Assembly: GCA_963739305.1 (NCBI GenBank)
Contig: CAVTZU010000018.1
Location: forward strand, 64,001-128,000
Direction of reading: 5' to 3'
From: Candidatus Bathyarchaeota archaeon
GTDB lineage: Archaea > Thermoproteota > Bathyarchaeia > Bathyarchaeales > Bathycorpusculaceae
Length of the DNA: 64,000 nt
Part shown: positions 1 through 64,000 of the stretch, piece by piece
How positions within the stretch are numbered: position 1 is the first letter of the stretch
Layout: each line of letters starts with the position of its first letter
Translations under genes and position numbers: made by a program
The notes under the pieces: model-generated
What the model was told of the DNA's origin: nothing
What the model saw: only the letters and a program-made list of their open reading frames with translations
Database searches by the model: none

Positions 1-219
1 ACTAATAAACCTAACATCAATTCTGGAATATTGGCGTCCGTGACTTCCAACATGAAACAACCCGAAGAAACCAGGCCGGCGATACACGAATAAAACCGTT
101 ACCACACGACATTACAAAAAACGTTACAAAAATTCAGGGCGTAGAGTATTCTTTGACCCTGCTTTGCCACTGATTCTATATACCCAAACCCCCAAACACA
201 ACACACGAAGTGAACAGAC

Positions 220-630
220 ATGATACTTGTCCACACCAGCATCCGAACAAGCGACATCGACAAATCAATCAACTTCTACACCAAACTCATCGGGCTCAAA
301 CTCCAAGGAAGACGCCAAATCCCCCAAAACAACGCTGAAATCGCCTTCCTACAAGACCCACAAGCCAAAGGCTCCATCCTCGAACTAACCTATTACCGAA
401 AACAAAAAAAGTTCCTGCAACCAGACTACGAAGACCGACTGTTCGACCACCTCGCGTTCAACGTAGAAGACATGCAAAAAACCATCGAAACCCTCCGCAA
501 AAACAACGTTACAATCACCGATGAACCATACACACTCGGACCCGGTGGATCCACGATAGCCTTCATCGAAGACCCTGACGGCACGCTCATCGAACTCATC
601 GAAAGAAAACAAACAACAACCTCAGTCTAA
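220..630 (+). CDS. VOC/glyoxalase family protein (lactoylglutathione lyase-like)
   Basis: HTSIRTSDIDKSINFY, ILELTY, FDHLAFNVED, FIEDPDGTLIELIE metal-binding VOC motifs. Confidence 0.85.
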   Translation: MILVHTSIRTSDIDKSINFYTKLIGLKLQGRRQIPQNNAEIAFLQDPQAKGSILELTYYRKQKKFLQPDYEDRLFDHLAFNVEDMQKTIETLRKNNVTITDEPYTLGPGGSTIAFIEDPDGTLIELIERKQTTTSV

Positions 631-666
631 ACCCTTTTAGGCAATAGGGTACCCAAAACTGTCTAC

Positions 667-1575
667 ATGGCAACTCGCGTCATAAGCCCCGTCAACGCTC
701 TCCTAATGACATTTCTCATAATCATCTGGGGCAGCAGCTTCGTCGTCGTAAAAATCGCCCTGTCTGAAGGATTAACACCGATCGCAATCGCCACCTTCAG
801 GCTTCTAGTTGCAAGTGTCCTATTCATCACCGTACTCACGATCAAGAAAGCTTCAAATCGGAGCTACTCACTCCACATAGTCAAGAAAGATCTGCCCCGC
901 CTAATCATCCTCGCCCTAACAGGAATCACCTTTTTCTTCATCGCCCAGATAACTGGGATACAACTCGCGAGCGCCTCAATCGCTGCAATCCTCGTTTGCC
1001 TCCTCTCGCCAATACTCATCACCGTGGTCTCCGCTCATACACTCAAAGAAACTTTGGCAAGAAAACAGATGACAGGAATCGGAATCGCAGCGCTAGGCAC
1101 CGTCATCGTCATAGCAGGCGGATCACTCGGCTTAGAAAGCAACATGTCCTTCCTCACCGGAACACTCGTCCTCCTACTGACACCGATCCTCTGGACCATT
1201 TACACCATCACCGGAAAAACAACAATGAAAAACTACAGCCCCTTTCTCGTAACAGCCTACGTAAACGTAATCGGCGCTCTCTGCCTTATTCCATTCTCCG
1301 TCACCGAAAACTCTCTCAACAGAATATTAACGATGAGCCTTCAAGCTTGGACAGCCATTCTCTTCCTAGCATTCACATCTTCGCTCTTGGGCTACTTCAT
1401 CTGGTTCCACGTTGCAAGCCAAGTCAAAGCCGCCGTCCTAAGCTCCTTCCTGTTCGCAGAACCCCTCGTAACCGCCCTGCTGGCCACGACGCTAATAGGA
1501 GAAACAATAAGCCTCTTCACGGCAGCAGGCGGCATCCTCATCTTCTTCGGCGTTTACCTCGTCTCTAAAAACTAG
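667..1575 (+). CDS. DMT/EamA family transporter
   Basis: About 10 hydrophobic segments; IIWGSSFVVVKIAL, FRLLVA, EPLVTALLA...GE EamA repeats. Confidence 0.9.
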   Translation: MATRVISPVNALLMTFLIIIWGSSFVVVKIALSEGLTPIAIATFRLLVASVLFITVLTIKKASNRSYSLHIVKKDLPRLIILALTGITFFFIAQITGIQLASASIAAILVCLLSPILITVVSAHTLKETLARKQMTGIGIAALGTVIVIAGGSLGLESNMSFLTGTLVLLLTPILWTIYTITGKTTMKNYSPFLVTAYVNVIGALCLIPFSVTENSLNRILTMSLQAWTAILFLAFTSSLLGYFIWFHVASQVKAAVLSSFLFAEPLVTALLATTLIGETISLFTAAGGILIFFGVYLVSKN

Positions 1576-2347
1576 ACAACATCGCATCTTCACCTAGGAA
1601 TCCAACGACCCTGCGAGAGTTAAAAACACTTAGAGCTGATTTCCTAAGAACTCTGCCCACCTTCGGAATCAACCCGGCGGCATCCGTTCCAAGCTTACAC
1701 GTAACGGCATGCTCAAACATCCCAAGCGGGTACAAGTCCACAATGTCCCTGTACACCCCCGTGGCATGTAGCGCCGCATCTACCTCATTGTAGGACGCTC
1801 CGATAATCAACAACCTATCAAGAAAAGAACGCGTCCAGTCTGCGTACAACTTCAGCTGCACCTCTGTGAGTTCGGTTTCAACACGCCTTGACGACAAATC
1901 CGCCTGCAAGATTCTAACCTGCAACGGTAAGTTCTTGCAGAAACCGAACAGCTCGATCAGCTTGTTCAGCGCCACCTTCCTTCCGTCACAAAGCTGAACC
2001 TGCAGCTTCTGAAGTGAAATCGCAACCTCAACGTCTTGCGGCGAGACGCCGATGTCCATTTTAAGCTCGTTCTTGCTCGCGGCCGGATCCATCAGGTACC
2101 CTTTGAACACGGAGAACCTTTGCATATCCTCAACTTTCATAGGGCAAAACCCCACGTTTTCTTCTAGATAGTGCATAGCCACTTTTTCGTCTTCGCCAGA
2201 AACCGACACGCCGACCCACCCGCGCGAGTTAGCTTCATGAAACGTCAATTGGATGTTTAGACCATCGAGCGCCAGCTTGAGGTTCTCTTCAACCTGGCTA
2301 AGCTGAAAACCACTGTGCATCTTGGTCTGCAAAACTATGGAAGGCAA
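1565..2347 (-). CDS. DUF2110-like conserved archaeal protein
   Basis: GEDEKVAMHYL, CKLGTDAAGLIPKVG; typical position downstream of tfe; start placed at TTG 2347 (ORF track 2392). Confidence 0.7.
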   Translation of the reverse strand: MPSIVLQTKMHSGFQLSQVEENLKLALDGLNIQLTFHEANSRGWVGVSVSGEDEKVAMHYLEENVGFCPMKVEDMQRFSVFKGYLMDPAASKNELKMDIGVSPQDVEVAISLQKLQVQLCDGRKVALNKLIELFGFCKNLPLQVRILQADLSSRRVETELTEVQLKLYADWTRSFLDRLLIIGASYNEVDAALHATGVYRDIVDLYPLGMFEHAVTCKLGTDAAGLIPKVGRVLRKSALSVFNSRRVVGFLGEDAMLSSF

Positions 2348-2877
2348 TCGCAGTCGCCGACCAAAGACAACATTTCTTCGTGCAACTTCCACAACCTCTC
2401 GATCGTCGCTGCAGGAAGATCCTGTGAGAGTTTGTCAATCGTCTTCTCGATTGGGACGCGGCGTGAACCCTCAATCAGCTTATCAGCGTAACAAACGATT
2501 TTTTCCTCAAGGGTTTGTGGAACGTAAACGTCCTTGGGCCACCCTAACTTCTTTGCGTCCCTTGCCGTTATGCCGCCGCCAACGTGCTTCTTGATTATCG
2601 ATATCACCGGTTTGGGCAACCTGAGGGTTTCCGCGATTTCTGCACCAACGATGGCATGGTGCACGGTGTGTGTCTTGCTTCGTCCAATGTCGTGAAGAAG
2701 CGCTCCAACCTGGACGAGATTAACATTTACGGGGTACCCTCTCTTCACGGCTGCTTCCGCAATCTCGGTGGCAAGATCAGAGACAGCCTCAACGTGTCTT
2801 ATGACGTTCTGTCTGCAACCGTACTGTCTCAGAAATTGTAGGGCTTGTTCTCTGGTCGGGAGCCGTTCACTCACCAA
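2335..2877 (-). CDS. HDIG-domain metal-dependent phosphohydrolase
   Basis: GALLHDIGRSK, HAIVGAEI, EEKIVCYADK. Confidence 0.85.
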   Translation of the reverse strand: MVSERLPTREQALQFLRQYGCRQNVIRHVEAVSDLATEIAEAAVKRGYPVNVNLVQVGALLHDIGRSKTHTVHHAIVGAEIAETLRLPKPVISIIKKHVGGGITARDAKKLGWPKDVYVPQTLEEKIVCYADKLIEGSRRVPIEKTIDKLSQDLPAATIERLWKLHEEMLSLVGDCDCLP

Positions 2878-3379
2878 GCTCCTTCCTCAGAGTTTCAACT
2901 TTCCTTCCCAATGCTTCCAGTATCTTATCATTGTCGTAATGCATCAGCGGCTTTCCACATGTTGGACATTTGAAAACCAGTTCCACCGCTTCCTCGAAGG
3001 GTATCCGTTTGCATCCTGGGGTGTTACAGTAATAGAAATCATGATTCTTCTCGAACTCAAGCCTGATGTTCAATTTCTCAAGCACACGCCGCTTCTGGCT
3101 TTGTATGAAGGCTTCCAGCTGATCCGACTGCAGTCTCCAGTGAAAAATGAACCAGCCGGTCTTTGGGTCACGGGTTCTTCTCAAGCTAACGAGAGAGTGG
3201 TCATAGAGTTTGTAAAGGATCTTGCGCACCGAGTTCAGTCTTATGCCCGTCTTTGTGGCAATCTCGTCATCAGTGGTTTCCTCGGCGTTCTTGAGAACTT
3301 CGATCAGCCTTATGGCTTCCTCCTCGCCCAACGCCTGCGCAACCCTCGTCAACGTTGCATCGTCAATGCTTGATAACAT
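2867..3379 (-). CDS. tfe: Transcription factor E (TFE alpha)
   Basis: Winged HTH TDDEIA...VRKILYKLYD, GWFIFHW, Zn ribbon FKCPTCG; start at ATG 3379. Confidence 0.93.
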   Translation of the reverse strand: MLSSIDDATLTRVAQALGEEEAIRLIEVLKNAEETTDDEIATKTGIRLNSVRKILYKLYDHSLVSLRRTRDPKTGWFIFHWRLQSDQLEAFIQSQKRRVLEKLNIRLEFEKNHDFYYCNTPGCKRIPFEEAVELVFKCPTCGKPLMHYDNDKILEALGRKVETLRKELGE

Positions 3380-3467
3380 GGCGGTATCCTTGCTTCTCTT
3401 TTTCAAGACGGATCTCTATATTATATACTGCAATGTTCGAATTTAAATCTCTTTACGAAAGAAAAGA

Positions 3468-4025
3468 CTAAATCTGTCGTCGTTTCTCGACAGAGATCTT
3501 TTTTCCCCTTTGTTGAGGGACTATTTTCACCTTTGCATTCTTCAATGATCTACTCAGCTCTTTTCCTTCGAAGAAGCGGTCAAGAAAGACAGCGAGACTC
3601 GCACACTCGGAATGAGGCTGGTTTCCGATCGCCACGTTGAAGTCAGAAACATCTTGGGAAAAGAATCGGCCCGGCACTTTCTGGCTTCCAACGATGACAA
3701 GAACATCTTTGTTTGAATCTCTTATCTTCTTCATCACGCCGCTGGTTTCGACGTTTTCACCATATGCCGTCAAGTGAACGATCAGACCCTCCTTTTTCTT
3801 CCATTCTCGGACGACTTTTTTCCATGGGGTTCCCATTTCGAAGAAGAATCGTCCACCCCATTGCTGAGTGACTTTCTCAATTGATTCCTTGATTTGGTTG
3901 TCTTTTGTGTCTGAGAGAATGATTCCCGTGGCTCCCAGCGCTCTGGCGGCTAAGGCTACATGTGTTGTGAGTCGTGCATCTCGCTGGGGTCTGTGGCCCC
4001 ACCTCAACACAACGACTTGTTTCAT
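3468..4025 (-). CDS. trm56: tRNA (cytidine(56)-2'-O)-methyltransferase
   Basis: LRWGHRPQRDARLTTHVALAARALGA, VHLTAYG, GSQKVP, NQPHSE SPOUT motifs. Confidence 0.95.
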   Translation of the reverse strand: MKQVVVLRWGHRPQRDARLTTHVALAARALGATGIILSDTKDNQIKESIEKVTQQWGGRFFFEMGTPWKKVVREWKKKEGLIVHLTAYGENVETSGVMKKIRDSNKDVLVIVGSQKVPGRFFSQDVSDFNVAIGNQPHSECASLAVFLDRFFEGKELSRSLKNAKVKIVPQQRGKKISVEKRRQI

Positions 4026-4041
4026 GGCAATTTCCCTTTTT

Positions 4042-5304
4042 TTAGGCTTTCTGCAGTTTTGCGTTGAATTCTTTTTGGACGCGTGCTCTCACTCGCTCTG
4101 CAAACGATGGTTCTGATTCAAAAACCACGTGAACCGAGTCCGCGTTATAGTCGGTCTTTTGTACGTCAGCATTCTTGAAGAGCCAAGCCATGAACGACAT
4201 TGTGTTCTTTGTTACGGGAATTGTGAATGACGCTTTGACGTAGTTTCTGAGGATTTTTAATATTTCATTTTTTAGCTGTCCTGTGTTTGTTCCTTTCAGG
4301 GCTGATATAGGCACTAAGGTCGTTGCTTTGTCTTTTAGGAGGTTGATTTTCTGTTGGGCCTCTTCTTCAGAGATGAGGTCGATTTTGTTCAGTACTGTTA
4401 TGGTCGGGATGCCTGACGCTCCTATGCGTTCTATCGTCTCCAGACAAGCTGAGAGCTTCTTTTCGACGACGTAAATGGTTTCGCTGACGTCAACGATCAG
4501 CAGAATGAGATCGGAGTATATGGTTTCTTCGAGCGTCGAATGGAAAGCTTCTATTAGGGTCAGGGGTAATCGATCTATGAACCCTACTGTGTCGGTTAAC
4601 AGGAACTTTTTGTTGGAAAACGTCACGAGTCGCGTCGTGGTTGACAGCGTTGTGAACAAGACTGTGTCCACTGGAACAGTTTCCTCTGCTAGCGCGTTGA
4701 ATAGAGAGCTTTTTCCGGCTTTAGTGTATCCTGCGAGGGAAATCGACGTGAACCCAAGCTCGGCCCTTCTTTCACGTTGCAGTCCGCGTTTTCCCCTTAT
4801 TTTCTTCAGCTTCCTCCGTATAGCATGTATTTCTCTCTTTACGCTCTCGTAATAAACATCCACTTCGTAGGCTCCAAGCCCCATGAAACCTGGTTGCTCA
4901 CCTTTTTTCGCGAGTCTCACTCTTTCTTTCGCTTGTGCGAGGTCGTAACTTAGTTTCGCCAATCGAATCTGGAACTGTGCCTCCGTCGTCGTGGCTCTGC
5001 TCGTGAAGATCTCGAGTATGAGCTGGAAACGGTCGATGGCTTCCACGCCTGTAGATTTCGCAAGGTTGTACGATTGAACAGGTCTCAATAGGTTGTCGAA
5101 AATCACTTTTTCAGCGCCCGTTTTCTTCACGAGCTCGGCGAGTTCCTCGACTTTTCCGGGCCCAATCTGGTAGCGTGCGTTGGGTCTTCTCACCTGTTCT
5201 ATTCTGCCAACAACTGTATAACCTGCTGATTCAGCGAGGCTTGATAGTTCATCGAGAGCTCTTGGTTCAGCCCGCTCTCGTCGCTGGACTATGACTGACT
5301 TCGT
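4042..5304 (-). CDS. hflX: GTPase HflX (true start upstream of ORF-track GTG, probably non-canonical)
   Basis: GYTKAGKSSLFN, LFTTL, DTVGFI, NKID; frame extends upstream as KSVIVQRRE...DELSSLAESAGY. Confidence 0.92.
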   Translation of the reverse strand, partial: TKSVIVQRRERAEPRALDELSSLAESAGYTVVGRIEQVRRPNARYQIGPGKVEELAELVKKTGAEKVIFDNLLRPVQSYNLAKSTGVEAIDRFQLILEIFTSRATTTEAQFQIRLAKLSYDLAQAKERVRLAKKGEQPGFMGLGAYEVDVYYESVKREIHAIRRKLKKIRGKRGLQRERRAELGFTSISLAGYTKAGKSSLFNALAEETVPVDTVLFTTLSTTTRLVTFSNKKFLLTDTVGFIDRLPLTLIEAFHSTLEETIYSDLILLIVDVSETIYVVEKKLSACLETIERIGASGIPTITVLNKIDLISEEEAQQKINLLKDKATTLVPISALKGTNTGQLKNEILKILRNYVKASFTIPVTKNTMSFMAWLFKNADVQKTDYNADSVHVVFESEPSFAERVRARVQKEFNAKLQKA

Positions 5305-5825
5305 TTCGTCGTTTCCTCCTTCTTCTCTTTCCGTTCTTGTTGAATCAAGTCTCCGAGGGTCAGTTCACGACTTGGTTTCTGCGGAATCTTGGCTTGCGGA
5401 ACCTTCTCTTCTTTAGTTGGGACTATTAGTTTGATCTTCAACACGTGTTCCAATGTTACGGCAAGTTTGTCACTTGGCGCGATTTTTCCAGTTTCGATTT
5501 TTCTGAGCAGCGATACCTTCTCGTTTATTCTCTTCCCCAGGTCTTCATGCGAGAGTCCAAGCTTTTCCCTGGCCTTCCTTATTTTCGACCCAAAATCTTC
5601 TGAGATTTCCACGTTTGTGTCAATCGGAGGCAGCTGTGGTTTGGATTGAGCTCTAAACGTAACTGGCGCTGGTTTGGGTCTGGCGAAAACAGGTTTTGGT
5701 TTGGGCTCGTCATAACATATCTTGCCATGCTTTGCACATTCACCGCAAACCGTCAGGCGAGCGCCTTCAATCATGACGTTGAATGGCTTGTCGCCGATTC
5801 TGCACCCGCAGACTTCGCATCGCAA
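5289..5825 (-). CDS. mbf1: Multiprotein bridging factor aMBF1
   Basis: CEVCG...CGEC Zn ribbon plus HTH (IRKAREKLGLSHEDLG...IETGK), LTLGD; TTG start 5825 after AAGGTG. Confidence 0.92.
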   Translation of the reverse strand: MRCEVCGCRIGDKPFNVMIEGARLTVCGECAKHGKICYDEPKPKPVFARPKPAPVTFRAQSKPQLPPIDTNVEISEDFGSKIRKAREKLGLSHEDLGKRINEKVSLLRKIETGKIAPSDKLAVTLEHVLKIKLIVPTKEEKVPQAKIPQKPSRELTLGDLIQQERKEKKEETTKRSQS

Positions 5826-5909
5826 ATTGACTGCACCTTGGCTGCTTTTAATATTAAGGTCTTCTTTATAGTTGTCGAACCAGAAAGCGTCGGTTAACGG
5901 TGGATAAAG

Positions 5910-6380
5910 TTGGATGAAGCGTTGAAGCGAATACGGGCCGTAGCCGACTATCAATTCGGCAAAGGAGCAGGCGAAGAACTCTTCCCAGAGAGAGTGAAGA
6001 TTCTGTTCTCAAAAAGAACAGGAAGAATTCGTTACGTCTATCTTGATGGGAAACGCCTTGCGACCATGCGTCCCACTGATGGTTTTTTCTCCCTAAGCGT
6101 ATACGGCGCCAAACGCATCGTTGAGCACGCGGCACGGGCCGAATGTTGCGTTGTTGTTCGCGACGATGTATCTAGATTCATAGCTGAAGGCGGGGACGTG
6201 TTTGCGGTTCATGTTGTGAAGGCTGACACTGAAGTTCGCGCCAAGGACGAGGTGATTGTGCTGGACAGTTCGCGACGCGTTCTGGCAGTGGGACGGGCCG
6301 TTTTGTCTGGTGAAGAAATGATGGCTTTCAAACGGGGTGTTGCAGTCAAGGTCAGACGGGGCTGTGAAGATGAAAGTTAA
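5910..6380 (+). CDS. PUA-domain RNA-binding protein (TGT C-terminal-like)
   Basis: ADYQFG, TGRIRYVY, VFAVHVV...DEVIV...AVGRA...GVAVKVR. Confidence 0.85.
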   Translation: MDEALKRIRAVADYQFGKGAGEELFPERVKILFSKRTGRIRYVYLDGKRLATMRPTDGFFSLSVYGAKRIVEHAARAECCVVVRDDVSRFIAEGGDVFAVHVVKADTEVRAKDEVIVLDSSRRVLAVGRAVLSGEEMMAFKRGVAVKVRRGCEDES

Positions 6381-6425
6381 GTATATGAGGTTTGACAAGT
6401 ACAGGTTAGCAGTGAAGGTGGTTTC

Positions 6426-6779
6426 GTGCAGAGACGAGTGAACCCTCGCGATGCAAAGCGCATGATGCAGCGAATGGGCATGAGCATGGACGCTGTTGCG
6501 GACGTTGAGCAGGTTGTGATAAGAACCAGCAGCAAGGAGATCACGATCGAACAGCCAGAAGTTGCAATACTCGCGGTTCAAGGGCAAAAGATTTTTCAAG
6601 TCACTGGTGGAAAGGTCACCGAAAAGGCTGTCGAGCGTAAGTCTTCAGGAGTTGCTGATGAGGACGTGAAGCTTGTGGCCGACCAGACAGGCAAGAGTGT
6701 AGAGGAAGCCCGCAGGGCACTGGAGGAAAGCGGGGGCGACCTGGCGAAGGCAATCCTGCTACTGCAGTCAAAATTCTGA
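6426..6779 (+). CDS. nac: Nascent polypeptide-associated complex protein
   Basis: NPRDAKRMMQRMGM, C-terminal UBA-like EDVKLVA...GDLAKAIL. Confidence 0.93.
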   Translation: MQRRVNPRDAKRMMQRMGMSMDAVADVEQVVIRTSSKEITIEQPEVAILAVQGQKIFQVTGGKVTEKAVERKSSGVADEDVKLVADQTGKSVEEARRALEESGGDLAKAILLLQSKF

Positions 6780-6933
6780 CGCCCAAATGTGTTCCCGCTG
6801 ACTAGAGTCTTGCCGTTCTTGACTTACTAGATGTAGCAGGAAGCGTTTAGTGAGACTTCGATCAGTGAAGCCAAGACTATTCCGTTGGTTTTAAGTCAGT
6901 GTCAGCTAATATTCTAGGCGAGGTCACCAACTC

Positions 6934-7848
6934 GTGTTTGACGTTGTTCCAGTGGGACACTTTGCTATAGACTCAATCTTTCTTCCAGGTCGCGATACTC
7001 CGTTCGTTGTCTTAGGCGGGTCAGTTACGTACGTTTCGTTGGCTGCAAGGCGGCTTGATGCCCAGGTTTCCGTGGTCTCCAAGATAGGCAAAGATTTTCC
7101 TGAAGCCTACAAGTGGTGGCTCAAACAGGAGGGCATCGACCTGTCAAACGTATCAAGAGACGAGAATAATGTGACAACACGGTTTGAGTTGAGATATGCC
7201 GAAGGGTTTTCTGATCGCAAGCTGCGGTGTGGAAGTCGGATGTCTCCAATCACTGTTGAGGAAATCCTTCATTTTCCAAAGGTTTTCGCCGTTCACATTG
7301 GGCCAATAGCAGGCGAGATAACGTATGAAGTCGTTGAGAATCTTCGAGGTCATTGCGAATTCATGTCTCTGGACCCGCAGGGACTCGTACGGCGTTTTGA
7401 TGATGAAGGAAACGTTAGCCTCGGCCCGTTGATGGATAAGCGGGTGCTAGGACACGTGGACGTTTTCAAGTCTTCCCTTGAAGAAATCAAAGCGATAAGT
7501 GGTCTTGATGAACTGGGCCATGCTGCAAAAGCCATTCATGATTATGGTGTTGACATAGTCATAGTTACGCTCGGAGAAAAAGGCGCTGCGGTTTCTGTTG
7601 AAGGCGCGATGCACAATGTTCCAGCATTCAAACCGGCGAAACTCGTTGATCCGACGGGAGCGGGAGACGCCTTCATTGGTGGTTTTTTGGCTGAATATGT
7701 GCGTGGCGAAGATTGCTCGTGGTGCTCATGCGTCGGAGCAGCAGTTTCTTCACTTGTCGTCGAAGGCGCGGGGCCAACGTTTTTAGGCGACAAAGACGAG
7801 ATCCACCGGAGAGCACGTTTTCTCTACGAAAAAGGAATTAAGGAATGA
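6934..7848 (+). CDS. PfkB family carbohydrate kinase
   Basis: GGSVTY, VTLGEKG, DPTGAGDAFIGG. Confidence 0.9.
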   Translation: MFDVVPVGHFAIDSIFLPGRDTPFVVLGGSVTYVSLAARRLDAQVSVVSKIGKDFPEAYKWWLKQEGIDLSNVSRDENNVTTRFELRYAEGFSDRKLRCGSRMSPITVEEILHFPKVFAVHIGPIAGEITYEVVENLRGHCEFMSLDPQGLVRRFDDEGNVSLGPLMDKRVLGHVDVFKSSLEEIKAISGLDELGHAAKAIHDYGVDIVIVTLGEKGAAVSVEGAMHNVPAFKPAKLVDPTGAGDAFIGGFLAEYVRGEDCSWCSCVGAAVSSLVVEGAGPTFLGDKDEIHRRARFLYEKGIKE

Positions 7849-7894
7849 AGTATATTCTATTGCATCCAAAACACGAATTTGAGAGGAACTGAAC

Positions 7895-8101
7895 TTGGGT
7901 CGCATCGGCAAAGGCGTGAAATGCAACGTGCAAGGTTGCGGTCAGGAGGCTGTTCGTTCCCTTTCAGCTGAAAAAGTGAAGCGTGCAGGTCTGAGAGTGA
8001 TCGACGAGAGGCATGCTTACCTTTGCAAAGAACATTACAAAGAGTACAAGAAAAAAACGAAGAAAGACAAACAAATCGAAAAGTGGCGGTACAACCCCTA
8101 A
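7895..8101 (+). CDS. Small basic putative Zn-finger protein
   Basis: C-x4-C...C-x2-H pattern, Lys-rich tail, tightly upstream of thrS. Confidence 0.65.
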   Translation: MGRIGKGVKCNVQGCGQEAVRSLSAEKVKRAGLRVIDERHAYLCKEHYKEYKKKTKKDKQIEKWRYNP

Positions 8102-8121
8102 ACGCGTTGCGGTGAGAATTT

Positions 8122-9999
8122 ATGAGAATTTTGCAGTTACATTCCAACTTCATCGTGTACAAACCTGTGCAGAAGGAGATTGCGACGGCGGAACAGGCTG
8201 AGAAGAGAGAGGTACGTTTAGAAGAGCTTGTCGTCATGTTCACTGCGGTTGAAGAAGGCGACACGGCCGCAGTCGCCCGGAAAGCCATCGATGAAGTTCA
8301 CGGTTTCCTTGGAAAACTAGGCGTCAACCGCGTTCTAATCTATCCATATGCTCATTTGAGCAGCAGACTGGCCAAGCCATCTGACGCTTTGAAAACAGTC
8401 AAAGCCATGGAAGCTCATGCGTCGAAGATGGGCATAGAAACATTTCGAGCACCATTCGGTTGGAACAAGCAGTTTACAATATCAATCAAGGGGCACCCTC
8501 TGGCTGAGCAATCTCGAGTTGTATTGCCTGCGGATGCCAAAGAGAAAGGGGAAGAGGACAAAGTTTCCGACGCTCTGAAAGCCGAAGAAAAACTGAAGTC
8601 AACTTGGTACATTCTGCAGCCGGATGGAAAACTGATGCCCGTTGAAGAATTCAACTTCAGAGGACGCAAAGACCTTGAAAGATTTGCGAGGTACGAAATA
8701 TCCAAGGTAAGAGCCAGCCAGCAGATGCCACCACATGTTCAGTTGATGAAGAAACTTGAGATATGTGATTACGAATCTGGAAGCGACCCTGGAAACATTC
8801 GATGGTATCCTAAAGGTCGCTTGATCAAGGCTTTGCTGGAACAGTTCGTCAGTGCCAAGATGAATGAGTACGGTGCTATGGAAGTGGAAACTCCAGTCAT
8901 GTATGATTTCCGGCATCCTAGCCTAGCAGACTACTTGAACCGGTTTCCTGCGCGACAATACTTGCTGAAGTCAGAGGACAAAGAACTCTTTCTGCGCTTT
9001 GCAGCGTGTTTTGGACAGTTCTTGATGGTTCATGACGCGCAGTTCTCTTATAAGGACATGCCCATGAAAGTTTACGAATTAACCCGCTACAGCTTTAGGA
9101 GAGAAAAAAGCGGCGAAGTGGTAGGATTGAGGCGGCTCAGAGCCTTCAGCATGCCAGACTGCCACGCGTTCTGCACAGACTTGGAACAAGCCAAGAAAGA
9201 GTTTGCAATAAGGTTCAAAATGTGTGTACAGATTTTGCGCGAGATAGGCTTTGAAAAAGACGAATATGAAATTGGCATCCGGTTCACAAAAGACTTCTAC
9301 GACGAAAACAACAAGTTCATCGCTTCGCTAGCGAAAACTTACGGCAAACCCATGCTGGCCGAAATGTGGAATGAGAGATTCTTCTATTTCATTCTTAAGT
9401 GGGATATGAACTACGTAGACAATCAAGACAAAGCTGCAGCGCTTTCGACGGATCAACTTGACGTTGAAAACGCAAAAAGGTACGGCATAAACTACGTCGA
9501 CGAGAAAGGAGAGAAGAAACTTCCGCTGATTCTGCACTGCTCTCCAAGTGGGGCAATTGAAAGAGTAGTGTATGCGTTGTTAGAAAGAGCCTACAAGGTA
9601 CAGAAGAGCGGCAAGGTGCCGATGCTGCCGGTCTGGCTCTCTCCAACACAAGTTCGTTTGATTCCCATTTCCAACAATTTCCTGAAAGACGTTGAAAAGT
9701 TCGCTGAAATGATGCAAGCCTGCTGTATTCGGAGCGACATTGATGATCGTCCAATGACACTGCAAAAGAGGGTACGCGAGGCCGAAATGGAGTGGGTGCC
9801 TTATGTCATTGTGGTTGGACAGAAAGAACTCGACTCTGGAACCTTACCGGTTAGGGACCGGGCCACTGGGCAGATGCGCAGACTGAAACTAGAGGACCTG
9901 ATTTCAGAAATACAGAAAATCACAGGCAACAAACCGTACAGACCGTTACCGTTGCCCAAACACCTTTCAAATAGACCCCAGTTCTGCGGATCACGCTAG
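8122..9999 (+). CDS. thrS: Threonine--tRNA ligase (archaeal type with N-terminal editing domain)
   Basis: MRILQLHS, YPYAHLS, APFGWNK, GHPLAE, LRFAACFG, SFRREK, ILHCSPSGAIER. Confidence 0.97.
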   Translation: MRILQLHSNFIVYKPVQKEIATAEQAEKREVRLEELVVMFTAVEEGDTAAVARKAIDEVHGFLGKLGVNRVLIYPYAHLSSRLAKPSDALKTVKAMEAHASKMGIETFRAPFGWNKQFTISIKGHPLAEQSRVVLPADAKEKGEEDKVSDALKAEEKLKSTWYILQPDGKLMPVEEFNFRGRKDLERFARYEISKVRASQQMPPHVQLMKKLEICDYESGSDPGNIRWYPKGRLIKALLEQFVSAKMNEYGAMEVETPVMYDFRHPSLADYLNRFPARQYLLKSEDKELFLRFAACFGQFLMVHDAQFSYKDMPMKVYELTRYSFRREKSGEVVGLRRLRAFSMPDCHAFCTDLEQAKKEFAIRFKMCVQILREIGFEKDEYEIGIRFTKDFYDENNKFIASLAKTYGKPMLAEMWNERFFYFILKWDMNYVDNQDKAAALSTDQLDVENAKRYGINYVDEKGEKKLPLILHCSPSGAIERVVYALLERAYKVQKSGKVPMLPVWLSPTQVRLIPISNNFLKDVEKFAEMMQACCIRSDIDDRPMTLQKRVREAEMEWVPYVIVVGQKELDSGTLPVRDRATGQMRRLKLEDLISEIQKITGNKPYRPLPLPKHLSNRPQFCGSR

Positions 10000-10141
10000 C
10001 CGCACGATCAGACGCCTTAGCCGAAAATCATTTTTTCTTTTGTTCGACCCGTCAAGCTATTGGAAGGCACGGGTGCCAATCACAGCGCGAAGGAGCTCTC
10101 ATGATTTCAGGGAGTCGATGAGAAGATACAATGAATTCCGT

Positions 10142-10600
10142 TTAGTCTGTTGCCTCTGATTCTTCTTCGGCTGAAGCATTGGCGCAGGAAATTTGTGTTT
10201 CTCCTATACTCGTTTTTGGCTCCTTCAGTTCCTCGAGTTTATCTTCGATTGCCTTTATTAGACGAACAGGATTCACCGGTTTCGTGAAGTATGCTTCAGC
10301 CCCACTTTTGATCGCATCGATCGCATTCTGCAGTTCAGGATATCCAGTTAGCATTATCTTCACCATTTTGGGGCAGGTCTCATGCATCGTCCTCAACAGT
10401 TTTGTGCCTTCGATGTCTGGAAGTCTGACGTCAAGAACTGCCAGATCGTAAGCTTTTGTCTTTGACTTTTCCAACGCAGCTTTTCCTGTATTGGCAACAT
10501 CAACATCGTAGCCCCTGCTTTCCAGTATAAGGCTCAGAGTATCGCATATGTTTCTGTCATCGTCAACCAAGAGAATTTTCGCTTTTTCCGTTTGCAACAA
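10142..10600 (-). CDS. Stand-alone response regulator (receiver domain)
   Basis: ILLVDDD, LDVRLPD, MLTG, FTKP. Confidence 0.9.
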   Translation of the reverse strand: MLQTEKAKILLVDDDRNICDTLSLILESRGYDVDVANTGKAALEKSKTKAYDLAVLDVRLPDIEGTKLLRTMHETCPKMVKIMLTGYPELQNAIDAIKSGAEAYFTKPVNPVRLIKAIEDKLEELKEPKTSIGETQISCANASAEEESEATD

Positions 10601-10912
10601 TTCCGTCTCCGCTTCTACAGGTTGCAGTTTAGATAGAGACTGAAACCATTTCAGAGATTCATTTCATTTGATGTTAAACTGTTCTATGACAATCATTCAG
10701 TCAGTGTTAAGGAGAATTATGAGGCGTCCAAGAAAAGGGTTGTGGACCTTAAATCTGTATTGAAGTAATATCCTAGGACTGTCGCACTCTGTCAAGTACA
10801 AAACGTCCGATTTCACTCCCTGTCTTTCACGTTGAAAGTTCGATCAGTTCTCCCAAAAGATATATGAAACCTTGACTTGATAGACTAACTTCGATATTTC
10901 GAGGGTAAGATA

Positions 10913-11803
10913 ATGGAGAAAGAACTGCAGGTCTACGTTGATGGCAAGTTCTACCCAAAGTCAGAGGCCAAAGTCTCAGTTTTTGATCACGGGCTGCTTT
11001 ACGGAGACGGCATATTCGAGGGCATCCGCGCATATGATGGTTCAGTGTTTAAACTGAACGAACACATCGATCGACTTTACAAATCTGCTCATATGATAAT
11101 GTTGTCAATTCCTATTACAAGGGAGGAAATGATTCAGAAGACGTTGGAAACTCTGAGAAGGAACAACATGAGGGATGCTTACATTCGTCTGGTCGTTACT
11201 AGGGGAACCGGCGATCTTGGGTTGAACCCAAGGAAATGTCCTAAGCCAACGATCATAATCATCACAGATACAATTTCGTTGCATATGGCAAGTGCCAAAG
11301 ACACAGGGATTGCAGCGATGATATCGTGGGTGAAGCGGGACCCAGTGGATGCAACGTCTCACGAGATCAAATCTCTCAACTACCTGAATAGTATTCTTGC
11401 AAAGATTGAAGCGAACATTGCTGGCGTTGATGAAGCAATATGTCTCGACAAGAACGGGTTTGTCTGCGAAGGCGTTGCCGAGAACATATTTATCGTAAGG
11501 AAGGGAAAAGTTTACACGCCACCAACCTACACAGGCGCATTGCATGGGATAACGGCTGAATGTGTCCAAAATCTCTGCAAAAGCCTAGGGTATGATGCAA
11601 AGGAGAAGAACATCACGCCTTTTGAATTGTTTAACGCGGATGAGGTCTTCTTCACTGGTACGGCTGCGGAGATTATACCTGTCAGAGAAATAAATCAGAG
11701 ACAGATAAACGACGGCAAACCAGGTCTTATCACTCGAAGGCTTATGGGAGAGTTTGCCAAAATGGTTCGCGACCCCAAAGAAGGGGTTCCTATTTACAAG
11801 TAG
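10913..11803 (+). CDS. ilvE: Branched-chain amino acid aminotransferase
   Basis: DHGLLYGDGIFEGIRAY, KSLNYLN, EGVAEN, LHGIT, DEVFFTGTAAEI. Confidence 0.95.
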   Translation: MEKELQVYVDGKFYPKSEAKVSVFDHGLLYGDGIFEGIRAYDGSVFKLNEHIDRLYKSAHMIMLSIPITREEMIQKTLETLRRNNMRDAYIRLVVTRGTGDLGLNPRKCPKPTIIIITDTISLHMASAKDTGIAAMISWVKRDPVDATSHEIKSLNYLNSILAKIEANIAGVDEAICLDKNGFVCEGVAENIFIVRKGKVYTPPTYTGALHGITAECVQNLCKSLGYDAKEKNITPFELFNADEVFFTGTAAEIIPVREINQRQINDGKPGLITRRLMGEFAKMVRDPKEGVPIYK

Positions 11804-11839
11804 AAAACCGAGCACAAACAGTTGACCAGAGGCTTCTTC

Positions 11840-13060
11840 CTATCTATGTTTCTTCATGAAGCCTTCGATTTCATCAGCTGCTTCCTCAAGCGTCTCAAGC
11901 GGAGGGAGAACAACTCCTCTGACGTGTCCTGCCCCGTAGACCGGGTCGAATCCTGACCCATGAACGAACAGAACTCCAGTCTCCCTCAGAAGACTCAGTG
12001 TGAAGTCCATGTCCGTTTTCCATCTTGTCCCTACTCCATGGATTTTGGGAAAAACATAGAACGCTGCTTCCGGTTTTGCACAGCTGATTCCATCAATTTC
12101 GTTCAACCGCTTCCAAGCGAAGTTGCTTCTTTCCTTGATCTTTGCGACTGTGACCTTAATATGGTCCTGTGGACCGTTGAGGGCTGCCACCCCCGCTTCT
12201 TGGACTGGAGTGTTTGCGCAGAGCCTTATTCTCGCTTCCTTTTCGACGCAATCTTTGAGTTGTTTCAATCTTCCCTGGGGGTTATAGAAGTAAAGATATC
12301 CTAGTCTCCAGCCGGTCATCAGATAAGCCTTTGAAAAGCCGTTTAGTCCCACAATGGGAACGTCCTTCGTCAAGTGAGCTGTGCTCACAAACTTCTTTCC
12401 AAAAACTATCTGATCGTAAATCTCATCAGACAAAACCGTTATTTCGTGTTCAGCGGACAAGTCCAATATTTCCTTGACCACTTTGCTTTCGTAGAGCGCG
12501 CCACATGGGTTGTTTGGGTTGATGATCGCTATCACATGAGTCTTCTTCGAAATCTTTTTTCTCAGGTCGTCAATGTTGGGCTGCCAACCGTTTTCTTCGA
12601 CTGTTTCATAAGTTACCGGGTTTCCGCCGAAGAATTTGGCGTAGGCAATGTAAGGTGGATATGTCGGTCCAGGAAGCAGAATCTCGTCTCCTGGATTGAT
12701 GAGCGCAGCCATTATCATTTCTATGCCTTCAGAGATGCCAGACGTGACGATAACGTCATCAGGTGATATCTCAACGCCGTTTAGTCTCCTTTCTTTCTGA
12801 CTTATTGCCTCCCTTAGTTCAGGCAGTCCTTCTGATGGTGAATAAGCATTTGCTTTGTCGCCCGATTCGACTGCCTTCTTAAGAGCTTCCTTGATGTGGG
12901 GTGGAGTGTCGAAATCAAAGGCGTTTGGGTCTCCGATGTTCAAGTAATATATTTTTTTGCCCGTCATGGCAACCTGCTTCGCGTACGGTATCACGTCGCG
13001 GATTGCATACTCGATCTTGCGCACTCTTTCAGTGGGATTCACAGCCGACACTGGCATCAC
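11840..13060 (-). CDS. Class I/II PLP aminotransferase (alanine aminotransferase-like)
   Basis: YAIRD, LNIGDP, INPNNPCG, SDEIYD, NGFSKAYLMTGWRLGY. Confidence 0.9.
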   Translation of the reverse strand: MMPVSAVNPTERVRKIEYAIRDVIPYAKQVAMTGKKIYYLNIGDPNAFDFDTPPHIKEALKKAVESGDKANAYSPSEGLPELREAISQKERRLNGVEISPDDVIVTSGISEGIEMIMAALINPGDEILLPGPTYPPYIAYAKFFGGNPVTYETVEENGWQPNIDDLRKKISKKTHVIAIINPNNPCGALYESKVVKEILDLSAEHEITVLSDEIYDQIVFGKKFVSTAHLTKDVPIVGLNGFSKAYLMTGWRLGYLYFYNPQGRLKQLKDCVEKEARIRLCANTPVQEAGVAALNGPQDHIKVTVAKIKERSNFAWKRLNEIDGISCAKPEAAFYVFPKIHGVGTRWKTDMDFTLSLLRETGVLFVHGSGFDPVYGAGHVRGVVLPPLETLEEAADEIEGFMKKHR

Positions 13061-13108
13061 CGTTTAGCGGTGTGTCTGTCTAGAAATGAAATAAAGATTG
13101 CGGAGAAA

Positions 13109-14739
13109 CTACCCCACTTTGAAGGTTCTTGACACTTGGAATCCGTCTGCAGTTGTCAGTACAACGGTCACGTTTTCGTTTGTATAGGGAATCCAGTTCC
13201 AAGAACAAACGATTCCTATTTCGGATCCGGCGTCGACTTCATATCCTGAAGATTCTATCACCAGCAGCGGAGTGGTCTCGTTTCCGATCAGGACTTGGAC
13301 GACGGTCGCGTTGAACTTGGTTAGTTCACTGTTTTTGACTGTGATGTTCACGTAGGGAACCTCTGAAGCTACGTTTGAGAAAGATGCACTTGTGATATTC
13401 AAGTACGGAAGCGTCACGTTAATGGTTGGCAGAATTTCTGTTGAGTTGTACACGAGGTGTGCTCTTATGGTGACGCTTTGTCCCACGAAGTTTGACCAAT
13501 CGAACGAGCAGACTAATGATCCATTTGTACCCGGAGCTATCAACGTTGGTGAGATGATAGTTGCGTTTTGGCCAATGTCTATTTCGGTCACGTTGGCTGC
13601 TTGGACCGAGTATCCAAGATTTGTGACGTTAACTGAAAATGTTGCTGTGTTGGTCAAATCAAAATTAACACCAACTATGCCTCCGGCATACCGTGCGGGT
13701 GTTGTCACCGTTAATGGTACAGAGGTGAATCCCTGTTTGGTGTAGGCAATCACTTGGATGTTTGTGTTCCGAAGGCTTGTGTCAGTCCAATTCCAAGGAC
13801 ACGTAATGGTGGCTGTTTGGTTTGTGCGGCAATTGTCAACGGGAGGGTCGGTGTTGTTCCGTTGATTATTGTGTCAGTTACGTTGCCGTGCTGGAACGTC
13901 AGGCTCGTGATGTTCACGTAGCTTGCAGAATCTGGGGAATTAGACAGGGTGACGTTGACTTGGCTTGTGTTCTCTAAGTCAAAATCAACCTGTGTTGTCA
14001 GTAGAGTAACGGTTGAACCCACGTTTGTTCTCAATTCAGCTGTGAATCCTTCAGCGGTCACTACCTGTACGATTGGGTTCACGTGTCCTTGCCAGTTTGT
14101 GTAGCATGTGAACGTAACAGTCTGGTTCGGTTGTAATACCTGCGGTAGTGCTATGCTCAGATTGTCAACTGGGGTGAGGTCGAACAAAACTTGACTAAGC
14201 GTGAGGTTGATCGGGGAGTTGTCGTTTGTGACTGTAGCGTTAAAGCGTTGTATGGTGTCTGACGGGTCGAAAAGTGTGACCAAACTAATTTTGACGGAGG
14301 GTGTCTGAACAGTTAGTGGTGCAGCTTCCGTGTTGTTTATTGTTAGCACGTGCACTGTGAGGACGTTGCCGGCCAGTACTCCCCAGTTCAGAGTACAATT
14401 GAAGGTTTGTTGCGTTCCCTTTTCGATGAATATTGGAAGTTGAGGGTCACTGTTTGTTATGCTGGTTTTGTTGTTTCCCGAAGATTCGATGTAAATATCG
14501 GTGATGTTTGCTCCAACGATTGAGTGCGATGGATTCATAACTGTCAGGTTAAAGTGATTTCCATTGTCTGCTGGGAAGTTGACGTTTGTGATTATTAGGT
14601 CGGCTGTGTTTTCGGGTTCCAGGTAGAATGGTGCCATGGTCCAAACGTATGCCAACAGGGCGCCGACTATTGCCGATATCAGTATGAGCAAGATTAGGAT
14701 TATACTGGAGATTGCTCTGACGCCTTTTTTGACGCGCAA
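13109..14739 (-). CDS. Surface glycoprotein with class III-like signal peptide and five repeated beta-rich domains; one frameshift near 13828 splits it into two ORFs
   Basis: KKGVRA/ISSIILILL N-terminus; alternative frame across the break reads NQTATITCPWNW...VIAYTKQGF, matching the other repeats. Confidence 0.7.
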
Positions 14740-14946
14740 TTTGTTCCCTCGATCCTATGCGATTGGTGTAGAACATATTCTCGGTAGTAAATAAGCATTT
14801 CAGGACTGTATCAGGAACGTTTTGGTCTCCATTTTTGTGATATGTTTGGTTAGAGAACTGGCTCTACTTTTTTGTGCGGTTAGGATAGCTAAGCTTAAAT
14901 CTTGTCCTTCTCCATACTTGACTTCCCAAAAATTCAGGTGGTTGTG

Positions 14947-16233
14947 ATGAACGAGTGTGACGCGGTGATAGTCGGCGCAGGAATTGTGGGGTTGTCGACT
15001 GGATATCACCTTAAGCGCATGAACCCGAAGCTCGATGTTTTGATCGTTGACAAACGGGGTGCTGCTGGTCAAGGCAGCACCGCGAAGAGTGCGGCTGCTT
15101 TTCGGTGTCTGTTTGCTTCGAGGACCAATTTTGCATTGGCGGATTCTTCGGCCGAATTCTACAAGCACGTGCAGAACGATTTGAAGTTTGATCTGAAGCT
15201 GCGCTGGGCAGGGTACCTGTGGTTTTTTGATGAGGAAGGTTACGGCAAAATGCTTCCTGTTCTGAAGGATCTCGCCAACCGAGGTTTTCAGTACAAAGAA
15301 TACGACGCGCCGGATCTCGCGAAAAGACTCGAAATGAAGACTGATCTAAGCAGAGATGATGAAGCAAAGATGATGGGGTTGGCCAATGTTCACAAGGGAG
15401 TCTTGATTCCGAAGGCGGGACTGATTGATGTTGATTCCCTTGTGAAATTCTATGAGTCCGAGTTCTTGAAGCTCGGTGGAAGGATTCAGTACCACACTGA
15501 GGTTGAGCAGCTCGTCGTTGAACCTCGCAGTCCTTTGGGAATGCCGGGCGAACCCTATTTCTGGCAGGACGCAACCATCACGGGCGTGAAAACCGTGAAG
15601 GGTTTGATCAAAGCAGAGAAAACAATCGTTGCAGCGGGCGCATGGGCTTCTCAACTTCTGGATCCAGTCGGGATCGAATGTTTCATCAAGGCTAAGAAGC
15701 GACAGGTTTTCTCCGTCAAGGCAAACACCAGCGAGCTTAGAAAGCTACTGTTCTGCAAAGAATTCTCGGAGGCTGGATGTCTCCCGTTCACGATTCTTCC
15801 GAAACCCACTGCATACATTCGCCCTGCTCCTGAGGAGGATGCTTTGTGGCTAGCGTACGCTGACGAGTTTCCGAGAGCCTTCAAGGTTGAAGAGGAGCCC
15901 GAGCCTGAGGAAAACTATTACAGTTATGGGCTGTATCAAGTGATGGTCAAGTATTTCCCACAGTTGACTGGCTGTCAGCCATTTTCGTCTTTCGCTGGAT
16001 TGTATGAGATAAACAGTATCGATGGTCAACCGATCATTTTCGAGGAGAACGGAGTTGTTGTAGCAGGCGGAGCAAGCGGAAGCGGAATTTTGAAGGCTGA
16101 TGCTATGGGAAGGATCGCTGCGGCTCTGTTCAACGGTGAAGAGTACGCGTATCTCCACGGTGACAAAAAGTTCAAAGTCAGTGATCTAGGGATCAAGAAC
16201 AGGAGCGTCGAGCCAGAGAAGCTGGTGATATAG
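14947..16233 (+). CDS. FAD-dependent oxidoreductase (DAO / sarcosine oxidase beta / proline dehydrogenase family)
   Basis: VIVGAGIVGLS, GSTAKSAA, AAGAW, GLYE...DGQPI, GASGSGI. Confidence 0.88.
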   Translation: MNECDAVIVGAGIVGLSTGYHLKRMNPKLDVLIVDKRGAAGQGSTAKSAAAFRCLFASRTNFALADSSAEFYKHVQNDLKFDLKLRWAGYLWFFDEEGYGKMLPVLKDLANRGFQYKEYDAPDLAKRLEMKTDLSRDDEAKMMGLANVHKGVLIPKAGLIDVDSLVKFYESEFLKLGGRIQYHTEVEQLVVEPRSPLGMPGEPYFWQDATITGVKTVKGLIKAEKTIVAAGAWASQLLDPVGIECFIKAKKRQVFSVKANTSELRKLLFCKEFSEAGCLPFTILPKPTAYIRPAPEEDALWLAYADEFPRAFKVEEEPEPEENYYSYGLYQVMVKYFPQLTGCQPFSSFAGLYEINSIDGQPIIFEENGVVVAGGASGSGILKADAMGRIAAALFNGEEYAYLHGDKKFKVSDLGIKNRSVEPEKLVI

Positions 16234-16309
16234 GCTTCCGTCTGCGGTTAAGCTTATCTACGATTTGCCACATATTTCTAGTCTGCTGATTTTCAGGAAG
16301 TGTGATGAT

Positions 16310-18145
16310 ATGTTCGGTTGGAACGGCAGAATTCTTCACGTCAATCTGGGCAAAGGCAAAGCTGTTGCCGCCACGTATCCCGCTGGGATGGCGCAGAGTT
16401 GCCTCGGCGGAAGGGGCTTTGCCGCGCGCATACTTTGGGATGAGCTCAGACCCGGGATCGACCCGCTGTCGCCTGACAACAAGCTTGTCCTTGCTGCTGG
16501 TCCTTTGACGGGTTTTGCGTTGCCCAGCAGTGGAAAACTGGTTGTTGCGGCCAAGAGTCCTCTGACGTGGGGTTATGGAGACGGGAATATCGGGACTTTT
16601 GCAGCGGTTCAGATGCGGAAGGCAGGGTATGACGCCGTGGTGATCGAAGGAAAGGCAGATAAGCCTATTATGCTTCTCGTGCGAGACGATTCCGCCGAGT
16701 TTTTTGATGCCACTGATCTCTGGGGCTTGAATTCTTTCGAGGTCGAAAGAAAGCTCGCTGAAATCTATGGACATACCGTTGGCGTTCTCTGCATAGGACA
16801 GGCTGGTGAGAACCTTGTAAAATTCGCCTGCGTCGTTTCTCAAGAAGGTCGTGCAGGAGGCAGGCCCGGCATGGGAGCCGTGATGGGTTCGAAGAAACTG
16901 AAAGCGGTTGTTTTCATCGGGTCGAACGACTTGCCGGTTGCCTATCCGAAAGAGATGAAAGAACTGGGAGCTGAAGCCCTCAGGGAAGTGTTGATGAAAC
17001 CCAACTATGCGTTTTGGAAGCGTCAGGGCACGATGAGCACGATAGAATGGAGTCAAGAGAACAGTGTCCTTCCCACCTTTAACTATCGCGAAGGTATCTT
17101 CTCCAAAGCTGAAGCCATAAACGGTTTTGCAATGGAGAAGATCAAAGTCTCAAACCGCGGTTGTCCACAATGTAACATGACGTGCGGAAACATCGTGAAG
17201 GACTCCGACAGAAAAGAAGCCGAACTTGATTATGAGAATATTGCAATGCTAGGGTCAAACATAGGCTTGGGCAATCTGAAGCAAGTCGCTGCTCTCAATC
17301 GTATGGCGGACGAATATGGGTTGGACGCGATCTCTCTGGGTAACGTTTTAGGTTTTGCCATGGAAGCATCTGAGAAAGGGTTGATTGAAGAAAAGATTCC
17401 ATGGGGTAAGTTCAAGATCACAAAGACTCTTGTGAAAGATATCGCCTTTAGAACTGGCAGACTGGGCAATTTGCTCGCGGATGGCGTCTACTCCGCCTCA
17501 CAAGAGATAGGAAAAGGATCCAATCGTTGGGCTATGCACGTCAAAGGCTTGGAAGTATCGGCCTATGATTGTCACACCACGCCGGGCATGGCGTTAGCTT
17601 ATGGAACCTGCTCCATAGGTGCTCATCACAAAGATGCTTGGGTTATCTCTTGGGAAGTCAAGGCTGGGCGGCAAGGATATGCGGATGAGAAGGTTGACAA
17701 GGTCATAGAGTTACAGCGAATTCGAGGCGGTGCTCTTGAGTCTCTGGGCGTCTGCAGGTTTCCGTGGATCGAGTTGGGTCTTGAGCTTGAATGGTATCCG
17801 AGACTTTTACACGCCGCAACAGGCTTAGATTTTTCATGGAGCGACCTGAACATAATAGCTGACAGAGTCTTCAATTTGACGAGAGCATTCTGGGTGCGCG
17901 AGTACGGCAAAAAGTGGAGTCCCGAAATGGATGTTCCACCCCCCAGATGGTTTGAAGAACCGTTGACAACAGGATCATTCAAAGGGTCGAAGCTTGACAG
18001 AGCAAAATATGATGTCATGCTGCAGACTTACTACAAGAAACGAGGCTGGGATGAGCGCGGTATCCCAACGAAATCGACTTTGGCGCGACTCGGTCTCGGA
18101 GACGTGGCAAAAGAACTTGGCGCTCACGTGAGTCTTTCAAAGTAG
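16310..18145 (+). CDS. Tungsten aldehyde:ferredoxin oxidoreductase family (FOR-like)
   Basis: MFGWNGRILHVNL, KSPLT, GRPGMGAVMGSKKLKA, CPQCNMTC, DEYGLDAIS, YYKKRGWD. Confidence 0.92.
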   Translation: MFGWNGRILHVNLGKGKAVAATYPAGMAQSCLGGRGFAARILWDELRPGIDPLSPDNKLVLAAGPLTGFALPSSGKLVVAAKSPLTWGYGDGNIGTFAAVQMRKAGYDAVVIEGKADKPIMLLVRDDSAEFFDATDLWGLNSFEVERKLAEIYGHTVGVLCIGQAGENLVKFACVVSQEGRAGGRPGMGAVMGSKKLKAVVFIGSNDLPVAYPKEMKELGAEALREVLMKPNYAFWKRQGTMSTIEWSQENSVLPTFNYREGIFSKAEAINGFAMEKIKVSNRGCPQCNMTCGNIVKDSDRKEAELDYENIAMLGSNIGLGNLKQVAALNRMADEYGLDAISLGNVLGFAMEASEKGLIEEKIPWGKFKITKTLVKDIAFRTGRLGNLLADGVYSASQEIGKGSNRWAMHVKGLEVSAYDCHTTPGMALAYGTCSIGAHHKDAWVISWEVKAGRQGYADEKVDKVIELQRIRGGALESLGVCRFPWIELGLELEWYPRLLHAATGLDFSWSDLNIIADRVFNLTRAFWVREYGKKWSPEMDVPPPRWFEEPLTTGSFKGSKLDRAKYDVMLQTYYKKRGWDERGIPTKSTLARLGLGDVAKELGAHVSLSK

Positions 18146-18161
18146 AAAAGCAGATTTGTCT

Positions 18162-19625
18162 TCAGTAAGCCACTGCGGTTCTGACAATCTCCTTTGCTTC
18201 TTCTCCGCAGACTATGCATTTTCCCTCGATCTTTGCTTTCGAGTCCTCCGGGATACCTAAGACCCGGGCGTTCGTAAGTTCTTCAAGCTTGTGACCGCAG
18301 ACAGTCTTACTGCACCAAGGTACTTCAACGACGCCAGCATGTTTCTCCAACAGTTTCTTGGCTTCCTCCAATGTTTCAGTGCGGTAAACATGTTGCTCGT
18401 TCCAATGCCAAGCTTTCTGTCTCAGGTCCTTTGTTATTTGTGCTGCAAGGTTGGTCAGAAACTTAGGAAGTTCATTTCGTTTGCATGTCTGCTTTTCCAG
18501 AGTGTCTCGTCTAACCACTGTGACTTCCCCTTTTTCCATGTCTCTTGGACCTATTTCCACCCGAATGGGTACGCCTCTGAGTTCCCAGTCAAAGTATTTC
18601 GCGCCTGGAGTTACAGTGTCTCGAAGATCAACGTCTACTCTGAATCCTTTTTCCTTCAGCTCCGTTGCGACTACTTCGCATTCTCTGTTCACGATTTCTG
18701 CCTTTCCTTTGTACGGGATTGGGATCATTATGACTTGTATCGGCGCGATTTTCGGCGGCAATACTATGCCATGGTCATCTCCATGCATTATGAGAGCTGA
18801 TGCTATCCCGCGTCCTGATATTCCGGCGCACGTTTGCCAGACGTGTTCTCTACCTCCGTCTCTTGTCTCATATGAAACGTCGAAGGCTTTTGAGAAGTGT
18901 TGACCCAGGTGATGGACTGTTCCTATCTGAAGTGTCCTGCCATCTGGGCATATCATATCGAAAGCTGTTGTGTACTTCGCGCCTGCGAACTTGTCCCATT
19001 CAGGTCTTCGAGAGATGCAGTAGGCCACGCCTAGTTCGTTGAATATCTTCTTGTAATTGTCTATTTCTTCTTTCACTTCTGCTTCGGCATCTGCTTCTGT
19101 TGCGTGTGCCGTGTGTGCTTCCTTGAAGTCGAACTCTCTCATTCTCAAGATCGGCCTTGTTGCTTTGGTTTCAAACCTGAAAACAGTGACTATTTGGTAG
19201 AGTTTCAGTGGCAGATCAGTGTAAGAGCGTATCCACAGGTGCTCCATAGGACCGATTATTGTTTCACTCGTCGGTCTCAAGGCAAGCCGTTGTTTTAGGT
19301 GTTTTTGTCCGCCTTGGGTGACCCAGAAGACCTGTGCCTCGAACCCTTCGACGTGTTCTGCTTCCTTCTGTAGGGAGGTTTCTGGTATCAGCAACGGAAA
19401 CAATGCTTCATTGTGACCGGTTAGGTCGAGTTGATCTCGGATAATTCGAAAAACGTTTTCTCTTATCTTGAACCCGTAGGGAAGCCAGACTCCTAACCCT
19501 TTGATTGGGTACCTGTAGTCGAGAATTTTTCCCTCGATCAGGACTTTTCGGAACCATTTTCCGAAGTGTTTGCTCCATTTTTCTCTGGAAACGATCTTCT
19601 CACTTGTCTTGGTTGTTTTCGACAT
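18162..19625 (-). CDS. proS: Proline--tRNA ligase (archaeal/eukaryal type)
   Basis: [43 protein letters not shown]-terminal Zn site and terminal Y. Confidence 0.97.
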
Positions 19626-19950
19626 TCTGATCTCTCCATCGTTGGCTGTTTCTAGAATATAATTCTAGTGTGACATCTTTCATGAAATGGGCTACGCGTC
19701 TTGAGAATTCAGCAGCGTGGAAGGCAATCGCCCATTTCTACCACACCGAAGGACATTGTAAAAGGAATTATTAAGTGTTTACTTGATTCACAGGAGTGCG
19801 CGCTGTTAATGGAGGGAAATCCATCGGAATCAAGCTGCAGCTTAGTCTCTTGCGCGCGCACGTGTTATGCCGGTGGAATTCTGCGCAAGTGTTTTTAACG
19901 TGATCTCCACAAACCTTAGGGTGTTCTCGCTCCGTGAGGATAAGTGAGGT

Positions 19951-21198
19951 TTGGGTTTGAAAGCAATTCTGGTAGTCGCAGATGGAATGGCAGACAGACC
20001 GATAAGCGAGCTAGGGTCGAAGACACCGTTGGAAGCAGCGTCGAGGCCAAATCTGAATCGAATTGCTAAGAACGGCGTGTGTGGCATAATGGATCCTATC
20101 GCCCCTGGAATTCCTCCGGGCAGCGACACCGCAACGCTGGCTATGCTCGGCTACGATCCATGGAAGGTCTATTCAGGCAGAGGCGCTTTTGAGGCTGAAG
20201 GCTCAGACGTTGAAGTCCTGCCCGGAGATGTTGCATTCAGATGTAACTTCGCTACGGTGAACGATGATTTGGTTGTTCTGGATAGACGTGCCGGCAGAAT
20301 AGCCAACGAAGACGCAGCGAAATTGGCTGCTAGCCTGAGAAAAGTGAAGCTTCAAGAGTCCTTGAAGGTCACGTTTCAGTTTAAGAACACAGTTCAACAC
20401 CGGGCAATCTTGGCGATTCGCGGGCCAAAGCTATCTTCGGCGGTGAGTGATTCGGACCCGGAGACGAATGGAAAGAAAGTGTTGGAGGTCCGGCCGTTAG
20501 AAGACAGTGCTGAGGCTAAACGCACTGCTCAGATTGCCAACTTGCTCGTTCACGAGTTTCACAGGGTATTAGCCCAACATCCAGTCAACAAAAAAAGGGC
20601 TGACCAAAACCTGCCTGTTGCCAACATGATTCTTCTCCGAGGAGCAGGCAACCTGCCGAAGATACCTACTCTTCAAGAGAAATATGGCATCAAACCCGCG
20701 TGTGTTGCCGCTGTTTCTCTGATAAGAGGCGTCTGCAAAGTTGCAGGAATGGACTTGATTGACGTCAAAGGTGCCACTGGCACGCCTCAGACTGACTATA
20801 TGGCTAAAGCCAAAGCAACTGTTGAATCTTTGAAGAAGCATGATTTTGTGCTCTTGCACGTTAAGGCCACAGATGTCGCAAGTCACGATGGCAACGTCAA
20901 GCTGAAGGTGCAAATTATCGAGAAGATCGACAGAATGCTGGGTCATGTTCTAGCCAATATTGATCCAAAATCGACCTTTGTCGCGGTCACTGCTGACCAC
21001 ACGACGTCAACAGTCACAAGAAATCATGAGGGAGATCCCGTTCCAGTCGTGATAATGGGACCTGGAGTACGCTGTGATGACGTTGCAGAGTTCGGTGAGA
21101 GAACGTGCGCAAAAGGTGGGCTTAACAGGGTAAGAGGGCTAGATCTTATGCCAACTCTGATGAGTCTGATGGGCAAAGGAAAGAAATTTGGATCCTAG
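19951..21198 (+). CDS. apgM: 2,3-bisphosphoglycerate-independent phosphoglycerate mutase
   Basis: DGMADRP...KTPLEAA, PGSDTA, GRGAFEA, HVKATDVASHDG, TADHTT. Confidence 0.93.
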   Translation: MGLKAILVVADGMADRPISELGSKTPLEAASRPNLNRIAKNGVCGIMDPIAPGIPPGSDTATLAMLGYDPWKVYSGRGAFEAEGSDVEVLPGDVAFRCNFATVNDDLVVLDRRAGRIANEDAAKLAASLRKVKLQESLKVTFQFKNTVQHRAILAIRGPKLSSAVSDSDPETNGKKVLEVRPLEDSAEAKRTAQIANLLVHEFHRVLAQHPVNKKRADQNLPVANMILLRGAGNLPKIPTLQEKYGIKPACVAAVSLIRGVCKVAGMDLIDVKGATGTPQTDYMAKAKATVESLKKHDFVLLHVKATDVASHDGNVKLKVQIIEKIDRMLGHVLANIDPKSTFVAVTADHTTSTVTRNHEGDPVPVVIMGPGVRCDDVAEFGERTCAKGGLNRVRGLDLMPTLMSLMGKGKKFGS

Positions 21199-21207
21199 AA
21201 TTATTGG

Positions 21208-22326
21208 TCATTGAACTTGCATCAGTCTCCATTCTCTGTAGTCTGTTATGACTCTAAGGTATCCTTTGAGTTTTTTATCAATTTCAGTGTTGCCCGTGTC
21301 GACTCTTAGAACGTTTCCGTGAATGTTCTGTATTTTAGTTTTTGTTGCTGCAACGATAATGTGGTCCTTTTCGATGCGCTTCAGTATCTCTGGACTTATC
21401 TGTTGGTTGCCTCTTCCAAGCAAGATTCCTTGTCGTCCAATAGGCGAAACCACGAGCCACGCGTTTTTCCAATCTTTCACTTCTTTCAATGTTGTTTCTT
21501 CATTGACGTCACGAGTCATTTTTCCGTCGTGGTAAATGTCGACGCCTAGTGTAGTCTTTTCGACGCCCAGCAATTCCGCAACGTGTTTCATGGTTGTTCC
21601 AGGTCCGAGAATCCATGTTGCATTTTTCGGAACTTGTTCCAAAATGAATCGACCTATTGCTTTCTGGTTCTCGATTTCGTCATCGCTTTCTGGGCTCACT
21701 TGTTTGCTTCCTTGGACGTGTGTTGGAAGGAATGGTCCTTTTAGAAATCCATGAAGAACCACTGCGAATACATCGTTTCGTATTGCTTTTTCATCAGAAT
21801 CCATGATTTCCAAGTCAGTGATTTGTGCTTGTCCTCGGGAACAGGCTAGAACTACTTCAACAGCATCTAAGGGGTTCACGGCAAAGATGCCGCTGTACAT
21901 CTTCACGCCTGAAGGAACGCCGATCACAGGAAGTTGACCGCTTTTCTGCATTACGTCATAAATGTCCCTGGCAGTGCCGTCACCACCTACGAAGACTATC
22001 AAATCGACTTTGGCTGCAGTCAGAAGAACCACCGCGGTCTTCGTGTCGCTTGCGGTTGTCTCTTCTTTAGTTTTCATCGGCAGAACCTTGACTGGAAAGC
22101 CAGACTGTGCTGCCTCTTCTTCACCCATTTTTCCTGGGCAAGTGAGTATTTCAATAGTTTCGTTCGTAATGTTCCGCTTCAAGCCCCTTAGGAATTCTAC
22201 TGCCCTGTTTGGGGCCACGGGTTGGGCTCCTCTGGCTATTGCTTCTTTCAGCACGTTGTCCGTTCCCTTCAAGCCGACTTTGCCGCCCATACCCGCGATT
22301 GGGTTGACGATGAAGCCGATAATCAT
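21208..22326 (-). CDS. ATP-NAD kinase family protein
   Basis: NPIAGMGGKVGLKGTD, GGDGTARD, GVKMYSG, GRGNQQIS. Confidence 0.88.
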   Translation of the reverse strand: MIIGFIVNPIAGMGGKVGLKGTDNVLKEAIARGAQPVAPNRAVEFLRGLKRNITNETIEILTCPGKMGEEEAAQSGFPVKVLPMKTKEETTASDTKTAVVLLTAAKVDLIVFVGGDGTARDIYDVMQKSGQLPVIGVPSGVKMYSGIFAVNPLDAVEVVLACSRGQAQITDLEIMDSDEKAIRNDVFAVVLHGFLKGPFLPTHVQGSKQVSPESDDEIENQKAIGRFILEQVPKNATWILGPGTTMKHVAELLGVEKTTLGVDIYHDGKMTRDVNEETTLKEVKDWKNAWLVVSPIGRQGILLGRGNQQISPEILKRIEKDHIIVAATKTKIQNIHGNVLRVDTGNTEIDKKLKGYLRVITDYREWRLMQVQ

Positions 22327-22469
22327 TGTTTTCACTAGCAAGATTTGCTGGGTAAGCTATAAACCATTTTTGAAGCTGATCCAAAGGAGAACAACATAAG
22401 ATTCGTTTCCAAACCTGAAAAATCTTATATTCCGAATTCTCAGACCCATGCCTAAATAGGAGATGATGA

Positions 22470-23450
22470 TTGGTGCCTCCGAAAAAGATGGGCAAAATTC
22501 TTGTAACTGGCTCCACTGGCCAGATTGGTTCCGAACTCACGTTGGCTTTGCGGAAAAAGTATGGCGGTGACAATGTCGTCGCGGTTGGGCATCAGAGAAA
22601 GCCCAGCGATAAACTGTTGAATTCCGGGCCTTTTGAAACCGTTGACGTCGGCAAAAAAGAAAGCATTGCGCGGGTTATCGAGAAACATGGCATCGACACG
22701 ATTTATCATTTGGCGGCTCTTCTTTCCGCAACTGGAGAGCAGAACCCTCAGCTTGCCTGGAATCTCAACATGGGGAGCCTTTACAACGTTCTTGAACTCG
22801 CAAGGGAACGTGGGTTGACTCGAGTTTTCTGGCCGAGCTCAATCGCAGTCTTTGGACCCACCACTCCTCGGGACAAGACCCCACAGGAGACAGTCATGCT
22901 GCCTGGAACGATGTACGGAGTAACGAAAGTGGCTGGTGAGCTTCTTTGCAACTATTACTCGGTCAAATATGGTGTCGATGTGCGTGGTCTAAGATATCCT
23001 GGCATTATTAGCAGTGAGACTCCTCCTGGCGGGGGCACGACGGATTATGCCGTTGAGATATATTATGAAGCTATCAGGAAAAAGCGGTACACGTGTTTTG
23101 TAAGAGAAGACACGGTGTTACCGATGATGTATATGCCCGATTGTCTCAAATCTACGATAGATTTGATGGAAGCTGACCCATCGAAAGTCAAGAGGCACGA
23201 CAGCTATAACGTTGCAGGAATGAGCTTTTCAGCGGGAGAACTCGCTGCAGAAATCAGGAAACATATTCCGGAGTTCAAGTGCGACTACAAACCCGATTTC
23301 AGGCAGAAGATTGCAGATTCATGGCCCATGTCGATCGATGACACTCAAGCGCGCAAGGACTGGGATTGGAAGCCCACTTATGATTTGGCCGCGATGACAA
23401 AGGACATGATTCAGAAACTGTCGAAGAGATTTGCTGAGGGAAAGCTCTAG
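22470..23450 (+). CDS. L-threonine 3-dehydrogenase (extended SDR type)
   Basis: TGSTGQIG, HLAALLSATGE, YGVTK, PGGGTTDYA, ADSWP; adjacent to kbl. Confidence 0.88.
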   Translation: MVPPKKMGKILVTGSTGQIGSELTLALRKKYGGDNVVAVGHQRKPSDKLLNSGPFETVDVGKKESIARVIEKHGIDTIYHLAALLSATGEQNPQLAWNLNMGSLYNVLELARERGLTRVFWPSSIAVFGPTTPRDKTPQETVMLPGTMYGVTKVAGELLCNYYSVKYGVDVRGLRYPGIISSETPPGGGTTDYAVEIYYEAIRKKRYTCFVREDTVLPMMYMPDCLKSTIDLMEADPSKVKRHDSYNVAGMSFSAGELAAEIRKHIPEFKCDYKPDFRQKIADSWPMSIDDTQARKDWDWKPTYDLAAMTKDMIQKLSKRFAEGKL

Positions 23451-23520
23451 AATCAAGCTAAGGAGCAAGAAAGAGTTAAGAGAAAGGGCGTAAGAATAGA
23501 GCCAAAAGGAGTATGGCAAA

Positions 23521-24714
23521 GTGAGAAACCCCACTTCATTCTTGCGAGAAGAATACGAAGCCTTAGTGAAGAGCGAGCTTGACTGGAGAATCCGCGTGTT
23601 GCAGGGTCCGAGCACTCCCTGGTGCAACGTTGACGGCAAGAAGGTCTTGATGTTCTGCTCGAACAATTACCTAAGCCTCAGCAACCATCCGAAATTGAAA
23701 GAAGCGGCGATCAAAGCCGTTCAGACCCACGGTGCAGGTTCAGGTTCAGTTCGTCCCATCGCCGGAACAATGGACATCCACATTGAACTTGAGAAACGAC
23801 TTGCAAAGTTCAAGCATGCAGAGGCTTCACTGGTTTATCAAACAGGCTTTGCGGCGAACGCAGGACTCATCCCTCAACTTGTGGGAAAAGAGGACCTGAT
23901 CATAAGCGATGAGCTTAACCACGGCAGCATCATCGACGGCGTACGGCTAGCTCACGGTGAACGAGCGGTCTACAAACACTCAGACATGGCAGATTTGGAT
24001 CGCGTCTTGAAAGAAGCAGAAAAGCACAACCCGCCTTATAGGCGAATTCTGATAATCACTGATGGTGTTTTCTCGATGGACGGAGACATTGCTCCGCTTG
24101 ATCAAGTAGCAAAACTCGGCGCTGAACACGGATGCATGGTGTACGTTGACGATGCTCACGGCGAGGGAGTCCTCGGCGAGGGCGGAAGAGGCATCGTTTC
24201 ACACTTCAAGCTCACACGAGACAAAGTGCAAGTTGAAATGGGCACTTTTTCGAAAGCCTTCGGAGTCGTGGGAGGCCACGTTTCAGGCTCCAAAGATCTG
24301 GTCAACTTTGCTTATAACAAGTCGCGCACTTGGCTTCTGAGTGGGTCACACCCCCCTGCAGTTGCCGCGGCTTGCACGGCAGCCATAGACGTTCTGGAAA
24401 ATGAACCTCAACACGTGAAGACGCTGTGGGATCACACTCGCTACTTCAAGAAAGTAATGAAAGACTTAGGCTTCAACATCGGCAACAGCGAAACCCCAAT
24501 CACACCCGTAATCGTGGGTGAAAGCGGCATAGCCAAGAAACTGAGCGCAAGACTCTTCGAGGAAGGAGTGTTCGCGTTACCGATCGTGTTTCCAATGGTA
24601 GCCAGGGACAAGGCCAGAATCAGAACGATAATGAACGCTGCCTTAACCAGAAAAGACTTGGACTTCGCCATAAGCGCTTTCGAAAAGATTGGAAAAGAGC
24701 TACACATAATCTAG
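23521..24714 (+). CDS. kbl: Glycine C-acetyltransferase (2-amino-3-ketobutyrate CoA ligase)
   Basis: SNNYL, SDELNHGSIIDG, TDGVFSMDGD, DDAHG, GTFSKA. Confidence 0.88.
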   Translation: MRNPTSFLREEYEALVKSELDWRIRVLQGPSTPWCNVDGKKVLMFCSNNYLSLSNHPKLKEAAIKAVQTHGAGSGSVRPIAGTMDIHIELEKRLAKFKHAEASLVYQTGFAANAGLIPQLVGKEDLIISDELNHGSIIDGVRLAHGERAVYKHSDMADLDRVLKEAEKHNPPYRRILIITDGVFSMDGDIAPLDQVAKLGAEHGCMVYVDDAHGEGVLGEGGRGIVSHFKLTRDKVQVEMGTFSKAFGVVGGHVSGSKDLVNFAYNKSRTWLLSGSHPPAVAAACTAAIDVLENEPQHVKTLWDHTRYFKKVMKDLGFNIGNSETPITPVIVGESGIAKKLSARLFEEGVFALPIVFPMVARDKARIRTIMNAALTRKDLDFAISAFEKIGKELHII

Positions 24715-24854
24715 ACTGAAATCCAATCCTCTTAGCTTTTCTACCAATCTCAGCTGTCATTTGATGCTTCAAAAGGATCCCAGAAACAAGACGAAACAAT
24801 GGTGAAGAAACTACCGGCCGAGTTCAAAGCTTCACTTCCCATATGAGACACAAA

Positions 24855-24970
24855 GAGTCAACATGGCTTTCAGCAACTTTTCCACCTAAAGAACTGGCTT
24901 CACCGCCGTTCAAAGCCATTCCAAAGGTACTCCGCACGAAAAAAAGGTAGGGGGGTAGGGTGTTTTAGAG
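24855..24970 (+). repeat. 116-bp intergenic element, copy 1 (8-bp inverted repeat, A7, G-tract)
   Basis: Aligns without gaps to the reverse complement of 45683-45798 with 11 mismatches. Confidence 0.92.
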
Positions 24971-25013
24971 CTGTTTATCACTCATAATCCATGTTGAGTA
25001 GGCCCTTTTTAGC

Positions 25014-26888
25014 TTAAGCCTGTCTCTTCCTCACTTTTTCCAACGCTTTATCAACGTCTCTTAACCCTAGCTTCACCAGCATCTCCGAAGACGGCACACC
25101 GTTCCTGTCCCAACCCACAGCTCTATAGTACCTGTGCTTGTACTTCTCCACCGCCTTCCTGTCCGTCGTCTTACCCTTCTCAGGCCCAGAAGGCAAGGGC
25201 TCATAAAACCTCGGCGGGTTAACATCATCAACCCTCGAATCCCACGTGACATCCGGACCGCCCAGCAGCAACAACGCTCTCTGAAGCTGCAGCGTCTTCA
25301 ACCCCCTCATATTGCACCACTCCTTCCGAGTCAACCTCACCCCGGTCACGGCAAAATAGAAATCAAAAATCGCGTTCCTCGAACCCGAAAAACTGTTGAA
25401 GCTACAGAAAACACCCGAATCATTCAATATCTCCATCAACTCGCTCCTGTCCAAGGGCAACCCGGTTAACGACGTGTGATCCCCACCCTGCACTCCGCAC
25501 GCGTAAGAAACTATCTCAGGAAAATCCTTCCCGCTCCGCGTCCCATGCGCACCGATGCTTATCCCCTTAGAATGCACGACGTACGGCAACAAATTCATCT
25601 TCTTCATCTCCCCAAGCTTCAGTGCCGCACGATACGTTCCCTCAGCCAACACGTCCCCTATACCTTGCCTGAAAGCGATCTTCTTCGCCAGGGCAGCAAA
25701 CGCATCAGTATTGCCCCACTCAAGCCTCAACCCATCAACGTCTTTCTCCTTCAATATTCCCCGTTGAAAAAGCTCAGCTGCAAACCCCATCACACTGCCC
25801 GTTTGAATACCACACAGCCCCAGGTCATCAACCAGAGACGTCAAATACACGTTGTCCTCAGGAACAAAAATGCCCAAGTTAGCCCCCAAATACGCCTGCA
25901 TCTCATAATCCGGGTTATCCGTTATCGCACCCTTGTACTTCCCACTGTTTACAACAGCAAGCTTCAAACAAGTGGTCGGACAACCAAAATCCCCCCAGTA
26001 CTGCTTCATCCAAAAGCGATTCTCAAACTTGTCAACTCCATAACCCCTCTCATCATGCCACTCCTCTTGCCAATTCCGCACCGGCTCCGAACTGCTATTA
26101 GCCCCAAAAGAATAACCGCCGCCACCTGTTCCCCAACGCCTCCACATCTCACTCTCATACACTCCCCTGCACACGCTCTTGATCAACCTCTTAACCTTCC
26201 CCATGTCCGCCGCTTCAGGCAAAGGACCCGTCCCCTTAACCACCACAGCCTTCAATCGTTTAGAACCCATAACCGCCCCATAACCACCGTAACCCGCAGC
26301 ATGCGACCACTTCGTCATAACGACAGCCGTACGCACCTTGTTCTCACCCGCAGGACCAACGTAAAGCATCGCCGGTTCCTTCCACTCTCCAAATCGCTTG
26401 TACCGCTCGTTCAGAAGCCCCCTGCACTCCTTCGTCAAGACGGCAACGGTCTGCTTCCCATCGTTCCCCCAAACATGACTCGCATCCCGAAGCTCAACGT
26501 CAGAATCCTTAACCATCAAATAAACAGGCTTTTCCGACTCACCGCTAACGATCACGCCGTCATAACCAGCACACCTCAACTCAACACCAAACTCGCCGGA
26601 AAGAGTGGAACCAACAACACCATTGCTCTGCGGAGACTTACCAGACACGCAGGTTCTACCGCCAGGGAAGTAACCCGTGAGCGGCCCAGTCAAGAATAGT
26701 AGAACATTCTCAGGCCCAAGAGGGTCCACTTTCTCCCATCTACTACCCAACCTGTCCCACAGGATCTTTGTGGCTAACCCTCTGCCCCCAACATAATCCC
26801 TCAAGACCTCGTCCTTAAACCTCGTCTCCTTAATCGCTCCATAAGCAAGGTCCACATCAAGAAACTTGCCAGCATAACCACGAATCAC
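25014..26888 (-). CDS. Tungsten aldehyde:ferredoxin oxidoreductase family (WOR5-like large subunit)
   Basis: GYAGKFLDVDL, KSPQ, GYGAVMGSKRLKA, GCPTTC, DDLGLCGI, YYRAVGWD; coupled to a polyferredoxin gene. Confidence 0.88.
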   Translation of the reverse strand: MIRGYAGKFLDVDLAYGAIKETRFKDEVLRDYVGGRGLATKILWDRLGSRWEKVDPLGPENVLLFLTGPLTGYFPGGRTCVSGKSPQSNGVVGSTLSGEFGVELRCAGYDGVIVSGESEKPVYLMVKDSDVELRDASHVWGNDGKQTVAVLTKECRGLLNERYKRFGEWKEPAMLYVGPAGENKVRTAVVMTKWSHAAGYGGYGAVMGSKRLKAVVVKGTGPLPEAADMGKVKRLIKSVCRGVYESEMWRRWGTGGGGYSFGANSSSEPVRNWQEEWHDERGYGVDKFENRFWMKQYWGDFGCPTTCLKLAVVNSGKYKGAITDNPDYEMQAYLGANLGIFVPEDNVYLTSLVDDLGLCGIQTGSVMGFAAELFQRGILKEKDVDGLRLEWGNTDAFAALAKKIAFRQGIGDVLAEGTYRAALKLGEMKKMNLLPYVVHSKGISIGAHGTRSGKDFPEIVSYACGVQGGDHTSLTGLPLDRSELMEILNDSGVFCSFNSFSGSRNAIFDFYFAVTGVRLTRKEWCNMRGLKTLQLQRALLLLGGPDVTWDSRVDDVNPPRFYEPLPSGPEKGKTTDRKAVEKYKHRYYRAVGWDRNGVPSSEMLVKLGLRDVDKALEKVRKRQA

Positions 26889-27415
26889 AGATACTCCTCC
26901 CCCTGATCGCCGTAGAACCTCGCAGCCAAATCCCTCGTCACCTCATCCGGCTTACGAGCATACAGCCGATACGACGTCTCATCCCGTCTTTCCACGACTC
27001 GTAACACGTTCCAACTGCCCTCTCGACAAACTTTTACACACTGCGGATCACCACCACAAAGATCACATATGACAATATGCTTCTCCTTCGGATGCATATG
27101 CGGAATCCTGCCAGGACAAGCATCAATACACTTGCCACAGGCAATACACTTTTCATTATTCACCAGCACGGCAGCCGTCCTCTTGCTAACAGACAAGGCC
27201 TCAACAGGACACGACTTCACACACGGATAATCTTCACACTGCGTACAAAAGTGAGGAAACTCAAGCCCCGGAACCAACATGAAAACCCTTATCATCGACG
27301 CGTCAGGCCACACACGGTTCTCATGATACAACGAACAAGCTATCTCGCACTTTCTGCAGCCGCTGCACCTGGCCAACTCTCTCGCTATCCAAATGGCCTC
27401 TCTCTTCGCCGTCAA
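26885..27415 (-). CDS. 4Fe-4S dicluster / polyferredoxin small subunit
   Basis: CSGCRKCEIAC, CTQCEDYPCVKSCP, CIACGKCIDACP, CDLCGGDPQCVKVC. Confidence 0.92.
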   Translation of the reverse strand: MTAKREAIWIARELARCSGCRKCEIACSLYHENRVWPDASMIRVFMLVPGLEFPHFCTQCEDYPCVKSCPVEALSVSKRTAAVLVNNEKCIACGKCIDACPGRIPHMHPKEKHIVICDLCGGDPQCVKVCREGSWNVLRVVERRDETSYRLYARKPDEVTRDLAARFYGDQGEEYL

Positions 27416-27539
27416 CGCTCAAACCCCCGAACGTTCAGCTTTTTCTAACATACCCTCTGATTTAAGTTTGATGCCCACGAATTCATTCTGAAGAGTTTCT
27501 AGCTGAAGAGACGTTACCTAAACGATTCGAGCTTATTAG

Positions 27540-28157
27540 TTGGGTTTGTTAACAAAAGGTTCGGGGCGCACCGGACTGGAGTACATTCTCGAAGTTCTAA
27601 CCATTCTCACAACGTCCTTCTTACTCAACATAATACCTTTTGCCGGACCATCAAACCTCTTCATAGCCTCAAGCGCAGCTGCCGTAACCAACGCTGAACC
27701 CTTCACAATCGGATTGGCTGTGGCGTTCGGATCAGCCTCAGCAAAGTTCATTCATTACATCGTAACATTCTTTGCGGGAAAATACATCGGTAAAGAACGA
27801 AGAAAACGATTGGACGCAGCAGCCCTAAAACTAAGAAAATGGGCTATGCCTGCTCTCTTCATAGTTGCTGCAACGCCCCTCCCAGATGAACCTGTGATCA
27901 TACCGCTTGGTCTTCTGAGATACAACCCTGGGAAACTCTTCTTGGCCTATTTCGCGGGCAAACTGCTCGTAGGAGTCGTCGGTGCCTACCTCGGAAAATT
28001 TGCACACGAAATGTTCAGGCCAATCATAAGCGATGAAGCCTTAATAATCATCTCCATCGCAGCCACAATCATAGTGACAATCATACTGCTAAAGATCGAC
28101 GTCACAAAACTGGCTGAAAGGATACTTAAAAGGAAAATAGAAACAATACCAGAATAG
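27540..28157 (+). CDS. VTT/DedA-like membrane protein
   Basis: LLNIIPFAGP, AATPLPDEPVIIPLGLLRY, FAGK; hydrophobic; start uncertain. Confidence 0.75.
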   Translation: MGLLTKGSGRTGLEYILEVLTILTTSFLLNIIPFAGPSNLFIASSAAAVTNAEPFTIGLAVAFGSASAKFIHYIVTFFAGKYIGKERRKRLDAAALKLRKWAMPALFIVAATPLPDEPVIIPLGLLRYNPGKLFLAYFAGKLLVGVVGAYLGKFAHEMFRPIISDEALIIISIAATIIVTIILLKIDVTKLAERILKRKIETIPE

Positions 28158-28166
28158 GTGGGATAA

Positions 28167-29456
28167 ATGAGAATAATAGCTGATCTGCACATACACGGAC
28201 CCTACAGTCGAGGTACCAGTGAACGAATGTGCCTCGAAGAAATCGCTCGATTCGCCAGAATCAAGGGCTTGTCTATCATTGGAACAGGAGACTTCACTCA
28301 CCCTAAATGGTATAATGAACTGAAAAACAAGCTTGTCCTGGACCCCGAAACAAGTCTCTACAGACTCAGCGTTGACCCTGCAACGCCCATCCGCTTCATG
28401 ATAACAACAGAAGTCAACACGGCCTTCTCCCATAACAACGAACTAAAAAAAGTCCACCACGTCATCCTCACGCCAAACCTTGAAACCGCAGATCAAATCA
28501 ACTACAGACTGTCCAAATACGGAAATCTACAGGCAGACGGACGGCCAACACTGAACGTTACGCCGCCTACGCTGGTTGAAGAAGTCATGGAAACGTCAAA
28601 GGACAACATGATATTTCCAGCTCACGCATGGACCCCCTGGTTCAGCATATTCGGTGCCTTCAGCGGGTTCGACGGCGTTGAAGATTGCTATGAAGACATG
28701 ACCAAACACATCCACGCTTTGGAGACTGGTCTCTCGTCAGATCCACCTATGAACTGGCGTGTCAGCAAACTCGATAAGTTCACTCTTGTCTCAAACAGCG
28801 ACAGTCACAGTTTCTGGCCTTGGCGCATCGGCAGAGAGGCTAACGTGTTCGAACTGAAAAAACCCACATACGGGGAAATCATTGAGTCCATTCGAATGAA
28901 GGACAGTAGCCGCTTCAAATTCACGATAGAAACAGATCCGGCTTATGGCAAGTACCATTGGACTGGACACAGAAACTGCAATGTCGCCCTTTCAGCCAAA
29001 GATGCAATGAAGTTCGCCAACATTTGTCCCGTCTGCCGCAGAAGGCTCACAAAAGGCGTCGAACAGCGAGTCGAAGAACTCGCTGATCGCCCCAACGACT
29101 ACAGACCCAACAACACGATTGGTTGCATGCATCTCCTGCCGCTATCGGAGATCATTGCAGCAGTTCAGGGAAGCGATTCTCCCTCAACTCAAAAAATCTG
29201 GAACTTATATAATTCGCTGATCCAAAAGTTTGGTGACGAATATAGGGTCCTGATTGACGCGCCAAAAGAAGCAATAAGCTCCATTGTAGACGAGTGTATC
29301 GCCGAGACAATCCTCAGGGTTCGACAACGAACAGCCGAGGTTATCCCGGGGTATGATGGCGTCTACGGAAAACTTGTCGTTCCATCGCAATTCGCTCAAC
29401 CCAAAACTGTTTCCCGAAGAGTACAACAGTTAAACCTTACCGACTTCGCTTCGTAG
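28167..29456 (+). CDS. Endonuclease Q family (PHP domain)
   Basis: ADLHIH, GTGDFTHP, PAHAWTPW, ETGLSSD, SNSDSHS, GKYHWTGHRNC, CPVC, PGYDGVYG. Confidence 0.9.
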   Translation: MRIIADLHIHGPYSRGTSERMCLEEIARFARIKGLSIIGTGDFTHPKWYNELKNKLVLDPETSLYRLSVDPATPIRFMITTEVNTAFSHNNELKKVHHVILTPNLETADQINYRLSKYGNLQADGRPTLNVTPPTLVEEVMETSKDNMIFPAHAWTPWFSIFGAFSGFDGVEDCYEDMTKHIHALETGLSSDPPMNWRVSKLDKFTLVSNSDSHSFWPWRIGREANVFELKKPTYGEIIESIRMKDSSRFKFTIETDPAYGKYHWTGHRNCNVALSAKDAMKFANICPVCRRRLTKGVEQRVEELADRPNDYRPNNTIGCMHLLPLSEIIAAVQGSDSPSTQKIWNLYNSLIQKFGDEYRVLIDAPKEAISSIVDECIAETILRVRQRTAEVIPGYDGVYGKLVVPSQFAQPKTVSRRVQQLNLTDFAS

Positions 29457-29547
29457 CCTCTTCATCATGCCTTTTCTGTATACCTGCTATGCAAGTGTAC
29501 AAGAACGCTTATTAAGTCGTGATAAACCAGATAGTCTCGGTAATCCG

Positions 29548-29874
29548 ATGCAGCAATCAAAAGCCACAGACGACAAAGTCACGAAAATCATCGATCACGT
29601 TCTAACCCAGATATTTGGAAAAGAAGCTTCGGCTCTCATCTACAAACACCTCGAGCGCAAATACTCGGTCAAGCGTTCCGAAGTCGGAGACAAACTCGAA
29701 CTCTTCGCAGAAGGTCTTGAGGATTTTCTGAAGTCCGGTGCCTACGTCATTGAGAGGAAAATACTAGAAGACATCTGGTCAAACTATGGTGCCGTTCAGA
29801 GACTTCAAATGGAAAAACCGAGACGTGAAGGAAGTTTTGCAAGTGAAGTTAAAGTTCTTTTGAGGGAAGCATAA
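29548..29874 (+). CDS. Hypothetical protein (small helical, DUF3227-like)
   Basis: IDHVLTQIFG...IYKHLE...FAEGLEDFL.SGAYVIERKIL pattern; ATG at 29548. Confidence 0.6.
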   Translation: MQQSKATDDKVTKIIDHVLTQIFGKEASALIYKHLERKYSVKRSEVGDKLELFAEGLEDFLKSGAYVIERKILEDIWSNYGAVQRLQMEKPRREGSFASEVKVLLREA

Positions 29875-30029
29875 CTAAACCTCTCGTTTTACGAGACAAG
29901 TTACATCAACATTATGTCTTCCTAGTTTTCATTTGCACAATGAACTTCCCGACAGACTACTCATTGGATAGTGATTGCAGAAAACCTTAAACTTATCGGA
30001 AAACAAATAACTCGGGCCTTTATTACAGC

Positions 30030-30989
30030 ATGGAGAAGGCGCAAAGCTTGGGTGCGAAAGGAATCAAGGAAGCATTGCTGAAGTACAATACACCTCGGAG
30101 AATAGTCCAACTGCTATCATTCATCTTATTCAGCGCAATTATCTTCAATCTCGGCGTGTTACCACTTCTGTTTCCTGTCCTTTGGACGTGGGGTCTCAGG
30201 ACGAACACAGTTGGAGATGCCTTCACGGCAATTCAATTCATGTTCAGCGGATGGAACTCTGCCTTCGTTTTGTTTCCTTGGATAGCACTCGCTTCATTTC
30301 TAATAGTCGGCGTACTTGTCGGCAAGTCACTCTGTGGGTGGGTGTGCCCTTTCGGTTTTGTTCAAGATTTAGTCGGCTATGTCCGTCGGAAGCAGACTGA
30401 CCTGTCAGCTCGTACACACGACACTTTAGTCTATGGGAAATATGTTGTTTTAGCCATCGCCCTGTTTATCAGTGTGACTTACTCGGCTGCAAGGTCAATC
30501 GGTGAAGACGCCGGATACGGACAGGCAATAGGCATTTTCGCTCAGGCTCCATTTACGGCTTTGAGCCCATCAGAAGTTCTATTCTCAACTCTGCCAAAAA
30601 TGGCTCAAGGCTTTCGTTTTTCAGGGTGGGAGAACTTGGGATCAGACCTGTTGTATGGAGTTTCGATTTTGCCACCGCTCTTCTGGGTTCAGTTCGCGAT
30701 AATGGTAATCGTGCTGGTTTTTGCAGTTTATGTTCCTAGAAGTTGGTGCAGGTATCTATGCCCACACGGAGCTTTTATGGCGATAATGAACAGGTTCAGC
30801 TTCGTGGGTTTGCGTCGAGAGCCATTCAAGTGTGAGAAGGGCGCATGCCGTTCGTGTGTTCAGGTGTGCCCGACTCGCGTTCCAATTCTCGATCTTCCAT
30901 GGGAAAAATTCAGTCACCCGGAATGCATCTACTGCATGAAATGCGCGGACGCATGCCCTCACAGCGCAATCAAGCCAACGTATCCTTGA
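30030..30989 (+). CDS. Membrane 4Fe-4S binding protein (NapH/MauN-like)
   Basis: CGWVCPFG, WCRYLCPHG, CRSCVQVCP, CIYCMKCADACP plus TM helices. Confidence 0.88.
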   Translation: MEKAQSLGAKGIKEALLKYNTPRRIVQLLSFILFSAIIFNLGVLPLLFPVLWTWGLRTNTVGDAFTAIQFMFSGWNSAFVLFPWIALASFLIVGVLVGKSLCGWVCPFGFVQDLVGYVRRKQTDLSARTHDTLVYGKYVVLAIALFISVTYSAARSIGEDAGYGQAIGIFAQAPFTALSPSEVLFSTLPKMAQGFRFSGWENLGSDLLYGVSILPPLFWVQFAIMVIVLVFAVYVPRSWCRYLCPHGAFMAIMNRFSFVGLRREPFKCEKGACRSCVQVCPTRVPILDLPWEKFSHPECIYCMKCADACPHSAIKPTYP

Positions 30990-31005
30990 CTTTTTGGCAC
31001 TTTTT

Positions 31006-32229
31006 TCAACCCCTCTTTGGAGCCCAGAAACTTTTTGAATATTCAGTGAGGACAGCTGTGTAAATGTCTTCAGTTTGTTGGGCGATCTTGACCCAGTTAT
31101 ATTTTTCCTGGATTTTCTTGTAGGCGTTGTCTCTCAAACGGTTCGCGTTTTTCTCATCGGTCAATACTCGAATTATTCCCCATGCCAGTGAATCAGGATT
31201 ACCAGTGTAAACTTTCACGCCGTCTACGTCGTGGTCCACTATCTCTGCCAGACCACCCGTGTCGGAAACTACGACGGGACTTCGTCCTGCCATTGCTTCG
31301 AGTGCAACAATGCCGAAGGGCTCAAAGAGAGAGGGCACGACAGAGACGTTGGCACATGTCTGAAGTCTTCTAAGCGTATCATCATCAACGAACCCAGTGA
31401 ATAAGACCTTCTGAGATATTCCCAGATTCTTGACGAGGCCTGAAAGCTGTTCTTTCATGTAGCCATTGCCCACGATTATGAATTTGGCGTCTATTTTATC
31501 CAGAACTTTTGGAATCGCATTGACCAGCACCTGGACTCCTTTTTCGTAGACCAGTCTGCCCACAAATAGGACGATCTCTTCACTGGGTAGTGCAAATTTG
31601 CTTCTGAACGGACCTAAGTCTTCATTTTGGATTTGTGCGTAAACATCGGTGTTAACACCGTTTGGTATCATGACTTGCTTGTCTCCGGGGAGGCCAAAAG
31701 CCCAACGAACGTGTGAAACCATGTAGTCACTGCAGCATATCACCTTCCATGCTTCATAGGTTAGCCATGCTTCTGTTTCATGGATCATTCTTTCATAGTC
31801 AAAATGAATTCCATTCCTCCGTCCGATCTCAGTAGAATGCATCGTCACGAAGAGTGGTTTCCTGAAAACATGTTTTAGCCCAATTCCTGCGGTTGCAACA
31901 AGCCAGTCATGAGCATGCACAACGTCAACATCTCCACCTAAATTCGCGATTATAGCTGCAGCTTCTTTCTGCATGTTTACGTTCATTAGATAAACCCAAG
32001 TAGCGAAGTCAGGCGACGGATTCTTGTAAGAATCTATTCGGAACACCTCAACTCCGTCCAGAATTTCATGTGGCGGTGCTCCTGGAAAATCACAGGTCAC
32101 TACGTAGACTTTGACCCCTTTTCGTACTAGACTTCTCGACAAGTAGTAAACATGCGGAGATATCCCTCCGATAATTCTCGGGGGAAACTCCCACGTGAGC
32201 ATCATCACGCTCAAATCATTGTGAATCAT
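31006..32229 (-). CDS. GT4 glycosyltransferase (glycogen synthase-like)
   Basis: WEFPPRIIGG, HAHDW, FVGRLVYEKG, PSLFEPFGIVALEAM. Confidence 0.92.
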   Translation of the reverse strand: MIHNDLSVMMLTWEFPPRIIGGISPHVYYLSRSLVRKGVKVYVVTCDFPGAPPHEILDGVEVFRIDSYKNPSPDFATWVYLMNVNMQKEAAAIIANLGGDVDVVHAHDWLVATAGIGLKHVFRKPLFVTMHSTEIGRRNGIHFDYERMIHETEAWLTYEAWKVICCSDYMVSHVRWAFGLPGDKQVMIPNGVNTDVYAQIQNEDLGPFRSKFALPSEEIVLFVGRLVYEKGVQVLVNAIPKVLDKIDAKFIIVGNGYMKEQLSGLVKNLGISQKVLFTGFVDDDTLRRLQTCANVSVVPSLFEPFGIVALEAMAGRSPVVVSDTGGLAEIVDHDVDGVKVYTGNPDSLAWGIIRVLTDEKNANRLRDNAYKKIQEKYNWVKIAQQTEDIYTAVLTEYSKSFWAPKRG

Positions 32230-32851
32230 GTGTTTTGCCCTCCGCGACATTCTTGTAGGCTCTCAGGATTTCTCTCGACCAACTCGCGGAACCGGGTGAA
32301 ATCAGGTTGATTTTGTCTGAGGGAACTTTGTACGCCCGAACTATTTCATCATTCATCCAACGCGATTTGACGAGAATCAGGTCTGCTTCATATGCGCCAA
32401 GCCATTCAATGCTCTTAATAGCCATGTTAAACGGGTTGTTTGCACCATGAGATCGATGATCTTCCAAGCTTTCAACGGAGTAAAGAAACGGGATTTTCAA
32501 ACCCTTCTTAAGGGTTACTGCGGCAGGAATGAAGTGCCAATCATGAACATCTATAAGGTCGACTTTCTGTTTTTTGTCGTAGTAGATGTTGGCCGTCACC
32601 CTTTCGACCTCCTGGTTCAAGGTTAGCACCCACGTAAGAACGCCAATGTGAGTGCGAACAGGGTTCGTTACTCTGAAAGTCTTGGTGCCTTCAGGCTCAT
32701 CGTACTCTCCCGTTAGATAGTCATGATAAGTAACTACATAGGGTTGTATCTGATTCTTGGTGAGTTGGATCGCGAGCGTTTTCACATAATTGGCAAGCTG
32801 TCCTACGATGCGAGGCGGGTACTCCCAAGAGAAGATGGCGGCAATCATCAA
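32216..32851 (-). CDS. GT4 N-terminal-domain-only protein
   Basis: WEYPPRIVGQ, VHDWH; lacks the C-terminal EPFG domain. Confidence 0.8.
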   Translation of the reverse strand: MMIAAIFSWEYPPRIVGQLANYVKTLAIQLTKNQIQPYVVTYHDYLTGEYDEPEGTKTFRVTNPVRTHIGVLTWVLTLNQEVERVTANIYYDKKQKVDLIDVHDWHFIPAAVTLKKGLKIPFLYSVESLEDHRSHGANNPFNMAIKSIEWLGAYEADLILVKSRWMNDEIVRAYKVPSDKINLISPGSASWSREILRAYKNVAEGKTHDSQ

Positions 32852-32857
32852 TTTTAC

Positions 32858-33109
32858 CTACGTGAAAAGCGCACAGACTTTTATTATCCCGCTTCCTGTC
32901 AGGTAATAACGATTCTTTCCCTCATTGTCCGTGAAGCTTTGTGCAAAACCTTCTGCTTTATAACCGTCTAGAATTCTTTCCAACTCGGTGATATCAATCT
33001 GCATTACCTGAGCAAGCTCCTCACTCCTCCTCGCCAAGTCCGGCGCAGTGGCACACAGGTTATGCAGAGTTTGTAGGATCTTTTCCGAAAGGGGAAGTTC
33101 CTCCCTCAT
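32858..33109 (-). CDS. Small winged-helix-like protein
   Basis: EELAQVMQI...LERIL...YYLTGSG wHTH pattern; within operon. Confidence 0.6.
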   Translation of the reverse strand: MREELPLSEKILQTLHNLCATAPDLARRSEELAQVMQIDITELERILDGYKAEGFAQSFTDNEGKNRYYLTGSGIIKVCALFT

Positions 33110-33182
33110 TTTTTCATCCTCTATTCTGCTGCAACGAATATTCTTGAGTCGTTTTCTTATAAAACCATGTGTGCAAGTTTGT

Positions 33183-34730
33183 TCAGAAATATTGGGTATC
33201 TGACTCTGTTTCGGCTAGCAAAGAGTCTAGCCTTTTTTTGAAGATTCTGGACACGCTCTTTCTAAGTTGCTCTCCTTTCAGCTTGTTCAGATTTGCGTTT
33301 ATGAGCTCTTTTGTCAAGATCTTGTCGTGAAGAGAGTTTTCGGCCCATCTTTCAATGTCGCCGCGTCGAGCATGAAATTCGATTGAGGCTAGACTGATTT
33401 TGTCGATAGTTTTTGCGAAACCCTTTAGGCTCCATGCCATTCGGCCCGTGAAATATTCTTCGCCTGTGCCAGTATTGAACAAAAATGGTTCATCAGCGGC
33501 TATAGCAGTGAGTCTCACCCGATTTTCAAAATCAAGTATAGCCGCTTGCGCGGTGACGAACGCGTCTGCAGGCGTGTTGTAAGGGCTGAAGTAGGAATGA
33601 ACATCGCCAGGTCCACCGCCGGCCGTGAACATGTAATAGAGGTGGTCACTTGTTTGGAAGTACCTCCAGGTTTTGAGGAAGGTCTTGTCTTCCGTTTCCT
33701 TGACGAGCGGTTCCAACTTCCTTAGACTCGTGTAGTAAGCCCATTGCATCGTGTTTCCCAGCCAGCAACTCGCGTCTCTCTCGAGGTCTGCCCAAGAAAC
33801 TGTTGGGCCAGTCTCGGGAACGTCTATTTCTCCTGCGCTTGCGCGTTTCTCTGCAACCTCTGAGGGGGTTGACAAGTGGAGGTTCCACCATTTCAATATC
33901 TCAGCTGGCAAGTGTCGAAGAAAGTCGTGAATGCCTGTTTCTGGCCAGTGGTGTTCACCAAACGTTTCATAATCCGGGAATATGTTTATGCAGTCTCCAG
34001 GCGAGGATGCTAACCAGCTTGCGTATTTGTCGGCTTTTAGTGGCCATTCGCTCCACCATCTTGCTGAAAACCTAAAACCTATGTCATCTGTCAACTTGTA
34101 GTTTCGGAGGAAAATCTTGATCTTCTTCGCACCTTTTGGCGAGTATAGATAATTCGGTGATTTCTCCTGTAGTATCCTTTCAACGCCTTCAGTGAAGATT
34201 CCTTTGTAGCCCAAGTTTTCAACAGTTCTTGCGACGGCGTTATTGTAGAGTAGCTCAGTGTTTTCGAAAATCCACGGTGCGTAACCCAGAAGGTCTCTCA
34301 CTATCTGTTGATGCATTTTCACCTGTTCAATGAACTCTTGCTTTTCAGGGTAGAGACTTGCGAGTGAGTGGTAATATGTTTGACTTAGAAATTCAACACA
34401 ATTTGTCTCTGCAAGTTGTTTGAAAGATGCGAGCAGGTCTTTATCATACATTTCGCATTGTTCTAAGAAAACTCCAGAGATACTGAAGGACACTTTGACC
34501 TTTTTTCTTTCGTTTTTGTATTTGTCGATGAGATCGAGCAGAATACTGTTTGATGGGAAATAGCACTTTCTGCTTGCTCTGTCAAATATCTCTTTGTTCA
34601 AGGCATTGTCAAAATAGTAGTCGAACAGTTCCTTCTTCTTTACGTGTTTGAAGATCTTGTCTTCCCAGAAGAAGTTTTTCTTTATCCGGTATGGTTGATG
34701 AACTTCAAAGACTAACACAACGTCTGTCAT
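33183..34730 (-). CDS. GH57 alpha-amylase family protein with C-terminal DUF5752-like domain
   Basis: FEVHQPYR, ENTEL, DYETFGEHHW, TSDHLYYM; tail AWSLKGF...SIEFH..RGDIERW. Confidence 0.9.
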   Translation of the reverse strand: MTDVVLVFEVHQPYRIKKNFFWEDKIFKHVKKKELFDYYFDNALNKEIFDRASRKCYFPSNSILLDLIDKYKNERKKVKVSFSISGVFLEQCEMYDKDLLASFKQLAETNCVEFLSQTYYHSLASLYPEKQEFIEQVKMHQQIVRDLLGYAPWIFENTELLYNNAVARTVENLGYKGIFTEGVERILQEKSPNYLYSPKGAKKIKIFLRNYKLTDDIGFRFSARWWSEWPLKADKYASWLASSPGDCINIFPDYETFGEHHWPETGIHDFLRHLPAEILKWWNLHLSTPSEVAEKRASAGEIDVPETGPTVSWADLERDASCWLGNTMQWAYYTSLRKLEPLVKETEDKTFLKTWRYFQTSDHLYYMFTAGGGPGDVHSYFSPYNTPADAFVTAQAAILDFENRVRLTAIAADEPFLFNTGTGEEYFTGRMAWSLKGFAKTIDKISLASIEFHARRGDIERWAENSLHDKILTKELINANLNKLKGEQLRKSVSRIFKKRLDSLLAETESDTQYF

Positions 34731-34765
34731 AGCTTCTGTCCTCTCGACTGCTACTATGAATTGGT

Positions 34766-36031
34766 TTATTTTTGGCTTGCTATAGAACTAGAGAGAACGA
34801 GACTTCTGGTTTTCTTGGCGGCAGCTTTTTCAAGGGCTGTGACTCCGGGCAATTTCTTTCCCATAAGGAACTCGATAAGTGCTCCGCCGGCGGTGCTGAT
34901 GTATGAGAATTTGTTGGTCAACTTGAACTGTTCTATCGCAGCTATCGTGTGTCCTCCCCCGGCCAAGGAGAATGCTTTTGACTCGCCGATCTCTTCCAGG
35001 ACGGCTTTTGTTCCGTAGCTGAACTTCTCATCTTCATATTTTCCCATTGGTCCGCTGATTACGATGGTTTTTGCTTTGTTTAGAATCTGCGAGTAGCTTT
35101 CCACTGTTCTCTTTCCTATGTCAAGAATAGGGTAGCTTGTAGGCAGTTCTTTCACGGGCATTTCCTTTCTTTTCTGGTCTGCATCAACGGCCACGTCGTC
35201 AGGAGTCATTATGGCTTCTTCGTGTTTCTGGATGAGTTTCCTTATTCCCGGGAGTAACGTCATCAATTCCTTGTTTTTCAAAAGCTCCGTGTTGGGTCTC
35301 CCCAAGTCATATCCTTTTGCTGAAAGAAAGACTTGGCCTACAACTCCGCCTGTTAACACTTGGTTTGCAATCCCTTTGTCTAGAATGTATTTAGAGATCT
35401 CAAGCGAATCATCTGCTTTCGCTCCTCCTAAGACGAAGACACAGGGTTTTCTCGGGTTTTCGAGCACCTTGCTTAGTGATTTCAGTTCCTTTTCCATAAT
35501 GCGTCCAGCAACGCTTGGCAAAACGGATGTGAAACCAACTATAGATGCGTGTGCTCGATGAGCAGATGCAAAAGCATCGTTGACAAACAGGTCTGCTAAA
35601 GGAGCAAGATTCTTGACTAATTCTGATTTTGCATGCTCTTTAGGAGTTCCGTCTTTGGTTTCCAAGGGGAACGTCCTAACGTTTTTCAAGACGGTTATTT
35701 GGCCGTCTTGCATGTTTTTTATGGTATTTTTTGCTTTTTTCCCGTAAAGATCATTAACGTACTTCACCGGTCTCTTCAGGATGTTAGATAGGATTTCGGC
35801 ATGCTGTTTGAGGGGGATGAAGTCAGGGTCGCCTTTTCGTCCCTGATGGGCGAGGATCACTGTTTTTGCGCCGTTGTCGCTAAGCTCTTTTAACGTAGTT
35901 TCGCCGTGAGCACGGATCCTGACGTCTTCAAGAACCTTGTGAGTCTTAGGATCTATCGGGGAATTGAAGTCAACGCGAACAAGCACCACTTTGCCTTTGA
36001 CCTTGACGTCATCTAGAGTGAGAAACTTCAA
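34766..36031 (-). CDS. pgk: Phosphoglycerate kinase
   Basis: RVDFNSP, AHQGR, NDAFASAHRAHAS, GGAKADD, AGGGHT, STAGGA. Confidence 0.96.
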   Translation of the reverse strand: MKFLTLDDVKVKGKVVLVRVDFNSPIDPKTHKVLEDVRIRAHGETTLKELSDNGAKTVILAHQGRKGDPDFIPLKQHAEILSNILKRPVKYVNDLYGKKAKNTIKNMQDGQITVLKNVRTFPLETKDGTPKEHAKSELVKNLAPLADLFVNDAFASAHRAHASIVGFTSVLPSVAGRIMEKELKSLSKVLENPRKPCVFVLGGAKADDSLEISKYILDKGIANQVLTGGVVGQVFLSAKGYDLGRPNTELLKNKELMTLLPGIRKLIQKHEEAIMTPDDVAVDADQKRKEMPVKELPTSYPILDIGKRTVESYSQILNKAKTIVISGPMGKYEDEKFSYGTKAVLEEIGESKAFSLAGGGHTIAAIEQFKLTNKFSYISTAGGALIEFLMGKKLPGVTALEKAAAKKTRSLVLSSSIASQK

Positions 36032-36105
36032 TTTCTCTTCACTTTCTATGGAAAGAAAAATAGTGAAAAAGGGTATTTTAGATTTTGGATGGAAAGTGGG
36101 GAGAA

Positions 36106-37146
<1,041 letters not shown>

Positions 37147-37208
37147 TTATATTGAGAATGAGGCTGTTCTAATTAGTTTTCCGCATGCTACGAAAGGGTG
37201 GAGTATGG

Positions 37209-38570
37209 TTATCGCAGTTTTAGCAGAACCATTTCTGCTGCGAGAACCATTGGTTCCCACGTTTCGCAGACGGGGGGTGCATAAGCCGTATCTGCTTTTG
37301 ACAGGTCTTTTGCAGTCATTCCTCTTTGTATTGCTAGGGATATTGCGTTGATGCGTTGGGTGACTTCTTCTCCACCGATTATTTGGGCTCCAATTATCCG
37401 CTGTGTTTCTTTTTCGACGACGAGTTTGACTTTTATCGGAAGGGCTCCTGGGTAGTAGTCCGCTTTAGTCTTCGAGGTGATTGTGCCCGTGACGACTTCG
37501 ATTCTGTTCTTCCTTGCTGCAGCCTCGGTTAGTCCTGTCCATCCACAGTCTGTGTCAAAAAGCCTTGAGACTGCGGATCCTAGGGCGCCCGTGAAGAGTG
37601 AGTATCCTCCTGCGGCGTTTATGCCTGCGATTTTTCCGGTTCTCACTGCCACTGTGCCGAGTTGTGGGAGAGATGGTCTTTGGGTGACTATGTTTGTTAC
37701 CTCTGCGCAGTCGCCTACTGCGTAGGTGTCTCTGATGTTTGTCTCCATGCGTGCGTTTGTTCTTATTGCTTTGGTTTCGCCTAGTAAGATGCCGGCGTTG
37801 ACTGCGAGTTCTGTGTTTGCTCTTACACCGAAGGCGCTTAGGAATAGGTCAGCTTCGATTTTCTCTCCGCTTGCCATGATGCCTGTTACCTTGGTGGTTC
37901 CGAGGAATTCTTCGACGCATCTGTTGGTGAGTACAGTTATTCCCTTTTCCTCAAGTAAGTCTTGTACCATTTTCGCCATTTCAACGTCAAGTGGCAGGGG
38001 CAGTATCTGCGGCAGCATTTCGACGACCGTTACCTTTAGTCCTCTTTCGTGAAACGCTATGGCTGTTTCAAGTCCGATTAGTCCAGCTCCCATGACCACG
38101 GCGGTTTTCGCGCCTTTTCTTATCGCTTGATCTATCTTCTGTCCGTCTTCTAGGGTTCTGACTGAATAGACATCTTGTTTTTCTTTGCCTTTGATCGGTG
38201 GCGTGAAGGAGCTTGCTCCCGTGGCAATAATGAGGCTGTCATAGGGTAATGTTTCTGTCTTGTCGTCTTTTTCTGTTATTTGGAGTGTTTTCTTTGCGGA
38301 GTCAATTGCTGTGACCTTTGTTTCAGTTTTGAGGTTGATCTTCATCATTTGAAAGTATGGTGGCGCGAAGACTATGAGGTCGTTGAACCTTGGTATTTGG
38401 CCGCCTAGAACGAAGGGAAGGCCGCAGCGTGAGTATCCGGGGTGTTTCTCTTGGGTGATTATGGTTATCTCCGCTTGGCGGTCTGTCTTTCTTGCTGCTG
38501 CAGCGGCGTCTACGCCGGCTGCGTGGGCGCCGATGATGACTATCCGCCTTTGCGTTGACGTGGTTTTCAC
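37209..38570 (-). CDS. CoA-disulfide reductase / NADH oxidase family flavoprotein
   Basis: Single redox Cys YSRCGLP, IIATG, GAGLIGLE, YAVGDC, AYAPP. Confidence 0.88.
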   Translation of the reverse strand: MKTTSTQRRIVIIGAHAAGVDAAAAARKTDRQAEITIITQEKHPGYSRCGLPFVLGGQIPRFNDLIVFAPPYFQMMKINLKTETKVTAIDSAKKTLQITEKDDKTETLPYDSLIIATGASSFTPPIKGKEKQDVYSVRTLEDGQKIDQAIRKGAKTAVVMGAGLIGLETAIAFHERGLKVTVVEMLPQILPLPLDVEMAKMVQDLLEEKGITVLTNRCVEEFLGTTKVTGIMASGEKIEADLFLSAFGVRANTELAVNAGILLGETKAIRTNARMETNIRDTYAVGDCAEVTNIVTQRPSLPQLGTVAVRTGKIAGINAAGGYSLFTGALGSAVSRLFDTDCGWTGLTEAAARKNRIEVVTGTITSKTKADYYPGALPIKVKLVVEKETQRIIGAQIIGGEEVTQRINAISLAIQRGMTAKDLSKADTAYAPPVCETWEPMVLAAEMVLLKLR

Positions 38571-38977
38571 TTCTTGAGGGTTTTGTGATATTCAACTGCT
38601 TTATTGAAATCCATCGTGTTTGTTAGTTCTTGGTTGAGGTTTGTTGGTCTTATTATTAGGAGCCAGCCTTTGATGTAGGGGTCTTCGTTTAGTAGCTCGG
38701 GTTTTGATTGTACTTCTGTGTTTACTTCTTCAATTGTTCCGGTTATAGGTGCGACTAGATCTGATACTGCTTTGACTGATTCGACCGTGCCGTAGGGTTC
38801 GTTCTGTTTTATTTCGGATCCTGGGTTTGGTAGTTCTGCGTACACTATTTCTCTGAGTTGTTTCTGGGCGTAGTCGGTGATGCCGACGCGGACTTTGTCG
38901 CCTTCTATTTTGAGCCACTCAAATTCCTTCGTGTAATATAATCCGTCGGGTACTTCGTTTCCTTCTACTTTCACCAT
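38567..38977 (-). CDS. gcvH: Glycine cleavage H-like lipoyl carrier protein
   Basis: VGITDYAQ, VESVKAVSD (lipoyl Lys), NEDPY..GW. Confidence 0.93.
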   Translation of the reverse strand: MVKVEGNEVPDGLYYTKEFEWLKIEGDKVRVGITDYAQKQLREIVYAELPNPGSEIKQNEPYGTVESVKAVSDLVAPITGTIEEVNTEVQSKPELLNEDPYIKGWLLIIRPTNLNQELTNTMDFNKAVEYHKTLKK

Positions 38978-39064
38978 GTTTTGTACACCTCTTGAATGTG
39001 CTGTTATTGTTTCGCATCTAACCCTTTAAGATTAACTGTCATTTTGTCAGGGGGTTTCATCTTA

Positions 39065-39113
39065 CCTACCCCCTCCTAGGTTTCAATGTATCATGGATAT
39101 TTGGATCCAAATA
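39065..39113 (-). repeat. Degenerate G-tract core plus 16-bp palindrome, related to the 116-bp element
   Basis: Minus strand GGAGGGGGTAGG at 39065-39076; TATTTGGATCCAAATA at 39098-39113. Confidence 0.5.
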
Positions 39114-39214
39114 GGGAAGGCTGTCTGAGTTTTTAGATGACAAAGCACGGGAGAGTTACCGTGCAGAGTGAATCACGAGAAAGAATTGTGGGCATGTTAG
39201 GATGAAAGATGGTG

Positions 39215-40291
39215 TTATCGTTCTCTTTTCCCTTGTATGAAATCCTCGACTGCTTGTTTTGCTACAGGATCTGGGACTTGGATCGGTGGGTGCTTGAAGG
39301 CGTATGATGATATGCTGAGTAAGGCGCCTCCAATTTTACGGTCCAAAGCTATCTTGACTGCTCGTATTAGGTCGATGACGACGCCGGCGCTGTTCGGTGA
39401 GTCTTCAACTTCGAGTTTTGCTGAGATCGTTAGTGGTCGATCGCCGAATTTTCTTCCTTTAAGCCATAGGTAGCAGATCTTCTTGTTTCCCAAGAATGGG
39501 ACATAGTCTGAGGGGCCGATTCGGGTGGGAAGGTCATAAGGAACAAGGCTTGTTACGGCCTCGGTCTTGCTGATTCGCTTTGTCTTCAGTCGTTCCTCAA
39601 CTGTCATGTTCAGGAAGTCGGTGTCTCCTCCAAGGTTCAGTTGGTATGTTTCCTCTATGATGACTCCTCGGTCCACTGCTAGTTTTGCGATTGCTCTGTG
39701 TAGGATTGTTGCTCCGAGTTGACTCTTGATGTCGTCTCCTGCGATCGGGAGTCCTTTTTCTTCAAATTTCTTGCTCCATGTCGCGTTTGATGCTATGAAT
39801 TCGGGCATGCAGTTGATCATGGCGCAGCCGGCGTCTAGGGCCGCTTGAGCGTAGAATCTTGTGGCGTTTCTGCTTCCGACGGGTAGGTAGTTTATCAATA
39901 TGTCTGCTCTTGTTTCTTTCAAGACTTTAGGAACGTGGGATGGGTCGACCTCTTTCTGGTAGACGTTGAAGACCTGTTTCATGTGGTCTGCTACGCCATC
40001 AAGGATGGGCCCTCCTGTGACTTCAACGCCTAAGTTCGGAACGTCCGCAAACTTTTCACAACAGTTAGGTGCTGTGAAGATGGCCTTCGACAGGTCTTTT
40101 CCTATTTTGTCTTTGTTCACTTCGAAGGCTGCGACGAATTTGACGTCTCTTACGTGATACGGTCCGAACTTCACATGCATGAGACCTGGCACGTTCGTGT
40201 CTTCCTTTGCGTCCTTGTAATATTGGACGCCTTGGACCAACGCTGATGCAGAATTGCCTACTCCTACGAGCGCTACTCGGATCTCTGACAA
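39215..40291 (-). CDS. ino1: Inositol-3-phosphate synthase
   Basis: GVGNSASALVQG, NYLPVGS, GDDIKSQLGAT, GGDTDFLNM, EDSPNSAG. Confidence 0.94.
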   Translation of the reverse strand: MSEIRVALVGVGNSASALVQGVQYYKDAKEDTNVPGLMHVKFGPYHVRDVKFVAAFEVNKDKIGKDLSKAIFTAPNCCEKFADVPNLGVEVTGGPILDGVADHMKQVFNVYQKEVDPSHVPKVLKETRADILINYLPVGSRNATRFYAQAALDAGCAMINCMPEFIASNATWSKKFEEKGLPIAGDDIKSQLGATILHRAIAKLAVDRGVIIEETYQLNLGGDTDFLNMTVEERLKTKRISKTEAVTSLVPYDLPTRIGPSDYVPFLGNKKICYLWLKGRKFGDRPLTISAKLEVEDSPNSAGVVIDLIRAVKIALDRKIGGALLSISSYAFKHPPIQVPDPVAKQAVEDFIQGKRER

Positions 40292-40425
40292 GTTGATGGT
40301 TGCTCCTTGAGTATAGTTCAGCTTAAGGCTTTAGTGAGCGTCTGCTGTATAACTTTTTCTGGAAAGATGGCAAGATTAAAAGGGACCTTGGGCTAGTTAG
40401 ACGATATGCGAAAGCGGTGTGTTTC

Positions 40426-40794
40426 ATGAGTTCTGAAGATGTTGTCGTTACGTATGAACCGTTCAAAGAAGTCGTTATCATGGAGAAGGATTATTTCACT
40501 TCGGCTGACGAGATGGCGAGGTTTGCTTCGATTATCGCTGGAGGAAAAGCTGCTGGTCTATACTGGGCTGAAGGTGTCGTGTTTCTTTACTTTCCACTTC
40601 CTGCGTCTACAGAAACAACAGCCAAACTTCTCGTTGAAAAAGGAAGGGTTTATTGGACTTTCGTCGGCTATTCCCTTATGCCGAAGTATCAACCTGTGAT
40701 TGAAACTCGAGAAAGAATGATTGTCCCAGTCGTTGACATGACCGCCAATGCGCTTATCAAGAAAGTCGCACTCTGGTTGAAAGAACAGAAATAA
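40426..40794 (+). CDS. Conserved hypothetical protein
   Basis: Protein-like ORF filling the gap (LYWAEGVVF, IVPVVD). Confidence 0.7.
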   Translation: MSSEDVVVTYEPFKEVVIMEKDYFTSADEMARFASIIAGGKAAGLYWAEGVVFLYFPLPASTETTAKLLVEKGRVYWTFVGYSLMPKYQPVIETRERMIVPVVDMTANALIKKVALWLKEQK

Positions 40795-40859
40795 CTTGTC
40801 TTCTTTTCCGTTTCGATTTTTCTCCCGTCATCAAATATGGAATAGCTGGTTCTGATTAT

Positions 40860-41246
40860 TTGAGGACCCTTTGCTTGAAGGGGCAAGTCTTCTCTGGAAA
40901 AGGTGAAGGAACTACTTTCGTCAACCTCCCGTGGGCGAAGAGGCAGATGGAAGAAAAGCTGGGGTTCACCCTCTTTCCTGGCACGCTGAACATAGAGTTG
41001 ACGCCGGAAGATACTAGGATGAGAGAGACGTTGAAAGGCGAAGGCGGGTTTGCCATCCTACCCGCGTCTGGATACTGCCCCGCGAGACTTTTCAGAGCTA
41101 AACTTAGCGGCGTGGAGTGCGGCGTGGTTTTTCCTCAAATCAACGGTTATCCTGTAGATGTTGTAGAACTTGTTTCATCCGTAAATCTGAGGGAGAAATT
41201 GTGCCTTTTCGATGGTAGCCAGGTCGAGGTTGAGGTCACTTTTTGA
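40860..41246 (+). CDS. CTP-dependent riboflavin kinase (DUF120)
   Basis: GQVFSGKGEG, FPGTLNI, ELVSSVNLREKL. Confidence 0.88.
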   Translation: MRTLCLKGQVFSGKGEGTTFVNLPWAKRQMEEKLGFTLFPGTLNIELTPEDTRMRETLKGEGGFAILPASGYCPARLFRAKLSGVECGVVFPQINGYPVDVVELVSSVNLREKLCLFDGSQVEVEVTF

Positions 41247-42741
41247 CTTGTCTTTTTCGGTGTCCGTTGAAGCTTTTGATGTAATCATGGACAAGATTCT
41301 TTTTCTGTAGGTATGACCCGTATCTGGCGAGGGCGCTCATTGCTCTTGCGGCGTCTTCTGGTGATGAGTATGCTGGAACGCCTAGTCTGTCGAACCTTAG
41401 CCGTGTGCTGATTGCCATTTCTGTTTCGCCTATGTCGCAGGCTACCATAGGTTTCTCGTACTTGCCTGCAACTGCTGCAACCTTGTCGATGTAGTCCTCT
41501 TTGATTGCTGGAGTGTGATGGAGACCCAGCATTATTACCCCGTTTATCTCGGGTTCTTCAAATACGATTTCAGTAGCAAGTTCGAACATTTCAGACGTGC
41601 CTGAACCCGTTATGTCCACAGGGTTCATGTTCGTGGCAAACTTTGGCAGTCTGCCTTCAGCTTTAAGTTCCTCGAACTTGGCGATTGTCTTTTCAGAGAA
41701 TCGTTTGACGTTCAATCCTTTCGACTCACACTCGTCAACGGCCATTATGCCGGGTCCCCCAGCATCCGTGACTATTCCGACGTTTTTACCCAAGGTGGGA
41801 ATCTGCATTGACAATGCCTTTCCTGCGTGGAAGAATTCGTCCATGTCTTGTGCCCTTAGAATCCCTGTTTGTTCGAAAACAGCATCATATATTCGGTCGG
41901 ATCCGGCCAATGCACCTGTGTGCGAAGCAGCAGCTCGAGCTCCCGCTTCTGTCCTTCCGGACTTCAAGGCTACAACGGGCTTCTTCTCGGTGATCTTATC
42001 GGCAGCTTCCATGAATCTTCTTCCAGATCTTATGTCTTCAACGTAAAGCAGTATTACACTCGTTTCGGTATCATAGTAGAGGTAGCGGAGCATTTCTGCC
42101 TCGTCTACGTCGATTTTGTTGCCGAAACTGACGAATTTGCTGACCCCAGTGTGTAAACCTGCAAGATAGTCAAGTGCTGCCACGCCGAAGGCTCCACTCT
42201 GCGTAACTATTGCTATGTTTCCAGGCATCGGGCGAGGTGTAGCAACAACTTCGTCTCCTGTCGTGAGAACTTTTGTTTCAGGAAGGAACAGCATGTCGAC
42301 GCCTGTTCTGGAATCATAGACACCCAGGCAGTTTGGCCCTAGGACCCGTATTCCCGCTTCTCGGGCAATTGTCGCTACTTGATTTTCGAGATCGTGGTTT
42401 CCGACCTCGCCGAAACCTGCGCTGATTATGACGACGTCCTTGACTTTTTTCACGACAGCATCCATCATTATCTGTGGGACGATGTCTGCAGGGACGACGA
42501 TGACTGCTAGCTCGAGTTCTCCTGGAATCTTCGTGATGGTTGGGTAACACTTGATGCCCAGGATTGAATCTTCATTCGGGTTGACCGCGAATATTTCACC
42601 CTTGAAAACCTGCCGCCGCTTGTTTTCGACGAAGTTTTTGAAGATGACCTGTCCTGCTTTTTCGACTTTTTTTGTTGCTCCGACGATCGCCACTGAACGT
42701 GGATTAAAGAAGGCGTTCAGCGCTTGCACTTTTTCTTCCAT
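41236..42741 (-). CDS. acdA: Acyl-CoA synthetase (ADP-forming) alpha subunit
   Basis: PRSVAIVGA, GPNCLG, TQSGA, SHTGALAG (phospho-His), NPVD. Confidence 0.9.
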   Translation of the reverse strand: MEEKVQALNAFFNPRSVAIVGATKKVEKAGQVIFKNFVENKRRQVFKGEIFAVNPNEDSILGIKCYPTITKIPGELELAVIVVPADIVPQIMMDAVVKKVKDVVIISAGFGEVGNHDLENQVATIAREAGIRVLGPNCLGVYDSRTGVDMLFLPETKVLTTGDEVVATPRPMPGNIAIVTQSGAFGVAALDYLAGLHTGVSKFVSFGNKIDVDEAEMLRYLYYDTETSVILLYVEDIRSGRRFMEAADKITEKKPVVALKSGRTEAGARAAASHTGALAGSDRIYDAVFEQTGILRAQDMDEFFHAGKALSMQIPTLGKNVGIVTDAGGPGIMAVDECESKGLNVKRFSEKTIAKFEELKAEGRLPKFATNMNPVDITGSGTSEMFELATEIVFEEPEINGVIMLGLHHTPAIKEDYIDKVAAVAGKYEKPMVACDIGETEMAISTRLRFDRLGVPAYSSPEDAARAMSALARYGSYLQKKNLVHDYIKSFNGHRKRQVKK

Positions 42742-43592
42742 CGCGGTTTTCCTCGTTGCTTCTTACAAGAACTATGGGTTTATGTTTTGCTCCATCTAGC
42801 ATTTCCCAGCTTACCTCGGTGAAGCCGACTTTGAACTTTTCCGCCATCTCCCAGACTGTTCGCCCTGTGCCAAAACCTCTGGAACGATTGGCAATCTCAG
42901 CGATCCTCAAGGATTGCTCAGCGTTAAGACTGCATCCTGCGACGGCTAGGGGAGTGGCTCTTTTTCTAAGCCTGAGAACTCGTCCGATGACGTATGTAAC
43001 GAAGCCTCCGCCTGATTGAATTCCTCTGGTAGTTGTTGGGCGGGGTGTGAAGTGGAAGTTTCTGAGCGAGTAGGTCTTGTCGGTGTCGACGATCATCACT
43101 GAGACTCTTTTTCCTAAGCGCGAAAGGATTTCTTTTCTGATCGTTTCAGCGATTTCTCCGGGATTTTTCAAGGGTAGACTGACGTATGAGTAGGGCAGGT
43201 TGCTTCCATCGATGGCGCCTTCGGATCCGAACATGAGCGTTTGGAGCAGCCCAGCTTGTTGCAGGGCGACTTGTTTGTGGCGGCTTCCTTCTATCGGATG
43301 GGTATTCTCGTATCTGTTTGAGTAGTCTGGCTTTGAGGTGGCAGGCTGGGCCTAGCACGTAGCCCCAGACTGTCCGCATCCAGATCGTGGCGACGAGTTT
43401 TGCTGTGAGTGTCGGCGCGGTTTGGTTTTCGTCTACTATGTTGTTTGTCGCGGTTGAGATGGCTTTTTCTGACAGGACGATTATGTCGTTGTTGGCTACT
43501 CTTCCATTTATGGCCTGGATGATTTGTTTGATGTAGTCTTGTCCTGGTCTCCAGTACTTTGTTTTGATTGGGAGAACTTTGTATTTGGTCAT
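42704..43592 (-). CDS. Coenzyme F420-0:glutamate ligase (CofE)-like protein, 1-nt frameshift near 43296
   Basis: TKYWRPG, VLSEKAISTA, GAIDGSNLP, MIVDTDKTY; removing one base gives YPSIEGSRHKQVAL. Confidence 0.75.
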
Positions 43593-43642
43593 TGGTTATC
43601 GCGTTGTTGTTTGAAAATCTGCTTGTACTACGCGCGTGTGCG

Positions 43643-44341
43643 TCAGAGTTTTTGGAATTTTTCTTTGATTTCTGTGATGTTGCAGTCTTCGGGTTTCATT
43701 TTTCCCTCTGTGCAGTAGCCGAGTTCGACGCATGTTGGTCCGCAGTTTTCGAAAAGTGTGGGTGTGGCTTTTTTTGCTTGTTTCAGCATTTCTTCGGCGG
43801 TTTGTCTGATTTCCCATTGTGCGCGGCGGCAGCATCTTAGGTTGAAGAAGTGGCGGAGTTCTCTTGCGTTCATTGTTACGATTATGTTGGTTTTTGCGGC
43901 GTTTGGAAGGATGAATCTTGAGTCTTCTTTTGGTATTCCTAGTTTGAGGAGTTTTTGGTAGGTTTCGGATATTTTCTCGAGTGTCTCGGTGAAGACTTTG
44001 TTTGCTTCGTTGTTGGCCGTGATGCTTGGTGGTGTCACGTATTTTTCGAGCGTGTCGTAGGTGACGTAGCGTTGGCTTTGTTGGGTGTATGAGGCGATGC
44101 GGTGTCTGACGAGTTGGTGTGTCATGGCTCTTGAGACGTCTTCGATGCTGAACGTGAACGATGCGTGTTCTATGATTGAGGTGTGTCCGTAGCCAGTTAC
44201 TTTTTTGATTTTTTGTTTGGCTGTTTCGGCGTCTATTTTTTCTAGGATTTCTGTGGGTTTTCCGGCTTTTATGGTGGTTTGGGCTGCTGTGCCGCATAGT
44301 AGTTCTGCGTCTGCGGTGTAGCGGAGCAGTTTGATTTTCAT
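43643..44341 (-). CDS. thyX: FAD-dependent thymidylate synthase
   Basis: GHTSIIEH, HQLVRHRIASYTQQSQRY, MNARELRHF, AQWEIR. Confidence 0.96.
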   Translation of the reverse strand: MKIKLLRYTADAELLCGTAAQTTIKAGKPTEILEKIDAETAKQKIKKVTGYGHTSIIEHASFTFSIEDVSRAMTHQLVRHRIASYTQQSQRYVTYDTLEKYVTPPSITANNEANKVFTETLEKISETYQKLLKLGIPKEDSRFILPNAAKTNIIVTMNARELRHFFNLRCCRRAQWEIRQTAEEMLKQAKKATPTLFENCGPTCVELGYCTEGKMKPEDCNITEIKEKFQKL

Positions 44342-44446
44342 TTTCTAGTCTCCTATCTTTCAATGTGTGGGGGCTCGGCTTTTGTTGAAATAACAATTGC
44401 TTCTGAGAGGATATAAAACAGTTTCAATCGGGCTTTTCGGGTTGGT

Positions 44447-45511
44447 TTAGACGTGCGTGTACATGCGGTCGGCTGTGTATTTTCCTGTCTGCATTTCTTG
44501 TTCTATTTCGCGCAGGAGCATTATTCGTCTGAAGGTTGGTGGGTGGGTTGAGAACCAGCTGTTTATGGTTTTCCAGCTGGATTTTGCTTCTTTTTCCATT
44601 GCGAGTTCGAGTTCTCGTTCGTCGAGGACTCCGTCGTGGTTAAGGTCGTATTCGTCCTTCTTTTCCATTATTTCGGCTATTTCTTGTTTTGCTAGTGAGG
44701 GGTCGCCTATGTAGAAGGCTCTGACGCCTGTTGGTGCTTTAGGGGAGAGTGAGAGTCCGTAGGTTATTTTTGCCAAGGCGCTTTCGAGGCTGTTTGGGTC
44801 GTTTGTTACGTAGGCTGAGTAGGCGTCGGCGTAATGTTCTCGGAGTCGGCTGAGTCTCATTACGGCTAGTAGTGAGATGATGTAGACGACGTACGAGAGT
44901 ATGCCGATGATGAAGAGGGCTGCGCCTATGTCGCCTTCGTTTCTTTGTCTTGATGATCTTCCTGAGAGCCATGCTGTTTGCCATGTTCCTCTTGCGACGA
45001 GGTAGGCGATGAGTGGCAGCGCGGAGATCACGGTCATGACTGCGTAGTCTTTGTGTTTTAGGTGTCCGAGTTCGTGGCCGATGACGCCTTTGACTTCGTT
45101 TTCGTTGAGGTTTCTGAGTAGTCCTTCGTGGACTGCGAGTGTTGCTGAGTGGATTGTTCTGCCGAAGACGAAGGCGTTCGGGGTGTTGTCGGGGACGATT
45201 GCGAGTCTTGGCGGTGGTATGTTGCTTTTGTCGGCGAGTTCTTTCACGGTTGATTCGAGCCATGGGTTTTGTCCTGGTTTGAGGTATTGAAGGTGGGTGG
45301 ACATTCTTACAACGGCGGGTCCGATGAGGTATTGGAAGAGGATGAAGATTGTTGGAAGGGCGACGATGAGGAGTATCCAGTAGTCTAGGCTGATGGGTGC
45401 GACGAATTGTTGGACGATGAGGAGGATTATGAAGAGGAAAGCGACGAAGATTAGGGATACGAGAAGGATGCTGGCGCTCATTGCGAGCTTTAGTTGTCCG
45501 AGTCTTGGCAA
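44447..45511 (-). CDS. htpX: Zinc metalloprotease HtpX (M48)
   Basis: PNAFVFG, HELGH, SRLREHYAD, STHPP. Confidence 0.92.
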   Translation of the reverse strand: MPRLGQLKLAMSASILLVSLIFVAFLFIILLIVQQFVAPISLDYWILLIVALPTIFILFQYLIGPAVVRMSTHLQYLKPGQNPWLESTVKELADKSNIPPPRLAIVPDNTPNAFVFGRTIHSATLAVHEGLLRNLNENEVKGVIGHELGHLKHKDYAVMTVISALPLIAYLVARGTWQTAWLSGRSSRQRNEGDIGAALFIIGILSYVVYIISLLAVMRLSRLREHYADAYSAYVTNDPNSLESALAKITYGLSLSPKAPTGVRAFYIGDPSLAKQEIAEIMEKKDEYDLNHDGVLDERELELAMEKEAKSSWKTINSWFSTHPPTFRRIMLLREIEQEMQTGKYTADRMYTHV

Positions 45512-45682
45512 GGTTTTTCCTCTGTTCCTATGAGTTGAAATCGTGCTGGAATTAAACTTTTCTTACCAACATCTGGGTCCTCTGGGTCGAGGGTTGTGAT
45601 GCTTACTGGTTCGTTGCGTATGCCGCGGATATGTGTGGACCAAGGTGAAGGACTGGTCAACATTCCTTTTGAGTTGAAAGCT

Positions 45683-45798
45683 CTCTAAAACACCCTACCC
45701 CCCTACCTTTTTTTCGTGCGCAGTACCTTTGGAATGGCTTTGAATGGCGGTGGAGCTGGCTATTTGGAAGGAAAAGTTACTGAAAGCCATGTTGACTC
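45683..45798 (-). repeat. 116-bp intergenic element, copy 2 (inverted relative to copy 1)
   Basis: Reverse complement matches 24855-24970 at 105/116 positions; sits at the left edge of the accessory island. Confidence 0.92.
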
Positions 45799-46279
45799 AG
45801 GGGTTCTTGCATAAGTTTGAACGCGTACGGTGTCCAGAAGTGAGTGTCTTCTTTTGATACGTTTGCCAACGCTTGCTCGTGTGCGCTGAACGAGGATTAG
45901 CGGAAAGGCATGGACTTGTTTAACAATTTCGCTGTAACAATCTGTCACAACCAGTTTTTCTTCTGGTTCACGAATTCCCAATATATATAACATCGATTTT
46001 GAGTAACTTTTCAACTTCTGTAGCAGAGAACAATTCTCGGAGGAATGAGCTTCTTTTCTAGGACAAAGGATAAACTATTCCGAGAATACAGTACAAGTTC
46101 AGTGTCAGGGAATTTGTGAGAGCTGTTGGCTAGTTCGCGGTAGAGACAGGGAACAGCAAAAGGAACAAAGCTGGGAAAGGTTAGGCGATTCTTTTTTTGT
46201 TCAGACATCAACAAGCAACCTACCTGCCACTTAGTACTCCAGCGCGCATGCTAACCGATTTTACTCATAGTGAAGGCTA

Positions 46280-47122
46280 CTAGTAGTCTGCTAAGCGCGC
46301 GATTGCACGAAAAGCAACTTGACGCACCCGCACGCTGTTATCGTGGTAGATGATGTCTCGACGTTGGTCCTTTAGGCTTGCACTGAACAAGGGGGGTCCC
46401 CGGTTCCAGTCTCTATTATTGTATTTCTTTTGGTACAAACTAATCGCTGTACGCAATTCATTTGCAGTCAGGCTTCCCTTTATAAGGTTTACACGATACG
46501 TCTTTTCGTAGCCTTTTCTAATAGCATTCTTCGTTTCTTCCATGGTAATGCTTTCCAGAATTTCAGACAGGTTCACCAAGATAGTGTGGGGGTTTTGGAT
46601 CTTAAGAGCGCGTCCTAAAGTGCTAAAGTCAACGTTTACCATCAAGGTGCCGTGATGAAGGATAGCATCATACAGTCTGTGTTGAGCGCTCCCAGAGATT
46701 TTCTTTCTCTCTACTACTATGTTTCCGTTATTGTTGCGAGCTTGAACGCTCAGCATCCCAAGTCCTTCGACGACTCCCCCGCAAAAGAAGCTGTAAGACC
46801 TTTCTACATTCTCGATACCAACGGCCAGAGAGGGCTTCCTGACAATTATCGAATAATTCACATTACCATAGTCATGATAAACAGCCCCACCTCCGGAGAC
46901 TCTTCTGAAGATTCTGATCCCCAGCTTTTCGCAGTCAACAATGCTAGTAACAGACTTGGGATCTTGGAAATGTCCAATGACGACGGCTGGCGGATTCTGC
47001 CACAGACGCAGAGTGTTGGGACCATTATTCTCCAGAACGGATCTTAAAATCGCTTCATCAATTGCCAGATTCATCGCAGGATCTTCGGAACTGTAGTCGA
47101 TCATTCGCCAGTTATCAGTCAT
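46280..47122 (-). CDS. lplA: Lipoate--protein ligase A catalytic domain
   Basis: NLAIDEA, RRVSGGGAVYHD, KKISGSAQ, HHGTL; ATG at 47122. Confidence 0.9.
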   Translation of the reverse strand: MTDNWRMIDYSSEDPAMNLAIDEAILRSVLENNGPNTLRLWQNPPAVVIGHFQDPKSVTSIVDCEKLGIRIFRRVSGGGAVYHDYGNVNYSIIVRKPSLAVGIENVERSYSFFCGGVVEGLGMLSVQARNNNGNIVVERKKISGSAQHRLYDAILHHGTLMVNVDFSTLGRALKIQNPHTILVNLSEILESITMEETKNAIRKGYEKTYRVNLIKGSLTANELRTAISLYQKKYNNRDWNRGPPLFSASLKDQRRDIIYHDNSVRVRQVAFRAIARLADY

Positions 47123-47157
47123 ATCTTGGGCACCTGTAATGAGTTTGGTGGAAGATC

Positions 47158-48240
47158 CTATTTTCCGGGCAATGCGGCCACAACTGCGTTTCTCAGGCAT
47201 TCCCTAGTGGGCAGGGTCTTATCAAATTTCAATTCTCCATTGATGATTATTGCAGGAATTCTGCTGCATTTTTCAGCATCTATAAGGGCTGAGGACAACT
47301 CTGGATAGACTCCATGCTGATTTATCCCCTTTCCTCTCATCCAGACTCTCACTGTGATGTCATCTTGCAAGCCCGACGTGACATCGTTGACAAGATTGAT
47401 GAGCTTACGGCACATTGAAGTCGGAGGATAAGCAACAAAAACTTCAAGCGACGCTTTTCCCATCCCGACGAAGAAGGGTTCTATCCCGTGCACGTTCCAT
47501 TTCTCAAGGTTATATTTGGCTCTGTACAGCAAATTAGTCGATTTCTGTTCGTCTTCTGTTAATTTCTTTTTCAATTCGAAGACTATTCCCAACTTCTTCT
47601 CAAAGCCGTCTATAAGAGCTGTCTTTGCTTCTTCCATCGAAACGTCTTTTCTTAGTTGGCGTTTCAGCGATGTTATCATCAGCTTCTGTTCCGTTGGCTT
47701 TTCAGTTTTGATCATTTTGTTGTAAGCGTTCACGTCAGTATTAACGAGCAGAGTTCCTTGAAATAGAAGGAAATCGTGAAACCATTTTGGCAAAATCCCA
47801 GTCATTCTTCGTTCGCCAATATGAATTCCATCGGCATTCGCCTCAAGTTTGTCACTGAATTTTCGGAGCCCTTCAACGATTGCTGCGTTCAAAATAAAAT
47901 ACTCTGACAGGACAGGCGGGTAATCCGTAGTTCGCGTGTTGAAAAGTGCGGCATTCGCTGTAACAGCAAAATTCAAACTCCCCATATCCATGTAGAAAGG
48001 GTCGGCTGTGACTGATATTGCTCTGATGACTTCAACACCGTGTTTCCTGCATTCCTTTTGGTTGACGTCATCCTTGTATGAACTGCCCGATCCAATAATC
48101 ACAGAGGCTGGGCCTCGCCATAGCCGCAGTGTGTTCGGAGTCAAATTCTCTCTTCTGCTTCTAAAAATGGCCTCATTAATTGCCAGATCCATTCTCGGGT
48201 CGGCTGAACCGAAGTCAAGTAATCTCCATGTCTCAGCCAA
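47158..48240 (-). CDS. Degenerate LplA-like domain fused to a C-terminal thioredoxin-like domain
   Basis: WRLLD...PNTLRLW LplA scaffold with altered catalytic motifs; tail LEVFVAYPPTSMC...IPAIIINGE. Confidence 0.75.
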   Translation of the reverse strand: MAETWRLLDFGSADPRMDLAINEAIFRSRRENLTPNTLRLWRGPASVIIGSGSSYKDDVNQKECRKHGVEVIRAISVTADPFYMDMGSLNFAVTANAALFNTRTTDYPPVLSEYFILNAAIVEGLRKFSDKLEANADGIHIGERRMTGILPKWFHDFLLFQGTLLVNTDVNAYNKMIKTEKPTEQKLMITSLKRQLRKDVSMEEAKTALIDGFEKKLGIVFELKKKLTEDEQKSTNLLYRAKYNLEKWNVHGIEPFFVGMGKASLEVFVAYPPTSMCRKLINLVNDVTSGLQDDITVRVWMRGKGINQHGVYPELSSALIDAEKCSRIPAIIINGELKFDKTLPTRECLRNAVVAALPGK

Positions 48241-48964
48241 GATTGTTCACCCCAAAGTAGGGACACTTGTTTCCTAAACATTCTTTGTTGAGGTTTCTGA
48301 AATAGCAAGGGCGTGGATCTATCGAGTTGAGGGGTCTTATGTTAAATTCTCGTTCGAGGATCTCTGTTGCCTTCTGTACCGCTGAAAAAGTGCTTGCTTT
48401 GCAGCAACGCGGACCGCCAATCTTTGCGATCATGTGAAGGGATTCAGATACAGCTTCCATTGAAAGCGTCCGTTCTTTGTCTGATAGCATGTTGGCTTTG
48501 GTTGCAATGCTCAGGGCTATGCCTACTCCCGCGGCAGCCCCACAGACACCCCAAAGTCCACACGATGCAAGAAGTACTTTTCTTCCTCTTCTTATCGCTT
48601 CGTCAAATGCTGAATCGTTGATCCCAAATGTGCCCAAGTTTCTCCAAGCAGCTAGTAAGGCGCAGCTTACGACGTAGTGGTGCTCAGGGCCATGCATTTG
48701 GACTGCAGGATGCTTCATCAAGAGGAGAACAACTTTCATGGGATCCGTTTCTTTCGTGGCTCCGCAGACTTTGTGGACAAGCGTTTCAGGAGTGGCTAGC
48801 CTGCAGCTTTCACAAATGTAGTGTCCTTCTTCACAGACGTAGTCTGCTTTCTCAGTTTTTCCGCAAAAGGAACATTTCGTTGCTTCCGAGGTCGATCGCA
48901 AGGGCTTTCCACAGACCACACAATGGAATTCTTCCAGTTCTTCTGGAGACTGTTTCTTCTTCAG
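48233..48964 (-). CDS. DUF5714-like Cys-rich metal-binding protein
   Basis: CVVCG, CSFCG, CEEGHYICESC, MHGPEHH, CGLWGVCG, GGPRCCK, CLGNKCPY; probable CTG start after GGAGGG. Confidence 0.8.
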   Translation of the reverse strand: MKKKQSPEELEEFHCVVCGKPLRSTSEATKCSFCGKTEKADYVCEEGHYICESCRLATPETLVHKVCGATKETDPMKVVLLLMKHPAVQMHGPEHHYVVSCALLAAWRNLGTFGINDSAFDEAIRRGRKVLLASCGLWGVCGAAAGVGIALSIATKANMLSDKERTLSMEAVSESLHMIAKIGGPRCCKASTFSAVQKATEILEREFNIRPLNSIDPRPCYFRNLNKECLGNKCPYFGVNNLG

Positions 48965-48988
48965 TGTCTTTCCCTCCGCGCGCGATGC

Positions 48989-50916
48989 TCATCCCTTAAT
49001 CTTGGCTAGAGGCTTTGGCTTACTCAGCAACAGTAAAGCGGAATTGATTACCACCGATATGCATCCGGCTTCTGCAAGAACAACTGCTAGGACTGGATTC
49101 AGGATGCCAAAAGCGGCTAAACTCAATGCAACTATGTTCCAAATGAAGGCGTAAACTATGTTCCCCTTCATTCTGTTAAATGCCTTCCGACTCAGGCTAA
49201 TCGCATACTCAACCTTTGTCAAGTCGTCTCCAAGGAGAGCTACGTCAGCAGTCTCCACGCCACATCGCTGCCAGCCGCACCCATAGCAAACCCAACATCC
49301 GAATTAGCCAACGCAGGAGCATCATTCACGCCGTCACCAACCATCGCGACTATACTGCCTTTTCTCAGCTCCCCAATGGCCTCAACTTTCTGTTCTGGTA
49401 AAAGCTCAGCGCGGTACTCATCGACCCCGATCTGTTCAGCGATGGATTTGGCAGTCCTTGCGTTGTCGCCAGTTATCATGGCAGTTTTGACTCCTAAACG
49501 CTTAAGCCTTAGTATAGCTTCCAAGGAATTCTCCCTGACCGTGTCAGCCACCACGATGACGCCAATTACATTTTTGTCAAGTGCCACGGGAATAGCTGTT
49601 TTTCCCTCGCTTTCAACTTTACTCATCAATTGACTCGCTTCTTCTGAAATCATCCGTTCCCATCATCTTGGTTCCAATCAGGATGTGCTTGTTTCCGTAA
49701 TGAGCATCCACGCCGTGCCCTGGAACAGTTTTGAAGTCTGTAGGATCAGGAATTTTCATGCCTCATCTCAGTTGCCTTAGCGATGATGGCTTTGGACAGG
49801 GGATGCTCTGAGAATTTCTCGGCAATTGCTGCATACTTGATCGTGTCCGCTTCAGAGTAATTTCCGAAGGTTTTTATCTCAACAACCTTAGGTTCGCCTA
49901 GGGTTAACGTGCCAGTTTTGTCGAAGGCCACCAGCTTAATGTCCTTTAGCTTCTCGATGTGTGTGCCGCCCTTGATTATTATGCCGTTCATGCTGGCATT
50001 ACCGATAGTGCCCGCAACAGCGACTGGAACAGCTATGGAAAGCGCGCAAGGGCATGCGACTAAGAGAACAGTCACGGTTCTGGCCAATGCCACGTCAAAA
50101 CCAAGTGCGAAGTAACTCACCGCAAAGACAGAAGATGCCAAAACTGCCATGATTGGCAAGAAGTAAGTGGTAAACCGATCTGCAATGTTCTGTATCGGTG
50201 CTTTTTTCTCTTGAGCTTCTTCAACAAGTTGAATGAGATGAGCAAGCGTAGTGTCCTCAGCGATTTTTTCAACTTTGATTTCCAGTGCTCCACGTTCATT
50301 GAGTGTTCCAGCAAATGTGCGGTCTCCCACCGTCTTTTCTACAGGAATCGACTCGCCAGTTATAGTTGCCTGATTAACCGTGCTGTGTCCGGAAATCACT
50401 GTTCCGTCAACGGGTATTTTGTCGCCTGGTTTGACTAAGAACGATTTCGTCCATCTTGACCTCGTCTACGGGTATTTCAACTTCGGTGCCGTCTCGACGT
50501 ATTCGAGCAGTGGTGGGGCTCATTTTAATGAGCTTCTCAAGTGCGCCTCTTGTTCTATGGATGATGTAGTCTTCAAGCGTCATACCTGCAAGTATTATGA
50601 ACGCCACTATCGCTGATGCCGTGAGGTAACCAACTGCTTCTGCCGTGCCAGTGGCCGATGCCGAAGGCAGTACGAGACCAGCTATTACTGAAATGAAGAT
50701 GGCGATAGTTGCAAACAATTGAGCGGTAACGTTCCCATGCCGCAGGGATCGAATGCCATGCAAATAGATGCGGTAGCCCAAGGCAACGGCGATCAAAGTT
50801 AAAGCAATGCTAATTTCATGCGCATAAGCTACTTGAGTCCCAGATATTAGGGCCCCTGCTAGAATGAATAGCCCAAGTGAAGCGACAAGAAGTACGCCTT
50901 TAAAATGCTCTCTCAT
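48989..50916 (-). CDS. P1B heavy-metal-translocating ATPase, broken by four 1-nt frameshifts
   Basis: TGES, ACPC, DKTGT, SEHPL, TGDN, GDGVNDAP across consecutive ORFs; shifts near 50437, 49763, 49660, 49258. Confidence 0.88.
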
Positions 50917-51173
50917 TGGATTTCCTCTCTCGATACTATCTCGACTTGGTAGCCTAACTTTTCAATGCGCTCAGTGATCTTGGAGAAGCCAATTTTCTGT
51001 GTGTCGTATTCTATGCTGACTTTGCCGGTTATCTCGTCAACTTTGACTTTCGATACTCCGCTTAACCTTGCAAGTGCGTGCCTGAGGTTTTCTGCTGCAA
51101 AGTCTGAAGCACATGCTTTGCACCCTGTGCAGTCTATTTTCGCGGTATTCAAGATCATTTTTTCAACAGTCAC
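50913..51173 (-). CDS. HMA-domain metallochaperone (CopZ-like) with CxxCxxC
   Basis: IDCTGCKAC...L.GVSKVKVD...IEYD...IEKLGY. Confidence 0.8.
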   Translation of the reverse strand: MTVEKMILNTAKIDCTGCKACASDFAAENLRHALARLSGVSKVKVDEITGKVSIEYDTQKIGFSKITERIEKLGYQVEIVSREEIQ

Positions 51174-51224
51174 GTTAAATCACCTTCAGTTTGAGATTTT
51201 GCGTTGTCAAATTGCTCAACCCAT

Positions 51225-51554
51225 TTAACGGCATGTCACATGCTCAATAGCTTCCTTTGTCAAAGTGCCGACAACCTCAGGAGTCAAGCTATCGATAACA
51301 TTGAAAACTCTCTTATCAACAATCGAATACATTCTTTTAGTTCCATCCTTTCGGCACCTAACTATCCCCACATCTTTCAGAATTTTCAGATGCCGAGACA
51401 CGACTGGCTGCATCAATCCAACATACGGTATTATTTCACACACGCACTTCTCCTTTGTGCGCAGGAATTCGAGTATTTCAAGTCTCGTCTGGTCAGAGAG
51501 GGCATTGAAGATTCTTGCCTTCAACCTAATTTGCCTGTCAGTTTCGTGATGCAT
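51225..51554 (-). CDS. arsR: ArsR/SmtB family repressor (CVC motif)
   Basis: FNALSDQTRLEIL, EKCVCEI, QPVVSRHLKIL. Confidence 0.92.
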   Translation of the reverse strand: MHHETDRQIRLKARIFNALSDQTRLEILEFLRTKEKCVCEIIPYVGLMQPVVSRHLKILKDVGIVRCRKDGTKRMYSIVDKRVFNVIDSLTPEVVGTLTKEAIEHVTCR

Positions 51555-51575
51555 GTTTATGGTAGTAATAATAAG

Positions 51576-51594
51576 AATATTTAAATATTGCTAT
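51576..51594. promoter_or_regulatory. Palindromic bidirectional TATA / putative ArsR operator, copy 1
   Basis: AATATTTAAATATT palindrome + GCTAT, 22 nt from the arsR ATG, between divergent genes. Confidence 0.75.
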
Positions 51595-51627
51595 TAATCT
51601 ACTTTCATTCACTCGAGGTAACAATCA

Positions 51628-52002
51628 ATGTCTGACATCAAGGTCACCGAAAAAGGGCAAAAGATCCTGGCCGTTTGGCATGGAGTTCCACGCAAAGAAA
51701 TCGAGTGGCATCCCACGGTTGAAAAAGAGCTATGCATAGGATGCGGGTTATGTGTGCTTGGTTGCGGAGCCAATGTTTATGCGTTCGATTTCAGTGACAA
51801 CAAACCAGTCGTCGTCGCACCTCTCAACTGTAAAGTAGGCTGCGTAACCTGCGCAAACACTTGCCCAGTGCATGCGATAAGCTTCCCGCCGCTTTCATAC
51901 TTGCATAAAATAATCAAGGAAAAAAAGGTTCTCACCACCAGCAGAGACGAACTCAAGAAGAGTGCAGACAGAATAGGTTACACCTACAAGGACGTGGAAT
52001 GA
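51628..52002 (+). CDS. 2x[4Fe-4S] ferredoxin family protein
   Basis: CIGCGLCVLGC, CKVGCVTCANTCP. Confidence 0.88.
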   Translation: MSDIKVTEKGQKILAVWHGVPRKEIEWHPTVEKELCIGCGLCVLGCGANVYAFDFSDNKPVVVAPLNCKVGCVTCANTCPVHAISFPPLSYLHKIIKEKKVLTTSRDELKKSADRIGYTYKDVE

Positions 52003-52006
52003 TACG

Positions 52007-52762
52007 TTGAAAGGAGAATCAGACGTGCCTCAAACATCAAACTTCCAATATTCTCTTTCGCTCAAGGAAACACTTGGACTGAAGTGGTCACCAGTCGCGG
52101 TCAAACTGGTCAAACCTGATGAACCCATCAACGAAATCCCTCCAAAGTCTCCCAAGAGGCTACGGTACTGTCAACTTCTGATGGAAGGAAAAAGGGGAAA
52201 AAGCGCGACTCTAACAAACGAAAACATTGCTTGTCCTGCTGCCGCGGCAGCTTTAGGGCTTATGCCTCTTCCTGAGAAGATCAGCAGTGGGAAGATGCTT
52301 AAAACACTCGGCCTGTTTGAGTCTGAAGAGGCTGCAGCAAAGACGATGGCGCAAATGTCAAGAATAAAACTGGGAGATGTCAAAGCAATCGCTGCTGCTC
52401 CACTTGAAAATGCGACATTCAGACCAGACGTCGTCATAATTGAGGACAACCCCGAAAGAATAATGTGGGTAAATCTGGCCGCAATTCACGAAACCGGAGG
52501 ACGTCTTTCTTTCAGCTCTGCCGTTTTTCAAGCTTGCTGCGTAGATGTGACGGTCATTCCATATCTTACCAAGAATGTCAACGTTAGCCTAGGCTGTTAT
52601 GGCTGCAGAGATGCCACCGACATAGCAGACGATGAATGTCTTGTTGGAATACCAATGGAAAAACTGGACGAAATAATCACATCGCTTAAAGCCCTAGCCC
52701 AGAAAGCCATGCCCGAAGCCCGAAACAAAGGAGTCTACAACCAGTTCGTCAAGGTTCAATAG
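52007..52762 (+). CDS. DUF169 family protein
   Basis: SPVAVKL, RYCQ, CPAAAAALG, PDVVII, ACC, SLGCYGCR. Confidence 0.88.
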   Translation: MKGESDVPQTSNFQYSLSLKETLGLKWSPVAVKLVKPDEPINEIPPKSPKRLRYCQLLMEGKRGKSATLTNENIACPAAAAALGLMPLPEKISSGKMLKTLGLFESEEAAAKTMAQMSRIKLGDVKAIAAAPLENATFRPDVVIIEDNPERIMWVNLAAIHETGGRLSFSSAVFQACCVDVTVIPYLTKNVNVSLGCYGCRDATDIADDECLVGIPMEKLDEIITSLKALAQKAMPEARNKGVYNQFVKVQ

Positions 52763-52793
52763 ACGCAGCTTATACACAAAAGAAGGTTTGAGC

Positions 52794-53165
52794 ATGGAAA
52801 AAGTCAAGGTAAGACTGGAAATCTATGAGGACGACCCGTTTGGAAGCACTTGCTGCGGCCCTGGTCCCCGAGTGACTTCTCTTGCAGCAGTAGAAAAGCT
52901 GCGGAGAATGTTGGAAGAACGGAGCGAAATAATGAACAGACTTTCAGAAGAATACAAAGACAGCGTCACCATAAAAAGAGATACCATTAACCAGAAACGA
53001 TGGGATTACCCAGAGTACGTAATGAGGCTAATGTTAGACAGCAAACCAACACCTTACATATTCATCGACGGGGAACCCGTCATAGTCGGCAAATTTCCAT
53101 CCTACGAAGAATTCATAGCGTTGCTGAAAGCAAGTTTGAGAAATGAGCAAAAACAAGGCCAATAG
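52794..53165 (+). CDS. ArsD-like thioredoxin-fold metallochaperone
   Basis: LEIYEDDP..TCCG N-terminus; PYIFIDGEPVIVGKFPSYEE resembles ArsD LPLLLLDGETVMAGRYP. Confidence 0.65.
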   Translation: MEKVKVRLEIYEDDPFGSTCCGPGPRVTSLAAVEKLRRMLEERSEIMNRLSEEYKDSVTIKRDTINQKRWDYPEYVMRLMLDSKPTPYIFIDGEPVIVGKFPSYEEFIALLKASLRNEQKQGQ

Positions 53166-53514
53166 GCAAGACTTGATGGATAGAGTTATCAGAATCAGAA
53201 GCTGGCAAGAATTCAAGCGCTTAGCTATCAATCTCAAACCTGAGTCCGTGGTTTACAACATAGAACAGAACGGTCTTTCTCCAGAAAGAGAGCTGACCTG
53301 TTTGAGGTTGATCATGCCGACTCAAGAAGTAGCGCGCGCGCTCTACTACATTTTCCTTGACTTCCCAAGAGAGGACGACTGCGGGAAACAGGCCATTCCA
53401 ATACGAAAGGATAGAAAAGGGAACGGATGCCTGGAGGACAAAGATATAATAGATTTTCTCAAAACCCAACTAGAAATAAAGGATTTGACCGTCTGTTCGT
53501 ACTGGACTATCTAG
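53143..53514 (+). CDS. Hypothetical protein
   Basis: ORF overlapping the end of the ArsD-like gene; no family recognised. Confidence 0.55.
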   Translation: MSKNKANRQDLMDRVIRIRSWQEFKRLAINLKPESVVYNIEQNGLSPERELTCLRLIMPTQEVARALYYIFLDFPREDDCGKQAIPIRKDRKGNGCLEDKDIIDFLKTQLEIKDLTVCSYWTI

Positions 53515-53615
53515 TGGTCACACTTCAGAAGATGGCGCGCGCTATGCTTCTAGGGAAAATGTGCGTGCTAAATCTTAAATTCTGTCTGACTAATAGTGGG
53601 ATTTGGTAATTTAGT

Positions 53616-54395
53616 TTGAGCAAAAACGTGATGAAGTGCTATGACATTGAAGGACAGACTGCAATCGTCACGGGTGCTTCTAGTGGATTAGGCGTGTGTT
53701 TTGCTGAAGCCTTGGCTGAGTGCGGAGTAAACCTTGTAATTGCCGCAAGAAGAAACGAAAAGCTAGTGAAAGTGGCTGAAGGTCTGACTCGTGAATATGA
53801 TGTCAAAGTGATTCCTGTTCAAACGGATGTGGTCCAAGAAGATCAAGTTATAAAGATGGTGAAAACCGCTGTGGACAGATTTGGCTCGCTGCAAATCATA
53901 GTCAACAATGCCGGGATCGGAGCCCTGAACCCTTCTACAGACATGCCACTTGAAGAATGGAAGAAAGTGATAGATGTTAACCTCACAGGCGTCTTCCTGT
54001 GCGCACGAACTGCAGCCTGTGAAATGATCAAGAACAAATACGGAAAAATAGTGAATATCGCTTCAATTTATGGTGCAGTAGGGGATATTTTTCCGACGGC
54101 ATCGTACTACGCCTCTAAGGGGGCAGTGATAAACTTGACGAGAGCTCTGGCTATAGAATGGGCTGCATATAAGATAAATGTTAACGCGATTGCACCTGGG
54201 TTTTTCCCGAGCGAAATGACTGCATCGGTTTTCCAAGACGAAAAAGCCATGCAACACATTCTATCCCGAACACCGCTGGGCAGAACAGGTGAACCCTTGG
54301 ATTTGAAGGCGGCACTAACTTACTTGTCGTCTCCAGCCTCGAACTACGTGACAGGTCAAACAATCTTCGTGGACGGCGGATGGACGGCACTATAG
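53616..54395 (+). CDS. SDR oxidoreductase (gluconate 5-dehydrogenase/FabG-like)
   Basis: TGASSGLG, NNAG, YYASKG, VNAIAPG, VDGG. Confidence 0.92.
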   Translation: MSKNVMKCYDIEGQTAIVTGASSGLGVCFAEALAECGVNLVIAARRNEKLVKVAEGLTREYDVKVIPVQTDVVQEDQVIKMVKTAVDRFGSLQIIVNNAGIGALNPSTDMPLEEWKKVIDVNLTGVFLCARTAACEMIKNKYGKIVNIASIYGAVGDIFPTASYYASKGAVINLTRALAIEWAAYKINVNAIAPGFFPSEMTASVFQDEKAMQHILSRTPLGRTGEPLDLKAALTYLSSPASNYVTGQTIFVDGGWTAL

Positions 54396-54398
54396 CAC

Positions 54399-54460
54399 CG
54401 CGAGCTATCGCCTTCCCTTTGGATCAAAAGAAGCCTATAAGGAGGGAAATAGCGCTCGCG
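54399..54460. terminator. Imperfect GC-rich hairpin between convergent genes
   Basis: CGCGAGC/GCTCGCG, GCTAT/ATAGC and TTCCCT/AGGGAA arms. Confidence 0.35.
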
Positions 54461-54498
54461 ACAGTAAGGGTATTCGCTCCACAAATCAAGGTAGGAAT

Positions 54499-55122
54499 TT
54501 ATGTGTTTCTCCAAACCTCCACCATGGATTGATCGCCTCGGTAACCGATGACCTTGTGAAGAGCTGATACCTCGAACCAGTTCTTTCGGGGGTTTACATC
54601 CAAGGGATTGTTAAAGTACATGAATTTGTCATCCATCCCAGTCACTGCAACCCAGTGCGGCAGGTTTTCTCCACTGTACAAGGACGCGTTTGTTACAATT
54701 AATGGAACATGGTCTGAAAGAAGCGAATTATAGATAATCTCGCCTGTGATTTTTTCCTTCCTTTCTTCGACTCCTAGTTTTCTGCATCTTGCTCTTCTTT
54801 CGTAAAAATGGAGCTCAAGCACCTGCATGTTCAGGTCCCTAACTGGGGGAACAAACCTATCGACAAAATCGATTCTATCAGTATTACTGGTAACTCTTGC
54901 ACAGAAACCACGAACAGCTGCAGAATAGGCCAGACCGTACCTGCTCGTTCCATACACTTCCAACATGTTTCCCTCCCTCCATATGTCAATCTCCAAATCC
55001 TTCGTGAGATGTACATGTTCATCAAGATGTTTCATAGCCATCATCAACGAGGCGGGACCGCATGTGAAGTCGTAATGCTGCCTGTAAAATGGGACGTTGA
55101 GATGAATCGACGCCTTGTCCAT
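54499..55122 (-). CDS. Peptidase C39-like family protein (DUF3335-like)
   Basis: YRQ..DFTCGPASLMMAM, PHWVAVTG.DD Cys-His-Asp pattern. Confidence 0.82.
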   Translation of the reverse strand: MDKASIHLNVPFYRQHYDFTCGPASLMMAMKHLDEHVHLTKDLEIDIWREGNMLEVYGTSRYGLAYSAAVRGFCARVTSNTDRIDFVDRFVPPVRDLNMQVLELHFYERRARCRKLGVEERKEKITGEIIYNSLLSDHVPLIVTNASLYSGENLPHWVAVTGMDDKFMYFNNPLDVNPRKNWFEVSALHKVIGYRGDQSMVEVWRNT

Positions 55123-55177
55123 GCTTCATCCTCATTCTACTAGTCTTGAGTTGGCACCCTCACTTTAAGCTTGAAGA

Positions 55178-57592
55178 TTAATCCTCAAGCGTTTTGAATT
55201 TGCGTGTTAGGTACACCTTGATTGGATCGTTGATTAGAAAAGTCGTTAACAGCGCGTAGCCCAAGATTGCAAGCAGAGGCATGTAGCCGAGTGGGGCAAG
55301 CTCTAAGACGCCGAAGCTGGAGATAGCGATCACGAACAGGATTTCTGCTAAGACTGTAATGCCAAGCAACCTGCTGGGTCTTGACTTCCAGAAGTGGTTC
55401 CGCTCACGAACGATCATTAGCGTGGATATGCCTGCAAGGTTCAGGTAGGCAAACCCGAAAGTGTAGATTTTCTCAACATTCCCAATTAGCCCAAAGTATG
55501 ATAGAGCAGGCACTGCAAAGAGTGCACTTTCAACCGTCATTAGTGCGCCTAGTGAGCCGCTGACTCCGAATAGCCGTCGCATGTCGAAGGTGTCAGGCTT
55601 GAGAGAAGAGCGCACATTGTCTGTTGATATGGACATGGAGACAAAGTCGCCGAGGAAAAGTATCAGCACCGTGCCCGTTATTGATAGCATTAATGAGTGG
55701 GTGAGGAAAAGCATCAAAACGATGAATCCAGCGATGTGCAGTTTGCGGGCGACCATCATTAAAGCCCAGCTATAGATTCTCTGATAAATCGTCCGCGAAG
55801 TCTTAATCATGGGTATTATTCCTCCAAGACCCTCAGCGGTGAGTACAGCGCTGGCGGAGTCTTTGGCGATGTCTGTTGCGTTCTTTACGGCGATTCCCAC
55901 TTCCGCCTGCCCCAAAGCTGGAGCGTCGTTCACGCCATCTCCAGTCATCCCAACCACATGTCCTATGCGTTGCAGAGTCTTGACTATGCTGAATTTGTCT
56001 TCGGGGTAAATCTGGGCTATGCCGTGGCTGTCTTCAATCGTTGAGTCAATAGGTGTTGCCTTGGTTTCATCTTCCTGAATCTTCGACATCGTGGTGACCC
56101 TGCTGCCTAATCCTACCTGCTGCGCGATGTTTTTAGCAATGGGAAGCGAGTCGCCCGTAAGCATCTTCACTTCTACACCTAACGCATGAATCTGCTCTAT
56201 TATCTCGCGTGAATCTTCTCTAATCCTGTCAGCGATGCCTGCAAGACCAACAAACTCCAGTCTGCTCCGTTCAGCTCCCTTGGCGACAGCGATCACTCTT
56301 AACCCTTTTGCGGAGAGTTGCTCAGCAATCGTGACCATAGCCTTTGCTTCCTCTTCCCGAGCGTTGCAGACAGCGCATATTACGTCAAAAGAGCCCTTTC
56401 CGACAAAGAATTTTTCGCCAGCTTTGTCGATTGTGGCTTCTGTCATTCTAGTTTTAGGGTCGAAGGGTATGAATTCCTTTTGTATGCAAGTATTCAAGGG
56501 TATACGTGCCTCTGCAGCAGCTGTTAAGAAAGCTATGTCGATTGGGTCCTGATTGGCTTCATTCGATGAAAGTGCCCCATAAAGCAACACGTCGCCTTCG
56601 CCAAATCCGTTAAGAGGAACTTCTTCTTCAACGAAGAGTTTGTTCATCGTAATTGTGCCCGTTTTGTCTGCACACAGAACATCCATCGTGGCTGCGTCCT
56701 CGCTCGCGCTCAGTCTTGTGACTAGGACGCTTTGTTTTGCAAGCATTGCTGAGCCGAGTGCCATGTTTATGGTAAACATCGTGGGCATGGCGATCGGCAC
56801 GGAGGCTACGAGCAACACGCCGGCAAGTGGCAACAATACGGCAAGGTCGAAACCAGTCAATACAGCGTAGACAAAGACTATCAAGAGAGATGCAAGCACG
56901 ATGATGGCGAGTCGGCGTGCTACGTTGACTGTGACTTCTTCCATGTGAAGTTTTGGTTTAGCCAGTTCGAGCAGGGAAATGGTTTTTCCAAAGTAGGTTT
57001 TCGTTCCTGTGGCGGCAACTGTACCTGTGGCTTCGCCGCGTTTTACAGCCGATCCCGAATAGGCTATCTCTCCAACACTCTTATCCACGATTCCAGACTC
57101 GCCAGTGAGCACGGATTGGTCCAAACCGAGAGAACCATCAACAATCTTTACATCCGCAGGCAAAAGATCGCCAATTCTGACTCTAACGAGATCGCCGGGA
57201 ACAAGCTCCCTAGCCGCGATGACGGCCCATTTTCCTTCTCTCTTGACTCTGCTCTGAATCCTTAGTCGCTGTTTTAGAGTTGCCATTGCAGCTTTTGCCC
57301 TTTTCTCCCGCCACAGCGACATTCCAGCGTTGAAAAGAAGAAGACCTATGATTACGGCTGCTTGCACATACTTACCTAACACCAATGTGACGATTGCAGT
57401 AGCTTCAAGCATCCAAGGTACGATGCCCCAGAAACGTTTTCCAAGTCTATTCCAAAAACTGACTTTCTTCTCAGAAACCTCATTGTACCCATACTTCGCA
57501 AGTCTCTTCTGGACTTCTTGTGCATCCAACCCATTTTCCAGATTTGTTCCTTTCAATTCTTGTTCTTTGTCGGAATCGTCCAAAATCTTCAC
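55178..57592 (-). CDS. P3A-type plasma-membrane proton-efflux ATPase
   Basis: DQSVLTGES, PIAMP, CADKTGT, DPID, PFDP, KG, LTGD, TGDGVNDAPAL. Confidence 0.88.
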   Translation of the reverse strand: MKILDDSDKEQELKGTNLENGLDAQEVQKRLAKYGYNEVSEKKVSFWNRLGKRFWGIVPWMLEATAIVTLVLGKYVQAAVIIGLLLFNAGMSLWREKRAKAAMATLKQRLRIQSRVKREGKWAVIAARELVPGDLVRVRIGDLLPADVKIVDGSLGLDQSVLTGESGIVDKSVGEIAYSGSAVKRGEATGTVAATGTKTYFGKTISLLELAKPKLHMEEVTVNVARRLAIIVLASLLIVFVYAVLTGFDLAVLLPLAGVLLVASVPIAMPTMFTINMALGSAMLAKQSVLVTRLSASEDAATMDVLCADKTGTITMNKLFVEEEVPLNGFGEGDVLLYGALSSNEANQDPIDIAFLTAAAEARIPLNTCIQKEFIPFDPKTRMTEATIDKAGEKFFVGKGSFDVICAVCNAREEEAKAMVTIAEQLSAKGLRVIAVAKGAERSRLEFVGLAGIADRIREDSREIIEQIHALGVEVKMLTGDSLPIAKNIAQQVGLGSRVTTMSKIQEDETKATPIDSTIEDSHGIAQIYPEDKFSIVKTLQRIGHVVGMTGDGVNDAPALGQAEVGIAVKNATDIAKDSASAVLTAEGLGGIIPMIKTSRTIYQRIYSWALMMVARKLHIAGFIVLMLFLTHSLMLSITGTVLILFLGDFVSMSISTDNVRSSLKPDTFDMRRLFGVSGSLGALMTVESALFAVPALSYFGLIGNVEKIYTFGFAYLNLAGISTLMIVRERNHFWKSRPSRLLGITVLAEILFVIAISSFGVLELAPLGYMPLLAILGYALLTTFLINDPIKVYLTRKFKTLED

Positions 57593-57637
57593 CCGAGTGC
57601 CTCTGTCTCACTTAATGAAAAAGCCAATATTGCCCCC

Positions 57638-57961
57638 TCAAACCAATTGTTCAACGATACGTTTTGAAAGAGTGCCTATCAGCTCCGGGGTCACCGCATC
57701 GATTATCTCTAATACTCTGCGATCTGTAATTGAGTAGAGTCTTCTGTTCGCGTTTTTTCTGTCCCTCACTAGCCCAGAGTCTTTGAGAATTTTCAAATGG
57801 CGGGACACCATGGGCTGGATAAGTCCAACATGTGGGATTATCTCGTACACGCATTTCTCGCCAGTGCGTAGGAATTCCAGGATTTCAAGCCTCGTCGAGT
57901 CCGAAAGGGCATCGAAAACTTTAGTCTTGAACTTGACCAGTTTATCTGTCTGGGGGTGCAT
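57638..57961 (-). CDS. arsR: ArsR/SmtB family repressor, paralogue (CVY motif)
   Basis: FDALSDSTRLEIL, EKCVYEI, QPMVSRHLKIL; close paralogue of 51225-51554. Confidence 0.92.
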   Translation of the reverse strand: MHPQTDKLVKFKTKVFDALSDSTRLEILEFLRTGEKCVYEIIPHVGLIQPMVSRHLKILKDSGLVRDRKNANRRLYSITDRRVLEIIDAVTPELIGTLSKRIVEQLV

Positions 57962-57981
57962 GTTTAAGGAAATATTGATGA

Positions 57982-58001
57982 CAATATTTAAATATTGCTA
58001 T
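57982..58001. promoter_or_regulatory. Palindromic bidirectional TATA / putative ArsR operator, copy 2
   Basis: CAATATTTAAATATTG 16-bp palindrome; 19 bp identical to 51576-51594 at the same 22-nt spacing from the arsR ATG. Confidence 0.78.
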
Positions 58002-58060
58002 GGATTACTCTATCTGCCAACGTGCGAAAGAACAAGAGAGCATGAAAAGAGGTGCAAATC

Positions 58061-58429
58061 GTGGAGAAAAAAAAGGCAAGTTTCATATTCTGTGTGTGCA
58101 CGGGAAAGTGTAGTGGATTCAAGGATCTAGACATGTGGGACTTCGTTAACATCGTAAGAGCCGAGTATCCGGTCGAATATGCGTTCATACATCCCATGCT
58201 CTGTGATGAAGACGGGGAACGCTTCTTTGCAGACTTCCTCCGAAAAGATAGGGTATATTTCATCGCTGGCTGTGCTGCAGTGATGCAGAAAAAGCTCTTT
58301 CGAGACGCGTTTGAGAAAGCTGGACTTGACATAAACAAGGATCTAGTTCCTCTAGACGTCAGGAACATGACTACAGAAAAAGCATTGGAAACCGTGAAGA
58401 AAGCCTTGGAGGCTACAACCCAAACATGA
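58061..58429 (+). CDS. Stand-alone HdrA N-terminal-like Fe-S domain protein
   Basis: FCVCTGKC...HPMLC...G...IAGC...LFR...AGL...LDVR mirrors the HdrA N-terminal CxC/LC/AAC/NIR pattern. Confidence 0.65.
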   Translation: MEKKKASFIFCVCTGKCSGFKDLDMWDFVNIVRAEYPVEYAFIHPMLCDEDGERFFADFLRKDRVYFIAGCAAVMQKKLFRDAFEKAGLDINKDLVPLDVRNMTTEKALETVKKALEATTQT

Positions 58430-58717
58430 CAGAAGAAACATACATGGGAGTTCCACGAAGCAAAATCCCTTGGTGCCCAAAGATCGATACAGCAAAATGT
58501 AACCAGTGCGAGGGCGACCCGCAATGCCTCAGATTCTGCCCCCATGGAGTGTTCGAATACAACAAGGAAAAGAAGGAATTCATCGTCAAAAACCCAGAAC
58601 AACTGCGTCGTGTTCTGCAGGGCATGCTCCAAAGTCTGCGCCGCGGACGCACTCAGTTTTCCAGAGAAGAAGGAAATTCTGAAGCTGATAAAAAATGTCC
58701 GAGAAGAAAAAAAGTAA
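58426..58717 (+). CDS. 2x[4Fe-4S] ferredoxin, 1-nt frameshift near 58597
   Basis: CNQC...CLRFCP; removing one G gives NPNNCVVFCRACSKVC...REEKK stop. Confidence 0.82.
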
Positions 58718-59099
58718 GTACATAATCATCCCGTGTAGCGGGATCGGAAAGGCACTCGGAACGATAACGCGTAGAGCCACGTACATCGTGACCGAAGAAC
58801 TGTTGCCGAATGATACCGATTCTATTTGTCTTCCTTTGCTCACAATCGAAGACGAGGAGACTGTGCGGAAAATAAGAGAGAACCCTTGCATAACCCTAGA
58901 TGGCTGCGTTGCTCAATGTGCCAAGAAAAATGTTGAACACCATCACGGAGAACTCAAAGGAAGCATCAGGATCCTGGACGTGATCAAGGAGAATCCTAAG
59001 CTTAAGCCTGGAACGGTACTGGACATCGGACCTGACGGTGAGAAACTGGCAAGAAAAACAGCCGAAAAAGCCGTCAAAATCATAGGAGATAAAAATTGA
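58695..59099 (+). CDS. DGC-domain putative zinc-binding protein
   Basis: PCSG, ICLP, LDGCVAQCA. Confidence 0.88.
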   Translation: MSEKKKSKYIIIPCSGIGKALGTITRRATYIVTEELLPNDTDSICLPLLTIEDEETVRKIRENPCITLDGCVAQCAKKNVEHHHGELKGSIRILDVIKENPKLKPGTVLDIGPDGEKLARKTAEKAVKIIGDKN

Positions 59100-59503
59100 A
59101 GATCAAACGCAAAATCGGCTTAATCTCCTGCAGCGGAGAAGGGCTTCCTGAAGGAATGATATCCCGCGTAGCAACTCGAAGAATACTAGAAGAACGCGAC
59201 GACGTCGTAACAATCTGCCTTCCTCTCTTTCTCGCAGGCGGACAAGAAGAGAGAGACTTCGCCAAGGACAATCCTTGCATAACCGTTGACGGCTGCGACA
59301 AGATGTGTGCCGCCAAAGGCGTCCAAATGTACGGCAAAGTGCATCCCAAATCGTCAATAGTCATATCAGACATTGCAGAAAAACATAAACATCTTAAACC
59401 CAAATCAAAAAGCAGAATAGAACCTCAAGACGAGAAGCTTGTTAAAGAAACCATGAAACGCATTACTGAGGAGATAGACAGAGTAGAGGAGGAAGAAGAG
59501 TAG
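59096..59503 (+). CDS. DGC-domain putative zinc-binding protein
   Basis: SCSG, ICLP, VDGCDKMCA. Confidence 0.88.
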   Translation: MKIKRKIGLISCSGEGLPEGMISRVATRRILEERDDVVTICLPLFLAGGQEERDFAKDNPCITVDGCDKMCAAKGVQMYGKVHPKSSIVISDIAEKHKHLKPKSKSRIEPQDEKLVKETMKRITEEIDRVEEEEE

Positions 59504-59504
59504 C

Positions 59505-60311
59505 ATGTCAATAGAAAAGAAAGTTGCCGTTGCTGTTTGCACAGGCATGGACCGACCGCTTGCCACAGTGTCCAGATACGCAGGATACCATGTTCTAGAA
59601 AAACTGAGGCCAGACAAGACTGTCTTGCTTTGCACTCCAGCCCTAATAAGTGGCGTTAAAGAGGACGTGACCTTTGCCAAAGAGAACCCTATATTGGTCA
59701 TCGATGGCTGTGAAGAGAGATGCTGCGAAAAGATAGTCAATGAAGCGAAAGGACAGATCAAAGCCATCATAAACGTTGAAGACGTCCTGAAAGAACACGA
59801 GGACTTGCAGCCTGAGTCGAGAGCTAAGCTTGGGCCGAAAGGAATGAAACTTGCGGAAATAGTCGGAGAACTGGCCGCGAAGAAGGTCGATGAAATACTC
59901 GCAGGGGTGAAAGAGATGGAAGATAAGAAAGTCGCTATCGTAGCCTGCACTGGCATGGGAAAAGCACTTGGGACAGTAGCTCGACAGGTCGCCTTCAAGG
60001 TCGTGGATGAACTGCGACCTGGAAAAGCAGTGCTGATATGTATTCCATCTCTCACCGCAGGAGTCGGAGAATACAAGAACCTGTTGCAGAAGTATCCTTC
60101 CATCGTACTGGATGGTTGCGTGGAAAGGTGTGCCACTAAAATCATTTTCAAGAACAAAGGCATTATGAGGGCTAAAGTTTTCATGCCTCAAATGGTCGCA
60201 AAGTATGGCTTAAAGCCCCTGTCCCGAACTGACCTCGGTGAAGAAGGGGAGAAACTTGTTACGAAAATAGCTGAAGAAGTAGCCGCGTTAGTTGACCAGC
60301 TTTCAAGGTGA
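59505..60311 (+). CDS. Tandem double DGC-domain protein
   Basis: CTG...LCTP...IDGCEERCC and CTG...ICIP...LDGCVERCA. Confidence 0.88.
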   Translation: MSIEKKVAVAVCTGMDRPLATVSRYAGYHVLEKLRPDKTVLLCTPALISGVKEDVTFAKENPILVIDGCEERCCEKIVNEAKGQIKAIINVEDVLKEHEDLQPESRAKLGPKGMKLAEIVGELAAKKVDEILAGVKEMEDKKVAIVACTGMGKALGTVARQVAFKVVDELRPGKAVLICIPSLTAGVGEYKNLLQKYPSIVLDGCVERCATKIIFKNKGIMRAKVFMPQMVAKYGLKPLSRTDLGEEGEKLVTKIAEEVAALVDQLSR

Positions 60312-60315
60312 AAAG

Positions 60316-60789
60316 ATGGAACAATTAGAACTGAAAGTTGACAAATATACGTTCATCGTTCCTAAAGGTCTCTACTACAACGAGAATGATTTTTGGGCCA
60401 GAATTGAGGGCAAGATAGCAACCGTCGGCATAACGTCCTATCTGCAAAATCATTTGAGTGACATAGTCTTCGTCTCTCTCCCACAAATCGGCACCAAAAT
60501 TGAACAATTCGGTGAAGCCGGATCCTTTGAATCAGTGAAGGCTGCTCTGGACGTTATATCACCTGTTTCAGGCTCAATAGTTGAAGTCAACAATGAATTA
60601 GTGAATTCGCCTGAACTTGCAAATTCAGATCCATATGGCAGAGGCTGGTTCGTGAAGATCGAGCTGACAGATTTTGAGTCAGACAAAGAGAATCTCATAG
60701 ACGCAGAAGGCTACTTTGAGGTCATGAAGAAAAAAGTGGAAAAAGAACACGAGCAACTGAAACAAAAGCGAGCTGTAAACACGACTTAG
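60316..60789 (+). CDS. GcvH-like lipoyl carrier protein (second copy)
   Basis: VGITSY, FESVKAALDVISPVSG (lipoyl Lys), NSDPYGRGW. Confidence 0.9.
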   Translation: MEQLELKVDKYTFIVPKGLYYNENDFWARIEGKIATVGITSYLQNHLSDIVFVSLPQIGTKIEQFGEAGSFESVKAALDVISPVSGSIVEVNNELVNSPELANSDPYGRGWFVKIELTDFESDKENLIDAEGYFEVMKKKVEKEHEQLKQKRAVNTT

Positions 60790-60807
60790 AAAGAGGGCAG
60801 GCGAGTC

Positions 60808-61038
60808 GTGGAAACAAGTTTCAAGGAAATACGCGAGAAATATCGTTCTGTCAAGACCGGAAAGTCCAGCATTGACGTTTTCTCTCTGAAATCAGAAATT
60901 GAGACCTATGTGAAGAGTCAGCAAGGTTCGAAAACAAGAAACAGCAATTCTTTGGCGGAGGCAGAGGACATGTTGATTGATGTGACACAGATGATTGAAG
61001 AGGGCCACTGCAACCCTCTAAGAAATAAGAAGCTGTAA
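60808..61038 (+). CDS. Small hypothetical protein
   Basis: 76-aa ORF 18 nt after the GcvH-like gene, C-terminal GHCNP. Confidence 0.55.
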   Translation: METSFKEIREKYRSVKTGKSSIDVFSLKSEIETYVKSQQGSKTRNSNSLAEAEDMLIDVTQMIEEGHCNPLRNKKL

Positions 61039-61122
61039 GTCATACTTCTGTCTGAGTTGGAACTATGAAGAAAATTCCGTTTGTCGCCCGCGCTAGTACT
61101 GAAATGAGGCTGTGATTAAGAC

Positions 61123-61557
61123 TTGGAAAAGACTAAAGTCATTTTTCTATGTGTAGGAAATTCGGCACGGAGCCAAATGGCTGAAGCATTCCTAAGAAAA
61201 TATGCAGGTAATCATTTCGAGGTCTACAGTGCAGGCTTCGAACCCCGACCCATCCACCCTTACACCATCAAGGTGATGAGAGAACTGGGATATGACTTGA
61301 GTGGCCAGCATCCAAAGGAGTTGAAACAGTATCTTGGAAAGATACATTTCGGGATAGTCATAACAGTATGTGAAAAAGCAGAAAAGACGTGCCCTATGAT
61401 ACCAGGGGCATCCACTAGATTGTATTGGCCATTCGAAGACCCAGCAGCATTTCAAGGAACTGAAGAGGAGAAATTAGCCAAATTCCGAGAAGTTCGAGAT
61501 AAAATCAACGAAAAGATAAAAACATGGCTGAAAGACAGAGGCATCGCGGAAAACTGA
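61123..61557 (+). CDS. arsC: Arsenate reductase ArsC (LMW-PTP fold, thioredoxin-coupled type)
   Basis: FLCVGNSARSQMAE, TVC...TCP, WPFEDP. Confidence 0.88.
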   Translation: MEKTKVIFLCVGNSARSQMAEAFLRKYAGNHFEVYSAGFEPRPIHPYTIKVMRELGYDLSGQHPKELKQYLGKIHFGIVITVCEKAEKTCPMIPGASTRLYWPFEDPAAFQGTEEEKLAKFREVRDKINEKIKTWLKDRGIAEN

Positions 61558-61672
61558 AAACCTCAAGATAATCGCGCGTCCAATATAGGCGATGAGGTTA
61601 CGGTTAGTTTTCCAAGCGAAAAAAGTTATGTATTCGCATATGCAAGTGGATGGTTAAGGGAGGAATTAGCTG

Positions 61673-62335
61673 TTGAGTGATCTCCTCTTGAAGTGGTTTG
61701 AGAAACGCAGAGAATCAAAAGCTTTAGCTCCGATGCAACGCCATCTTGCGATAACAATGAGCTCAGTTGAAGACCTTGAAAGTGCAGTAAAAGCAGCAGT
61801 TGATCTCAACGAAAAAGAAGCCAAGGCTGCAATAGGAAGGGTCACAAGTTCTGAGAAGGAAGCCGATGGACTGAGGAGAGCCGTTATGACTGAACTGGCA
61901 TGCGGGGAGTTGCCGCCCTCAGACAGAGAATACCTGATGAACTTAATGAAGTCCGTCGACATGGTCGCAGACTGTAGCCAAGAATCAAGCCGGCTCTTGA
62001 GTGCCATTCCAATGGAAGATGTGTCAGAAAACCTCAAAAAAGCGCTGGTCAAGATGGTGGAAGGCGCTAAAGAATGTGCCATGGCGCTGCGAAAATGCAT
62101 TAATAGCATACCGGAAAAACGCGAAGAAGCCTTAAAAGCAGCAGACGAAGTCGAACGATTAGAAGAGAAAGTCGACGACCTATTTGAAAACTCCAGACGT
62201 TTGATCGCCAGAGAGGAGAAGATTCGGGTAGGAACCGCCATATTACTGAATGATCTCTTTGAAGCTATTGAAATGGTTGCCAATCGATGTGAAGACGCCT
62301 GTGACCAAGTGAGAGTGATTGTCTGCTGCCGATAA
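61673..62335 (+). CDS. DUF47 / PhoU-like phosphate transport regulator
   Basis: EKEADGLRR, DMVAD, LEEKVDD, ANRCEDACD repeated helical motifs. Confidence 0.88.
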   Translation: MSDLLLKWFEKRRESKALAPMQRHLAITMSSVEDLESAVKAAVDLNEKEAKAAIGRVTSSEKEADGLRRAVMTELACGELPPSDREYLMNLMKSVDMVADCSQESSRLLSAIPMEDVSENLKKALVKMVEGAKECAMALRKCINSIPEKREEALKAADEVERLEEKVDDLFENSRRLIAREEKIRVGTAILLNDLFEAIEMVANRCEDACDQVRVIVCCR

Positions 62336-62416
62336 ATGTTTTAGAAGGTGGATGGACGACTATCGTCCACGGTAATTGTCGTAGCGCACGCCAGTAACGC
62401 GACAAGGTGTTTGTGA

Positions 62417-62911
62417 ATGGAAAAGATAAAAGTTCTTTTTTTGTGTGAACATAATTCCGCCCGATCGCAGATGGCTGAAGGTTTGCTTAGGCATCTGTAC
62501 GGTGAAAAGTATGAAGTGTTCAGCGCGGGCGCAAATCCGACGCAAGTCAATCCTTTTGCCATTAAGGTTATGGCCGAGATAGGGATAGATATTTCCAAGC
62601 AGACTTCCAAGAGCATTGAAGAGTTCCGAAACAAGGAAATCGACTTAGTCGTATCAGTGTGCAGAAGCAGTGCCAAGCTAATGTGTTCATTGTGTTCTTC
62701 ACCGATAGTCATGGGTAGACCAGAGATAATCAACACGACAATACCCGGAGCAAAACACTATCTTCACCATGGATTCAACGATCCTTCTGAGGTGGACGGG
62801 AGTGACGAGGAAAAAACCAAGGCCTTCCGACGCACAAGAGATGACATCAAACAGTGGATAATCGATAAATTTGCCGATCCAAAGACAGTAAACTCGGACA
62901 ATGATTTATAG
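62417..62911 (+). CDS. arsC: Second ArsC / LMW-PTP family protein with Cys-containing insertion
   Basis: FLCEHNSARSQMAE, VSVC, MCSLC insertion, FNDP. Confidence 0.8.
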   Translation: MEKIKVLFLCEHNSARSQMAEGLLRHLYGEKYEVFSAGANPTQVNPFAIKVMAEIGIDISKQTSKSIEEFRNKEIDLVVSVCRSSAKLMCSLCSSPIVMGRPEIINTTIPGAKHYLHHGFNDPSEVDGSDEEKTKAFRRTRDDIKQWIIDKFADPKTVNSDNDL

Positions 62912-63265
62912 GCGCGCTCTGCGCGATGTCAATTGAAAAATGTTATCACTCCTAGGGCGCCTTACTAGTCTGCGCGTTGATTGAGTACGGAGAATGTTTA
63001 TTTGTCCGTCTTGCATCCTAAAGTTTGTTAGGCGATGAAGCTCGCCTTTAACCGCCTTTGCTTCAAAAGATGCAGAGGCTGATAGCTTCTACCAGCATTT
63101 AATATAAATGAGTAGGTGCCAGGTTGCGTGAAGCAATGCGGTTCACTTCAAAGAGCACAGCTAATGTAATTCTGAACATACAACCGATCGCAGACTCGTT
63201 ATTGAGCAGACGACGAGTGAAGAATTTTGTGAACCGACAGAATGATGATGGAGGTTCAATGAAAC

Positions 63266-64000
63266 ATGAGTGAGGAATCAACGAGTGGCCAAAACTCTCG
63301 AAAATGGCTGAACAGAAACGTTGCCGCAATGGGTTTTACCAGTCTGTTCAGCGACATGAACCATGAAATGGCTACGGCGGTTCTCCCATTCTTCCTCGCA
63401 ACACTCGGGGCAGGACCTGAGATTTTGGGTCTGATCGAAGGGTTTTCCGACGTTTCTTCAAGCCTCGTAAAGTCTTTCGCGGGATATCTGAGCGACAAAC
63501 TTGGACGAAGGAAGCCTCTGCTAAACATTGGTTACGCTTTAACAGGCATATTCACACCCCTAATAGCATTAGCTACCTCGTGGTATCAAGTGCTCGTCTT
63601 AAGGGTTGGTGCTTGGACTGGAAGAGGAGCCCGTGGACCACCCAGAGATGCTTTACTGGCGGATTCCGTTTCTCCAGAAGTCAGAGGAAAAGCGTTCGGT
63701 TTCCACAGGACCATGGACACATTAGGCGCTGTTATCGGACCCGCCTTAGCCCTGTTCTTTCTAACTTTCCTGAATTATCGCCAGATAATTGCAATATCGG
63801 CAATCCCCGGTCTAGCAGCGTTGCTAGTAGTCCTTCTATTTGTACGTGAAGTCCGAAAAAAACCATCGCCAGACACTCCGATTGTCTCGGCTCATGGCGG
63901 CCTCGTCGTGAAGGACAAAGGATTTGTCACGTCGATCAAGACGCTTCCGAGGTCGTTTCAGCTCTTCCTTGTTGGCGTAGGCGTTTTTGGGCTGGGAAAT
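63266..64000 (+). CDS. MFS transporter (5' part, runs off window)
   Basis: Own translation: SLFSDMNHEM...GYLSDKLGRRKPL (MFS motif A), RGPPRDALL; absent from ORF track because it has no stop in the window. Confidence 0.88.
   Translation, partial: MSEESTSGQNSRKWLNRNVAAMGFTSLFSDMNHEMATAVLPFFLATLGAGPEILGLIEGFSDVSSSLVKSFAGYLSDKLGRRKPLLNIGYALTGIFTPLIALATSWYQVLVLRVGAWTGRGARGPPRDALLADSVSPEVRGKAFGFHRTMDTLGAVIGPALALFFLTFLNYRQIIAISAIPGLAALLVVLLFVREVRKKPSPDTPIVSAHGGLVVKDKGFVTSIKTLPRSFQLFLVGVGVFGLGN

What the first reader, a model, noticed from the sequence alone, without database searches (positions are those of the whole stretch)
25000..45680. Polar strand-composition tracts anchored on the G-tract elements, independent of gene direction
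Seen (hand-picked spot counts, plus strand, all in minus-strand genes): 26521-26580 is 41/60 A+C, whereas 45181-45240 is 47/60 G+T and 38821-38880 is 43/60 G+T; control proS 18601-18660 is 31/60 G+T. In each case the strand bearing the G-tract turns A+C-rich for several kb on its 3' side and the bias appears to fade with distance. Established: prolonged single-strandedness drives C>T and A>G, making the exposed strand G+T-rich. Inference: the element marks a site where the complementary strand is repeatedly single-stranded on one side (polar fork pause/terminus, or nick/break with 5' resection). This could be an undescribed chromosome replication or maintenance signal.
Basis: partly seen in the sequence, partly recalled or inferred. 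Interest (0 to 1): 0.78.

Follow-up and report, generated by a model that had tools for sequence, protein, structure and literature searches.

The report
Repeat element anchoring one-sided strand-bias tracts
In this peat archaeon a 155-base repeated element marks the sharp start of several-kilobase stretches where one DNA strand has lost most G and T at silent sites whichever way the genes point, which looks like the footprint of an undescribed process that repeatedly leaves one strand single-stranded.

Summary
The G-tract is the core of a ~155-nt intergenic element with 27 copies in this 2.3-Mb Bathyarchaeia genome. Neutral-site keto skew on the G-tract strand averages -0.355 in the 1.5 kb on its 3' side against -0.048 upstream. 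None of 20,000 random draws reached this value. It fades to zero by about 6 kb. At fourfold-degenerate sites the bias is the same for co-directional genes (-0.43) and convergent genes (-0.52). It overrides codon usage in EF-2, DNA ligase, PheRS and AOR.

Outgroup-polarised substitutions are C>T and A>G, plus G>T, on the strand opposite the G-tract. That is the signature of damage to single-stranded DNA. A sister species with its own sequence "dialect" of the element shows the same profile. Genus members without the element have unskewed orthologues.

Best reading (0.45): a polar break or arrested fork at the element, followed by 5'-3' resection, repeatedly exposes the complementary strand. This is inferred. 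Nothing here shows single-stranded DNA, nicks, or which proteins act. A promoter or transcription origin is the main rival. My literature searches found no description of this.

The parts
24854..25007 (+). Element copy 1. From 5' to 3': terminus TCAACATGG, an A+C-rich module, an A7 run, the G-tract GGTAGGGGGGTAGGGTG, a T-run/A-run segment, and terminus CCATGTTGA.
   Evidence: nhmmer hit C18:88854-89007, E 3.8e-35. Inverted repeat with copy 2. Sequence read.
45644..45798 (-). Element copy 2, inverted relative to copy 1. The two form a convergent pair 20.7 kb apart.
   Evidence: nhmmer hit C18:109798-109644, E 5.8e-33..
25008..30000 (+). Tract 1. The + strand (the G-tract strand of copy 1) is A+C-rich and the bias fades with distance. 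It covers AOR (-), a ferredoxin (-), a VTT-domain-like protein (+), a 429-aa ORF (+) and a 135-aa ORF (+).
   Evidence: Position-3 keto skew on the + strand: -0.55, -0.54, -0.39, -0.26, -0.16, then 0.01. Fourfold sites: -0.66, -0.57, -0.29, -0.20. Pfam names.
41236..45643 (-). Tract 2. The - strand (the G-tract strand of copy 2) is A+C-rich and the bias fades with distance. It covers htpX-like M48 peptidase, thyX, an F420-ligase-like ORF and an ADP-forming CoA ligase, all on the - strand.
   Evidence: Position-3 keto skew on the + strand: +0.79, +0.84, +0.40, +0.29. Fourfold sites: +0.82, +0.80. Pfam names.
37209..40291 (-). A separate operon-type skewed block (inositol-1-P synthase, GcvH, pyridine nucleotide-disulphide oxidoreductase). 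The coding strand is A+C-rich. It is not contiguous with tract 2 and no element lies at its start.
   Evidence: Position-3 keto skew +0.48, +0.64, +0.53, with +0.13 and +0.09 in the intervening plus-strand genes. Upstream region read. Pfam names.
220..1575 (+). An A+C-rich tract (glyoxalase, EamA transporter) with no element in this genome. The sister species G004 has a full element about 190 nt upstream of the orthologous glyoxalase gene.
   Evidence: K3 of -0.77 and -0.55. Synteny and alignment. Pfam names.

Best explanation
The ~155-nt element is a polar chromosomal site. On the 3' side of its G-tract strand, that strand is recurrently removed or left unpaired for up to about 6 kb. The complementary (C-tract) strand therefore persists as single-stranded DNA.

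The most likely route is a strand-specific break or an arrested replication fork at the element, followed by 5'-to-3' resection of the G-tract strand and repair by recombination or fill-in. While exposed, the C-tract strand suffers damage specific to single-stranded DNA: cytosine deamination (C>T), adenine deamination (A>G) and guanine oxidation (G>T). Over evolutionary time this makes the C-tract strand G+T-rich and the G-tract strand A+C-rich. The effect is graded because exposure becomes less frequent or shorter with distance.

Shown here: the anchoring, polarity, gradient, gene-direction independence, substitution spectrum, recurrence in a second species, and within-genome co-evolution of the element.

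Inferred: the single-stranded state, the break or stall, the resection, and which proteins act.
For: 1. Anchoring and polarity. 27 copies have mean neutral-site skew of -0.355 downstream and -0.048 upstream. 0 of 20,000 random draws reached this. Onset is sharp and the decline to zero at 6-7 kb is near-linear.

2. It is not codon choice or gene direction. Fourfold-site skew on the motif strand, 0-1 kb from the element, is -0.43 for 14 co-directional genes and -0.52 for 16 convergent genes. At 2-3 kb both are -0.33. Intergenic DNA also shifts: -0.128 downstream against -0.011 upstream.

3. It overrides highly conserved genes lying antisense to the motif: EF-2 K3 +0.58, DNA ligase +0.71, PheRS alpha and beta +0.62 and +0.51, PFL +0.58.

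4. It is derived and linked to the element. EF-2 K3 is +0.58, +0.40 and +0.47 in the three genus members with the element about 1 kb downstream. It is -0.07 to -0.29 in four members without it.

5. The spectrum, polarised with four outgroups. On the EF-2 coding strand (the C-tract strand): C>T 92/178, A>G 70/126, G>T 20 and A>T 26, against T>C 7/42, G>A 6/158 and C>A 2. On htpX (the G-tract strand) the complement appears: G>A 19/41 and T>C 16/18, against A>G 4 and C>T 1. This matches the chemistry described for the displaced H-strand of mtDNA (PMC3269012, passages read).

6. Replication in another species. 20 distinct copies in G004, which carry a different consensus, give all-site skew of -0.18, -0.21 and -0.17 over 0-1.5 kb and about zero beyond 3 kb.

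7. Concerted evolution. 4 of 4 syntenic G000/G004 copies are 59-70% identical to each other but 78-89% identical to paralogues in their own genome. This fits recombinogenic sites, or sites that co-evolve with a trans-acting factor.

8. Two NurA homologues are encoded.
Against: - There is no direct evidence of single-stranded DNA, nicks, breaks or fork arrest. No RNA or raw-read data were available.
- 9 of 27 copies have little or no tract. I did not identify what distinguishes them. They tend to belong to subfamilies with longer shared flanks, but I defined that grouping after seeing the skew.
- Only 13 of 28 genes with |K3| >= 0.6 lie in element zones. Most other extreme genes are single-gene or operon islands whose coding strand is A+C-rich and which start near their own promoters. 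This suggests that a transcription-unit-linked process of the same sign also exists, and it could equally underlie the element tracts.
- Intergenic sites are less skewed (-0.13) than fourfold sites (-0.3 to -0.5).
- The model does not by itself explain why close pairs are convergent (6 convergent, 0 divergent, 1 tandem).
- Flanking large-scale skew does not switch consistently across pairs, and the two Orc1/Cdc6 genes are not next to elements. A role as a replication terminus has no support.
Confidence: 0.45

Rival explanations
1. The element carries or creates a strong promoter. Long transcripts run in the G-tract-strand direction. A transcription-linked mutation or repair bias, which in this lineage makes the non-template strand A+C-rich, writes the tract. 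Fading reflects transcript termination.
For: Most non-element extreme genes (30 of 37 with |K3| >= 0.5) have A+C-rich coding strands. Several show onset about 100 nt upstream of the start codon, so a transcription-unit-linked bias of this sign exists. The A+C-rich strand lacks T-runs, so transcripts could run long.
Against: - The sign is opposite to the classical deamination of the non-template strand (recalled from E. coli and mammalian work, not tested here).
- The G>T excess is on the strand that would be the template.
- EF-2 would need antisense transcription that outweighs the effect of its own transcription, and EF-2 is presumably very highly expressed (general knowledge, not measured). 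Its orthologues without the element have K3 of -0.07 to -0.29.
- I saw no conserved BRE/TATA-like box in the skewed copies (alignment). htpX keeps its own conserved promoter downstream of the element.
- Elements occur equally in convergent (9), divergent (8) and tandem (9) gene contexts.
Confidence: 0.2
2. The element is a Chi-like, species-specific signal. It does not start breaks. It switches a helicase-nuclease that arrives from its 5' side, so that the enzyme stops degrading both strands and produces a 3' tail from the C-tract strand.
For: The footprint is the same as in the best explanation: one-sided, sharp onset, kb-scale decay, single-stranded-DNA spectrum. The species 'dialects' resemble the species specificity of bacterial Chi sites (recalled).
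Against: 27 copies in 2.3 Mb, roughly one per 86 kb, and a length of 155 nt are unlike Chi, which is 5-8 nt and highly abundant (recalled). In a search for archaeal resection papers, the ten listed held no occurrence of the term 'Chi-like' (listing only).
Confidence: 0.1
3. The strand composition itself is selected. Possible reasons include unstructured A+C-rich RNA, exclusion of some DNA-binding protein, or chromatin or domain organisation next to the element.
For: The element core is strongly conserved within a genome, so it is functional. Intergenic sites are less skewed than silent coding sites.
Against: - A smooth decline with distance across genes of either orientation looks mutational.
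- Codon positions 1 and 2 shift in the same direction as position 3 (r of 0.30-0.38).
- The change spectrum is dominated by two transitions plus G>T.
- The tract persists where the element is absent (window 220-1575).
Confidence: 0.07
4. The finding is an artefact or reflects foreign DNA: bin chimerism, assembly error, or horizontally acquired segments with unusual codon usage.
For: The genome is a 36-contig bin with 7.8% estimated contamination. Three extreme genes are integrases.
Against: - The tracts cover housekeeping genes that have 86-93% identical orthologues in genus members.
- The same pattern occurs in another species' assembly.
- All 30 bins of 24000-30000 are covered by contigs in 4 of 4 public runs. 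All four runs come from one study, which may be the source sample.
Confidence: 0.02

Closest known systems
Strand asymmetry of vertebrate mitochondrial DNA (strand-displacement replication: H-strand G+T-rich, L-strand A+C-rich)
   Same: The compositional signature at silent sites is the same, and it affects codon usage of genes on either strand. The inferred chemistry is the same: C and A deamination on a strand left single-stranded, graded by exposure (PMC3269012, passages read). Both have a G-tract near the start.
   Different: The polarity is reversed. In mtDNA the strand carrying the CSBII-type G-run is the one that becomes G+T-rich downstream (recalled). Here the G-tract strand becomes A+C-rich. 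The tracts here are about 5 kb long, occur at 27 sites in a cellular chromosome, and are not replicon-wide.
Chi sites with RecBCD/AddAB
   Same: Both are polar and species-specific sequences. Both give one-sided production of a 3' single-stranded tail over several kb, with an effect that decays with distance.
   Different: Chi is 5-8 nt, very abundant and bacterial (recalled). This element is 155 nt, has 27 copies and is archaeal. I know of no compositional tract reported for Chi.
Polar replication fork barriers (Ter/Tus, RTP, Fob1-RFB, RTS1)
   Same: Action depends on orientation. Close copies converge like a fork trap (6 convergent, 0 divergent, 1 tandem). A cognate protein would explain the species dialects.
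   Different: There is no consistent large-scale skew switch across pairs. There are at least six 'traps' of 8-21 kb but only two Orc1/Cdc6 genes. No barrier protein has been identified.
Strand-coordinated mutation clusters in resected single-stranded DNA at double-strand breaks (yeast and cancer 'kataegis')
   Same: Mutations are confined to one strand, next to a break, over kb of resected DNA (PMC6786661 and PMC3521656; only the search listing and abstract starts were seen).
   Different: Those are single somatic events, often enzyme-driven (APOBEC). Here the signal is an evolutionary equilibrium at fixed, inherited sites.
MITE/REP-type small intergenic repeats
   Same: Short, non-coding, intergenic and multicopy, with inverted termini TCAACATG...CATGTTGA. 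Positions are only partly shared between species (4 of about 20).
   Different: No partner with the same termini enclosing a recognised transposase was seen (the one enclosed ORF was not tested). Target duplications were not examined. Small repeats are not known to carry a polar mutational tract.

Membership tests
Replication-associated (leading/lagging) skew | Chromosome-scale skew that switches only at origins and termini | tested here: not met
   The tracts are about 5 kb long, occur at 27 oriented sites and have skew up to 0.8 at silent sites. There is no consistent switch in flanking skew across pairs.
Transcription-associated strand asymmetry | Skew follows the direction of the transcription unit | tested here: not met
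   Fourfold-site skew on the motif strand is -0.43 for co-directional genes and -0.52 for convergent genes at 0-1 kb.
Transcription-associated strand asymmetry | A promoter or transcript start at the tract origin | not testable with these tools
   No RNA holder was listed. I saw no conserved TATA-like box by eye in the alignment.
Chi-like recombination hotspot | A short (5-8 nt), highly over-represented oriented motif | tested here: not met
   The element is 155 nt with 27 copies in 2.3 Mb.
Chi-like recombination hotspot | A polar, one-sided effect that decays over kb | tested here: met
Polar fork barrier / fork trap (Ter-like) | Convergent arrangement of oppositely oriented sites | tested here: met
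   Close pairs (<= 21 kb): 6 convergent, 0 divergent, 1 tandem. 27 of 20,000 label shuffles reached 6 convergent pairs.
Polar fork barrier / fork trap (Ter-like) | Placement at replication termini, with a cognate terminator protein | tested here: inconclusive
   There is no consistent skew switch. Orc1/Cdc6 genes lie on C11 and C17, not beside elements. The genome is in 36 contigs. The protein is unknown.
mtDNA-type strand-displacement origin | The G-run-bearing (nascent or displaced) strand becomes G+T-rich downstream | tested here: not met
   The G-tract strand becomes A+C-rich downstream. The mtDNA polarity is recalled, not tested.
MITE | Terminal inverted repeats, multicopy, intergenic | tested here: met
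   Termini TCAACATG / CATGTTGA. 27 copies, all between ORFs or overlapping only ORF ends.
MITE | An autonomous partner sharing the termini; target-site duplication | tested here: inconclusive
   6 terminus pairs lie 400-5000 nt apart, 3 of them using an element's own terminus. One pair encloses a 552-aa ORF that I did not test. Target duplications were not examined.
Structured RNA gene | Conserved secondary structure or a match to a known family | tested here: not met
   No Rfam match at the elements. RNAalifold gave -1.83 and -0.71 kcal/mol with almost no pairs. Fold z-scores were 0.1 to 1.2.

The most novel reading that the evidence does not exclude
A clade of Bathyarchaeia carries an undescribed chromosome-maintenance signal. 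It is a species-specific 'dialect' element that a co-evolving factor reads in one orientation to program one-sided single-stranded-DNA formation, acting as a polar recombination or fork-restart hotspot. Convergent pairs delimit 8-21 kb cassettes. The signal is active enough to rewrite silent sites, and partly the amino-acid content, of essential genes such as EF-2.
Probability: 0.35. Interest if true: 0.9.

Novelty: categorically new. Interest (0 to 1): 0.82.

Why it matters
Local strand composition in archaea is usually put down to gene orientation. One preprint abstract seen argues exactly that. Here a defined sequence element predicts, with polarity, kb-scale tracts where silent sites reach 90-97% A+C on one strand regardless of gene direction.

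If the single-stranded-DNA reading is right, three things follow:
- These elements are the first sequence-defined polar recombination or replication sites in an archaeon.
- They offer a natural record of how long and how far single-stranded DNA persists in vivo in an uncultured lineage.
- They make a question testable: what initiates or directs strand-specific DNA processing in archaea.

There are practical consequences too. Such tracts distort codon-usage, expression and horizontal-transfer predictors. They also distort phylogenies built from the affected genes, for example EF-2.

Tried and rejected
- **Structured RNA.** No Rfam family at gathering threshold in the window, or at E <= 1 around a long copy, except an sR30 hit at 13.7 bits (cut-off 38). 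No consensus fold. No fold stability in 6 sequences. No tRNA in the window.
- **The 5' terminus as the real anchor.** 124 copies of TCAACATGCAAAA (<= 2 mismatches) outside elements have mean downstream skew of -0.038, against -0.034 for the reversed-motif control. Rejected.
- **Retro-copying through cDNA.** RVT_1 was found in 0 of 11 genus genomes.
- **Autonomous transposon partner.** None evident (not exhaustive).
- **Replication terminus.** Flank skews are inconsistent.
- **Viral or plasmid origin.** The exact 20-mer occurs in 0 viral contigs. The 51 loose-pattern viral hits are about what I estimate for chance and were not followed up. 14 metagenome contigs hold the 20-mer, and 6 of the 10 with downstream sequence have skew <= -0.2. 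They may come from the same organism.
- **Expression data.** No RNA holder was listed.
- **Laid contigs.** The runs hold mixed related strains. The differences could not be polarised, and no joint was informative.
- **Exponential fit.** It was poorly determined (L of 4.9 kb with an offset of +0.2). The decline is closer to linear.
- **Other Bathyarchaeia.** Among 36 of the 80 EF-2 loci examined, a few genera show moderately G/T-ending EF-2 (K3 0.22-0.54). Where I looked (L080, L088, L090) I saw no recognisable element.


Full report
**Check of the observation**

The four hand counts are exact. The two G-tracts (24950-24955 on the + strand, 45698-45703 on the - strand) sit in a 116-nt inverted repeat, 24855-24970 / 45683-45798, 91% complementary.

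A 2-kb composition profile shows two mirror-image anomalies next to these repeats. At 25-27 kb, GC skew is -0.41 and AT skew +0.09. At 43-45 kb, GC skew is +0.24 and AT skew -0.43.

The bias lies at third codon positions:
- thyX: A .47, C .45, G .07, T .01
- htpX: A .39, C .50, G .08, T .02
- AOR: A .08, C .15, G .45, T .32

All three genes are on the minus strand. The plus strand is therefore A+C-rich at AOR and G+T-rich at htpX and thyX. Fourfold-degenerate sites give the same picture. Gene identities are from Pfam.

To the right of the left element, position-3 skew on the plus strand runs -0.55 and -0.54 (two minus-strand genes), then -0.39, -0.26, -0.16 and 0.01 (four plus-strand genes).

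**What the motif is**

The window lies in a 2.32-Mb, 36-contig genome. Record titles of its relatives place it in Candidatus Bathyarchaeia.

A strict regular expression found 6 copies of the motif. Allowing up to 4 mismatches to a 20-nt core found 27, against 4 for the reversed core. A profile built from these recovers the same 27 (E <= 4.7e-20) plus 10 weak partial hits.

The unit is about 155 nt. From 5' to 3' it consists of a terminus TCAACATGC, about 85 nt of A+C-rich sequence, GAAAAAAAGGCCGGGGGGTAGGGTG, a segment flanked by a T-run and an A-run, and a terminus CCATGTTGA that is the inverse of the 5' terminus.

Homology between copies never extends beyond about -210 to +170, and no ORF is shared.

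Copies lie between convergent genes (9), divergent genes (8) or tandem genes (9). One copy is at a contig end.

There is no Rfam match, no consensus RNA fold and no unusual fold stability.

**Genome-wide test**

I called genes as non-overlapping longest ORFs (2290). This is crude, but the all-site analyses do not depend on it. Neutral sites here mean third positions plus intergenic DNA.

Neutral-site keto skew on the G-tract strand averages -0.355 in the 1.5 kb 3' of the 27 copies and -0.048 at -2.2 to -0.7 kb. 18 of 27 copies are below -0.2, against 8.7% of 2706 random oriented intergenic sites. None of 20,000 random draws of 27 came near the observed mean (minimum -0.128).

For the 18 clearly skewed copies, a group chosen by the skew itself, the profile peaks at about -0.64 near 0.4 kb. 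It then declines almost linearly to zero at 6-7 kb. Neutral-site composition in the first 1.5 kb for these copies is A .343, C .404, G .133, T .120. The genome-wide value is .25 for each base.

The table gives fourfold-site keto skew on the motif strand for all 27 copies.

| Distance from element | Co-directional genes | Convergent genes |
|---|---|---|
| 0-1 kb | -0.43 (14 genes) | -0.52 (16 genes) |
| 1-2 kb | -0.37 | -0.27 |
| 2-3 kb | -0.33 | -0.33 |
| 3-4.5 kb | -0.14 | +0.08 |
| Upstream | -0.04 | -0.11 |

Positions 1 and 2 and intergenic DNA move in the same direction as position 3. Intergenic DNA moves less: -0.128 downstream against -0.011 upstream.

**Not expression or codon optimisation**

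The most A/C-ending genes are an ERCC4 nuclease, three integrases, glycosyltransferases, an aminotransferase, htpX and thyX. These are not classic highly expressed genes.

The most G/T-ending genes are real and conserved: EF-2, ATP-dependent DNA ligase, PheRS alpha and beta, a PFL-like glycyl-radical enzyme, a homocitrate-synthase-like enzyme and AOR. All of these lie 3' of an element on the opposite strand.

**Comparative evidence**

EF-2 K3 by genome:
- G000: +0.58
- G004: +0.40
- G003: +0.47
- G001: -0.17
- G008: -0.10
- G002: -0.07
- G005: -0.29

The three positive genomes have the element about 1 kb downstream, beyond lysO. G005 has the same lysO neighbour but only a G-run and a perfect hairpin, without the CCATGTTGA terminus, and shows no skew.

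A gapped pattern finds 23 copies in G000, 30 in G004, 3 in G003 and none in the other 8 genus genomes. The exact G000 29-mer with up to 3 mismatches is found in none of 40 relatives.

G004's copies carry their own consensus. 20 distinct G004 copies give the same oriented profile: all-site skew of -0.18, -0.21 and -0.17 over 0-1.5 kb and about zero beyond 3 kb.

Only 4 of about 20 G004 copies have a G000 copy at the syntenic place. For all 4, the orthologous copies are 59-70% identical to each other but 78-89% identical to paralogues in their own genome. The copies therefore evolve in concert, or co-evolve with a trans-acting factor.

Upstream of the orthologue of window gene 220-630, G004 has an element and G000 has none, yet G000 keeps the tract. 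Tracts can therefore outlive the element, or arise without it.

**Substitution spectrum**

I used four unskewed genus members as outgroups and counted synonymous third positions.

EF-2 in G000, read on its coding strand (the strand opposite the G-tract), shows:
- C>T 92 of 178 ancestral C
- A>G 70 of 126
- A>T 26, G>T 20, C>G 16
- against T>C 7 of 42, G>A 6 of 158, C>A 2

G004 and G003 give the same ranking.

htpX, whose coding strand is the G-tract strand, shows the complement: G>A 19 of 41 and T>C 16 of 18, against A>G 4 and C>T 1. htpX also shows A>C 18 and G>C 10, which I cannot assign.

C>T and A>G are the two hydrolytic deaminations. They are far faster in single-stranded DNA and are held to explain the G+T-rich H-strand of mtDNA (PMC3269012, passages read). 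The G>T asymmetry fits oxidised guanine on the same strand (my inference).

**Mechanism**

Several models leave the C-tract strand single-stranded on the 3' side of the G-tract:
- a nick or one-ended break at the element with 5'-3' resection of the G-tract strand
- a polar fork barrier with resection of the nascent lagging strand behind the arrested fork
- uncoupling of leading-strand synthesis at the element
- a Chi-like switch of a nuclease arriving from upstream

I cannot separate these with the data in hand, so I commit to the first two as one family (0.45).

Models that displace the G-tract strand predict the opposite sign. These include rolling-circle nicking, R-loops from a promoter in the element, and mtDNA-type priming.

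A cDNA route lacks a reverse transcriptase: RVT_1 was found in 0 of 11 genus genomes.

Close pairs of elements are convergent: 6 convergent, 0 divergent, 1 tandem, with 27 of 20,000 label shuffles reaching 6 convergent pairs. The window's own 20.7-kb pair is one of them. This is the geometry of a fork trap. However, flanking skews do not switch consistently, and only two Orc1/Cdc6 genes are present, neither beside an element. Two NurA homologues are present.

**What argues for caution**

Nine of 27 copies have little or no tract.

Element zones hold 5.3% of genes but only 13 of the 28 genes with |K3| >= 0.6 and 20 of the 59 with |K3| >= 0.5.

The remaining extreme genes are mostly single-gene or operon islands with A+C-rich coding strands that start near their own promoters. 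A transcription-unit-linked bias of the same sign therefore exists in this genome. This keeps the promoter reading alive (0.2).

Against the promoter reading:
- the sign problem
- the G>T asymmetry
- the EF-2 argument
- the lack of a conserved promoter box in skewed copies (by eye)
- the context-independence of the elements

**Independent material**

Four public runs labelled peat metagenome, all from one study that may be the source sample, cover all 30 bins of 24000-30000 with short contigs. They contain several related strains and also the G004-type dialect of the element. Depth is 4-10 times higher at the element bin. Nothing there bears on mechanism.

**Literature**

I ran five full-text searches on these topics:
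- strand asymmetry, archaea and deamination
- Bathyarchaeota, skew and origins
- Chi-like sequences and archaeal resection
- single-stranded-DNA hypermutability
- Bathyarchaeia repeat elements

None listed a paper describing element-anchored polar skew tracts. I saw only listings and abstract starts, except for the passages of PMC3269012 read. Supplementary files were not consulted.

**Verdict**

The feature is real, strong and reproducible. The signature chemistry is known, but this kind of genomic site is undescribed. The mechanism is inferred.

Noticed in passing
window 63022-63098 (+): Fluoride riboswitch (crcB motif), 49.8 bits against a gathering score of 34.
   Followed up: no
G000 C25:17964-18764, C26:10877-11962, C15:5005-5919: Three phage-integrase-family genes are single-gene islands of extreme A/C-ending codons (K3 of -0.87, -0.65, -0.60) with unskewed neighbours and no element nearby. 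The cause is unknown.
   Followed up: partly
window 28167-29456 (+): A 429-aa ORF inside tract 1 has no Pfam hit at 1e-5. From memory its N-terminus and zinc-finger-like CPVC motif resemble PHP-domain endonuclease Q, which cuts at deaminated bases. This is untested.
   Followed up: no
window 24855-24930 (-) and 45723-45798 (+): The part of the 116-nt repeat outside the common element could encode a 26-31-aa peptide starting MALNGG. The two copies differ by several non-synonymous changes, so it is probably not coding.
   Followed up: no
window 58878-60120: Four copies of a 31-nt motif spaced about 400 nt apart (68-100% identity), probably a repeated protein domain.
   Followed up: no
L174 (G003) upstream of htpX; G000 C20 ~145500-145700; G000 C1 ~12000: tRNA-like sequences lie immediately 5' of A+C-rich tracts or of an element.
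   Followed up: no
G004 contigs C2, C30, C45, C49, C99, C104, C112: Many element copies lie within about 1 kb of contig ends, so the repeat breaks short-read assemblies. C2, C30 and C45 each carry a convergent pair.
   Followed up: partly
L069 (G005), about 1 kb downstream of EF-2: An element-free genus member has a G-run followed by a perfect 10-bp hairpin flanked by T5 and A6 at the orthologous spot. This may be the ancestral intergenic terminator from which the element core derives.
   Followed up: no
L081, L080, L088, L090 (other Bathyarchaeia EF-2 loci): EF-2 is moderately G/T-ending (K3 0.22-0.54), with skew continuing about 1 kb downstream. Where I looked (L080, L088, L090) there was no recognisable element. 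A related phenomenon with other anchors may be wider in the class.
   Followed up: partly

Follow-up and report, generated by a model that had tools for sequence, protein, structure and literature searches.

A conserved gene cassette, probably a lipoyl redox module linked to arsenic islands, in archaea and bacteria

What do lipoylation genes do in a region headed by ArsR regulators, beside ArsC genes, where neither a glycine cleavage system nor a 2-oxoacid dehydrogenase is encoded? The question was raised by the window, the whole 64 kb stretch of a Bathyarchaeia contig analysed here, where a first-pass annotation had seen lipoylation machinery drawn into a metalloid island.

Gene content of the region

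The region, from 46.3 to 63 kb, consists of two divergent gene pairs, each headed by ArsR. As annotated before, the minus-strand run of arsR1 closes with DUF5714, LplA-like and LplA genes (Pfam, NCBIfam); the plus-strand run divergent from arsR2 carries three DGC genes and then the GcvH gene, with ArsC1, DUF47 and ArsC2 further downstream.

46280–47200, minus: LplA, lipoate-protein ligase catalytic-domain protein (Pfam LplA-B_cat, 1.1e-48)
47158–48240, minus: LplA-like pseudo-ligase with a C-terminal thioredoxin-fold domain (LplA-B_cat, 2e-21)
48233–48919, minus: DUF5714 Cys-rich protein (Pfam, 2.2e-56)
48989–50916, minus: P1B-type heavy-metal ATPase in four ORFs (E1-E2_ATPase and Hydrolase pieces)
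50913–51173, minus: HMA metal-binding protein (Pfam HMA, 4.8e-09)
51225–51554, minus: ArsR1 regulator with 'CVCE' box (HTH_5, 1.3e-16; NF033788, 88 bits, cutoff 55)
51576–51594, no strand: 19-bp site with a 14-bp perfect palindrome, copy 1, 22 nt upstream of the arsR1 start
51628–52002, plus: ferredoxin-like 2x[4Fe-4S] protein, Fer4_124 (Fer4 families)
52007–52762, plus: DUF169 protein with conserved Cys motifs (Pfam, 1.9e-63)
52788–53165, plus: small thioredoxin-fold-like protein with a 'CC' pair (Thioredoxin_3, E=0.0045)
53143–53514, plus: hyp123, conserved hypothetical protein, near the cassette in 9/42 loci
57638–57961, minus: ArsR2 regulator with 'CVYE' box, 62% identical to ArsR1
57983–58001, no strand: 19-bp palindromic site, copy 2, 22 nt upstream of the arsR2 start
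58052–58429, plus: orf125, probable stand-alone homologue of the HdrA N-terminal (MvhD-like) Fe-S domain (profile against HdrA structures)
58426–58725, plus: cassette ferredoxin-like protein, Fer4_99, frameshifted
58695–59099, plus: DGC1, DGC-domain protein (Pfam DGC, 3.3e-16)
59096–59503, plus: DGC2, DGC-domain protein (Pfam DGC, 1.2e-16)
59505–60311, plus: DGC3, two DGC domains in one ORF (Pfam DGC, 3.7e-30, 2 stretches)
60316–60789, plus: GcvH2, cassette-type lipoyl carrier (GCV_H, 4.9e-37; TIGR00527, 132.5 bits)
60808–61038, plus: orf76, small conserved protein with one conserved Cys, in 11/42 loci
61123–61557, plus: ArsC1, low-molecular-weight-phosphatase-type arsenate reductase (LMWPc, 1.8e-20)
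61673–62335, plus: DUF47 (PhoU_div) protein (Pfam, 2.9e-25)
62417–62911, plus: ArsC2, ArsC paralogue with a Cys-rich insertion (LMWPc, 2.7e-17)

The first-pass inventory held for most of the genes it listed but had overlooked orf125 and the ferredoxin-like gene between arsR2 and the DGC genes. Its report that GcvP/T and 2-oxoacid dehydrogenases are absent agrees with our scan, in which none of the 76 window ORFs matched GCV_T, GDC-P or 2-oxoacid dehydrogenase E1/E2; the window is 64 kb of a genome, the rest of which may encode GcvT/P, a thioredoxin system and further lipoyl enzymes. Neither ACR3 nor ArsM was found in the window. Outside the region, 8 kb upstream, a second GcvH gene (38567–38977) stands beside a CoA-disulfide-reductase-like gene.

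Among the interleaved genes, the two ArsC, DUF169 and DUF47 were recovered by Pfam; the supposed ArsD was not, since the protein at 52788–53165 had no ArsD match in Pfam or PDB searches and gave only the Thioredoxin_3 hit and weak PDB thioredoxins. Its orthologue stands beside the cassette in locus L014. For the ATPase adjoining arsR2, TIGR01647 (681 bits) identifies a type IIIA proton pump rather than a metal pump. The P1B ATPase, read earlier as intact, is split by four 1-nt indels relative to the intact L040 orthologue (89% nucleotide identity); because its dN/dS is 0.17, these lesions are recent or sequence errors. The window copy has further lesions: the cassette ferredoxin is frameshifted by a 1-nt insertion before its second cluster motif, the ArsR2 box lacks a Cys ('CVYE' versus 'CVCE' in orthologues), and the DUF5714 N-terminus stays in frame to about 48985 without a start codon there.

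The two arsR intergenic regions share an identical 19-mer, which had no match in 100 shuffles, and its 14-bp palindrome recurs at the same intergenic position in 6 loci (L001–L004, L009, L014). The site is a putative ArsR operator and may double as a TATA region. The motif C-[VAT]-C-[ED] is present in 27 of 34 flanking ArsR proteins. That the whole region forms one arsenic-type regulon around a cassette of four kinds of protein is a possibility to which we give a little under even weight.

The cassette across genomes

Using the GcvH2 alignment as a query in a scan of genome contigs, we obtained 79 pattern matches, of which 42 were confirmed as loci. By record title these are archaeal (28), Bacteroidota (10), Actinomycetota (3) and Bacillota (1), four phyla in all, and the counts are of non-independent events because the loci were found through a cassette-type GcvH and 28 come from one archaeal class. 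The cassette comprises an HdrA-N-terminal-like protein, a 2x[4Fe-4S] protein, two to four DGC proteins and GcvH. The co-occurrence proposed earlier for lplA, gcvH, DGC, arsR and arsC genes was borne out, with DGC linked to GcvH in 40/42 loci; orf125 was present in 34/42 and Fer4_99 in 35/42. When at least 2.5 kb was available upstream of the match, both Fe-S genes were found in 31 of 32 loci (exception, L021). The linkage recurs in other phyla and is conserved beyond chance, and the cassette genes, with dN/dS of 0.04–0.16, are under purifying selection.

Gene fusion joins the same partners. Twelve aligned bacterial GcvH genes carry an N-terminal DGC domain, confirmed by Pfam for 2; a further two, L032 and L033, were judged from ORF length alone. 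At E<=1e-20 the fusion matched 1352 clusters, and both PF01597 and PF08859 were present in all of the best 120 of the 1352.

Arsenic genes accompany the cassette. ACR3, ArsC, ArsM, ArsP or ArsF was found within 10 kb in 35/42 loci, and among 66 arsenic-gene matches 49 lay at less than 2.5 kb, 12 at 2.5–5, 2 at 5–7.5 and 1 at 7.5–10.5 kb. ACR3 was seen in 21/42 loci (5 of 5 tested scored above the TIGR00832 cutoff), ArsM was verified in L008 and L040, and in Bacteroidota ArsE, ArsF and ArsG are directly upstream of the cassette. ArsC was within 10 kb in 15/42 loci, in 11 as part of the same-strand chain; as this is fewer than for ACR3, arsenate reduction is not the sole or universal output. Other neighbours are less constant. 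DUF169, for which no PDB relative was found, stands directly after GcvH in L019, L020, L025 and L039 but on its upstream side in L038; DUF47 was linked to the cassette only in the window, L002 and L018; Fer4_124 was near it in 7/42 loci; and hyp123 matched no Pfam or NCBIfam family.

The proteins of the cassette and their ligases

GcvH2, read earlier as a lipoyl-Lys protein divergent from arsR2, scored above the TIGR00527 cutoff (115.85 bits, NCBIfam), and its lipoyl-Lys, in the motif 'ESVK', was unchanged in an alignment of 17 relatives; an alternative start is TTG at 60292. In the tree, cassette GcvHs formed one group apart from 6 other GcvHs (support 99/99). In 5 loci LplA comes immediately after the cassette: in L004, L012 and L015 GcvH is followed by DUF5714, LplA-like and LplA, and in L027 and L028 LplA comes after the DGC genes. 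The DGC linkage, the fusion, these LplA genes and the arsenic genes at less than 2.5 kb support the recruitment of lipoylation machinery into a metalloid island.

The window LplA, whose true start is probably the Met at about 47122, aligned to Thermoplasma acidophilum LplA (2ars, 4.1e-24) and retains 'RRVSGGGAVYHD' and 'KKISGSAQ', motifs of solved LplA; a Pfam scan found no C-terminal accessory domain. In the LplA-like family, 4/4 orthologues have 'SVTADPFYMD' in place of the GGG..HD loop; the C-terminal domain conserves 'PTSMC', and PF13192 is present in some relatives. The family is confined to 72 clusters in 5.8 billion proteins, with a dN/dS of 0.34 against L015. DUF5714 matched the NCBIfam 'metal-binding double selenoprotein MbdU' at 4.6e-47, below that family's cutoff.

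Orf125 matched no Pfam or NCBIfam family. Its profile aligned, four Cys included, with residues ~1–93 of four HdrA structures at E 7.7e-4 to 0.99 (7bkb, 7.7e-4; 9sfi, 1.2e-3; 5odc, 8e-3), and a match to NCBIfam HdrA stood at 1.4e-4. Five Cys are invariant, dN/dS is 0.04 and the long metagenomic matches are HdrA-type proteins. The likeness, at E about 1e-3, is marginal and suggests a homologue of the HdrA N-terminal domain. Intact orthologues of the cassette ferredoxin contain two Cys-cluster motifs, and the L001 form is 32% identical (E=2e-13) to Fer4_124 at 51628–52002, a paralogue.

The DGC proteins, described by Pfam as zinc-binding, each have four invariant Cys, arranged as C, C, DGC, C, together with an Arg; searches turned up no relative that has been solved or characterised. 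The tree resolved three orthologous groups, each retained in the cassette: DGC1 is common to archaea and bacteria, DGC2 has support of 100/99, and the two domains of DGC3 are separate ORFs in L001–L008. ArsC1 retains the P-loop Cys/Arg and two downstream Cys; it matched TIGR02691 at 2.9e-39, and both ArsC1 (134 bits) and ArsC2 (110 bits) score less than the NCBIfam equivalog cutoff of 174.

A possible role in arsenic handling

We consider the cassette a probable lipoyl redox module linked to arsenic islands; a more tentative proposal is that it supplies ArsC-type enzymes with reducing power. ArsR1 and ArsR2 would occupy the shared palindrome until a trivalent arsenical bound them and freed both divergons. 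The dedicated LplA would load GcvH2, with the LplA-like/thioredoxin-fold protein and DUF5714 as partners. Electrons would pass from a low-potential donor through the presumed Fe-S proteins to the DGC proteins, which would reduce the lipoyl disulfide of GcvH2, a lipoamide couple for which PMC6067878 gives -0.29 V. The dihydrolipoyl arm could then act as a dithiol reductant for arsenic-transforming enzymes, chief among the candidates the thioredoxin-type ArsC and, in other hosts, ArsM or ArsE/ArsF. One bacterium may instead draw the electrons from NADH through dihydrolipoyl dehydrogenase: a Desulfitobacteriaceae operon (L029) has this enzyme between ArsC and the cassette and reads ArsP, ArsR, ACR3, ArsC, dihydrolipoyl dehydrogenase (TIGR01350, 531 bits, cutoff 409), orf125, Fer4, DGC/GcvH, DGC, DGC, ArsR. 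As L029 holds both this gene and the Fe-S genes, the Fe-S proteins are not simply its substitute.

The lipoyl protein may alternatively be a passive sink or chaperone for the metalloid, but the conserved Fe-S genes favour a redox relay. It may also belong to a repair route for poisoned lipoyl groups. A role of the cassette in sulfur stress may be considered too, given that its rhodanese, DsrEFH, YeeE-like and AhpD-like neighbours are also compatible with sulfur chemistry. As the first-pass annotation had supposed, a literature search found no paper describing such a lipoyl/arsenic system; the cassette points to an undescribed role of protein-bound lipoate in arsenic handling.

Gene content of the two arsR-headed runs

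The window carries archaeal markers (Pfam matches to TFIIE-alpha, aTrm56, the archaeal ThrRS editing domain and a CTP-dependent riboflavin kinase), the closest related loci were all titled Candidatus Bathyarchaeia or Bathyarchaeota, and the G+C content was even (0.44-0.51), with no step at the island. The genes were checked by a Pfam scan of 30 ORFs and an NCBIfam scan of 27, with 76 ORFs scanned overall, and nearly all those named in the first-pass annotation were confirmed. The reported absence of GcvT, GcvP and 2-oxoacid dehydrogenase domains was also borne out among the 76 scanned ORFs. The genes around the two ArsR genes are the following.

46280-47200, minus strand: LplA, 306 aa
47158-48240, minus strand: LplA-like protein, 360 aa
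48233-48919, minus strand: DUF5714 (Pfam/NCBIfam)
48989-50916, minus strand: P1B-type ATPase (Pfam/NCBIfam)
50913-51173, minus strand: small HMA protein (Pfam/NCBIfam)
51225-51554, minus strand: arsR1 (Pfam/NCBIfam)
51628-52002, divergent from arsR1: ferredoxin-like gene
52007-52762, divergent from arsR1: DUF169
52788-53165, divergent from arsR1: small thioredoxin-fold-like gene
53143-53514, divergent from arsR1: hypothetical gene
53616-54395, divergent from arsR1: SDR
57638-57961, minus strand: arsR2, heading a type IIIA proton ATPase and a DUF3335 gene
58052-58429, divergent from arsR2: orf125
58426-58725, divergent from arsR2: second ferredoxin-like gene
58695-60311, divergent from arsR2: DGC1, DGC2 and the two-domain DGC3 together
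60316-60789, divergent from arsR2: GcvH2
3' of GcvH2, ending at 62911: orf76, ArsC1, DUF47 and ArsC2, in that order

We refer to orf125, the second ferredoxin-like gene (Fer4_99), the DGC genes and the lipoyl carrier GcvH2 as the cassette, and to DUF5714, LplA-like and LplA as the LplA triad. The GcvH gene first described in the arsR2-divergent operon is indeed present, but two Fe-S genes that precede DGC1 had been overlooked. Contrary to the initial reading, the ATPase beside arsR2 is a type IIIA proton pump (TIGR01647, 681 bits); it follows arsR2 together with the DUF3335 (C39-like peptidase) gene (54499-57592, minus strand). In most related loci ACR3 occupies the position of this proton ATPase, and two loci (L001 and L002) are arranged like the window. 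The gene at 52788-53165 had been called ArsD-like, but it gave no ArsD match in Pfam (E≤1) or in the PDB (E≤10), and with no ArsD sequence signal at all this identity was ruled out.

A second GcvH (38567-38977, 136 aa, TIGR00527 139.8 bits) lies 8 kb upstream of the island. It overlaps by 4 nt a flavoprotein gene resembling CoA-disulfide reductase/NADH oxidase (TIGR03385 378 bits, under the cutoff), and GcvT or GcvP was not found near this pair (37209-38977, minus strand), which may be another lipoyl carrier and reductase. Just past ArsC2, a fluoride riboswitch (RF01734) was detected at 63022-63098 with 49.8 bits, for a gathering score of 34. The gene directly 3' of it is an MFS transporter (63266-64000) and not CrcB or CLC-F; L002 has an MFS gene in the equivalent place, and the riboswitch was not found in L001, L002, L003, L012, L029 or L031.

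The P1B-type ATPase announced by the first-pass annotation is present but not intact: compared with an intact orthologue (89% nucleotide identity), it is divided into four ORFs by four single-base indels. Likewise, the cassette ferredoxin is frameshifted ahead of its second motif by a 1-nt insertion, DUF5714 misses a start codon at its conserved N-terminus, and DGC3a and DGC3b are merged into one frame. Because the sequence flanking the indels otherwise shows coding conservation (97% column identity at the ferredoxin insertion, dN/dS of 0.17 for the ATPase), these lesions are probably either very recent or assembly errors. A long-dead P1B pseudogene was ruled out, as this dN/dS gives no indication of relaxed selection. 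Two other genes, cofE (F420-0:gamma-glutamyl ligase, 42704-43592), made of two overlapping ORFs, and a GT4 glycosyltransferase (31006-32851), made of two adjacent ORFs, are possible further frameshifts in this sequence. The dS between the window (58052-62911) and L001 differed more than 20-fold between adjacent cassette genes (0.07 for DGC2 and 1.6 for orf125), and the LplA triad (46280-48919) is 86% identical to that of L015, a locus whose GcvH is only 62% identical. These values suggest a mosaic ancestry by recombination or module transfer.

Both arsR intergenic regions of the window contain an identical 19-mer, which includes a 14-bp perfect palindrome, lies 22 nt upstream of the arsR start in both cases and is absent elsewhere in the window (0 of 100 shuffles matched). 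The palindrome between arsR2 and orf125 is kept at the same place in six related loci. Since the two regions share this site and ArsR1 and ArsR2 are 62% identical, the lplA-ending run and the gcvH2 operon are most simply read as controlled via one kind of putative site. In ArsR proteins, a C-x-C box is typical of trivalent-arsenic sensors. Among 34 flanking ArsR proteins, 27 contained C-[VAT]-C-[ED], the Bacteroidota ArsRs having Cys-rich C-termini instead, and the window ArsRs also matched the BigR and TsoR models of NCBIfam, under their cutoffs. The box reads 'CVCE' in ArsR1 and 'CVYE' in the window ArsR2, which has 'CVYE' and 'KDSG' where its orthologues in L001-L004 have 'CVCE' and 'KDCG'; the window copy alone lacks these two candidate ligand residues (box Cys to Tyr, second Cys to Ser).

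Conservation of the cassette and its proteins

Relatives of GcvH2 numbered 364 at E≤1e-10 among 389 candidates. A database of one genome per species was scanned with an alignment of 17 of these relatives, and of the 79 pattern matches obtained, 42 were confirmed as loci (given L numbers here), from 37 assemblies. By record title, 28 are archaeal (27 Bathyarchaeia or Bathyarchaeota and one labelled Nitrososphaeria), 10 belong to Bacteroidota, 3 to Actinomycetota and 1 to Desulfitobacteriaceae; the loci having been found via the cassette-type GcvH itself, with two thirds from one archaeal class, these and the following counts express linkage and not independent events. Four assemblies hold two or three cassette copies on different contigs (L008 and L040; L010, L011 and L013; L004 and L017; L034 and L038), for which mixed-strain binning is possible. 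The loci were compared with the window proteins by phmmer on six-frame ORFs, and the neighbours by Pfam on 111 bacterial and 119 archaeal proteins, NCBIfam checks and phmmer tallies.

The orf125 gene was found in 34 of the 42 loci, the cassette ferredoxin in 35 and DGC genes in 40; in the loci without them the upstream side is truncated by a contig end. When at least 2.5 kb was available upstream of the match, both orf125 and the ferredoxin were present in 31 of 32 loci, the lone exception, L021, keeping only a DGC fragment. The archaeal order is orf125, ferredoxin, DGC1, DGC2, DGC3 (sometimes duplicated) and GcvH; the bacterial order is orf125, ferredoxin, a DGC-GcvH fusion, DGC1 and DGC2. 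The fusion was seen in 12 aligned bacterial proteins, two of which were confirmed by Pfam, and in L032 and L033 it was judged by ORF length only. In a large protein collection it matched 1352 clusters at E≤1e-20, the best 120 of which all carry both Pfam domains, under the source names 'glycine cleavage system protein H' or 'putative zinc-binding protein'. In agreement with this, the clusters that the protein Atlas gave for the fusion were all DGC-GcvH as well, none with a structure.

The tree built from 45 DGC domains resolved DGC1 and DGC2 groups, each common to archaea and bacteria, as well as a GcvH-proximal group in archaea and a fused group in bacteria. In a tree of 23 GcvHs, the 17 cassette forms were split by a branch with 99/99 support from 6 others, a small outgroup made of three gcvT-H-P operon genes, a Bacillus gene, the window's GcvH1 and the second GcvH of L039. 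We also looked at a plasmid collection (PLSDB), where the fusion query matched only canonical gcvH at no more than 44% identity, with none of 125 records covering 80% of the query, and where the DGC2-type and orf125 queries had no match; the cassette was thus not seen on these plasmids. Three of the four canonical plasmid gcvH genes that were fetched lie in gcvT-H-P operons.

Cassette genes had pairwise dN/dS values of 0.04-0.16 against close relatives. The orf125 protein (125 aa) has no Pfam or NCBIfam model of its own, is 54-64% identical between archaea and bacteria and contains five invariant Cys. Its profile aligned only with residues ~1-93 of HdrA in solved structures, four Cys included, with E values of 7.7e-4 (7bkb), 1.2e-3 (9sfi), 8e-3 (5odc) and 0.99 (8rvu), a marginal match; a bacterial orthologue aligned with positions 5-102 of the NCBIfam HdrA model (1.4e-4). 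The family gave 135 matches at E≤1e-3 and 64 at E≤1e-10 among 1.84 billion representatives, and the long weak matches were HdrA-type proteins with flavin, ferredoxin and FlpD domains. We take the N-terminal domain of HdrA to be an Fe-S cluster carrier resembling MvhD. The FAD/thioredoxin-reductase-like core and the ferredoxin domains of HdrA are missing from orf125, which is not an HdrA and, judged from these alignments, would at most work like its N-terminal domain.

The cassette ferredoxin has two Cys-cluster motifs in intact orthologues, and the DGC proteins share an invariant Cys, Gly, Arg, Cys, Asp-Gly-Cys, Cys pattern. No solved relative of DGC was found by PDB sequence search, and a profile-profile comparison with orf125 gave a probability of 1.9%, which does not show a relation. 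The same PDB search had no match for DUF169 and only spurious TPR and zinc-ribbon matches for DUF5714. GcvH2 belongs to the GCV_H family (Pfam 4.9e-37) and scores above the TIGR00527 cutoff (132.5 vs 115.85 bits), whereas the fused bacterial forms reach 99 bits and fall below it. The predicted lipoyl-Lys of GcvH2, in 'ESVK', is invariant in 17 archaeal sequences and 12 bacterial ones. GCV_T, GDC-P and E1/E2 domains were absent from the 230 neighbour proteins of related loci, and a gcvT/gcvP operon partner of GcvH2 was found neither there nor among the 76 window ORFs. As for the candidate arsenate reductases ArsC1 and ArsC2, they are LMWPc proteins with the P-loop Cys/Arg and two downstream Cys, although below the TIGR02691 cutoff (134 and 110 bits for a cutoff of 174), presumably of the type needing a protein dithiol.

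Concerning the lipoylation genes, the 306-aa LplA aligned with the Thermoplasma (2ars) and Streptococcus (1vqz) LplA structures, and the nucleotide-loop and Lys stretches are kept. In the 360-aa LplA-like protein the Gly-rich/His-Asp loop (GGG..HD) is lost in all four orthologues, and the C-terminus is a thioredoxin-fold domain with a single conserved Cys. This family comprises 72 clusters at E≤1e-5 among 2220 candidates, some with PF13192, and is archaeal by the few names given. Neither a C-terminal accessory domain nor a separate LplB was found by Pfam in LplA, LplA-like or their neighbours. The triad follows GcvH, directly or behind a CBS gene, in L004, L012 and L015, and in L027 and L028 the DGC genes are followed by an LplA that consists of the catalytic domain only; LplA was thus within the 10-kb flanks of 5 of the 42 loci and in none of the other flanks. 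The dN/dS values of the triad genes ranged from 0.20 to 0.34.

Arsenic-gene neighbourhood and possible functions

An arsenite efflux carrier (ACR3, ArsB) was not found in the 64-kb window by tblastn and Pfam. Among the 42 related loci, ACR3 was present in 21, and all five tested exceeded the TIGR00832 cutoff. ArsC was present in 15, in a same-strand chain with gaps below 200 nt in 11, ArsF-family genes in 8 and ArsP in 5. The arsenite methyltransferase ArsM was confirmed in L008, directly after GcvH, and in L040, with five more candidate methyltransferase matches. Directly upstream of the L031 cassette, on the same strand, are ArsE (115 bits vs a cutoff of 62) and ArsG (319 vs 200), and four Bacteroidota loci contain HgcA, which scored 434 bits in the case of L031. 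Counting ACR3, ArsC, ArsM, ArsP and ArsF together, 35 of the 42 loci have one or more of them, or 34 without an unconfirmed match in L010. Of the 66 arsenic-gene matches, 49 lie within 2.5 kb of the cassette, 12 at 2.5-5 kb, 2 at 5-7.5 kb, 1 at 7.5-10.5 kb and 2 outside these bins, the far bins being somewhat thinned by contig ends. The clearest single case of arsenic linkage is L029 (Desulfitobacteriaceae), where ArsP, ArsR, ACR3, ArsC, a dihydrolipoyl dehydrogenase (TIGR01350 531 bits vs a cutoff of 409), orf125, ferredoxin, DGC-GcvH, DGC, DGC and ArsR succeed one another on one strand.

Several loci have additional neighbours. In Bacteroidota (L031:13553-16338, L036:11302-13059, L030 and L035) the cassette is followed by ArsC, then hgcA (NF040863, 434 bits) and an hgcB-like ferredoxin, and preceded by arsE, arsR, arsF (three copies) and arsG; arsenic genes and hgcAB are therefore in one island. 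The Actinomycetota locus L026 has an MtrA-like corrinoid methyltransferase subunit between arsR and orf125 (4967-5653) and a URO-D/MtaA-like gene after the DGC genes (9507-10619). Downstream of the cassette in L039 (13461-16266, Bathyarchaeia) are a YeeE-like sulfur transporter, DsrE, DsrE, DsrH and a very divergent further GcvH, a set reminiscent of sHdr-LbpA surroundings. A separate ArsC-family/GcvH adjacency exists in Bacilli: on a Bacillus thuringiensis plasmid (NZ_CP151868.1, 2097-3800), a gene annotated 'arsenate reductase family protein' is directly upstream of a stand-alone gcvH, with a thioredoxin-family gene two genes downstream.

The reading that we rank first is an ArsR-controlled lipoyl-protein relay that would give reducing power to arsenic-transforming enzymes. 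Conserved electron-transfer proteins, a dithiol carrier and Cys4 proteins fused to this carrier point to redox chemistry on the lipoyl group, and the embedding of the cassette among ArsR, ACR3, ArsC, ArsM and ArsEFG points to arsenic as the setting; it is because of this redox gene set and this setting, together with the dithiol-type ArsC and the gene order of L029, that the relay is placed first. Its weak points are that most loci are without ArsC, that L029 has Lpd as well as Fe-S genes, that the HdrA match is marginal, and the DGC chemistry. In such a relay the DGC proteins would be Fe-S or metal catalytic subunits in the role of HdrB or of ferredoxin:thioredoxin reductase, fed by the MvhD/HdrA-N-like orf125 and the ferredoxin-like protein. 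In strict anaerobes, dihydrolipoyl-GcvH would take the place of thioredoxin and be the dedicated reductant for arsenic biotransformation by ArsC, ArsM and ArsE/ArsF. It might also power pentavalent organoarsenical reduction, a step for which we know of no assigned enzyme. That the cassette is, in this full form, a new disulfide-reducing machine with DGC as the catalytic part and dihydrolipoyl-GcvH in place of thioredoxin for these enzymes is speculative, and we would give it about one chance in a handful.

Dihydrolipoyl-GcvH2 and the Cys4 DGC proteins could alternatively be binders of As(III) or methyl-As(III), either buffering it or passing it to ACR3, ArsP or ArsM, the Fe-S proteins only keeping the dithiol reduced. 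This role as a trivalent-arsenical sink or chaperone, comparable to that of ArsD but for pumps without a known chaperone, comes second and is unlikely, if slightly less so than the full machine. The binding of As(III) by vicinal dithiols is established chemistry, ACR3 is the commonest arsenic neighbour, ArsP and confirmed ArsM occurring in a few loci, the ArsR boxes are of the trivalent-arsenic-sensing kind, and several DGC paralogues per cassette would provide a high binding capacity. Moreover, according to an excerpt of bioRxiv 10.1101/2022.10.17.512643, Pseudodesulfovibrio mercurii ND132 has an arsR-arsP-arsE-DGC operon that lacks GcvH. However, the retention of two electron-transfer proteins in 31 of 32 complete loci goes beyond the need of a passive sink, a stoichiometric sink is costly, and the Lpd inserted in the L029 operon points to turnover. 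The same islands could also house a module against persulfide, polysulfide or disulfide stress, or for LbpA-like sulfur transfer, that has ArsR regulators and islands in common with ars genes and no action on arsenic. Rhodanese in 7 of 42 loci and DsbD-type proteins in 17, AhpD/CMD, AhpC and thioredoxins, the DsrE/DsrH set of L039 and the BigR/TsoR scores of the window ArsRs, although below cutoffs, all go in this direction, as does the role in sulfur oxidation of LbpA, the sole known non-classical lipoyl carrier (excerpt of PMC6067878). Nevertheless, ACR3, ArsM, ArsG, ArsE and ArsF exceed curated cutoffs right beside the cassette, ars genes decay steeply with distance, 27 of 34 regulators have CVC-type boxes, and HdrB/CCG, TusA and sulfur-oxidation genes were not found in the window by Pfam. 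We place this module third, with a low probability.

An arsenic-induced spare GcvH with its own ligase might instead sustain lipoyl-dependent metabolism such as glycine cleavage, or be a sacrificial decoy or a means of repairing lipoyl groups poisoned by arsenite. Dihydrolipoyl groups are an established target of arsenite, GcvH2 exceeds the GcvH equivalog cutoff, an active-looking LplA would be co-regulated via the shared putative site, and the LplA-like/thioredoxin-fold protein could act on modified lipoyl groups. But GcvT and GcvP are missing near GcvH2 in the window and from the 230 neighbour proteins, the cassette GcvHs form a separate clade whose fused members fall below the GcvH cutoff, and the DGC fusion and Fe-S linkage are left unexplained. 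Such a replacement or repair role is very improbable. Finally, housekeeping lplA and gcvH might merely adjoin metal genes here, as the 11 kb between the window's lplA and gcvH2, the broken ATPase in front of lplA and the rarity of LplA in the 10-kb flanks of the cassette (5 of 42 loci) would allow. This chance neighbourhood was already disfavoured and we give it hardly any credit: synteny and a fusion extend across phyla, the 19-mer is identical at both promoters, the triad adjoins GcvH in three other Bathyarchaeia loci with LplA also in two Actinomycetota loci, and canonical plasmid gcvH genes lie mostly (3 of 4) in gcvT-H-P operons instead.

Protein-bound lipoate is known from the 2-oxoacid and glycine cleavage complexes, and arsenite's classical target is the dihydrolipoyl group; with the preferred relay, the target of arsenite itself would therefore sit inside a resistance system. 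A lipoate role in sHdr sulfur oxidation has been known since 2018, and a lipoyl carrier built into the arsenic islands of archaea and of three phyla of bacteria would be one more. Should the DGC-based disulfide-reducing machine be real, protein-bound lipoate would have a third physiological role and the DGC and orf125 families would gain functions. More generally, three uncharacterised families would receive a testable function, namely DGC (PF08859), orf125 and the LplA-like/thioredoxin-fold family, and the DGC-GcvH fusion alone represents more than 1000 clusters at 90%. The cassette beside arsEFG and hgcAB in Bacteroidota may bear on anaerobic organoarsenical transformation and on the proposed arsenic link of mercury-methylation genes. 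For annotation pipelines, these are candidate new ars genes behind the present names 'glycine cleavage system protein H' and 'putative zinc-binding protein'.

Comparison with known systems

The first-pass annotation knew of no description of such a system, and indeed our literature search found no paper tying GcvH, lipoyl proteins or LplA to ars operons, some candidates being judged by title or the start of the abstract only. The closest parallel is the sHdr-LbpA system, where, in the excerpts of PMC6067878 and PMC10332631, Hdr-like Fe-S proteins are the partners of a GcvH-like carrier that is served by a ligase of its own and may be reoxidised by Lpd; the system also appears in an excerpt of PMC11094781, and lbpA is linked to hdrC1B1A-hyp-hdrC2B2 (excerpt of PMC6067878). 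The cassette has in common with it a carrier with one GcvH-like lipoyl domain that is not tied to 2-oxoacid or glycine cleavage, a genetic tie to Hdr-type Fe-S proteins and an own lipoate-protein ligase (LplA behind the cassette in 5 of 42 loci and, in the window, under the shared putative site), as well as a linked dihydrolipoyl dehydrogenase in some hosts and sulfur-transferase neighbours in some loci. In contrast, HdrB/CCG, HdrC and FAD-HdrA were not found by Pfam in the window and loci, a stand-alone homologue of the HdrA N-terminal domain being the only counterpart, and DGC proteins take the place where a catalytic subunit would be expected. LipS1/LipS2 radical-SAM genes are also missing: Radical_SAM was found in no window ORF and in one of the 230 neighbour proteins (L033), which does not adjoin the cassette. 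Moreover, the context is ArsR, ACR3, ArsC and ArsM instead of sulfur oxidation, and the hosts are anaerobic Bathyarchaeia, Bacteroidota and others.

Among ars operons with an LMW-phosphatase-type ArsC, some also contain thioredoxin and thioredoxin reductase genes. As in these thioredoxin-coupled operons, the cassette would place a dithiol carrier and a reductase inside an ArsR-controlled operon beside a thioredoxin-type ArsC, and the order ArsC, Lpd, cassette of L029 mirrors their order ArsC, TrxR, Trx. Here, however, the predicted carrier is a lipoyl protein and not thioredoxin, and the reductase would be Fe-S/DGC or Lpd and not TrxR. With methanogen HdrABC/MvhD (5odc, 7bkb) the likeness lies in orf125, which aligns to the HdrA N-terminal domain, in its pairing with a 2x[4Fe-4S] protein, as HdrC with HdrB, and in a disulfide as the presumed substrate. 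Unlike HdrABC, the cassette proteins are small and stand-alone and have no CCG domain, and since a flavin domain is missing there is no sign of bifurcation.

Gram-positive cocci have GcvH-L/LplA2 stress operons, also with a sirtuin and a macrodomain protein. A second GcvH paralogue with its own LplA paralogue in a stress-response operon is common to both, whereas the cassette is without sirtuin or macrodomain genes, has Fe-S and DGC partners and is set among arsenic genes. With ArsD the common point is the idea of a small Cys-rich protein, the gene at 52788-53165 having a 'CC' pair on a thioredoxin-like fold, although this gene gave no sequence match to ArsD and an ArsA ATPase is missing from the window. 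Altogether, the cassette is a member of neither the sHdr-LbpA nor the ars families; it shares the logic of sHdr-LbpA as a lipoyl-carrier redox module, and its genes are candidate new ars accessory genes.

Follow-up and report, generated by a model that had tools for sequence, protein, structure and literature searches.

The window analysed here, a 64,000-nt stretch of DNA from a Candidatus Bathyarchaeota archaeon, carries on its minus strand an open reading frame (47158..48240) that starts with TTG, ends with a TAG stop codon at 47158-47160 and encodes a protein of 360 aa, here called LplA*-Trx. Its residues 1-250 (47491..48240, minus strand) form an LplA-like domain with degenerate motifs, and residues ~258-360 (47161..47469, minus strand) form a thioredoxin-fold domain. 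The gene is the middle one of a conserved operon order, in which it is preceded by a gene for a Cys-rich DUF5714 protein and followed by an LplA consisting of the catalytic domain only. The DUF5714 gene (48233..48919, minus strand; PF18978, E 2e-56) overlaps the start of LplA*-Trx by 8 nt, and its frame stays open for a further stretch upstream, to about 48985, but has no canonical start there. The encoded protein has a zinc-ribbon-like N-terminus and a vicinal Cys pair in the motif RCCKAS, and matches an MbdU-related NCBIfam model at E 5e-47, below the cutoff. PDB sequence searches with this protein and with one DGC protein returned chance-level matches only, an Atlas search with the DUF5714 protein gave DUF5714 clusters only, and the name DUF5714 had no match in the literature searched. 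On the other side, a spacer of 35 nt separates the stop codon of LplA*-Trx from the ATG of the neighbouring LplA (46280..47122, minus strand), whose frame spans 46280-47200 and whose true start is the ATG at 47122, with a GGTG 8 nt upstream. This protein contains intact RRVSGGGAVYHD, KKISGSAQ and HHGTL motifs and looks, by its sequence, like a working ligase. In agreement with the earlier note, it is a catalytic domain only, matching PF21948 and PF03099 and not PF10437 in Pfam, and its orthologues have 241-260 aa.

LplA*-Trx is surrounded by arsenic and metal resistance genes. Upstream of LplA*-Trx and on the same strand lie a P1B-type ATPase split over four ORFs (48989-50916), an HMA protein (50913-51173) and an ArsR/SmtB regulator (51225-51554). 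The P1B-ATPase and a CofE-like gene of the window look frame-broken, and the gene at 52788-53165 carries an STCCGPG motif. About 10 kb from LplA*-Trx, on the other strand, three genes with four DGC domains (PF08859; 58695..60311, plus strand) stand directly upstream of a dedicated GcvH-type lipoyl carrier, GcvH#2 (60292..60789, plus strand; GCV_H, E 5e-37), which contains the lipoyl-Lys motif ESVKA, is extended at both its N- and its C-terminus, scores 132.5 bits with TIGR00527 (cutoff 115.85), and is 43% identical to the GcvH#1 protein. Downstream of it, two LMW-phosphatase/ArsC-like genes (61123-61557 and 62417-62911, plus strand; LMWPc in Pfam) flank a PhoU_div gene within 61123..62911; they reach 134 and 110 bits with arsC_pI258_fam, below its cutoff of 174.

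The LplA-like half and its family

The LplA/LipB catalytic-domain fold (PF21948) was recognised in LplA*-Trx by both Pfam, in which LplA-B_cat covers aa 14-214 (E 2e-21), and Foldseek. The AF2 model of the protein (pLDDT 91.4, pTM 0.90) has the T. acidophilum LplA structures 2c8m/2art as the best matches of its LplA-like half (E 5e-21, TMt 0.85), and a profile comparison with the same enzyme gave E 1.4e-31. With the neighbouring LplA, BLASTP found 32% identity over 249 aa (E 7e-42), and the alignment bears out the motif changes that the earlier note had read from the letters: RRVSGGGAVYHD becomes RAISVTADPFYMD (aa 73-85, nt 47986-48024), RKKISGSAQ becomes ERRMTGILP (within GERRMTGILP, aa 142-151, nt 47788-47817), and LHHGTL becomes LFQGTL (aa 159-164). 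A further motif of this half is IGSGSS (aa 49-54). The lipoate-binding loop RRxxGGGxxxxD is thus absent and reads RAISVTADPFYMD instead. In the alignment with 2ars, GERRM stands opposite GEKKI of T. acidophilum LplA, and R145 occupies the column of the catalytic lysine of active LplA, which is K133 in E. coli and K145 in T. acidophilum numbering. According to one structural account, lipoyl-AMP is sandwiched by the lipoate-binding loop in LplA, and the lysine is essential for both steps of the reaction (PMC7186572). LplA*-Trx also stays below the curated LplA cutoffs (TIGR00545, 54.9 against 280 bits; NF053750 LplA_large, 57.4 against 480).

These features are shared by a family that we counted as 72 clusters at 90% identity, which have the same architecture at full two-domain length, with identities of 29-89% and without truncating decay. 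Because the same motif substitutions recur across the 72 clusters, they are not due to chance. The GGG of the lipoate-binding loop is found in none of the 69 clusters covering the loop and the FQ of GxFQ in none of 67, and the second His of the HH pair is replaced by Q in 70 of 72. The lysine column is R in 50 clusters, K in 15, I in 3, T in 2, and G and M in one each, and is therefore basic in 65 of 72; the statement of the earlier note that the catalytic Lys is lost holds for R145 of the window protein, but 15 of the 72 relatives keep a Lys, and the column is free to vary. On the other hand, E23, W41, R73, S76, Y83 and D85 are invariant in the sequences covering them, or near-invariant (S76, 65/68), and are common to LplA*-Trx and the intact neighbour, so that part of the LplA scaffold is retained as judged from the alignments. 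The sole conserved Cys of this half is C64, which the neighbouring LplA has too.

A decaying duplicate of the neighbouring lplA that is still open by chance, with a tail of translated junk, would also have lost the canonical ligase motifs, and the P1B-ATPase and CofE-like genes show that apparently broken frames occur in the window. Such an origin is scarcely credible, however, as 72 clusters from several archaeal lineages retain the full two-domain length, eight tail positions are conserved in 71-72 of the 72, the fold is predicted confidently and the operon order is conserved. Moreover, dN/dS of LplA*-Trx is 0.34 against its counterpart at locus L001 and 0.24 against that at L002, equal in both domains, and the values for the neighbouring LplA are comparable (0.20 and 0.25). 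LplA*-Trx is a real gene under purifying selection, and we rejected the pseudogene reading on the full-length clusters, the dN/dS values and the tail conservation. Random decay among the homologues and a place in a LipL/LipM clade had been named in the earlier note as signs against its proposal, and neither was observed: the homologues are conserved at dN/dS of 0.24-0.34, no LipL, LipM or LipB NCBIfam model matches LplA*-Trx at E <= 0.01, and the family has no conserved Cys near the lysine column of the kind that forms the Cys-Lys dyad of LipB, LipM and LipL. LplA*-Trx is a selected paralogue of LplA, almost certainly no longer a ligase and probably non-catalytic (a pseudo-ligase). In a tree of the catalytic domain with 38 rows chosen out of ~100, the intact enzymes formed one clade (98/96) and the degenerate lineages came from an open backbone; four of the rows have long branches, the root is arbitrary, and the tree gives no order of events. 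The locus L007 holds one intact LplA paralogue together with two degenerate ones, and LplA*-Trx makes a clean case of pseudoenzyme evolution.

The thioredoxin-like tail

The tail is characterised by the motifs PPTSMC (aa 272-277, nt 47410-47427), WMRGKG (aa 300-305) and IPAIIINGE (aa 328-336), the last being of the cis-Pro type. Its secondary structure in the AF2 model is beta-alpha-beta-alpha-beta-beta-alpha, and the top Foldseek matches listed were all thioredoxins or thioredoxin-containing entries, including a Trx-ArsC complex (TM 0.55-0.6). A profile of the tail matched 1nho (MTH895) at E 2.7e-5 and 1fo5 (MJ0307) at E 3.3e-5, and in this alignment T274 and C277 stand opposite the two Cys of CPYC. 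A thioredoxin fold with a cis-Pro loop is therefore present, P329 being found in 72/72 clusters, and its cis state is presumed. T274, W300, R302, K324, N334 and G335 are likewise each invariant in all 72 clusters. The CxxC redox motif is absent, its place being taken by T274-S-M-C277. Structure prediction, which had been proposed as a check, thus gave the LplA fold (2c8m/2art) for the N-terminal part and the thioredoxin fold for the tail, and together with Pfam and the alignments it upholds the fusion of a degenerate LplA with a thioredoxin-fold domain at 47158-48240 (minus strand). The three Cys (exactly C277, C325 and C348) and the IPAIIINGE motif that the earlier note had pointed out are all present, but only C277 is conserved (71/72), C325 and C348 occurring together in only 18 of the 72 clusters. 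Its label 'ArsD-like' did not stand, the matches being to MJ0307/MTH895-type small thioredoxins, with T-x-x-C and one conserved Cys.

Curated models recognise this domain weakly. Among the MJ0307/MTH895/ArsE-type models the sole match was NF047660, at 20.9 bits against a cutoff of 105; LplA*-Trx matched a HUIPC HMM weakly (E 3e-4), and the Atlas returned a HUIPC cluster for the Trx domain at lead level (score 0.86). PF13192 was not reported for LplA*-Trx by the Pfam scan and is precomputed on 5 of the 72 relatives. PF10437 (LplB/Lip_prot_lig_C) was likewise not matched by the tail in Pfam; the LplA C-domain consists of three helices and a three-stranded sheet (PMC7186572). Peroxiredoxins were also compared: TxxU is listed as a Prx motif (PMC13188914), and the tail has TxxC and the invariant R302, but its spacing is PPTxxC rather than PxxxTxxC, and Pfam gave no Prx match.

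Searches among 1.84 billion proteins returned 69 representatives of the Trx-domain family, about 35 of which are stand-alone copies; by pattern, 45 of the 69 have TxxC and 3 have CxxC. Three relatives (L007:4661-5683, P0109 and P0121) combine intact ligase motifs with the same PPTxxC Trx domain, and in P0114 this domain is joined to an ArsC-type P-loop. From these comparisons, the tail is best described as a thioredoxin fold of the MJ0307/MTH895/ArsE type in which CxxC has become T-x-x-C with one conserved cysteine, C277. The domain looks functional, and that T274, C277 and R302 vary so little points to a chemical role, not to a structural one alone. A small unnamed family of 72 clusters exists, with the signature PPTxxC, (W/Y)xRG and IPAxxxNG. 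In public sources its genes go under 'lipoate-protein ligase A' or under 'hypothetical protein', and the former annotation is probably wrong as to enzyme activity.

Gene neighbourhood and possible function

The context of LplA*-Trx was counted at nine loci (the window, L001-L007 and L010). DUF5714 is directly upstream in 6/9, with the 8-nt overlap in 4, and the order DUF5714 to LplA*-Trx recurs in L001-L004 and L007. The pairing with an intact LplA is conserved as well, a catalytic-domain-only LplA lying directly downstream in 5/9 loci, with orthologues of the neighbouring LplA in L001-L004. A DGC+GcvH block adjoins the module in 3/9 (L001, L002 and L004), the DGC and GcvH genes standing ahead of the operon in these relatives. 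As to arsenic and metals, ArsR lies within 7 kb of LplA*-Trx in 6/9 loci, ACR3 above the TIGR00832 cutoff occurs in 5/9 and HMA or a P1B-ATPase in 3/9, the ArsR-HMA-ATPase set also flanking the module in L002. In several archaeal lineages ArsR, ACR3, ArsP, ArsC-like or P1B-ATPase genes are thus found near LplA*-Trx. Since resistance islands gather thiol proteins, however, context alone is weak evidence.

The reading that we favour, with a probability of about 0.4, is that LplA*-Trx is a pseudo-ligase adaptor, which would dock the lipoyl-GcvH arm beside Cys277 for thiol or metalloid chemistry. The neighbouring LplA would lipoylate the dedicated GcvH, and LplA*-Trx would dock the holo-GcvH through its retained LplA scaffold, holding the (dihydro)lipoyl-lysine arm beside Cys277. 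Because the lipoate-binding loop has been rebuilt, the arm may no longer bind in the loop region of LplA*-Trx. The protein-bound dithiol might then be coupled to thiol-disulfide or thiol-metalloid exchange at Cys277, for example in the capture, hand-off or release of As(III), and the DUF5714 and DGC proteins may serve as further Cys-rich partners. Reduction by protein-bound lipoamide has been reported for thioredoxin-like proteins, thioredoxin and glutaredoxins (PMC3426790). An operon of P. mercurii ND132 that is induced by arsenic carries the genes for ArsR, ArsP, ArsE (a PF13192 thioredoxin-like protein) and a DGC protein (PF08859), according to bioRxiv 10.1101/2022.10.17.512643. Against the adaptor reading, the DGC-GcvH block of the window is ~10 kb away and on the other strand, no arsenic genes were found near LplA*-Trx in L005 (Hadesarchaea), and no ArsR or ACR3 within 14 kb in L001.

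A tentative competitor, which we hold to be somewhat less likely, is that LplA*-Trx acts as an LplB surrogate or 'prozyme': it would heterodimerise with the neighbouring LplA, the LplA-like half being a dimerisation scaffold only, and its Trx domain would replace LplB and enable or redox-gate lipoyl-AMP formation. The intact neighbour indeed lacks PF10437 in 5/5 loci with an LplA directly downstream, and tblastn with two LplB-type domains over the window and all loci matched only the two source genes, with no LplB-like sequence in the window, L001-L004, L006 or L007. L007:4661-5683, P0109 and P0121 carry the PPTxxC Trx domain where Lpl(AB) enzymes have LplB, and the stand-alone copies (about 35 of the 69 representatives) mirror free LplB. 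Archaea typically have ligases of the bipartite LplA-LplB kind (PMC10332631), and S. aureus LplA1 and LplA2 are reported to be redox-sensitive (PMC12440151). However, in L005 the adjacent LplA comes with an LplB-type domain of its own, an adjacent LplA is missing from L006 and L010, and the tail has a thioredoxin fold in place of the three-helix, three-strand LplA C-domain. Published work further indicates that the catalytic domain of M. hyopneumoniae Lpl alone can be fully active (PMC7186572) and that archaeal LplAs without LplB repeatedly became octanoyltransferases (PMC10332631). The near-invariance of T274, C277 and R302 would also point to chemistry. A search for longer proteins gave no LplA*-LplA fusion, none of 4402 candidates joining LplA*-Trx to LplA, DUF5714 or GcvH at E <= 0.001, which is weak evidence. 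It seems quite improbable that LplA*-Trx is still a lipoyl-cycle enzyme with altered chemistry, for instance a lipoamidase, a lipoyl/octanoyl amidotransferase or a ligase that attaches some other acyl group, in which the Arg or Lys of position 145 and perhaps Cys277 would act. The fold and the pocket residues E23, W41, R73, S76, Y83 and D85 are kept, position 145 is basic in 65/72, the model places the two domains relative to each other with confidence (pTM 0.90), and members of the LplA family have repeatedly changed reaction type (PMC10332631). Nevertheless, 7 of the 72 clusters have I, T, G or M at position 145, the GGG loop is never kept, C64 is the only conserved Cys of the LplA-like half and occurs in the intact neighbour too, and no LipL, LipM or LipB model is matched at E <= 0.01, with TIGR00545 at 54.9 against 280 bits.

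Arsenite toxicity is classically ascribed to dihydrolipoamide binding. The conserved module, which unites a ligase, a pseudo-ligase, a thioredoxin domain and a dedicated lipoyl carrier, lies within ars and metal islands in Bathyarchaeia, Jordarchaeia and their relatives, and hints that protein-bound lipoate and metalloid stress are connected in a way not described so far. Taking the adaptor reading further, the operon might be the core of lipoate-based metalloid handling in anaerobic archaea, a proposal that we consider rather doubtful: the GcvH dithiol would bind As(III) or another thiophilic metal(loid), the pseudo-ligase would read the lipoyl arm with Cys277 as the third sulfur ligand or an exchange thiol, and the metalloid would be passed between the carrier, the DUF5714/DGC proteins and the ACR3, ArsP or P1B efflux pumps; alternatively, arsenic might be stripped from poisoned lipoyl proteins. 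If true, this would be the first ligase-derived 'reader' of a lipoyl arm and the first lipoate-dependent arsenic resistance module. Among the papers listed by our searches, we found no such cluster of lipoate ligase, GcvH, arsenic genes and ACR3 in the archaeal or lipoate-arsenite literature, nor a description of the LplA*-Trx fusion in that on lipoate ligases, pseudoenzymes and thioredoxin-like proteins. The module would make testable how protein-bound lipoate is protected or exploited by anaerobes facing metalloid stress, and what roles the widespread DUF5714 and DGC proteins have.

Comparison with known systems

The best match of the N-terminal 250 aa in both sequence and structure is the T. 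acidophilum LplA-LplB system (2ars/2art/2c8m, 3r07), in which the archaeal catalytic domain is assisted by an accessory domain on a polypeptide of its own; LplA*-Trx, in contrast, has no GGG loop, HH pair or Lys, its extra domain is a thioredoxin and not LplB, and it is itself paired with an intact LplA. ArsD, a thioredoxin-like fold without CxxC that is encoded in ars operons, binds As(III) via its cysteines, a vicinal Cys-Cys and a third Cys. An ArsD identity of the tail was rejected, as there is no Pfam ArsD match, no vicinal-Cys motif and one conserved Cys. The tail agrees in fold, length and active-site position with MJ0307, MTH895 and ArsE (1fo5, 1nho; TIGR00411/TIGR00412; PF13192) and with the HUIPC-motif selenoprotein family, and shares the cis-Pro/NG beta-hairpin of the MJ0307/MTH895/ArsE type, but it has T-x-x-C instead of CxxC/UxxC, an inserted WMRGKGxxQHG loop and the LplA-like fusion, and reaches no curated cutoff. 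ArsE-type proteins adjoin DGC proteins in arsenic-induced operons (bioRxiv 10.1101/2022.10.17.512643).

In Plasmodium, the second LplA paralogue is not known to adenylate, and the reaction depends on the redox state; this paralogue keeps its lysine, unlike LplA*-Trx, and has no thioredoxin domain and a context of mitochondrial metabolism. LplA1/LipL1 and LplA2/LipL2 of this organism are described in PMC3426790 as paralogues with unequal roles, one of which may be accessory and not a bona fide ligase. The lplA2 operon of S. aureus (GcvH-L, LplA2, SirTM and Macro) likewise combines a dedicated GcvH-type carrier with a ligase in a stress-response operon, and its description points to a protective, non-metabolic role of protein-bound lipoate and to redox-sensitive ligases (PMC12440151). 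It is without a pseudo-ligase, thioredoxin domain, DUF5714 or DGC proteins, however, is controlled by ADP-ribosylation, and answers to oxidative burst rather than metal(loid)s. Finally, the thioredoxin-fold partners of lipoamide relays are free-standing CxxC proteins acting on metabolic E2 subunits, with no LplA-like docking module; the transfer of electrons from a dihydrolipoyl arm to a thioredoxin fold, as described for a mycobacterial lipoyl-E2 and a thioredoxin-like protein in PMC3426790, nevertheless resembles the chemistry proposed here for Cys277.

Loss of the ligase motifs in a selected two-domain protein

LplA*-Trx, a degenerate LplA paralogue with a thioredoxin-like tail, is encoded by an open reading frame (ORF) at 47158-48240 (-) of 360 aa, with a TTG start and a TAG stop. 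Its residues 14-214 match the LplA/LipB catalytic domain (Pfam, E 2e-21), and its last 110 aa have no Pfam match. The neighbouring LplA gene downstream is listed at 46280-47200 (-); its actual start is the ATG at 47122, 35 nt past the TAG stop of LplA*-Trx and with GGTG 8 nt upstream. Its product scores far better as an LplA (Pfam, E 1e-48) and has no Pfam match to an accessory domain, in line with the intact, catalytic-domain-only LplA of the earlier note. The two proteins share 32% identity across 249 aa (E 7e-42), and their motifs differ exactly as had been reported: RRVSGGGAVYHD of the neighbour becomes RAISVTADPFYMD in LplA*-Trx (aa 73-85), RKKISGSAQ becomes ERRMTGILP, and LHHGTL becomes LFQGTL. 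The alignment with T. acidophilum LplA (2ars, E 2e-16) agrees, and because GERRM faces GEKKI in it, R145 is placed in the column of the catalytic Lys. With the three Cys of the tail (C277, C325 and C348) and IPAIIINGE also present, the original observation on 47158-48240 is confirmed.

A search of 5.8 billion proteins yielded 72 clusters (29-89% identity), that of the window included, nearly all of 335-371 aa and all built from the same two parts; the few that carry a name belong to Bathyarchaeota, Jordarchaeaceae and one 'Methanobacteriota' MAG. When all 72 were aligned by MAFFT with the neighbouring LplA as reference, the GGG of the lipoate-binding loop was retained in none of the 69 sequences covering it, the FQ of the GxFQ motif in 0/67, and the second His of HH was replaced by Gln in 70/72. 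The claim that the catalytic Lys is lost holds for LplA*-Trx itself, but across the family this column has become relaxed, and Lys is not uniformly gone (R50, K15, I3, T2, G1, M1). As described in an excerpt of PMC7186572, lipoyl-AMP is held between the residues of the RRxxGGGxxYxD loop of LplA as in a sandwich, and both reaction steps require the lysine, which forms a hydrogen bond to the lipoyl-AMP carbonyl; given these roles and the loss of the motifs, the family has very probably lost ligase activity. R73 is unchanged in every covering sequence, E23, W41, Y83 and D85 each in all but one, and S76 in 65/68, and all six residues are common to the intact neighbour. Pairwise dN/dS for LplA*-Trx is 0.34 against its orthologue in L001 and 0.24 against that in L002 (two related loci in other genomes), equal in both halves and similar to the 0.20 and 0.25 for the neighbouring LplA, and the 0.23 and 0.15 for the gene of the Cys-rich protein DUF5714 upstream, respectively. 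The 72 clusters of one layout, the conserved residues and the dN/dS of 0.24-0.34 rule out a pseudogene; LplA*-Trx is under selection as a two-domain protein and lacks the ligase motifs.

Thioredoxin fold of the tail and its one conserved cysteine

For the full-length protein, AlphaFold2 (alignment of 38 sequences) gave a model with a mean pLDDT of 91.4 and a pTM of 0.90. Its N-terminal part finds structures of T. acidophilum LplA in Foldseek (E 5e-21, TMt 0.85), and its tail runs beta1-alpha1-beta2-alpha2-beta3-beta4-alpha3. The tail modelled separately has a pLDDT of 82, and its top Foldseek matches listed, a Trx-ArsC complex among them, are all thioredoxins or thioredoxin-containing (E about 1e-4, TM 0.55-0.6). 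A profile built from the tail of LplA*-Trx and those of related loci (nine in all) convincingly matches only two solved structures, 1nho (MTH895, E 2.7e-5) and 1fo5 (MJ0307, E 3.3e-5), small archaeal thioredoxins with both CPYC cysteines of which T274 and C277 align. From profile, model and Foldseek matches, therefore, the tail is a thioredoxin fold with T-x-x-C replacing CxxC, and the per-domain prediction suggested earlier resolves an LplA fold followed by a thioredoxin fold. Of the proposed 'thioredoxin/ArsD-like' character only the first half stands, as the absent family match and the single conserved Cys rule out ArsD. An LplB-type accessory domain is likewise ruled out by the fold, being made of three helices and a three-stranded sheet according to the same excerpt of PMC7186572.

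T274, W300, R302, K324, P329, N334 and G335 are each found in 72/72 clusters and C277 in 71/72, a conservation that points to a putative working site around C277; the tail combines the thioredoxin fold with a single conserved Cys within a conserved pocket-like signature. C325 and C348 are both present in only 18/72, being otherwise replaced by R/Q/E and D/V/N, respectively (codons within 47197-47268), and may form a subclade-specific disulfide or an extra thiol site.

Searching 1.84 billion representatives with the tail profile (E <= 0.001) gave only 69 proteins. By length and sequence, about 24 are LplA-like fusions of 314-381 aa with the domain C-terminal and about 35 are stand-alone domains of 80-118 aa, the remainder being fragments or two spurious repeats; by pattern, TxxC occurs in 45/69 and CxxC in 3/69. 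None of the stand-alone members, annotated at source as hypothetical proteins from Bathyarchaeia, Asgardarchaeia or a bacterium, reaches an NCBIfam cutoff, and their weak matches are to the HUIPC, MJ0307, MTH895/ArsE and SaoT thioredoxin-like families. Because three fusions (L007:4661-5683, P0109 and P0121) keep intact ligase motifs (RRISGGGAVY.D, (K/R)K.SG), the Trx domain is, judged by sequence, also an accessory of apparently active ligases. Another protein found, P0114 (169 aa, bacterial MAG), joins an ArsC/LMW-phosphatase-type P-loop (CGGNSARS), in a phosphatase part that looks truncated, to a PPTxxC domain. In an arbitrarily rooted tree of 38 catalytic domains of our own selection, the intact enzymes form one clade (98/96; three Trx-fused, two with LplB domains and five catalytic-domain-only) and the family of the window a separate one (100/99); since the backbone among the degenerate lineages is open and the root arbitrary, we claim no order of events.

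A conserved operon, often beside DGC-GcvH and arsenic/metal resistance genes

A single scan across species-representative genomes produced ten loci. Full relatives occur in L001-L007, which come from Bathyarchaeia, Hadesarchaea, Jordarchaeia and a MAG labelled Nitrososphaeria; L010 has a C-terminal fragment where its contig ends, and the LplA matches of L008 (Heimdallarchaeota) and L009 (bacterium) are ordinary. Context was counted over nine loci (window, L001-L007 and L010) by Pfam and NCBIfam scans of ORFs. DUF5714 lies directly upstream of LplA*-Trx in six (window, L001-L004, L007), with an 8-nt overlap in four; it is absent in L006, and L005 and L010 end at the contig edge there. With a catalytic-domain-only LplA directly downstream in 5/9 (window, L001-L004), the three genes form a conserved, translationally coupled operon. 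One to four PF08859-domain (DGC) proteins and a GcvH adjoin upstream in 3/9 (L001, L002, L004); the equivalent block of the window is at 58695-60789, and its carrier GcvH#2 (60292-60789, +) is above the NCBIfam GcvH cutoff and 43% identical to GcvH#1. The lipoyl-lysine motif is kept in the cluster-associated GcvH proteins. The regulator ArsR occurs within 7 kb in 6/9, the efflux pump ACR3 above the TIGR00832 cutoff in 5/9 (L002, L004, L006, L007, L010), HMA or P1B-ATPase in 3/9, and the pump ArsP also in L007 and L008. The operon thus often adjoins a DGC-GcvH block and arsenic/metal resistance genes. In L006 the LplA*-Trx gene stands alone between two ArsR genes and ACR3, and in L005 it lies beside an LplA bearing its own LplB-type domain, with no arsenic genes near it in these scans. 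Neither the window nor the loci apart from L005 and L008 gave an LplB-like sequence. An ArsR-ArsP-Thioredoxin_3-ArsR-ACR3 cluster at L008 5251-14135 encloses DUF5714 together with an ordinary LplA that bears an LplB-type domain, so the ligase-arsenic association reaches past the pseudo-ligase family. In L007 (4661-8539, Bathyarchaeia) DUF5714 is surrounded by three LplA-Trx paralogues: the one at 4661-5683 (-) retains intact ligase motifs and the other two, in tandem at 6442-7497 and 7499-8539, are degenerate, with ACR3 after them and ArsR and ArsP upstream.

Several other features of the window were seen. A P1B-type heavy-metal ATPase between the HMA gene and DUF5714 (48989-50916, -) is broken across frames into four ORFs (50407-50916, 49746-50399, 49240-49653 and 48989-49258, all -), and is either a pseudogene or the product of assembly indels. 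A second apparent frameshift divides a CofE-like F420-0:gamma-glutamyl ligase (42704-43592, -) into two overlapping ORFs, 43146-43592 and 42704-43234, both matching parts of PF01996. The DUF5714 frame runs on upstream (48920-48985, -) beyond its first ATG/GTG/TTG, in frame after the ATPase stop, and this extension holds the first Cys of an N-terminal CxxC knuckle (…EEFHCVVCGKP…); the gene may begin at a non-canonical codon or may no longer have a start. GcvH#1 (38567-38977, -) overlaps by 4 nt the gene of a CoA-disulfide-reductase/NADH-oxidase-like flavoprotein (37209-38570, -) that reaches none of the NCBIfam cutoffs. The window encodes neither a P nor a T protein of glycine cleavage, and GcvH#1 and the flavoprotein may act as an NAD(P)H:lipoyl-GcvH redox pair. 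Divergent from ArsR, 51628-53165 (+) encodes a 2x[4Fe-4S] ferredoxin, a DUF169 protein and a 125-aa protein with a vicinal-Cys motif, STCCGPG, and a weak C-terminal thioredoxin_3/MTH895-ArsE match (E 0.005-0.009), which is more ArsD-like than LplA*-Trx. A small protein without a family match (53143-53514, +) is 29% identical (E 2e-7) to one at L004 11973-12308, directly after the catalytic-domain-only LplA.

Candidate roles and known systems

The finding is real and has support beyond what could be known when it was first noted. Our preferred, tentative reading (probability roughly 0.4) is that LplA*-Trx is an adaptor: its LplA scaffold would dock lipoyl-GcvH, the dithiol arm of which would be brought to Cys277 for thiol or metalloid exchange. 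Its main rival, in our view doubtful, sees LplA*-Trx as an LplB-like partner that activates the neighbouring LplA or gates it by redox state. This view draws on the Trx fusions with intact ligase motifs, on the copies of the domain that stand alone and on the missing LplB; the contexts of L005 and L006, a tail fold different from LplB, and the conserved Cys/Arg site in the tail argue against it as the sole role. The adaptor and partner readings are not mutually exclusive, and a changed enzymatic activity of LplA*-Trx appears unlikely. Among 4402 candidates (E <= 0.001) no fusion of LplA*-Trx to LplA, DUF5714 or GcvH was found, which is weak evidence. The boldest reading, which we regard as rather unlikely, is a system that handles arsenic by means of lipoate and in which a protein derived from a ligase acts as 'reader' of the lipoyl arm.

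Our literature search found no paper on DUF5714 and, among the papers listed, no lipoate-ligase or GcvH cluster in arsenic islands and no LplA-thioredoxin fusion. An excerpt of PMC10332631 describes archaeal LplA-LplB ligases and the repeated conversion of LplB-less LplAs to octanoyltransferases, and that excerpt mentions neither thioredoxin, Bathyarchaeota nor arsenic. In Pseudodesulfovibrio mercurii an arsenic-induced operon ArsR-ArsP-ArsE (PF13192 thioredoxin-like)-DGC (PF08859) is reported in part of bioRxiv 10.1101/2022.10.17.512643, an independent link to arsenic both for DGC proteins and for small thioredoxins of this type. MbdU, a DUF5714-related selenoprotein (motif CU), and a HUIPC thioredoxin-like selenoprotein are listed in PMC13188914, which links many such proteins to mercury or arsenic resistance. 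Protein-bound lipoamide is reported to reduce a mycobacterial thioredoxin-like protein, thioredoxin and glutaredoxins (excerpt of PMC3426790), and S. aureus has a dedicated GcvH-L/LplA2 operon that protects against oxidants (excerpt of PMC12440151). LplA pseudo-enzymes fused to a monothiol thioredoxin domain of ArsE/MTH895-like type thus make up a small family that lacks annotation and belongs to a conserved lipoylation module within metal(loid) resistance islands; the kinds behind it, LplA paralogues and small thioredoxins, are already known. The T-x-x-C and invariant Arg of the tail resemble a peroxiredoxin active site, whereas the spacing of its Pro does not.
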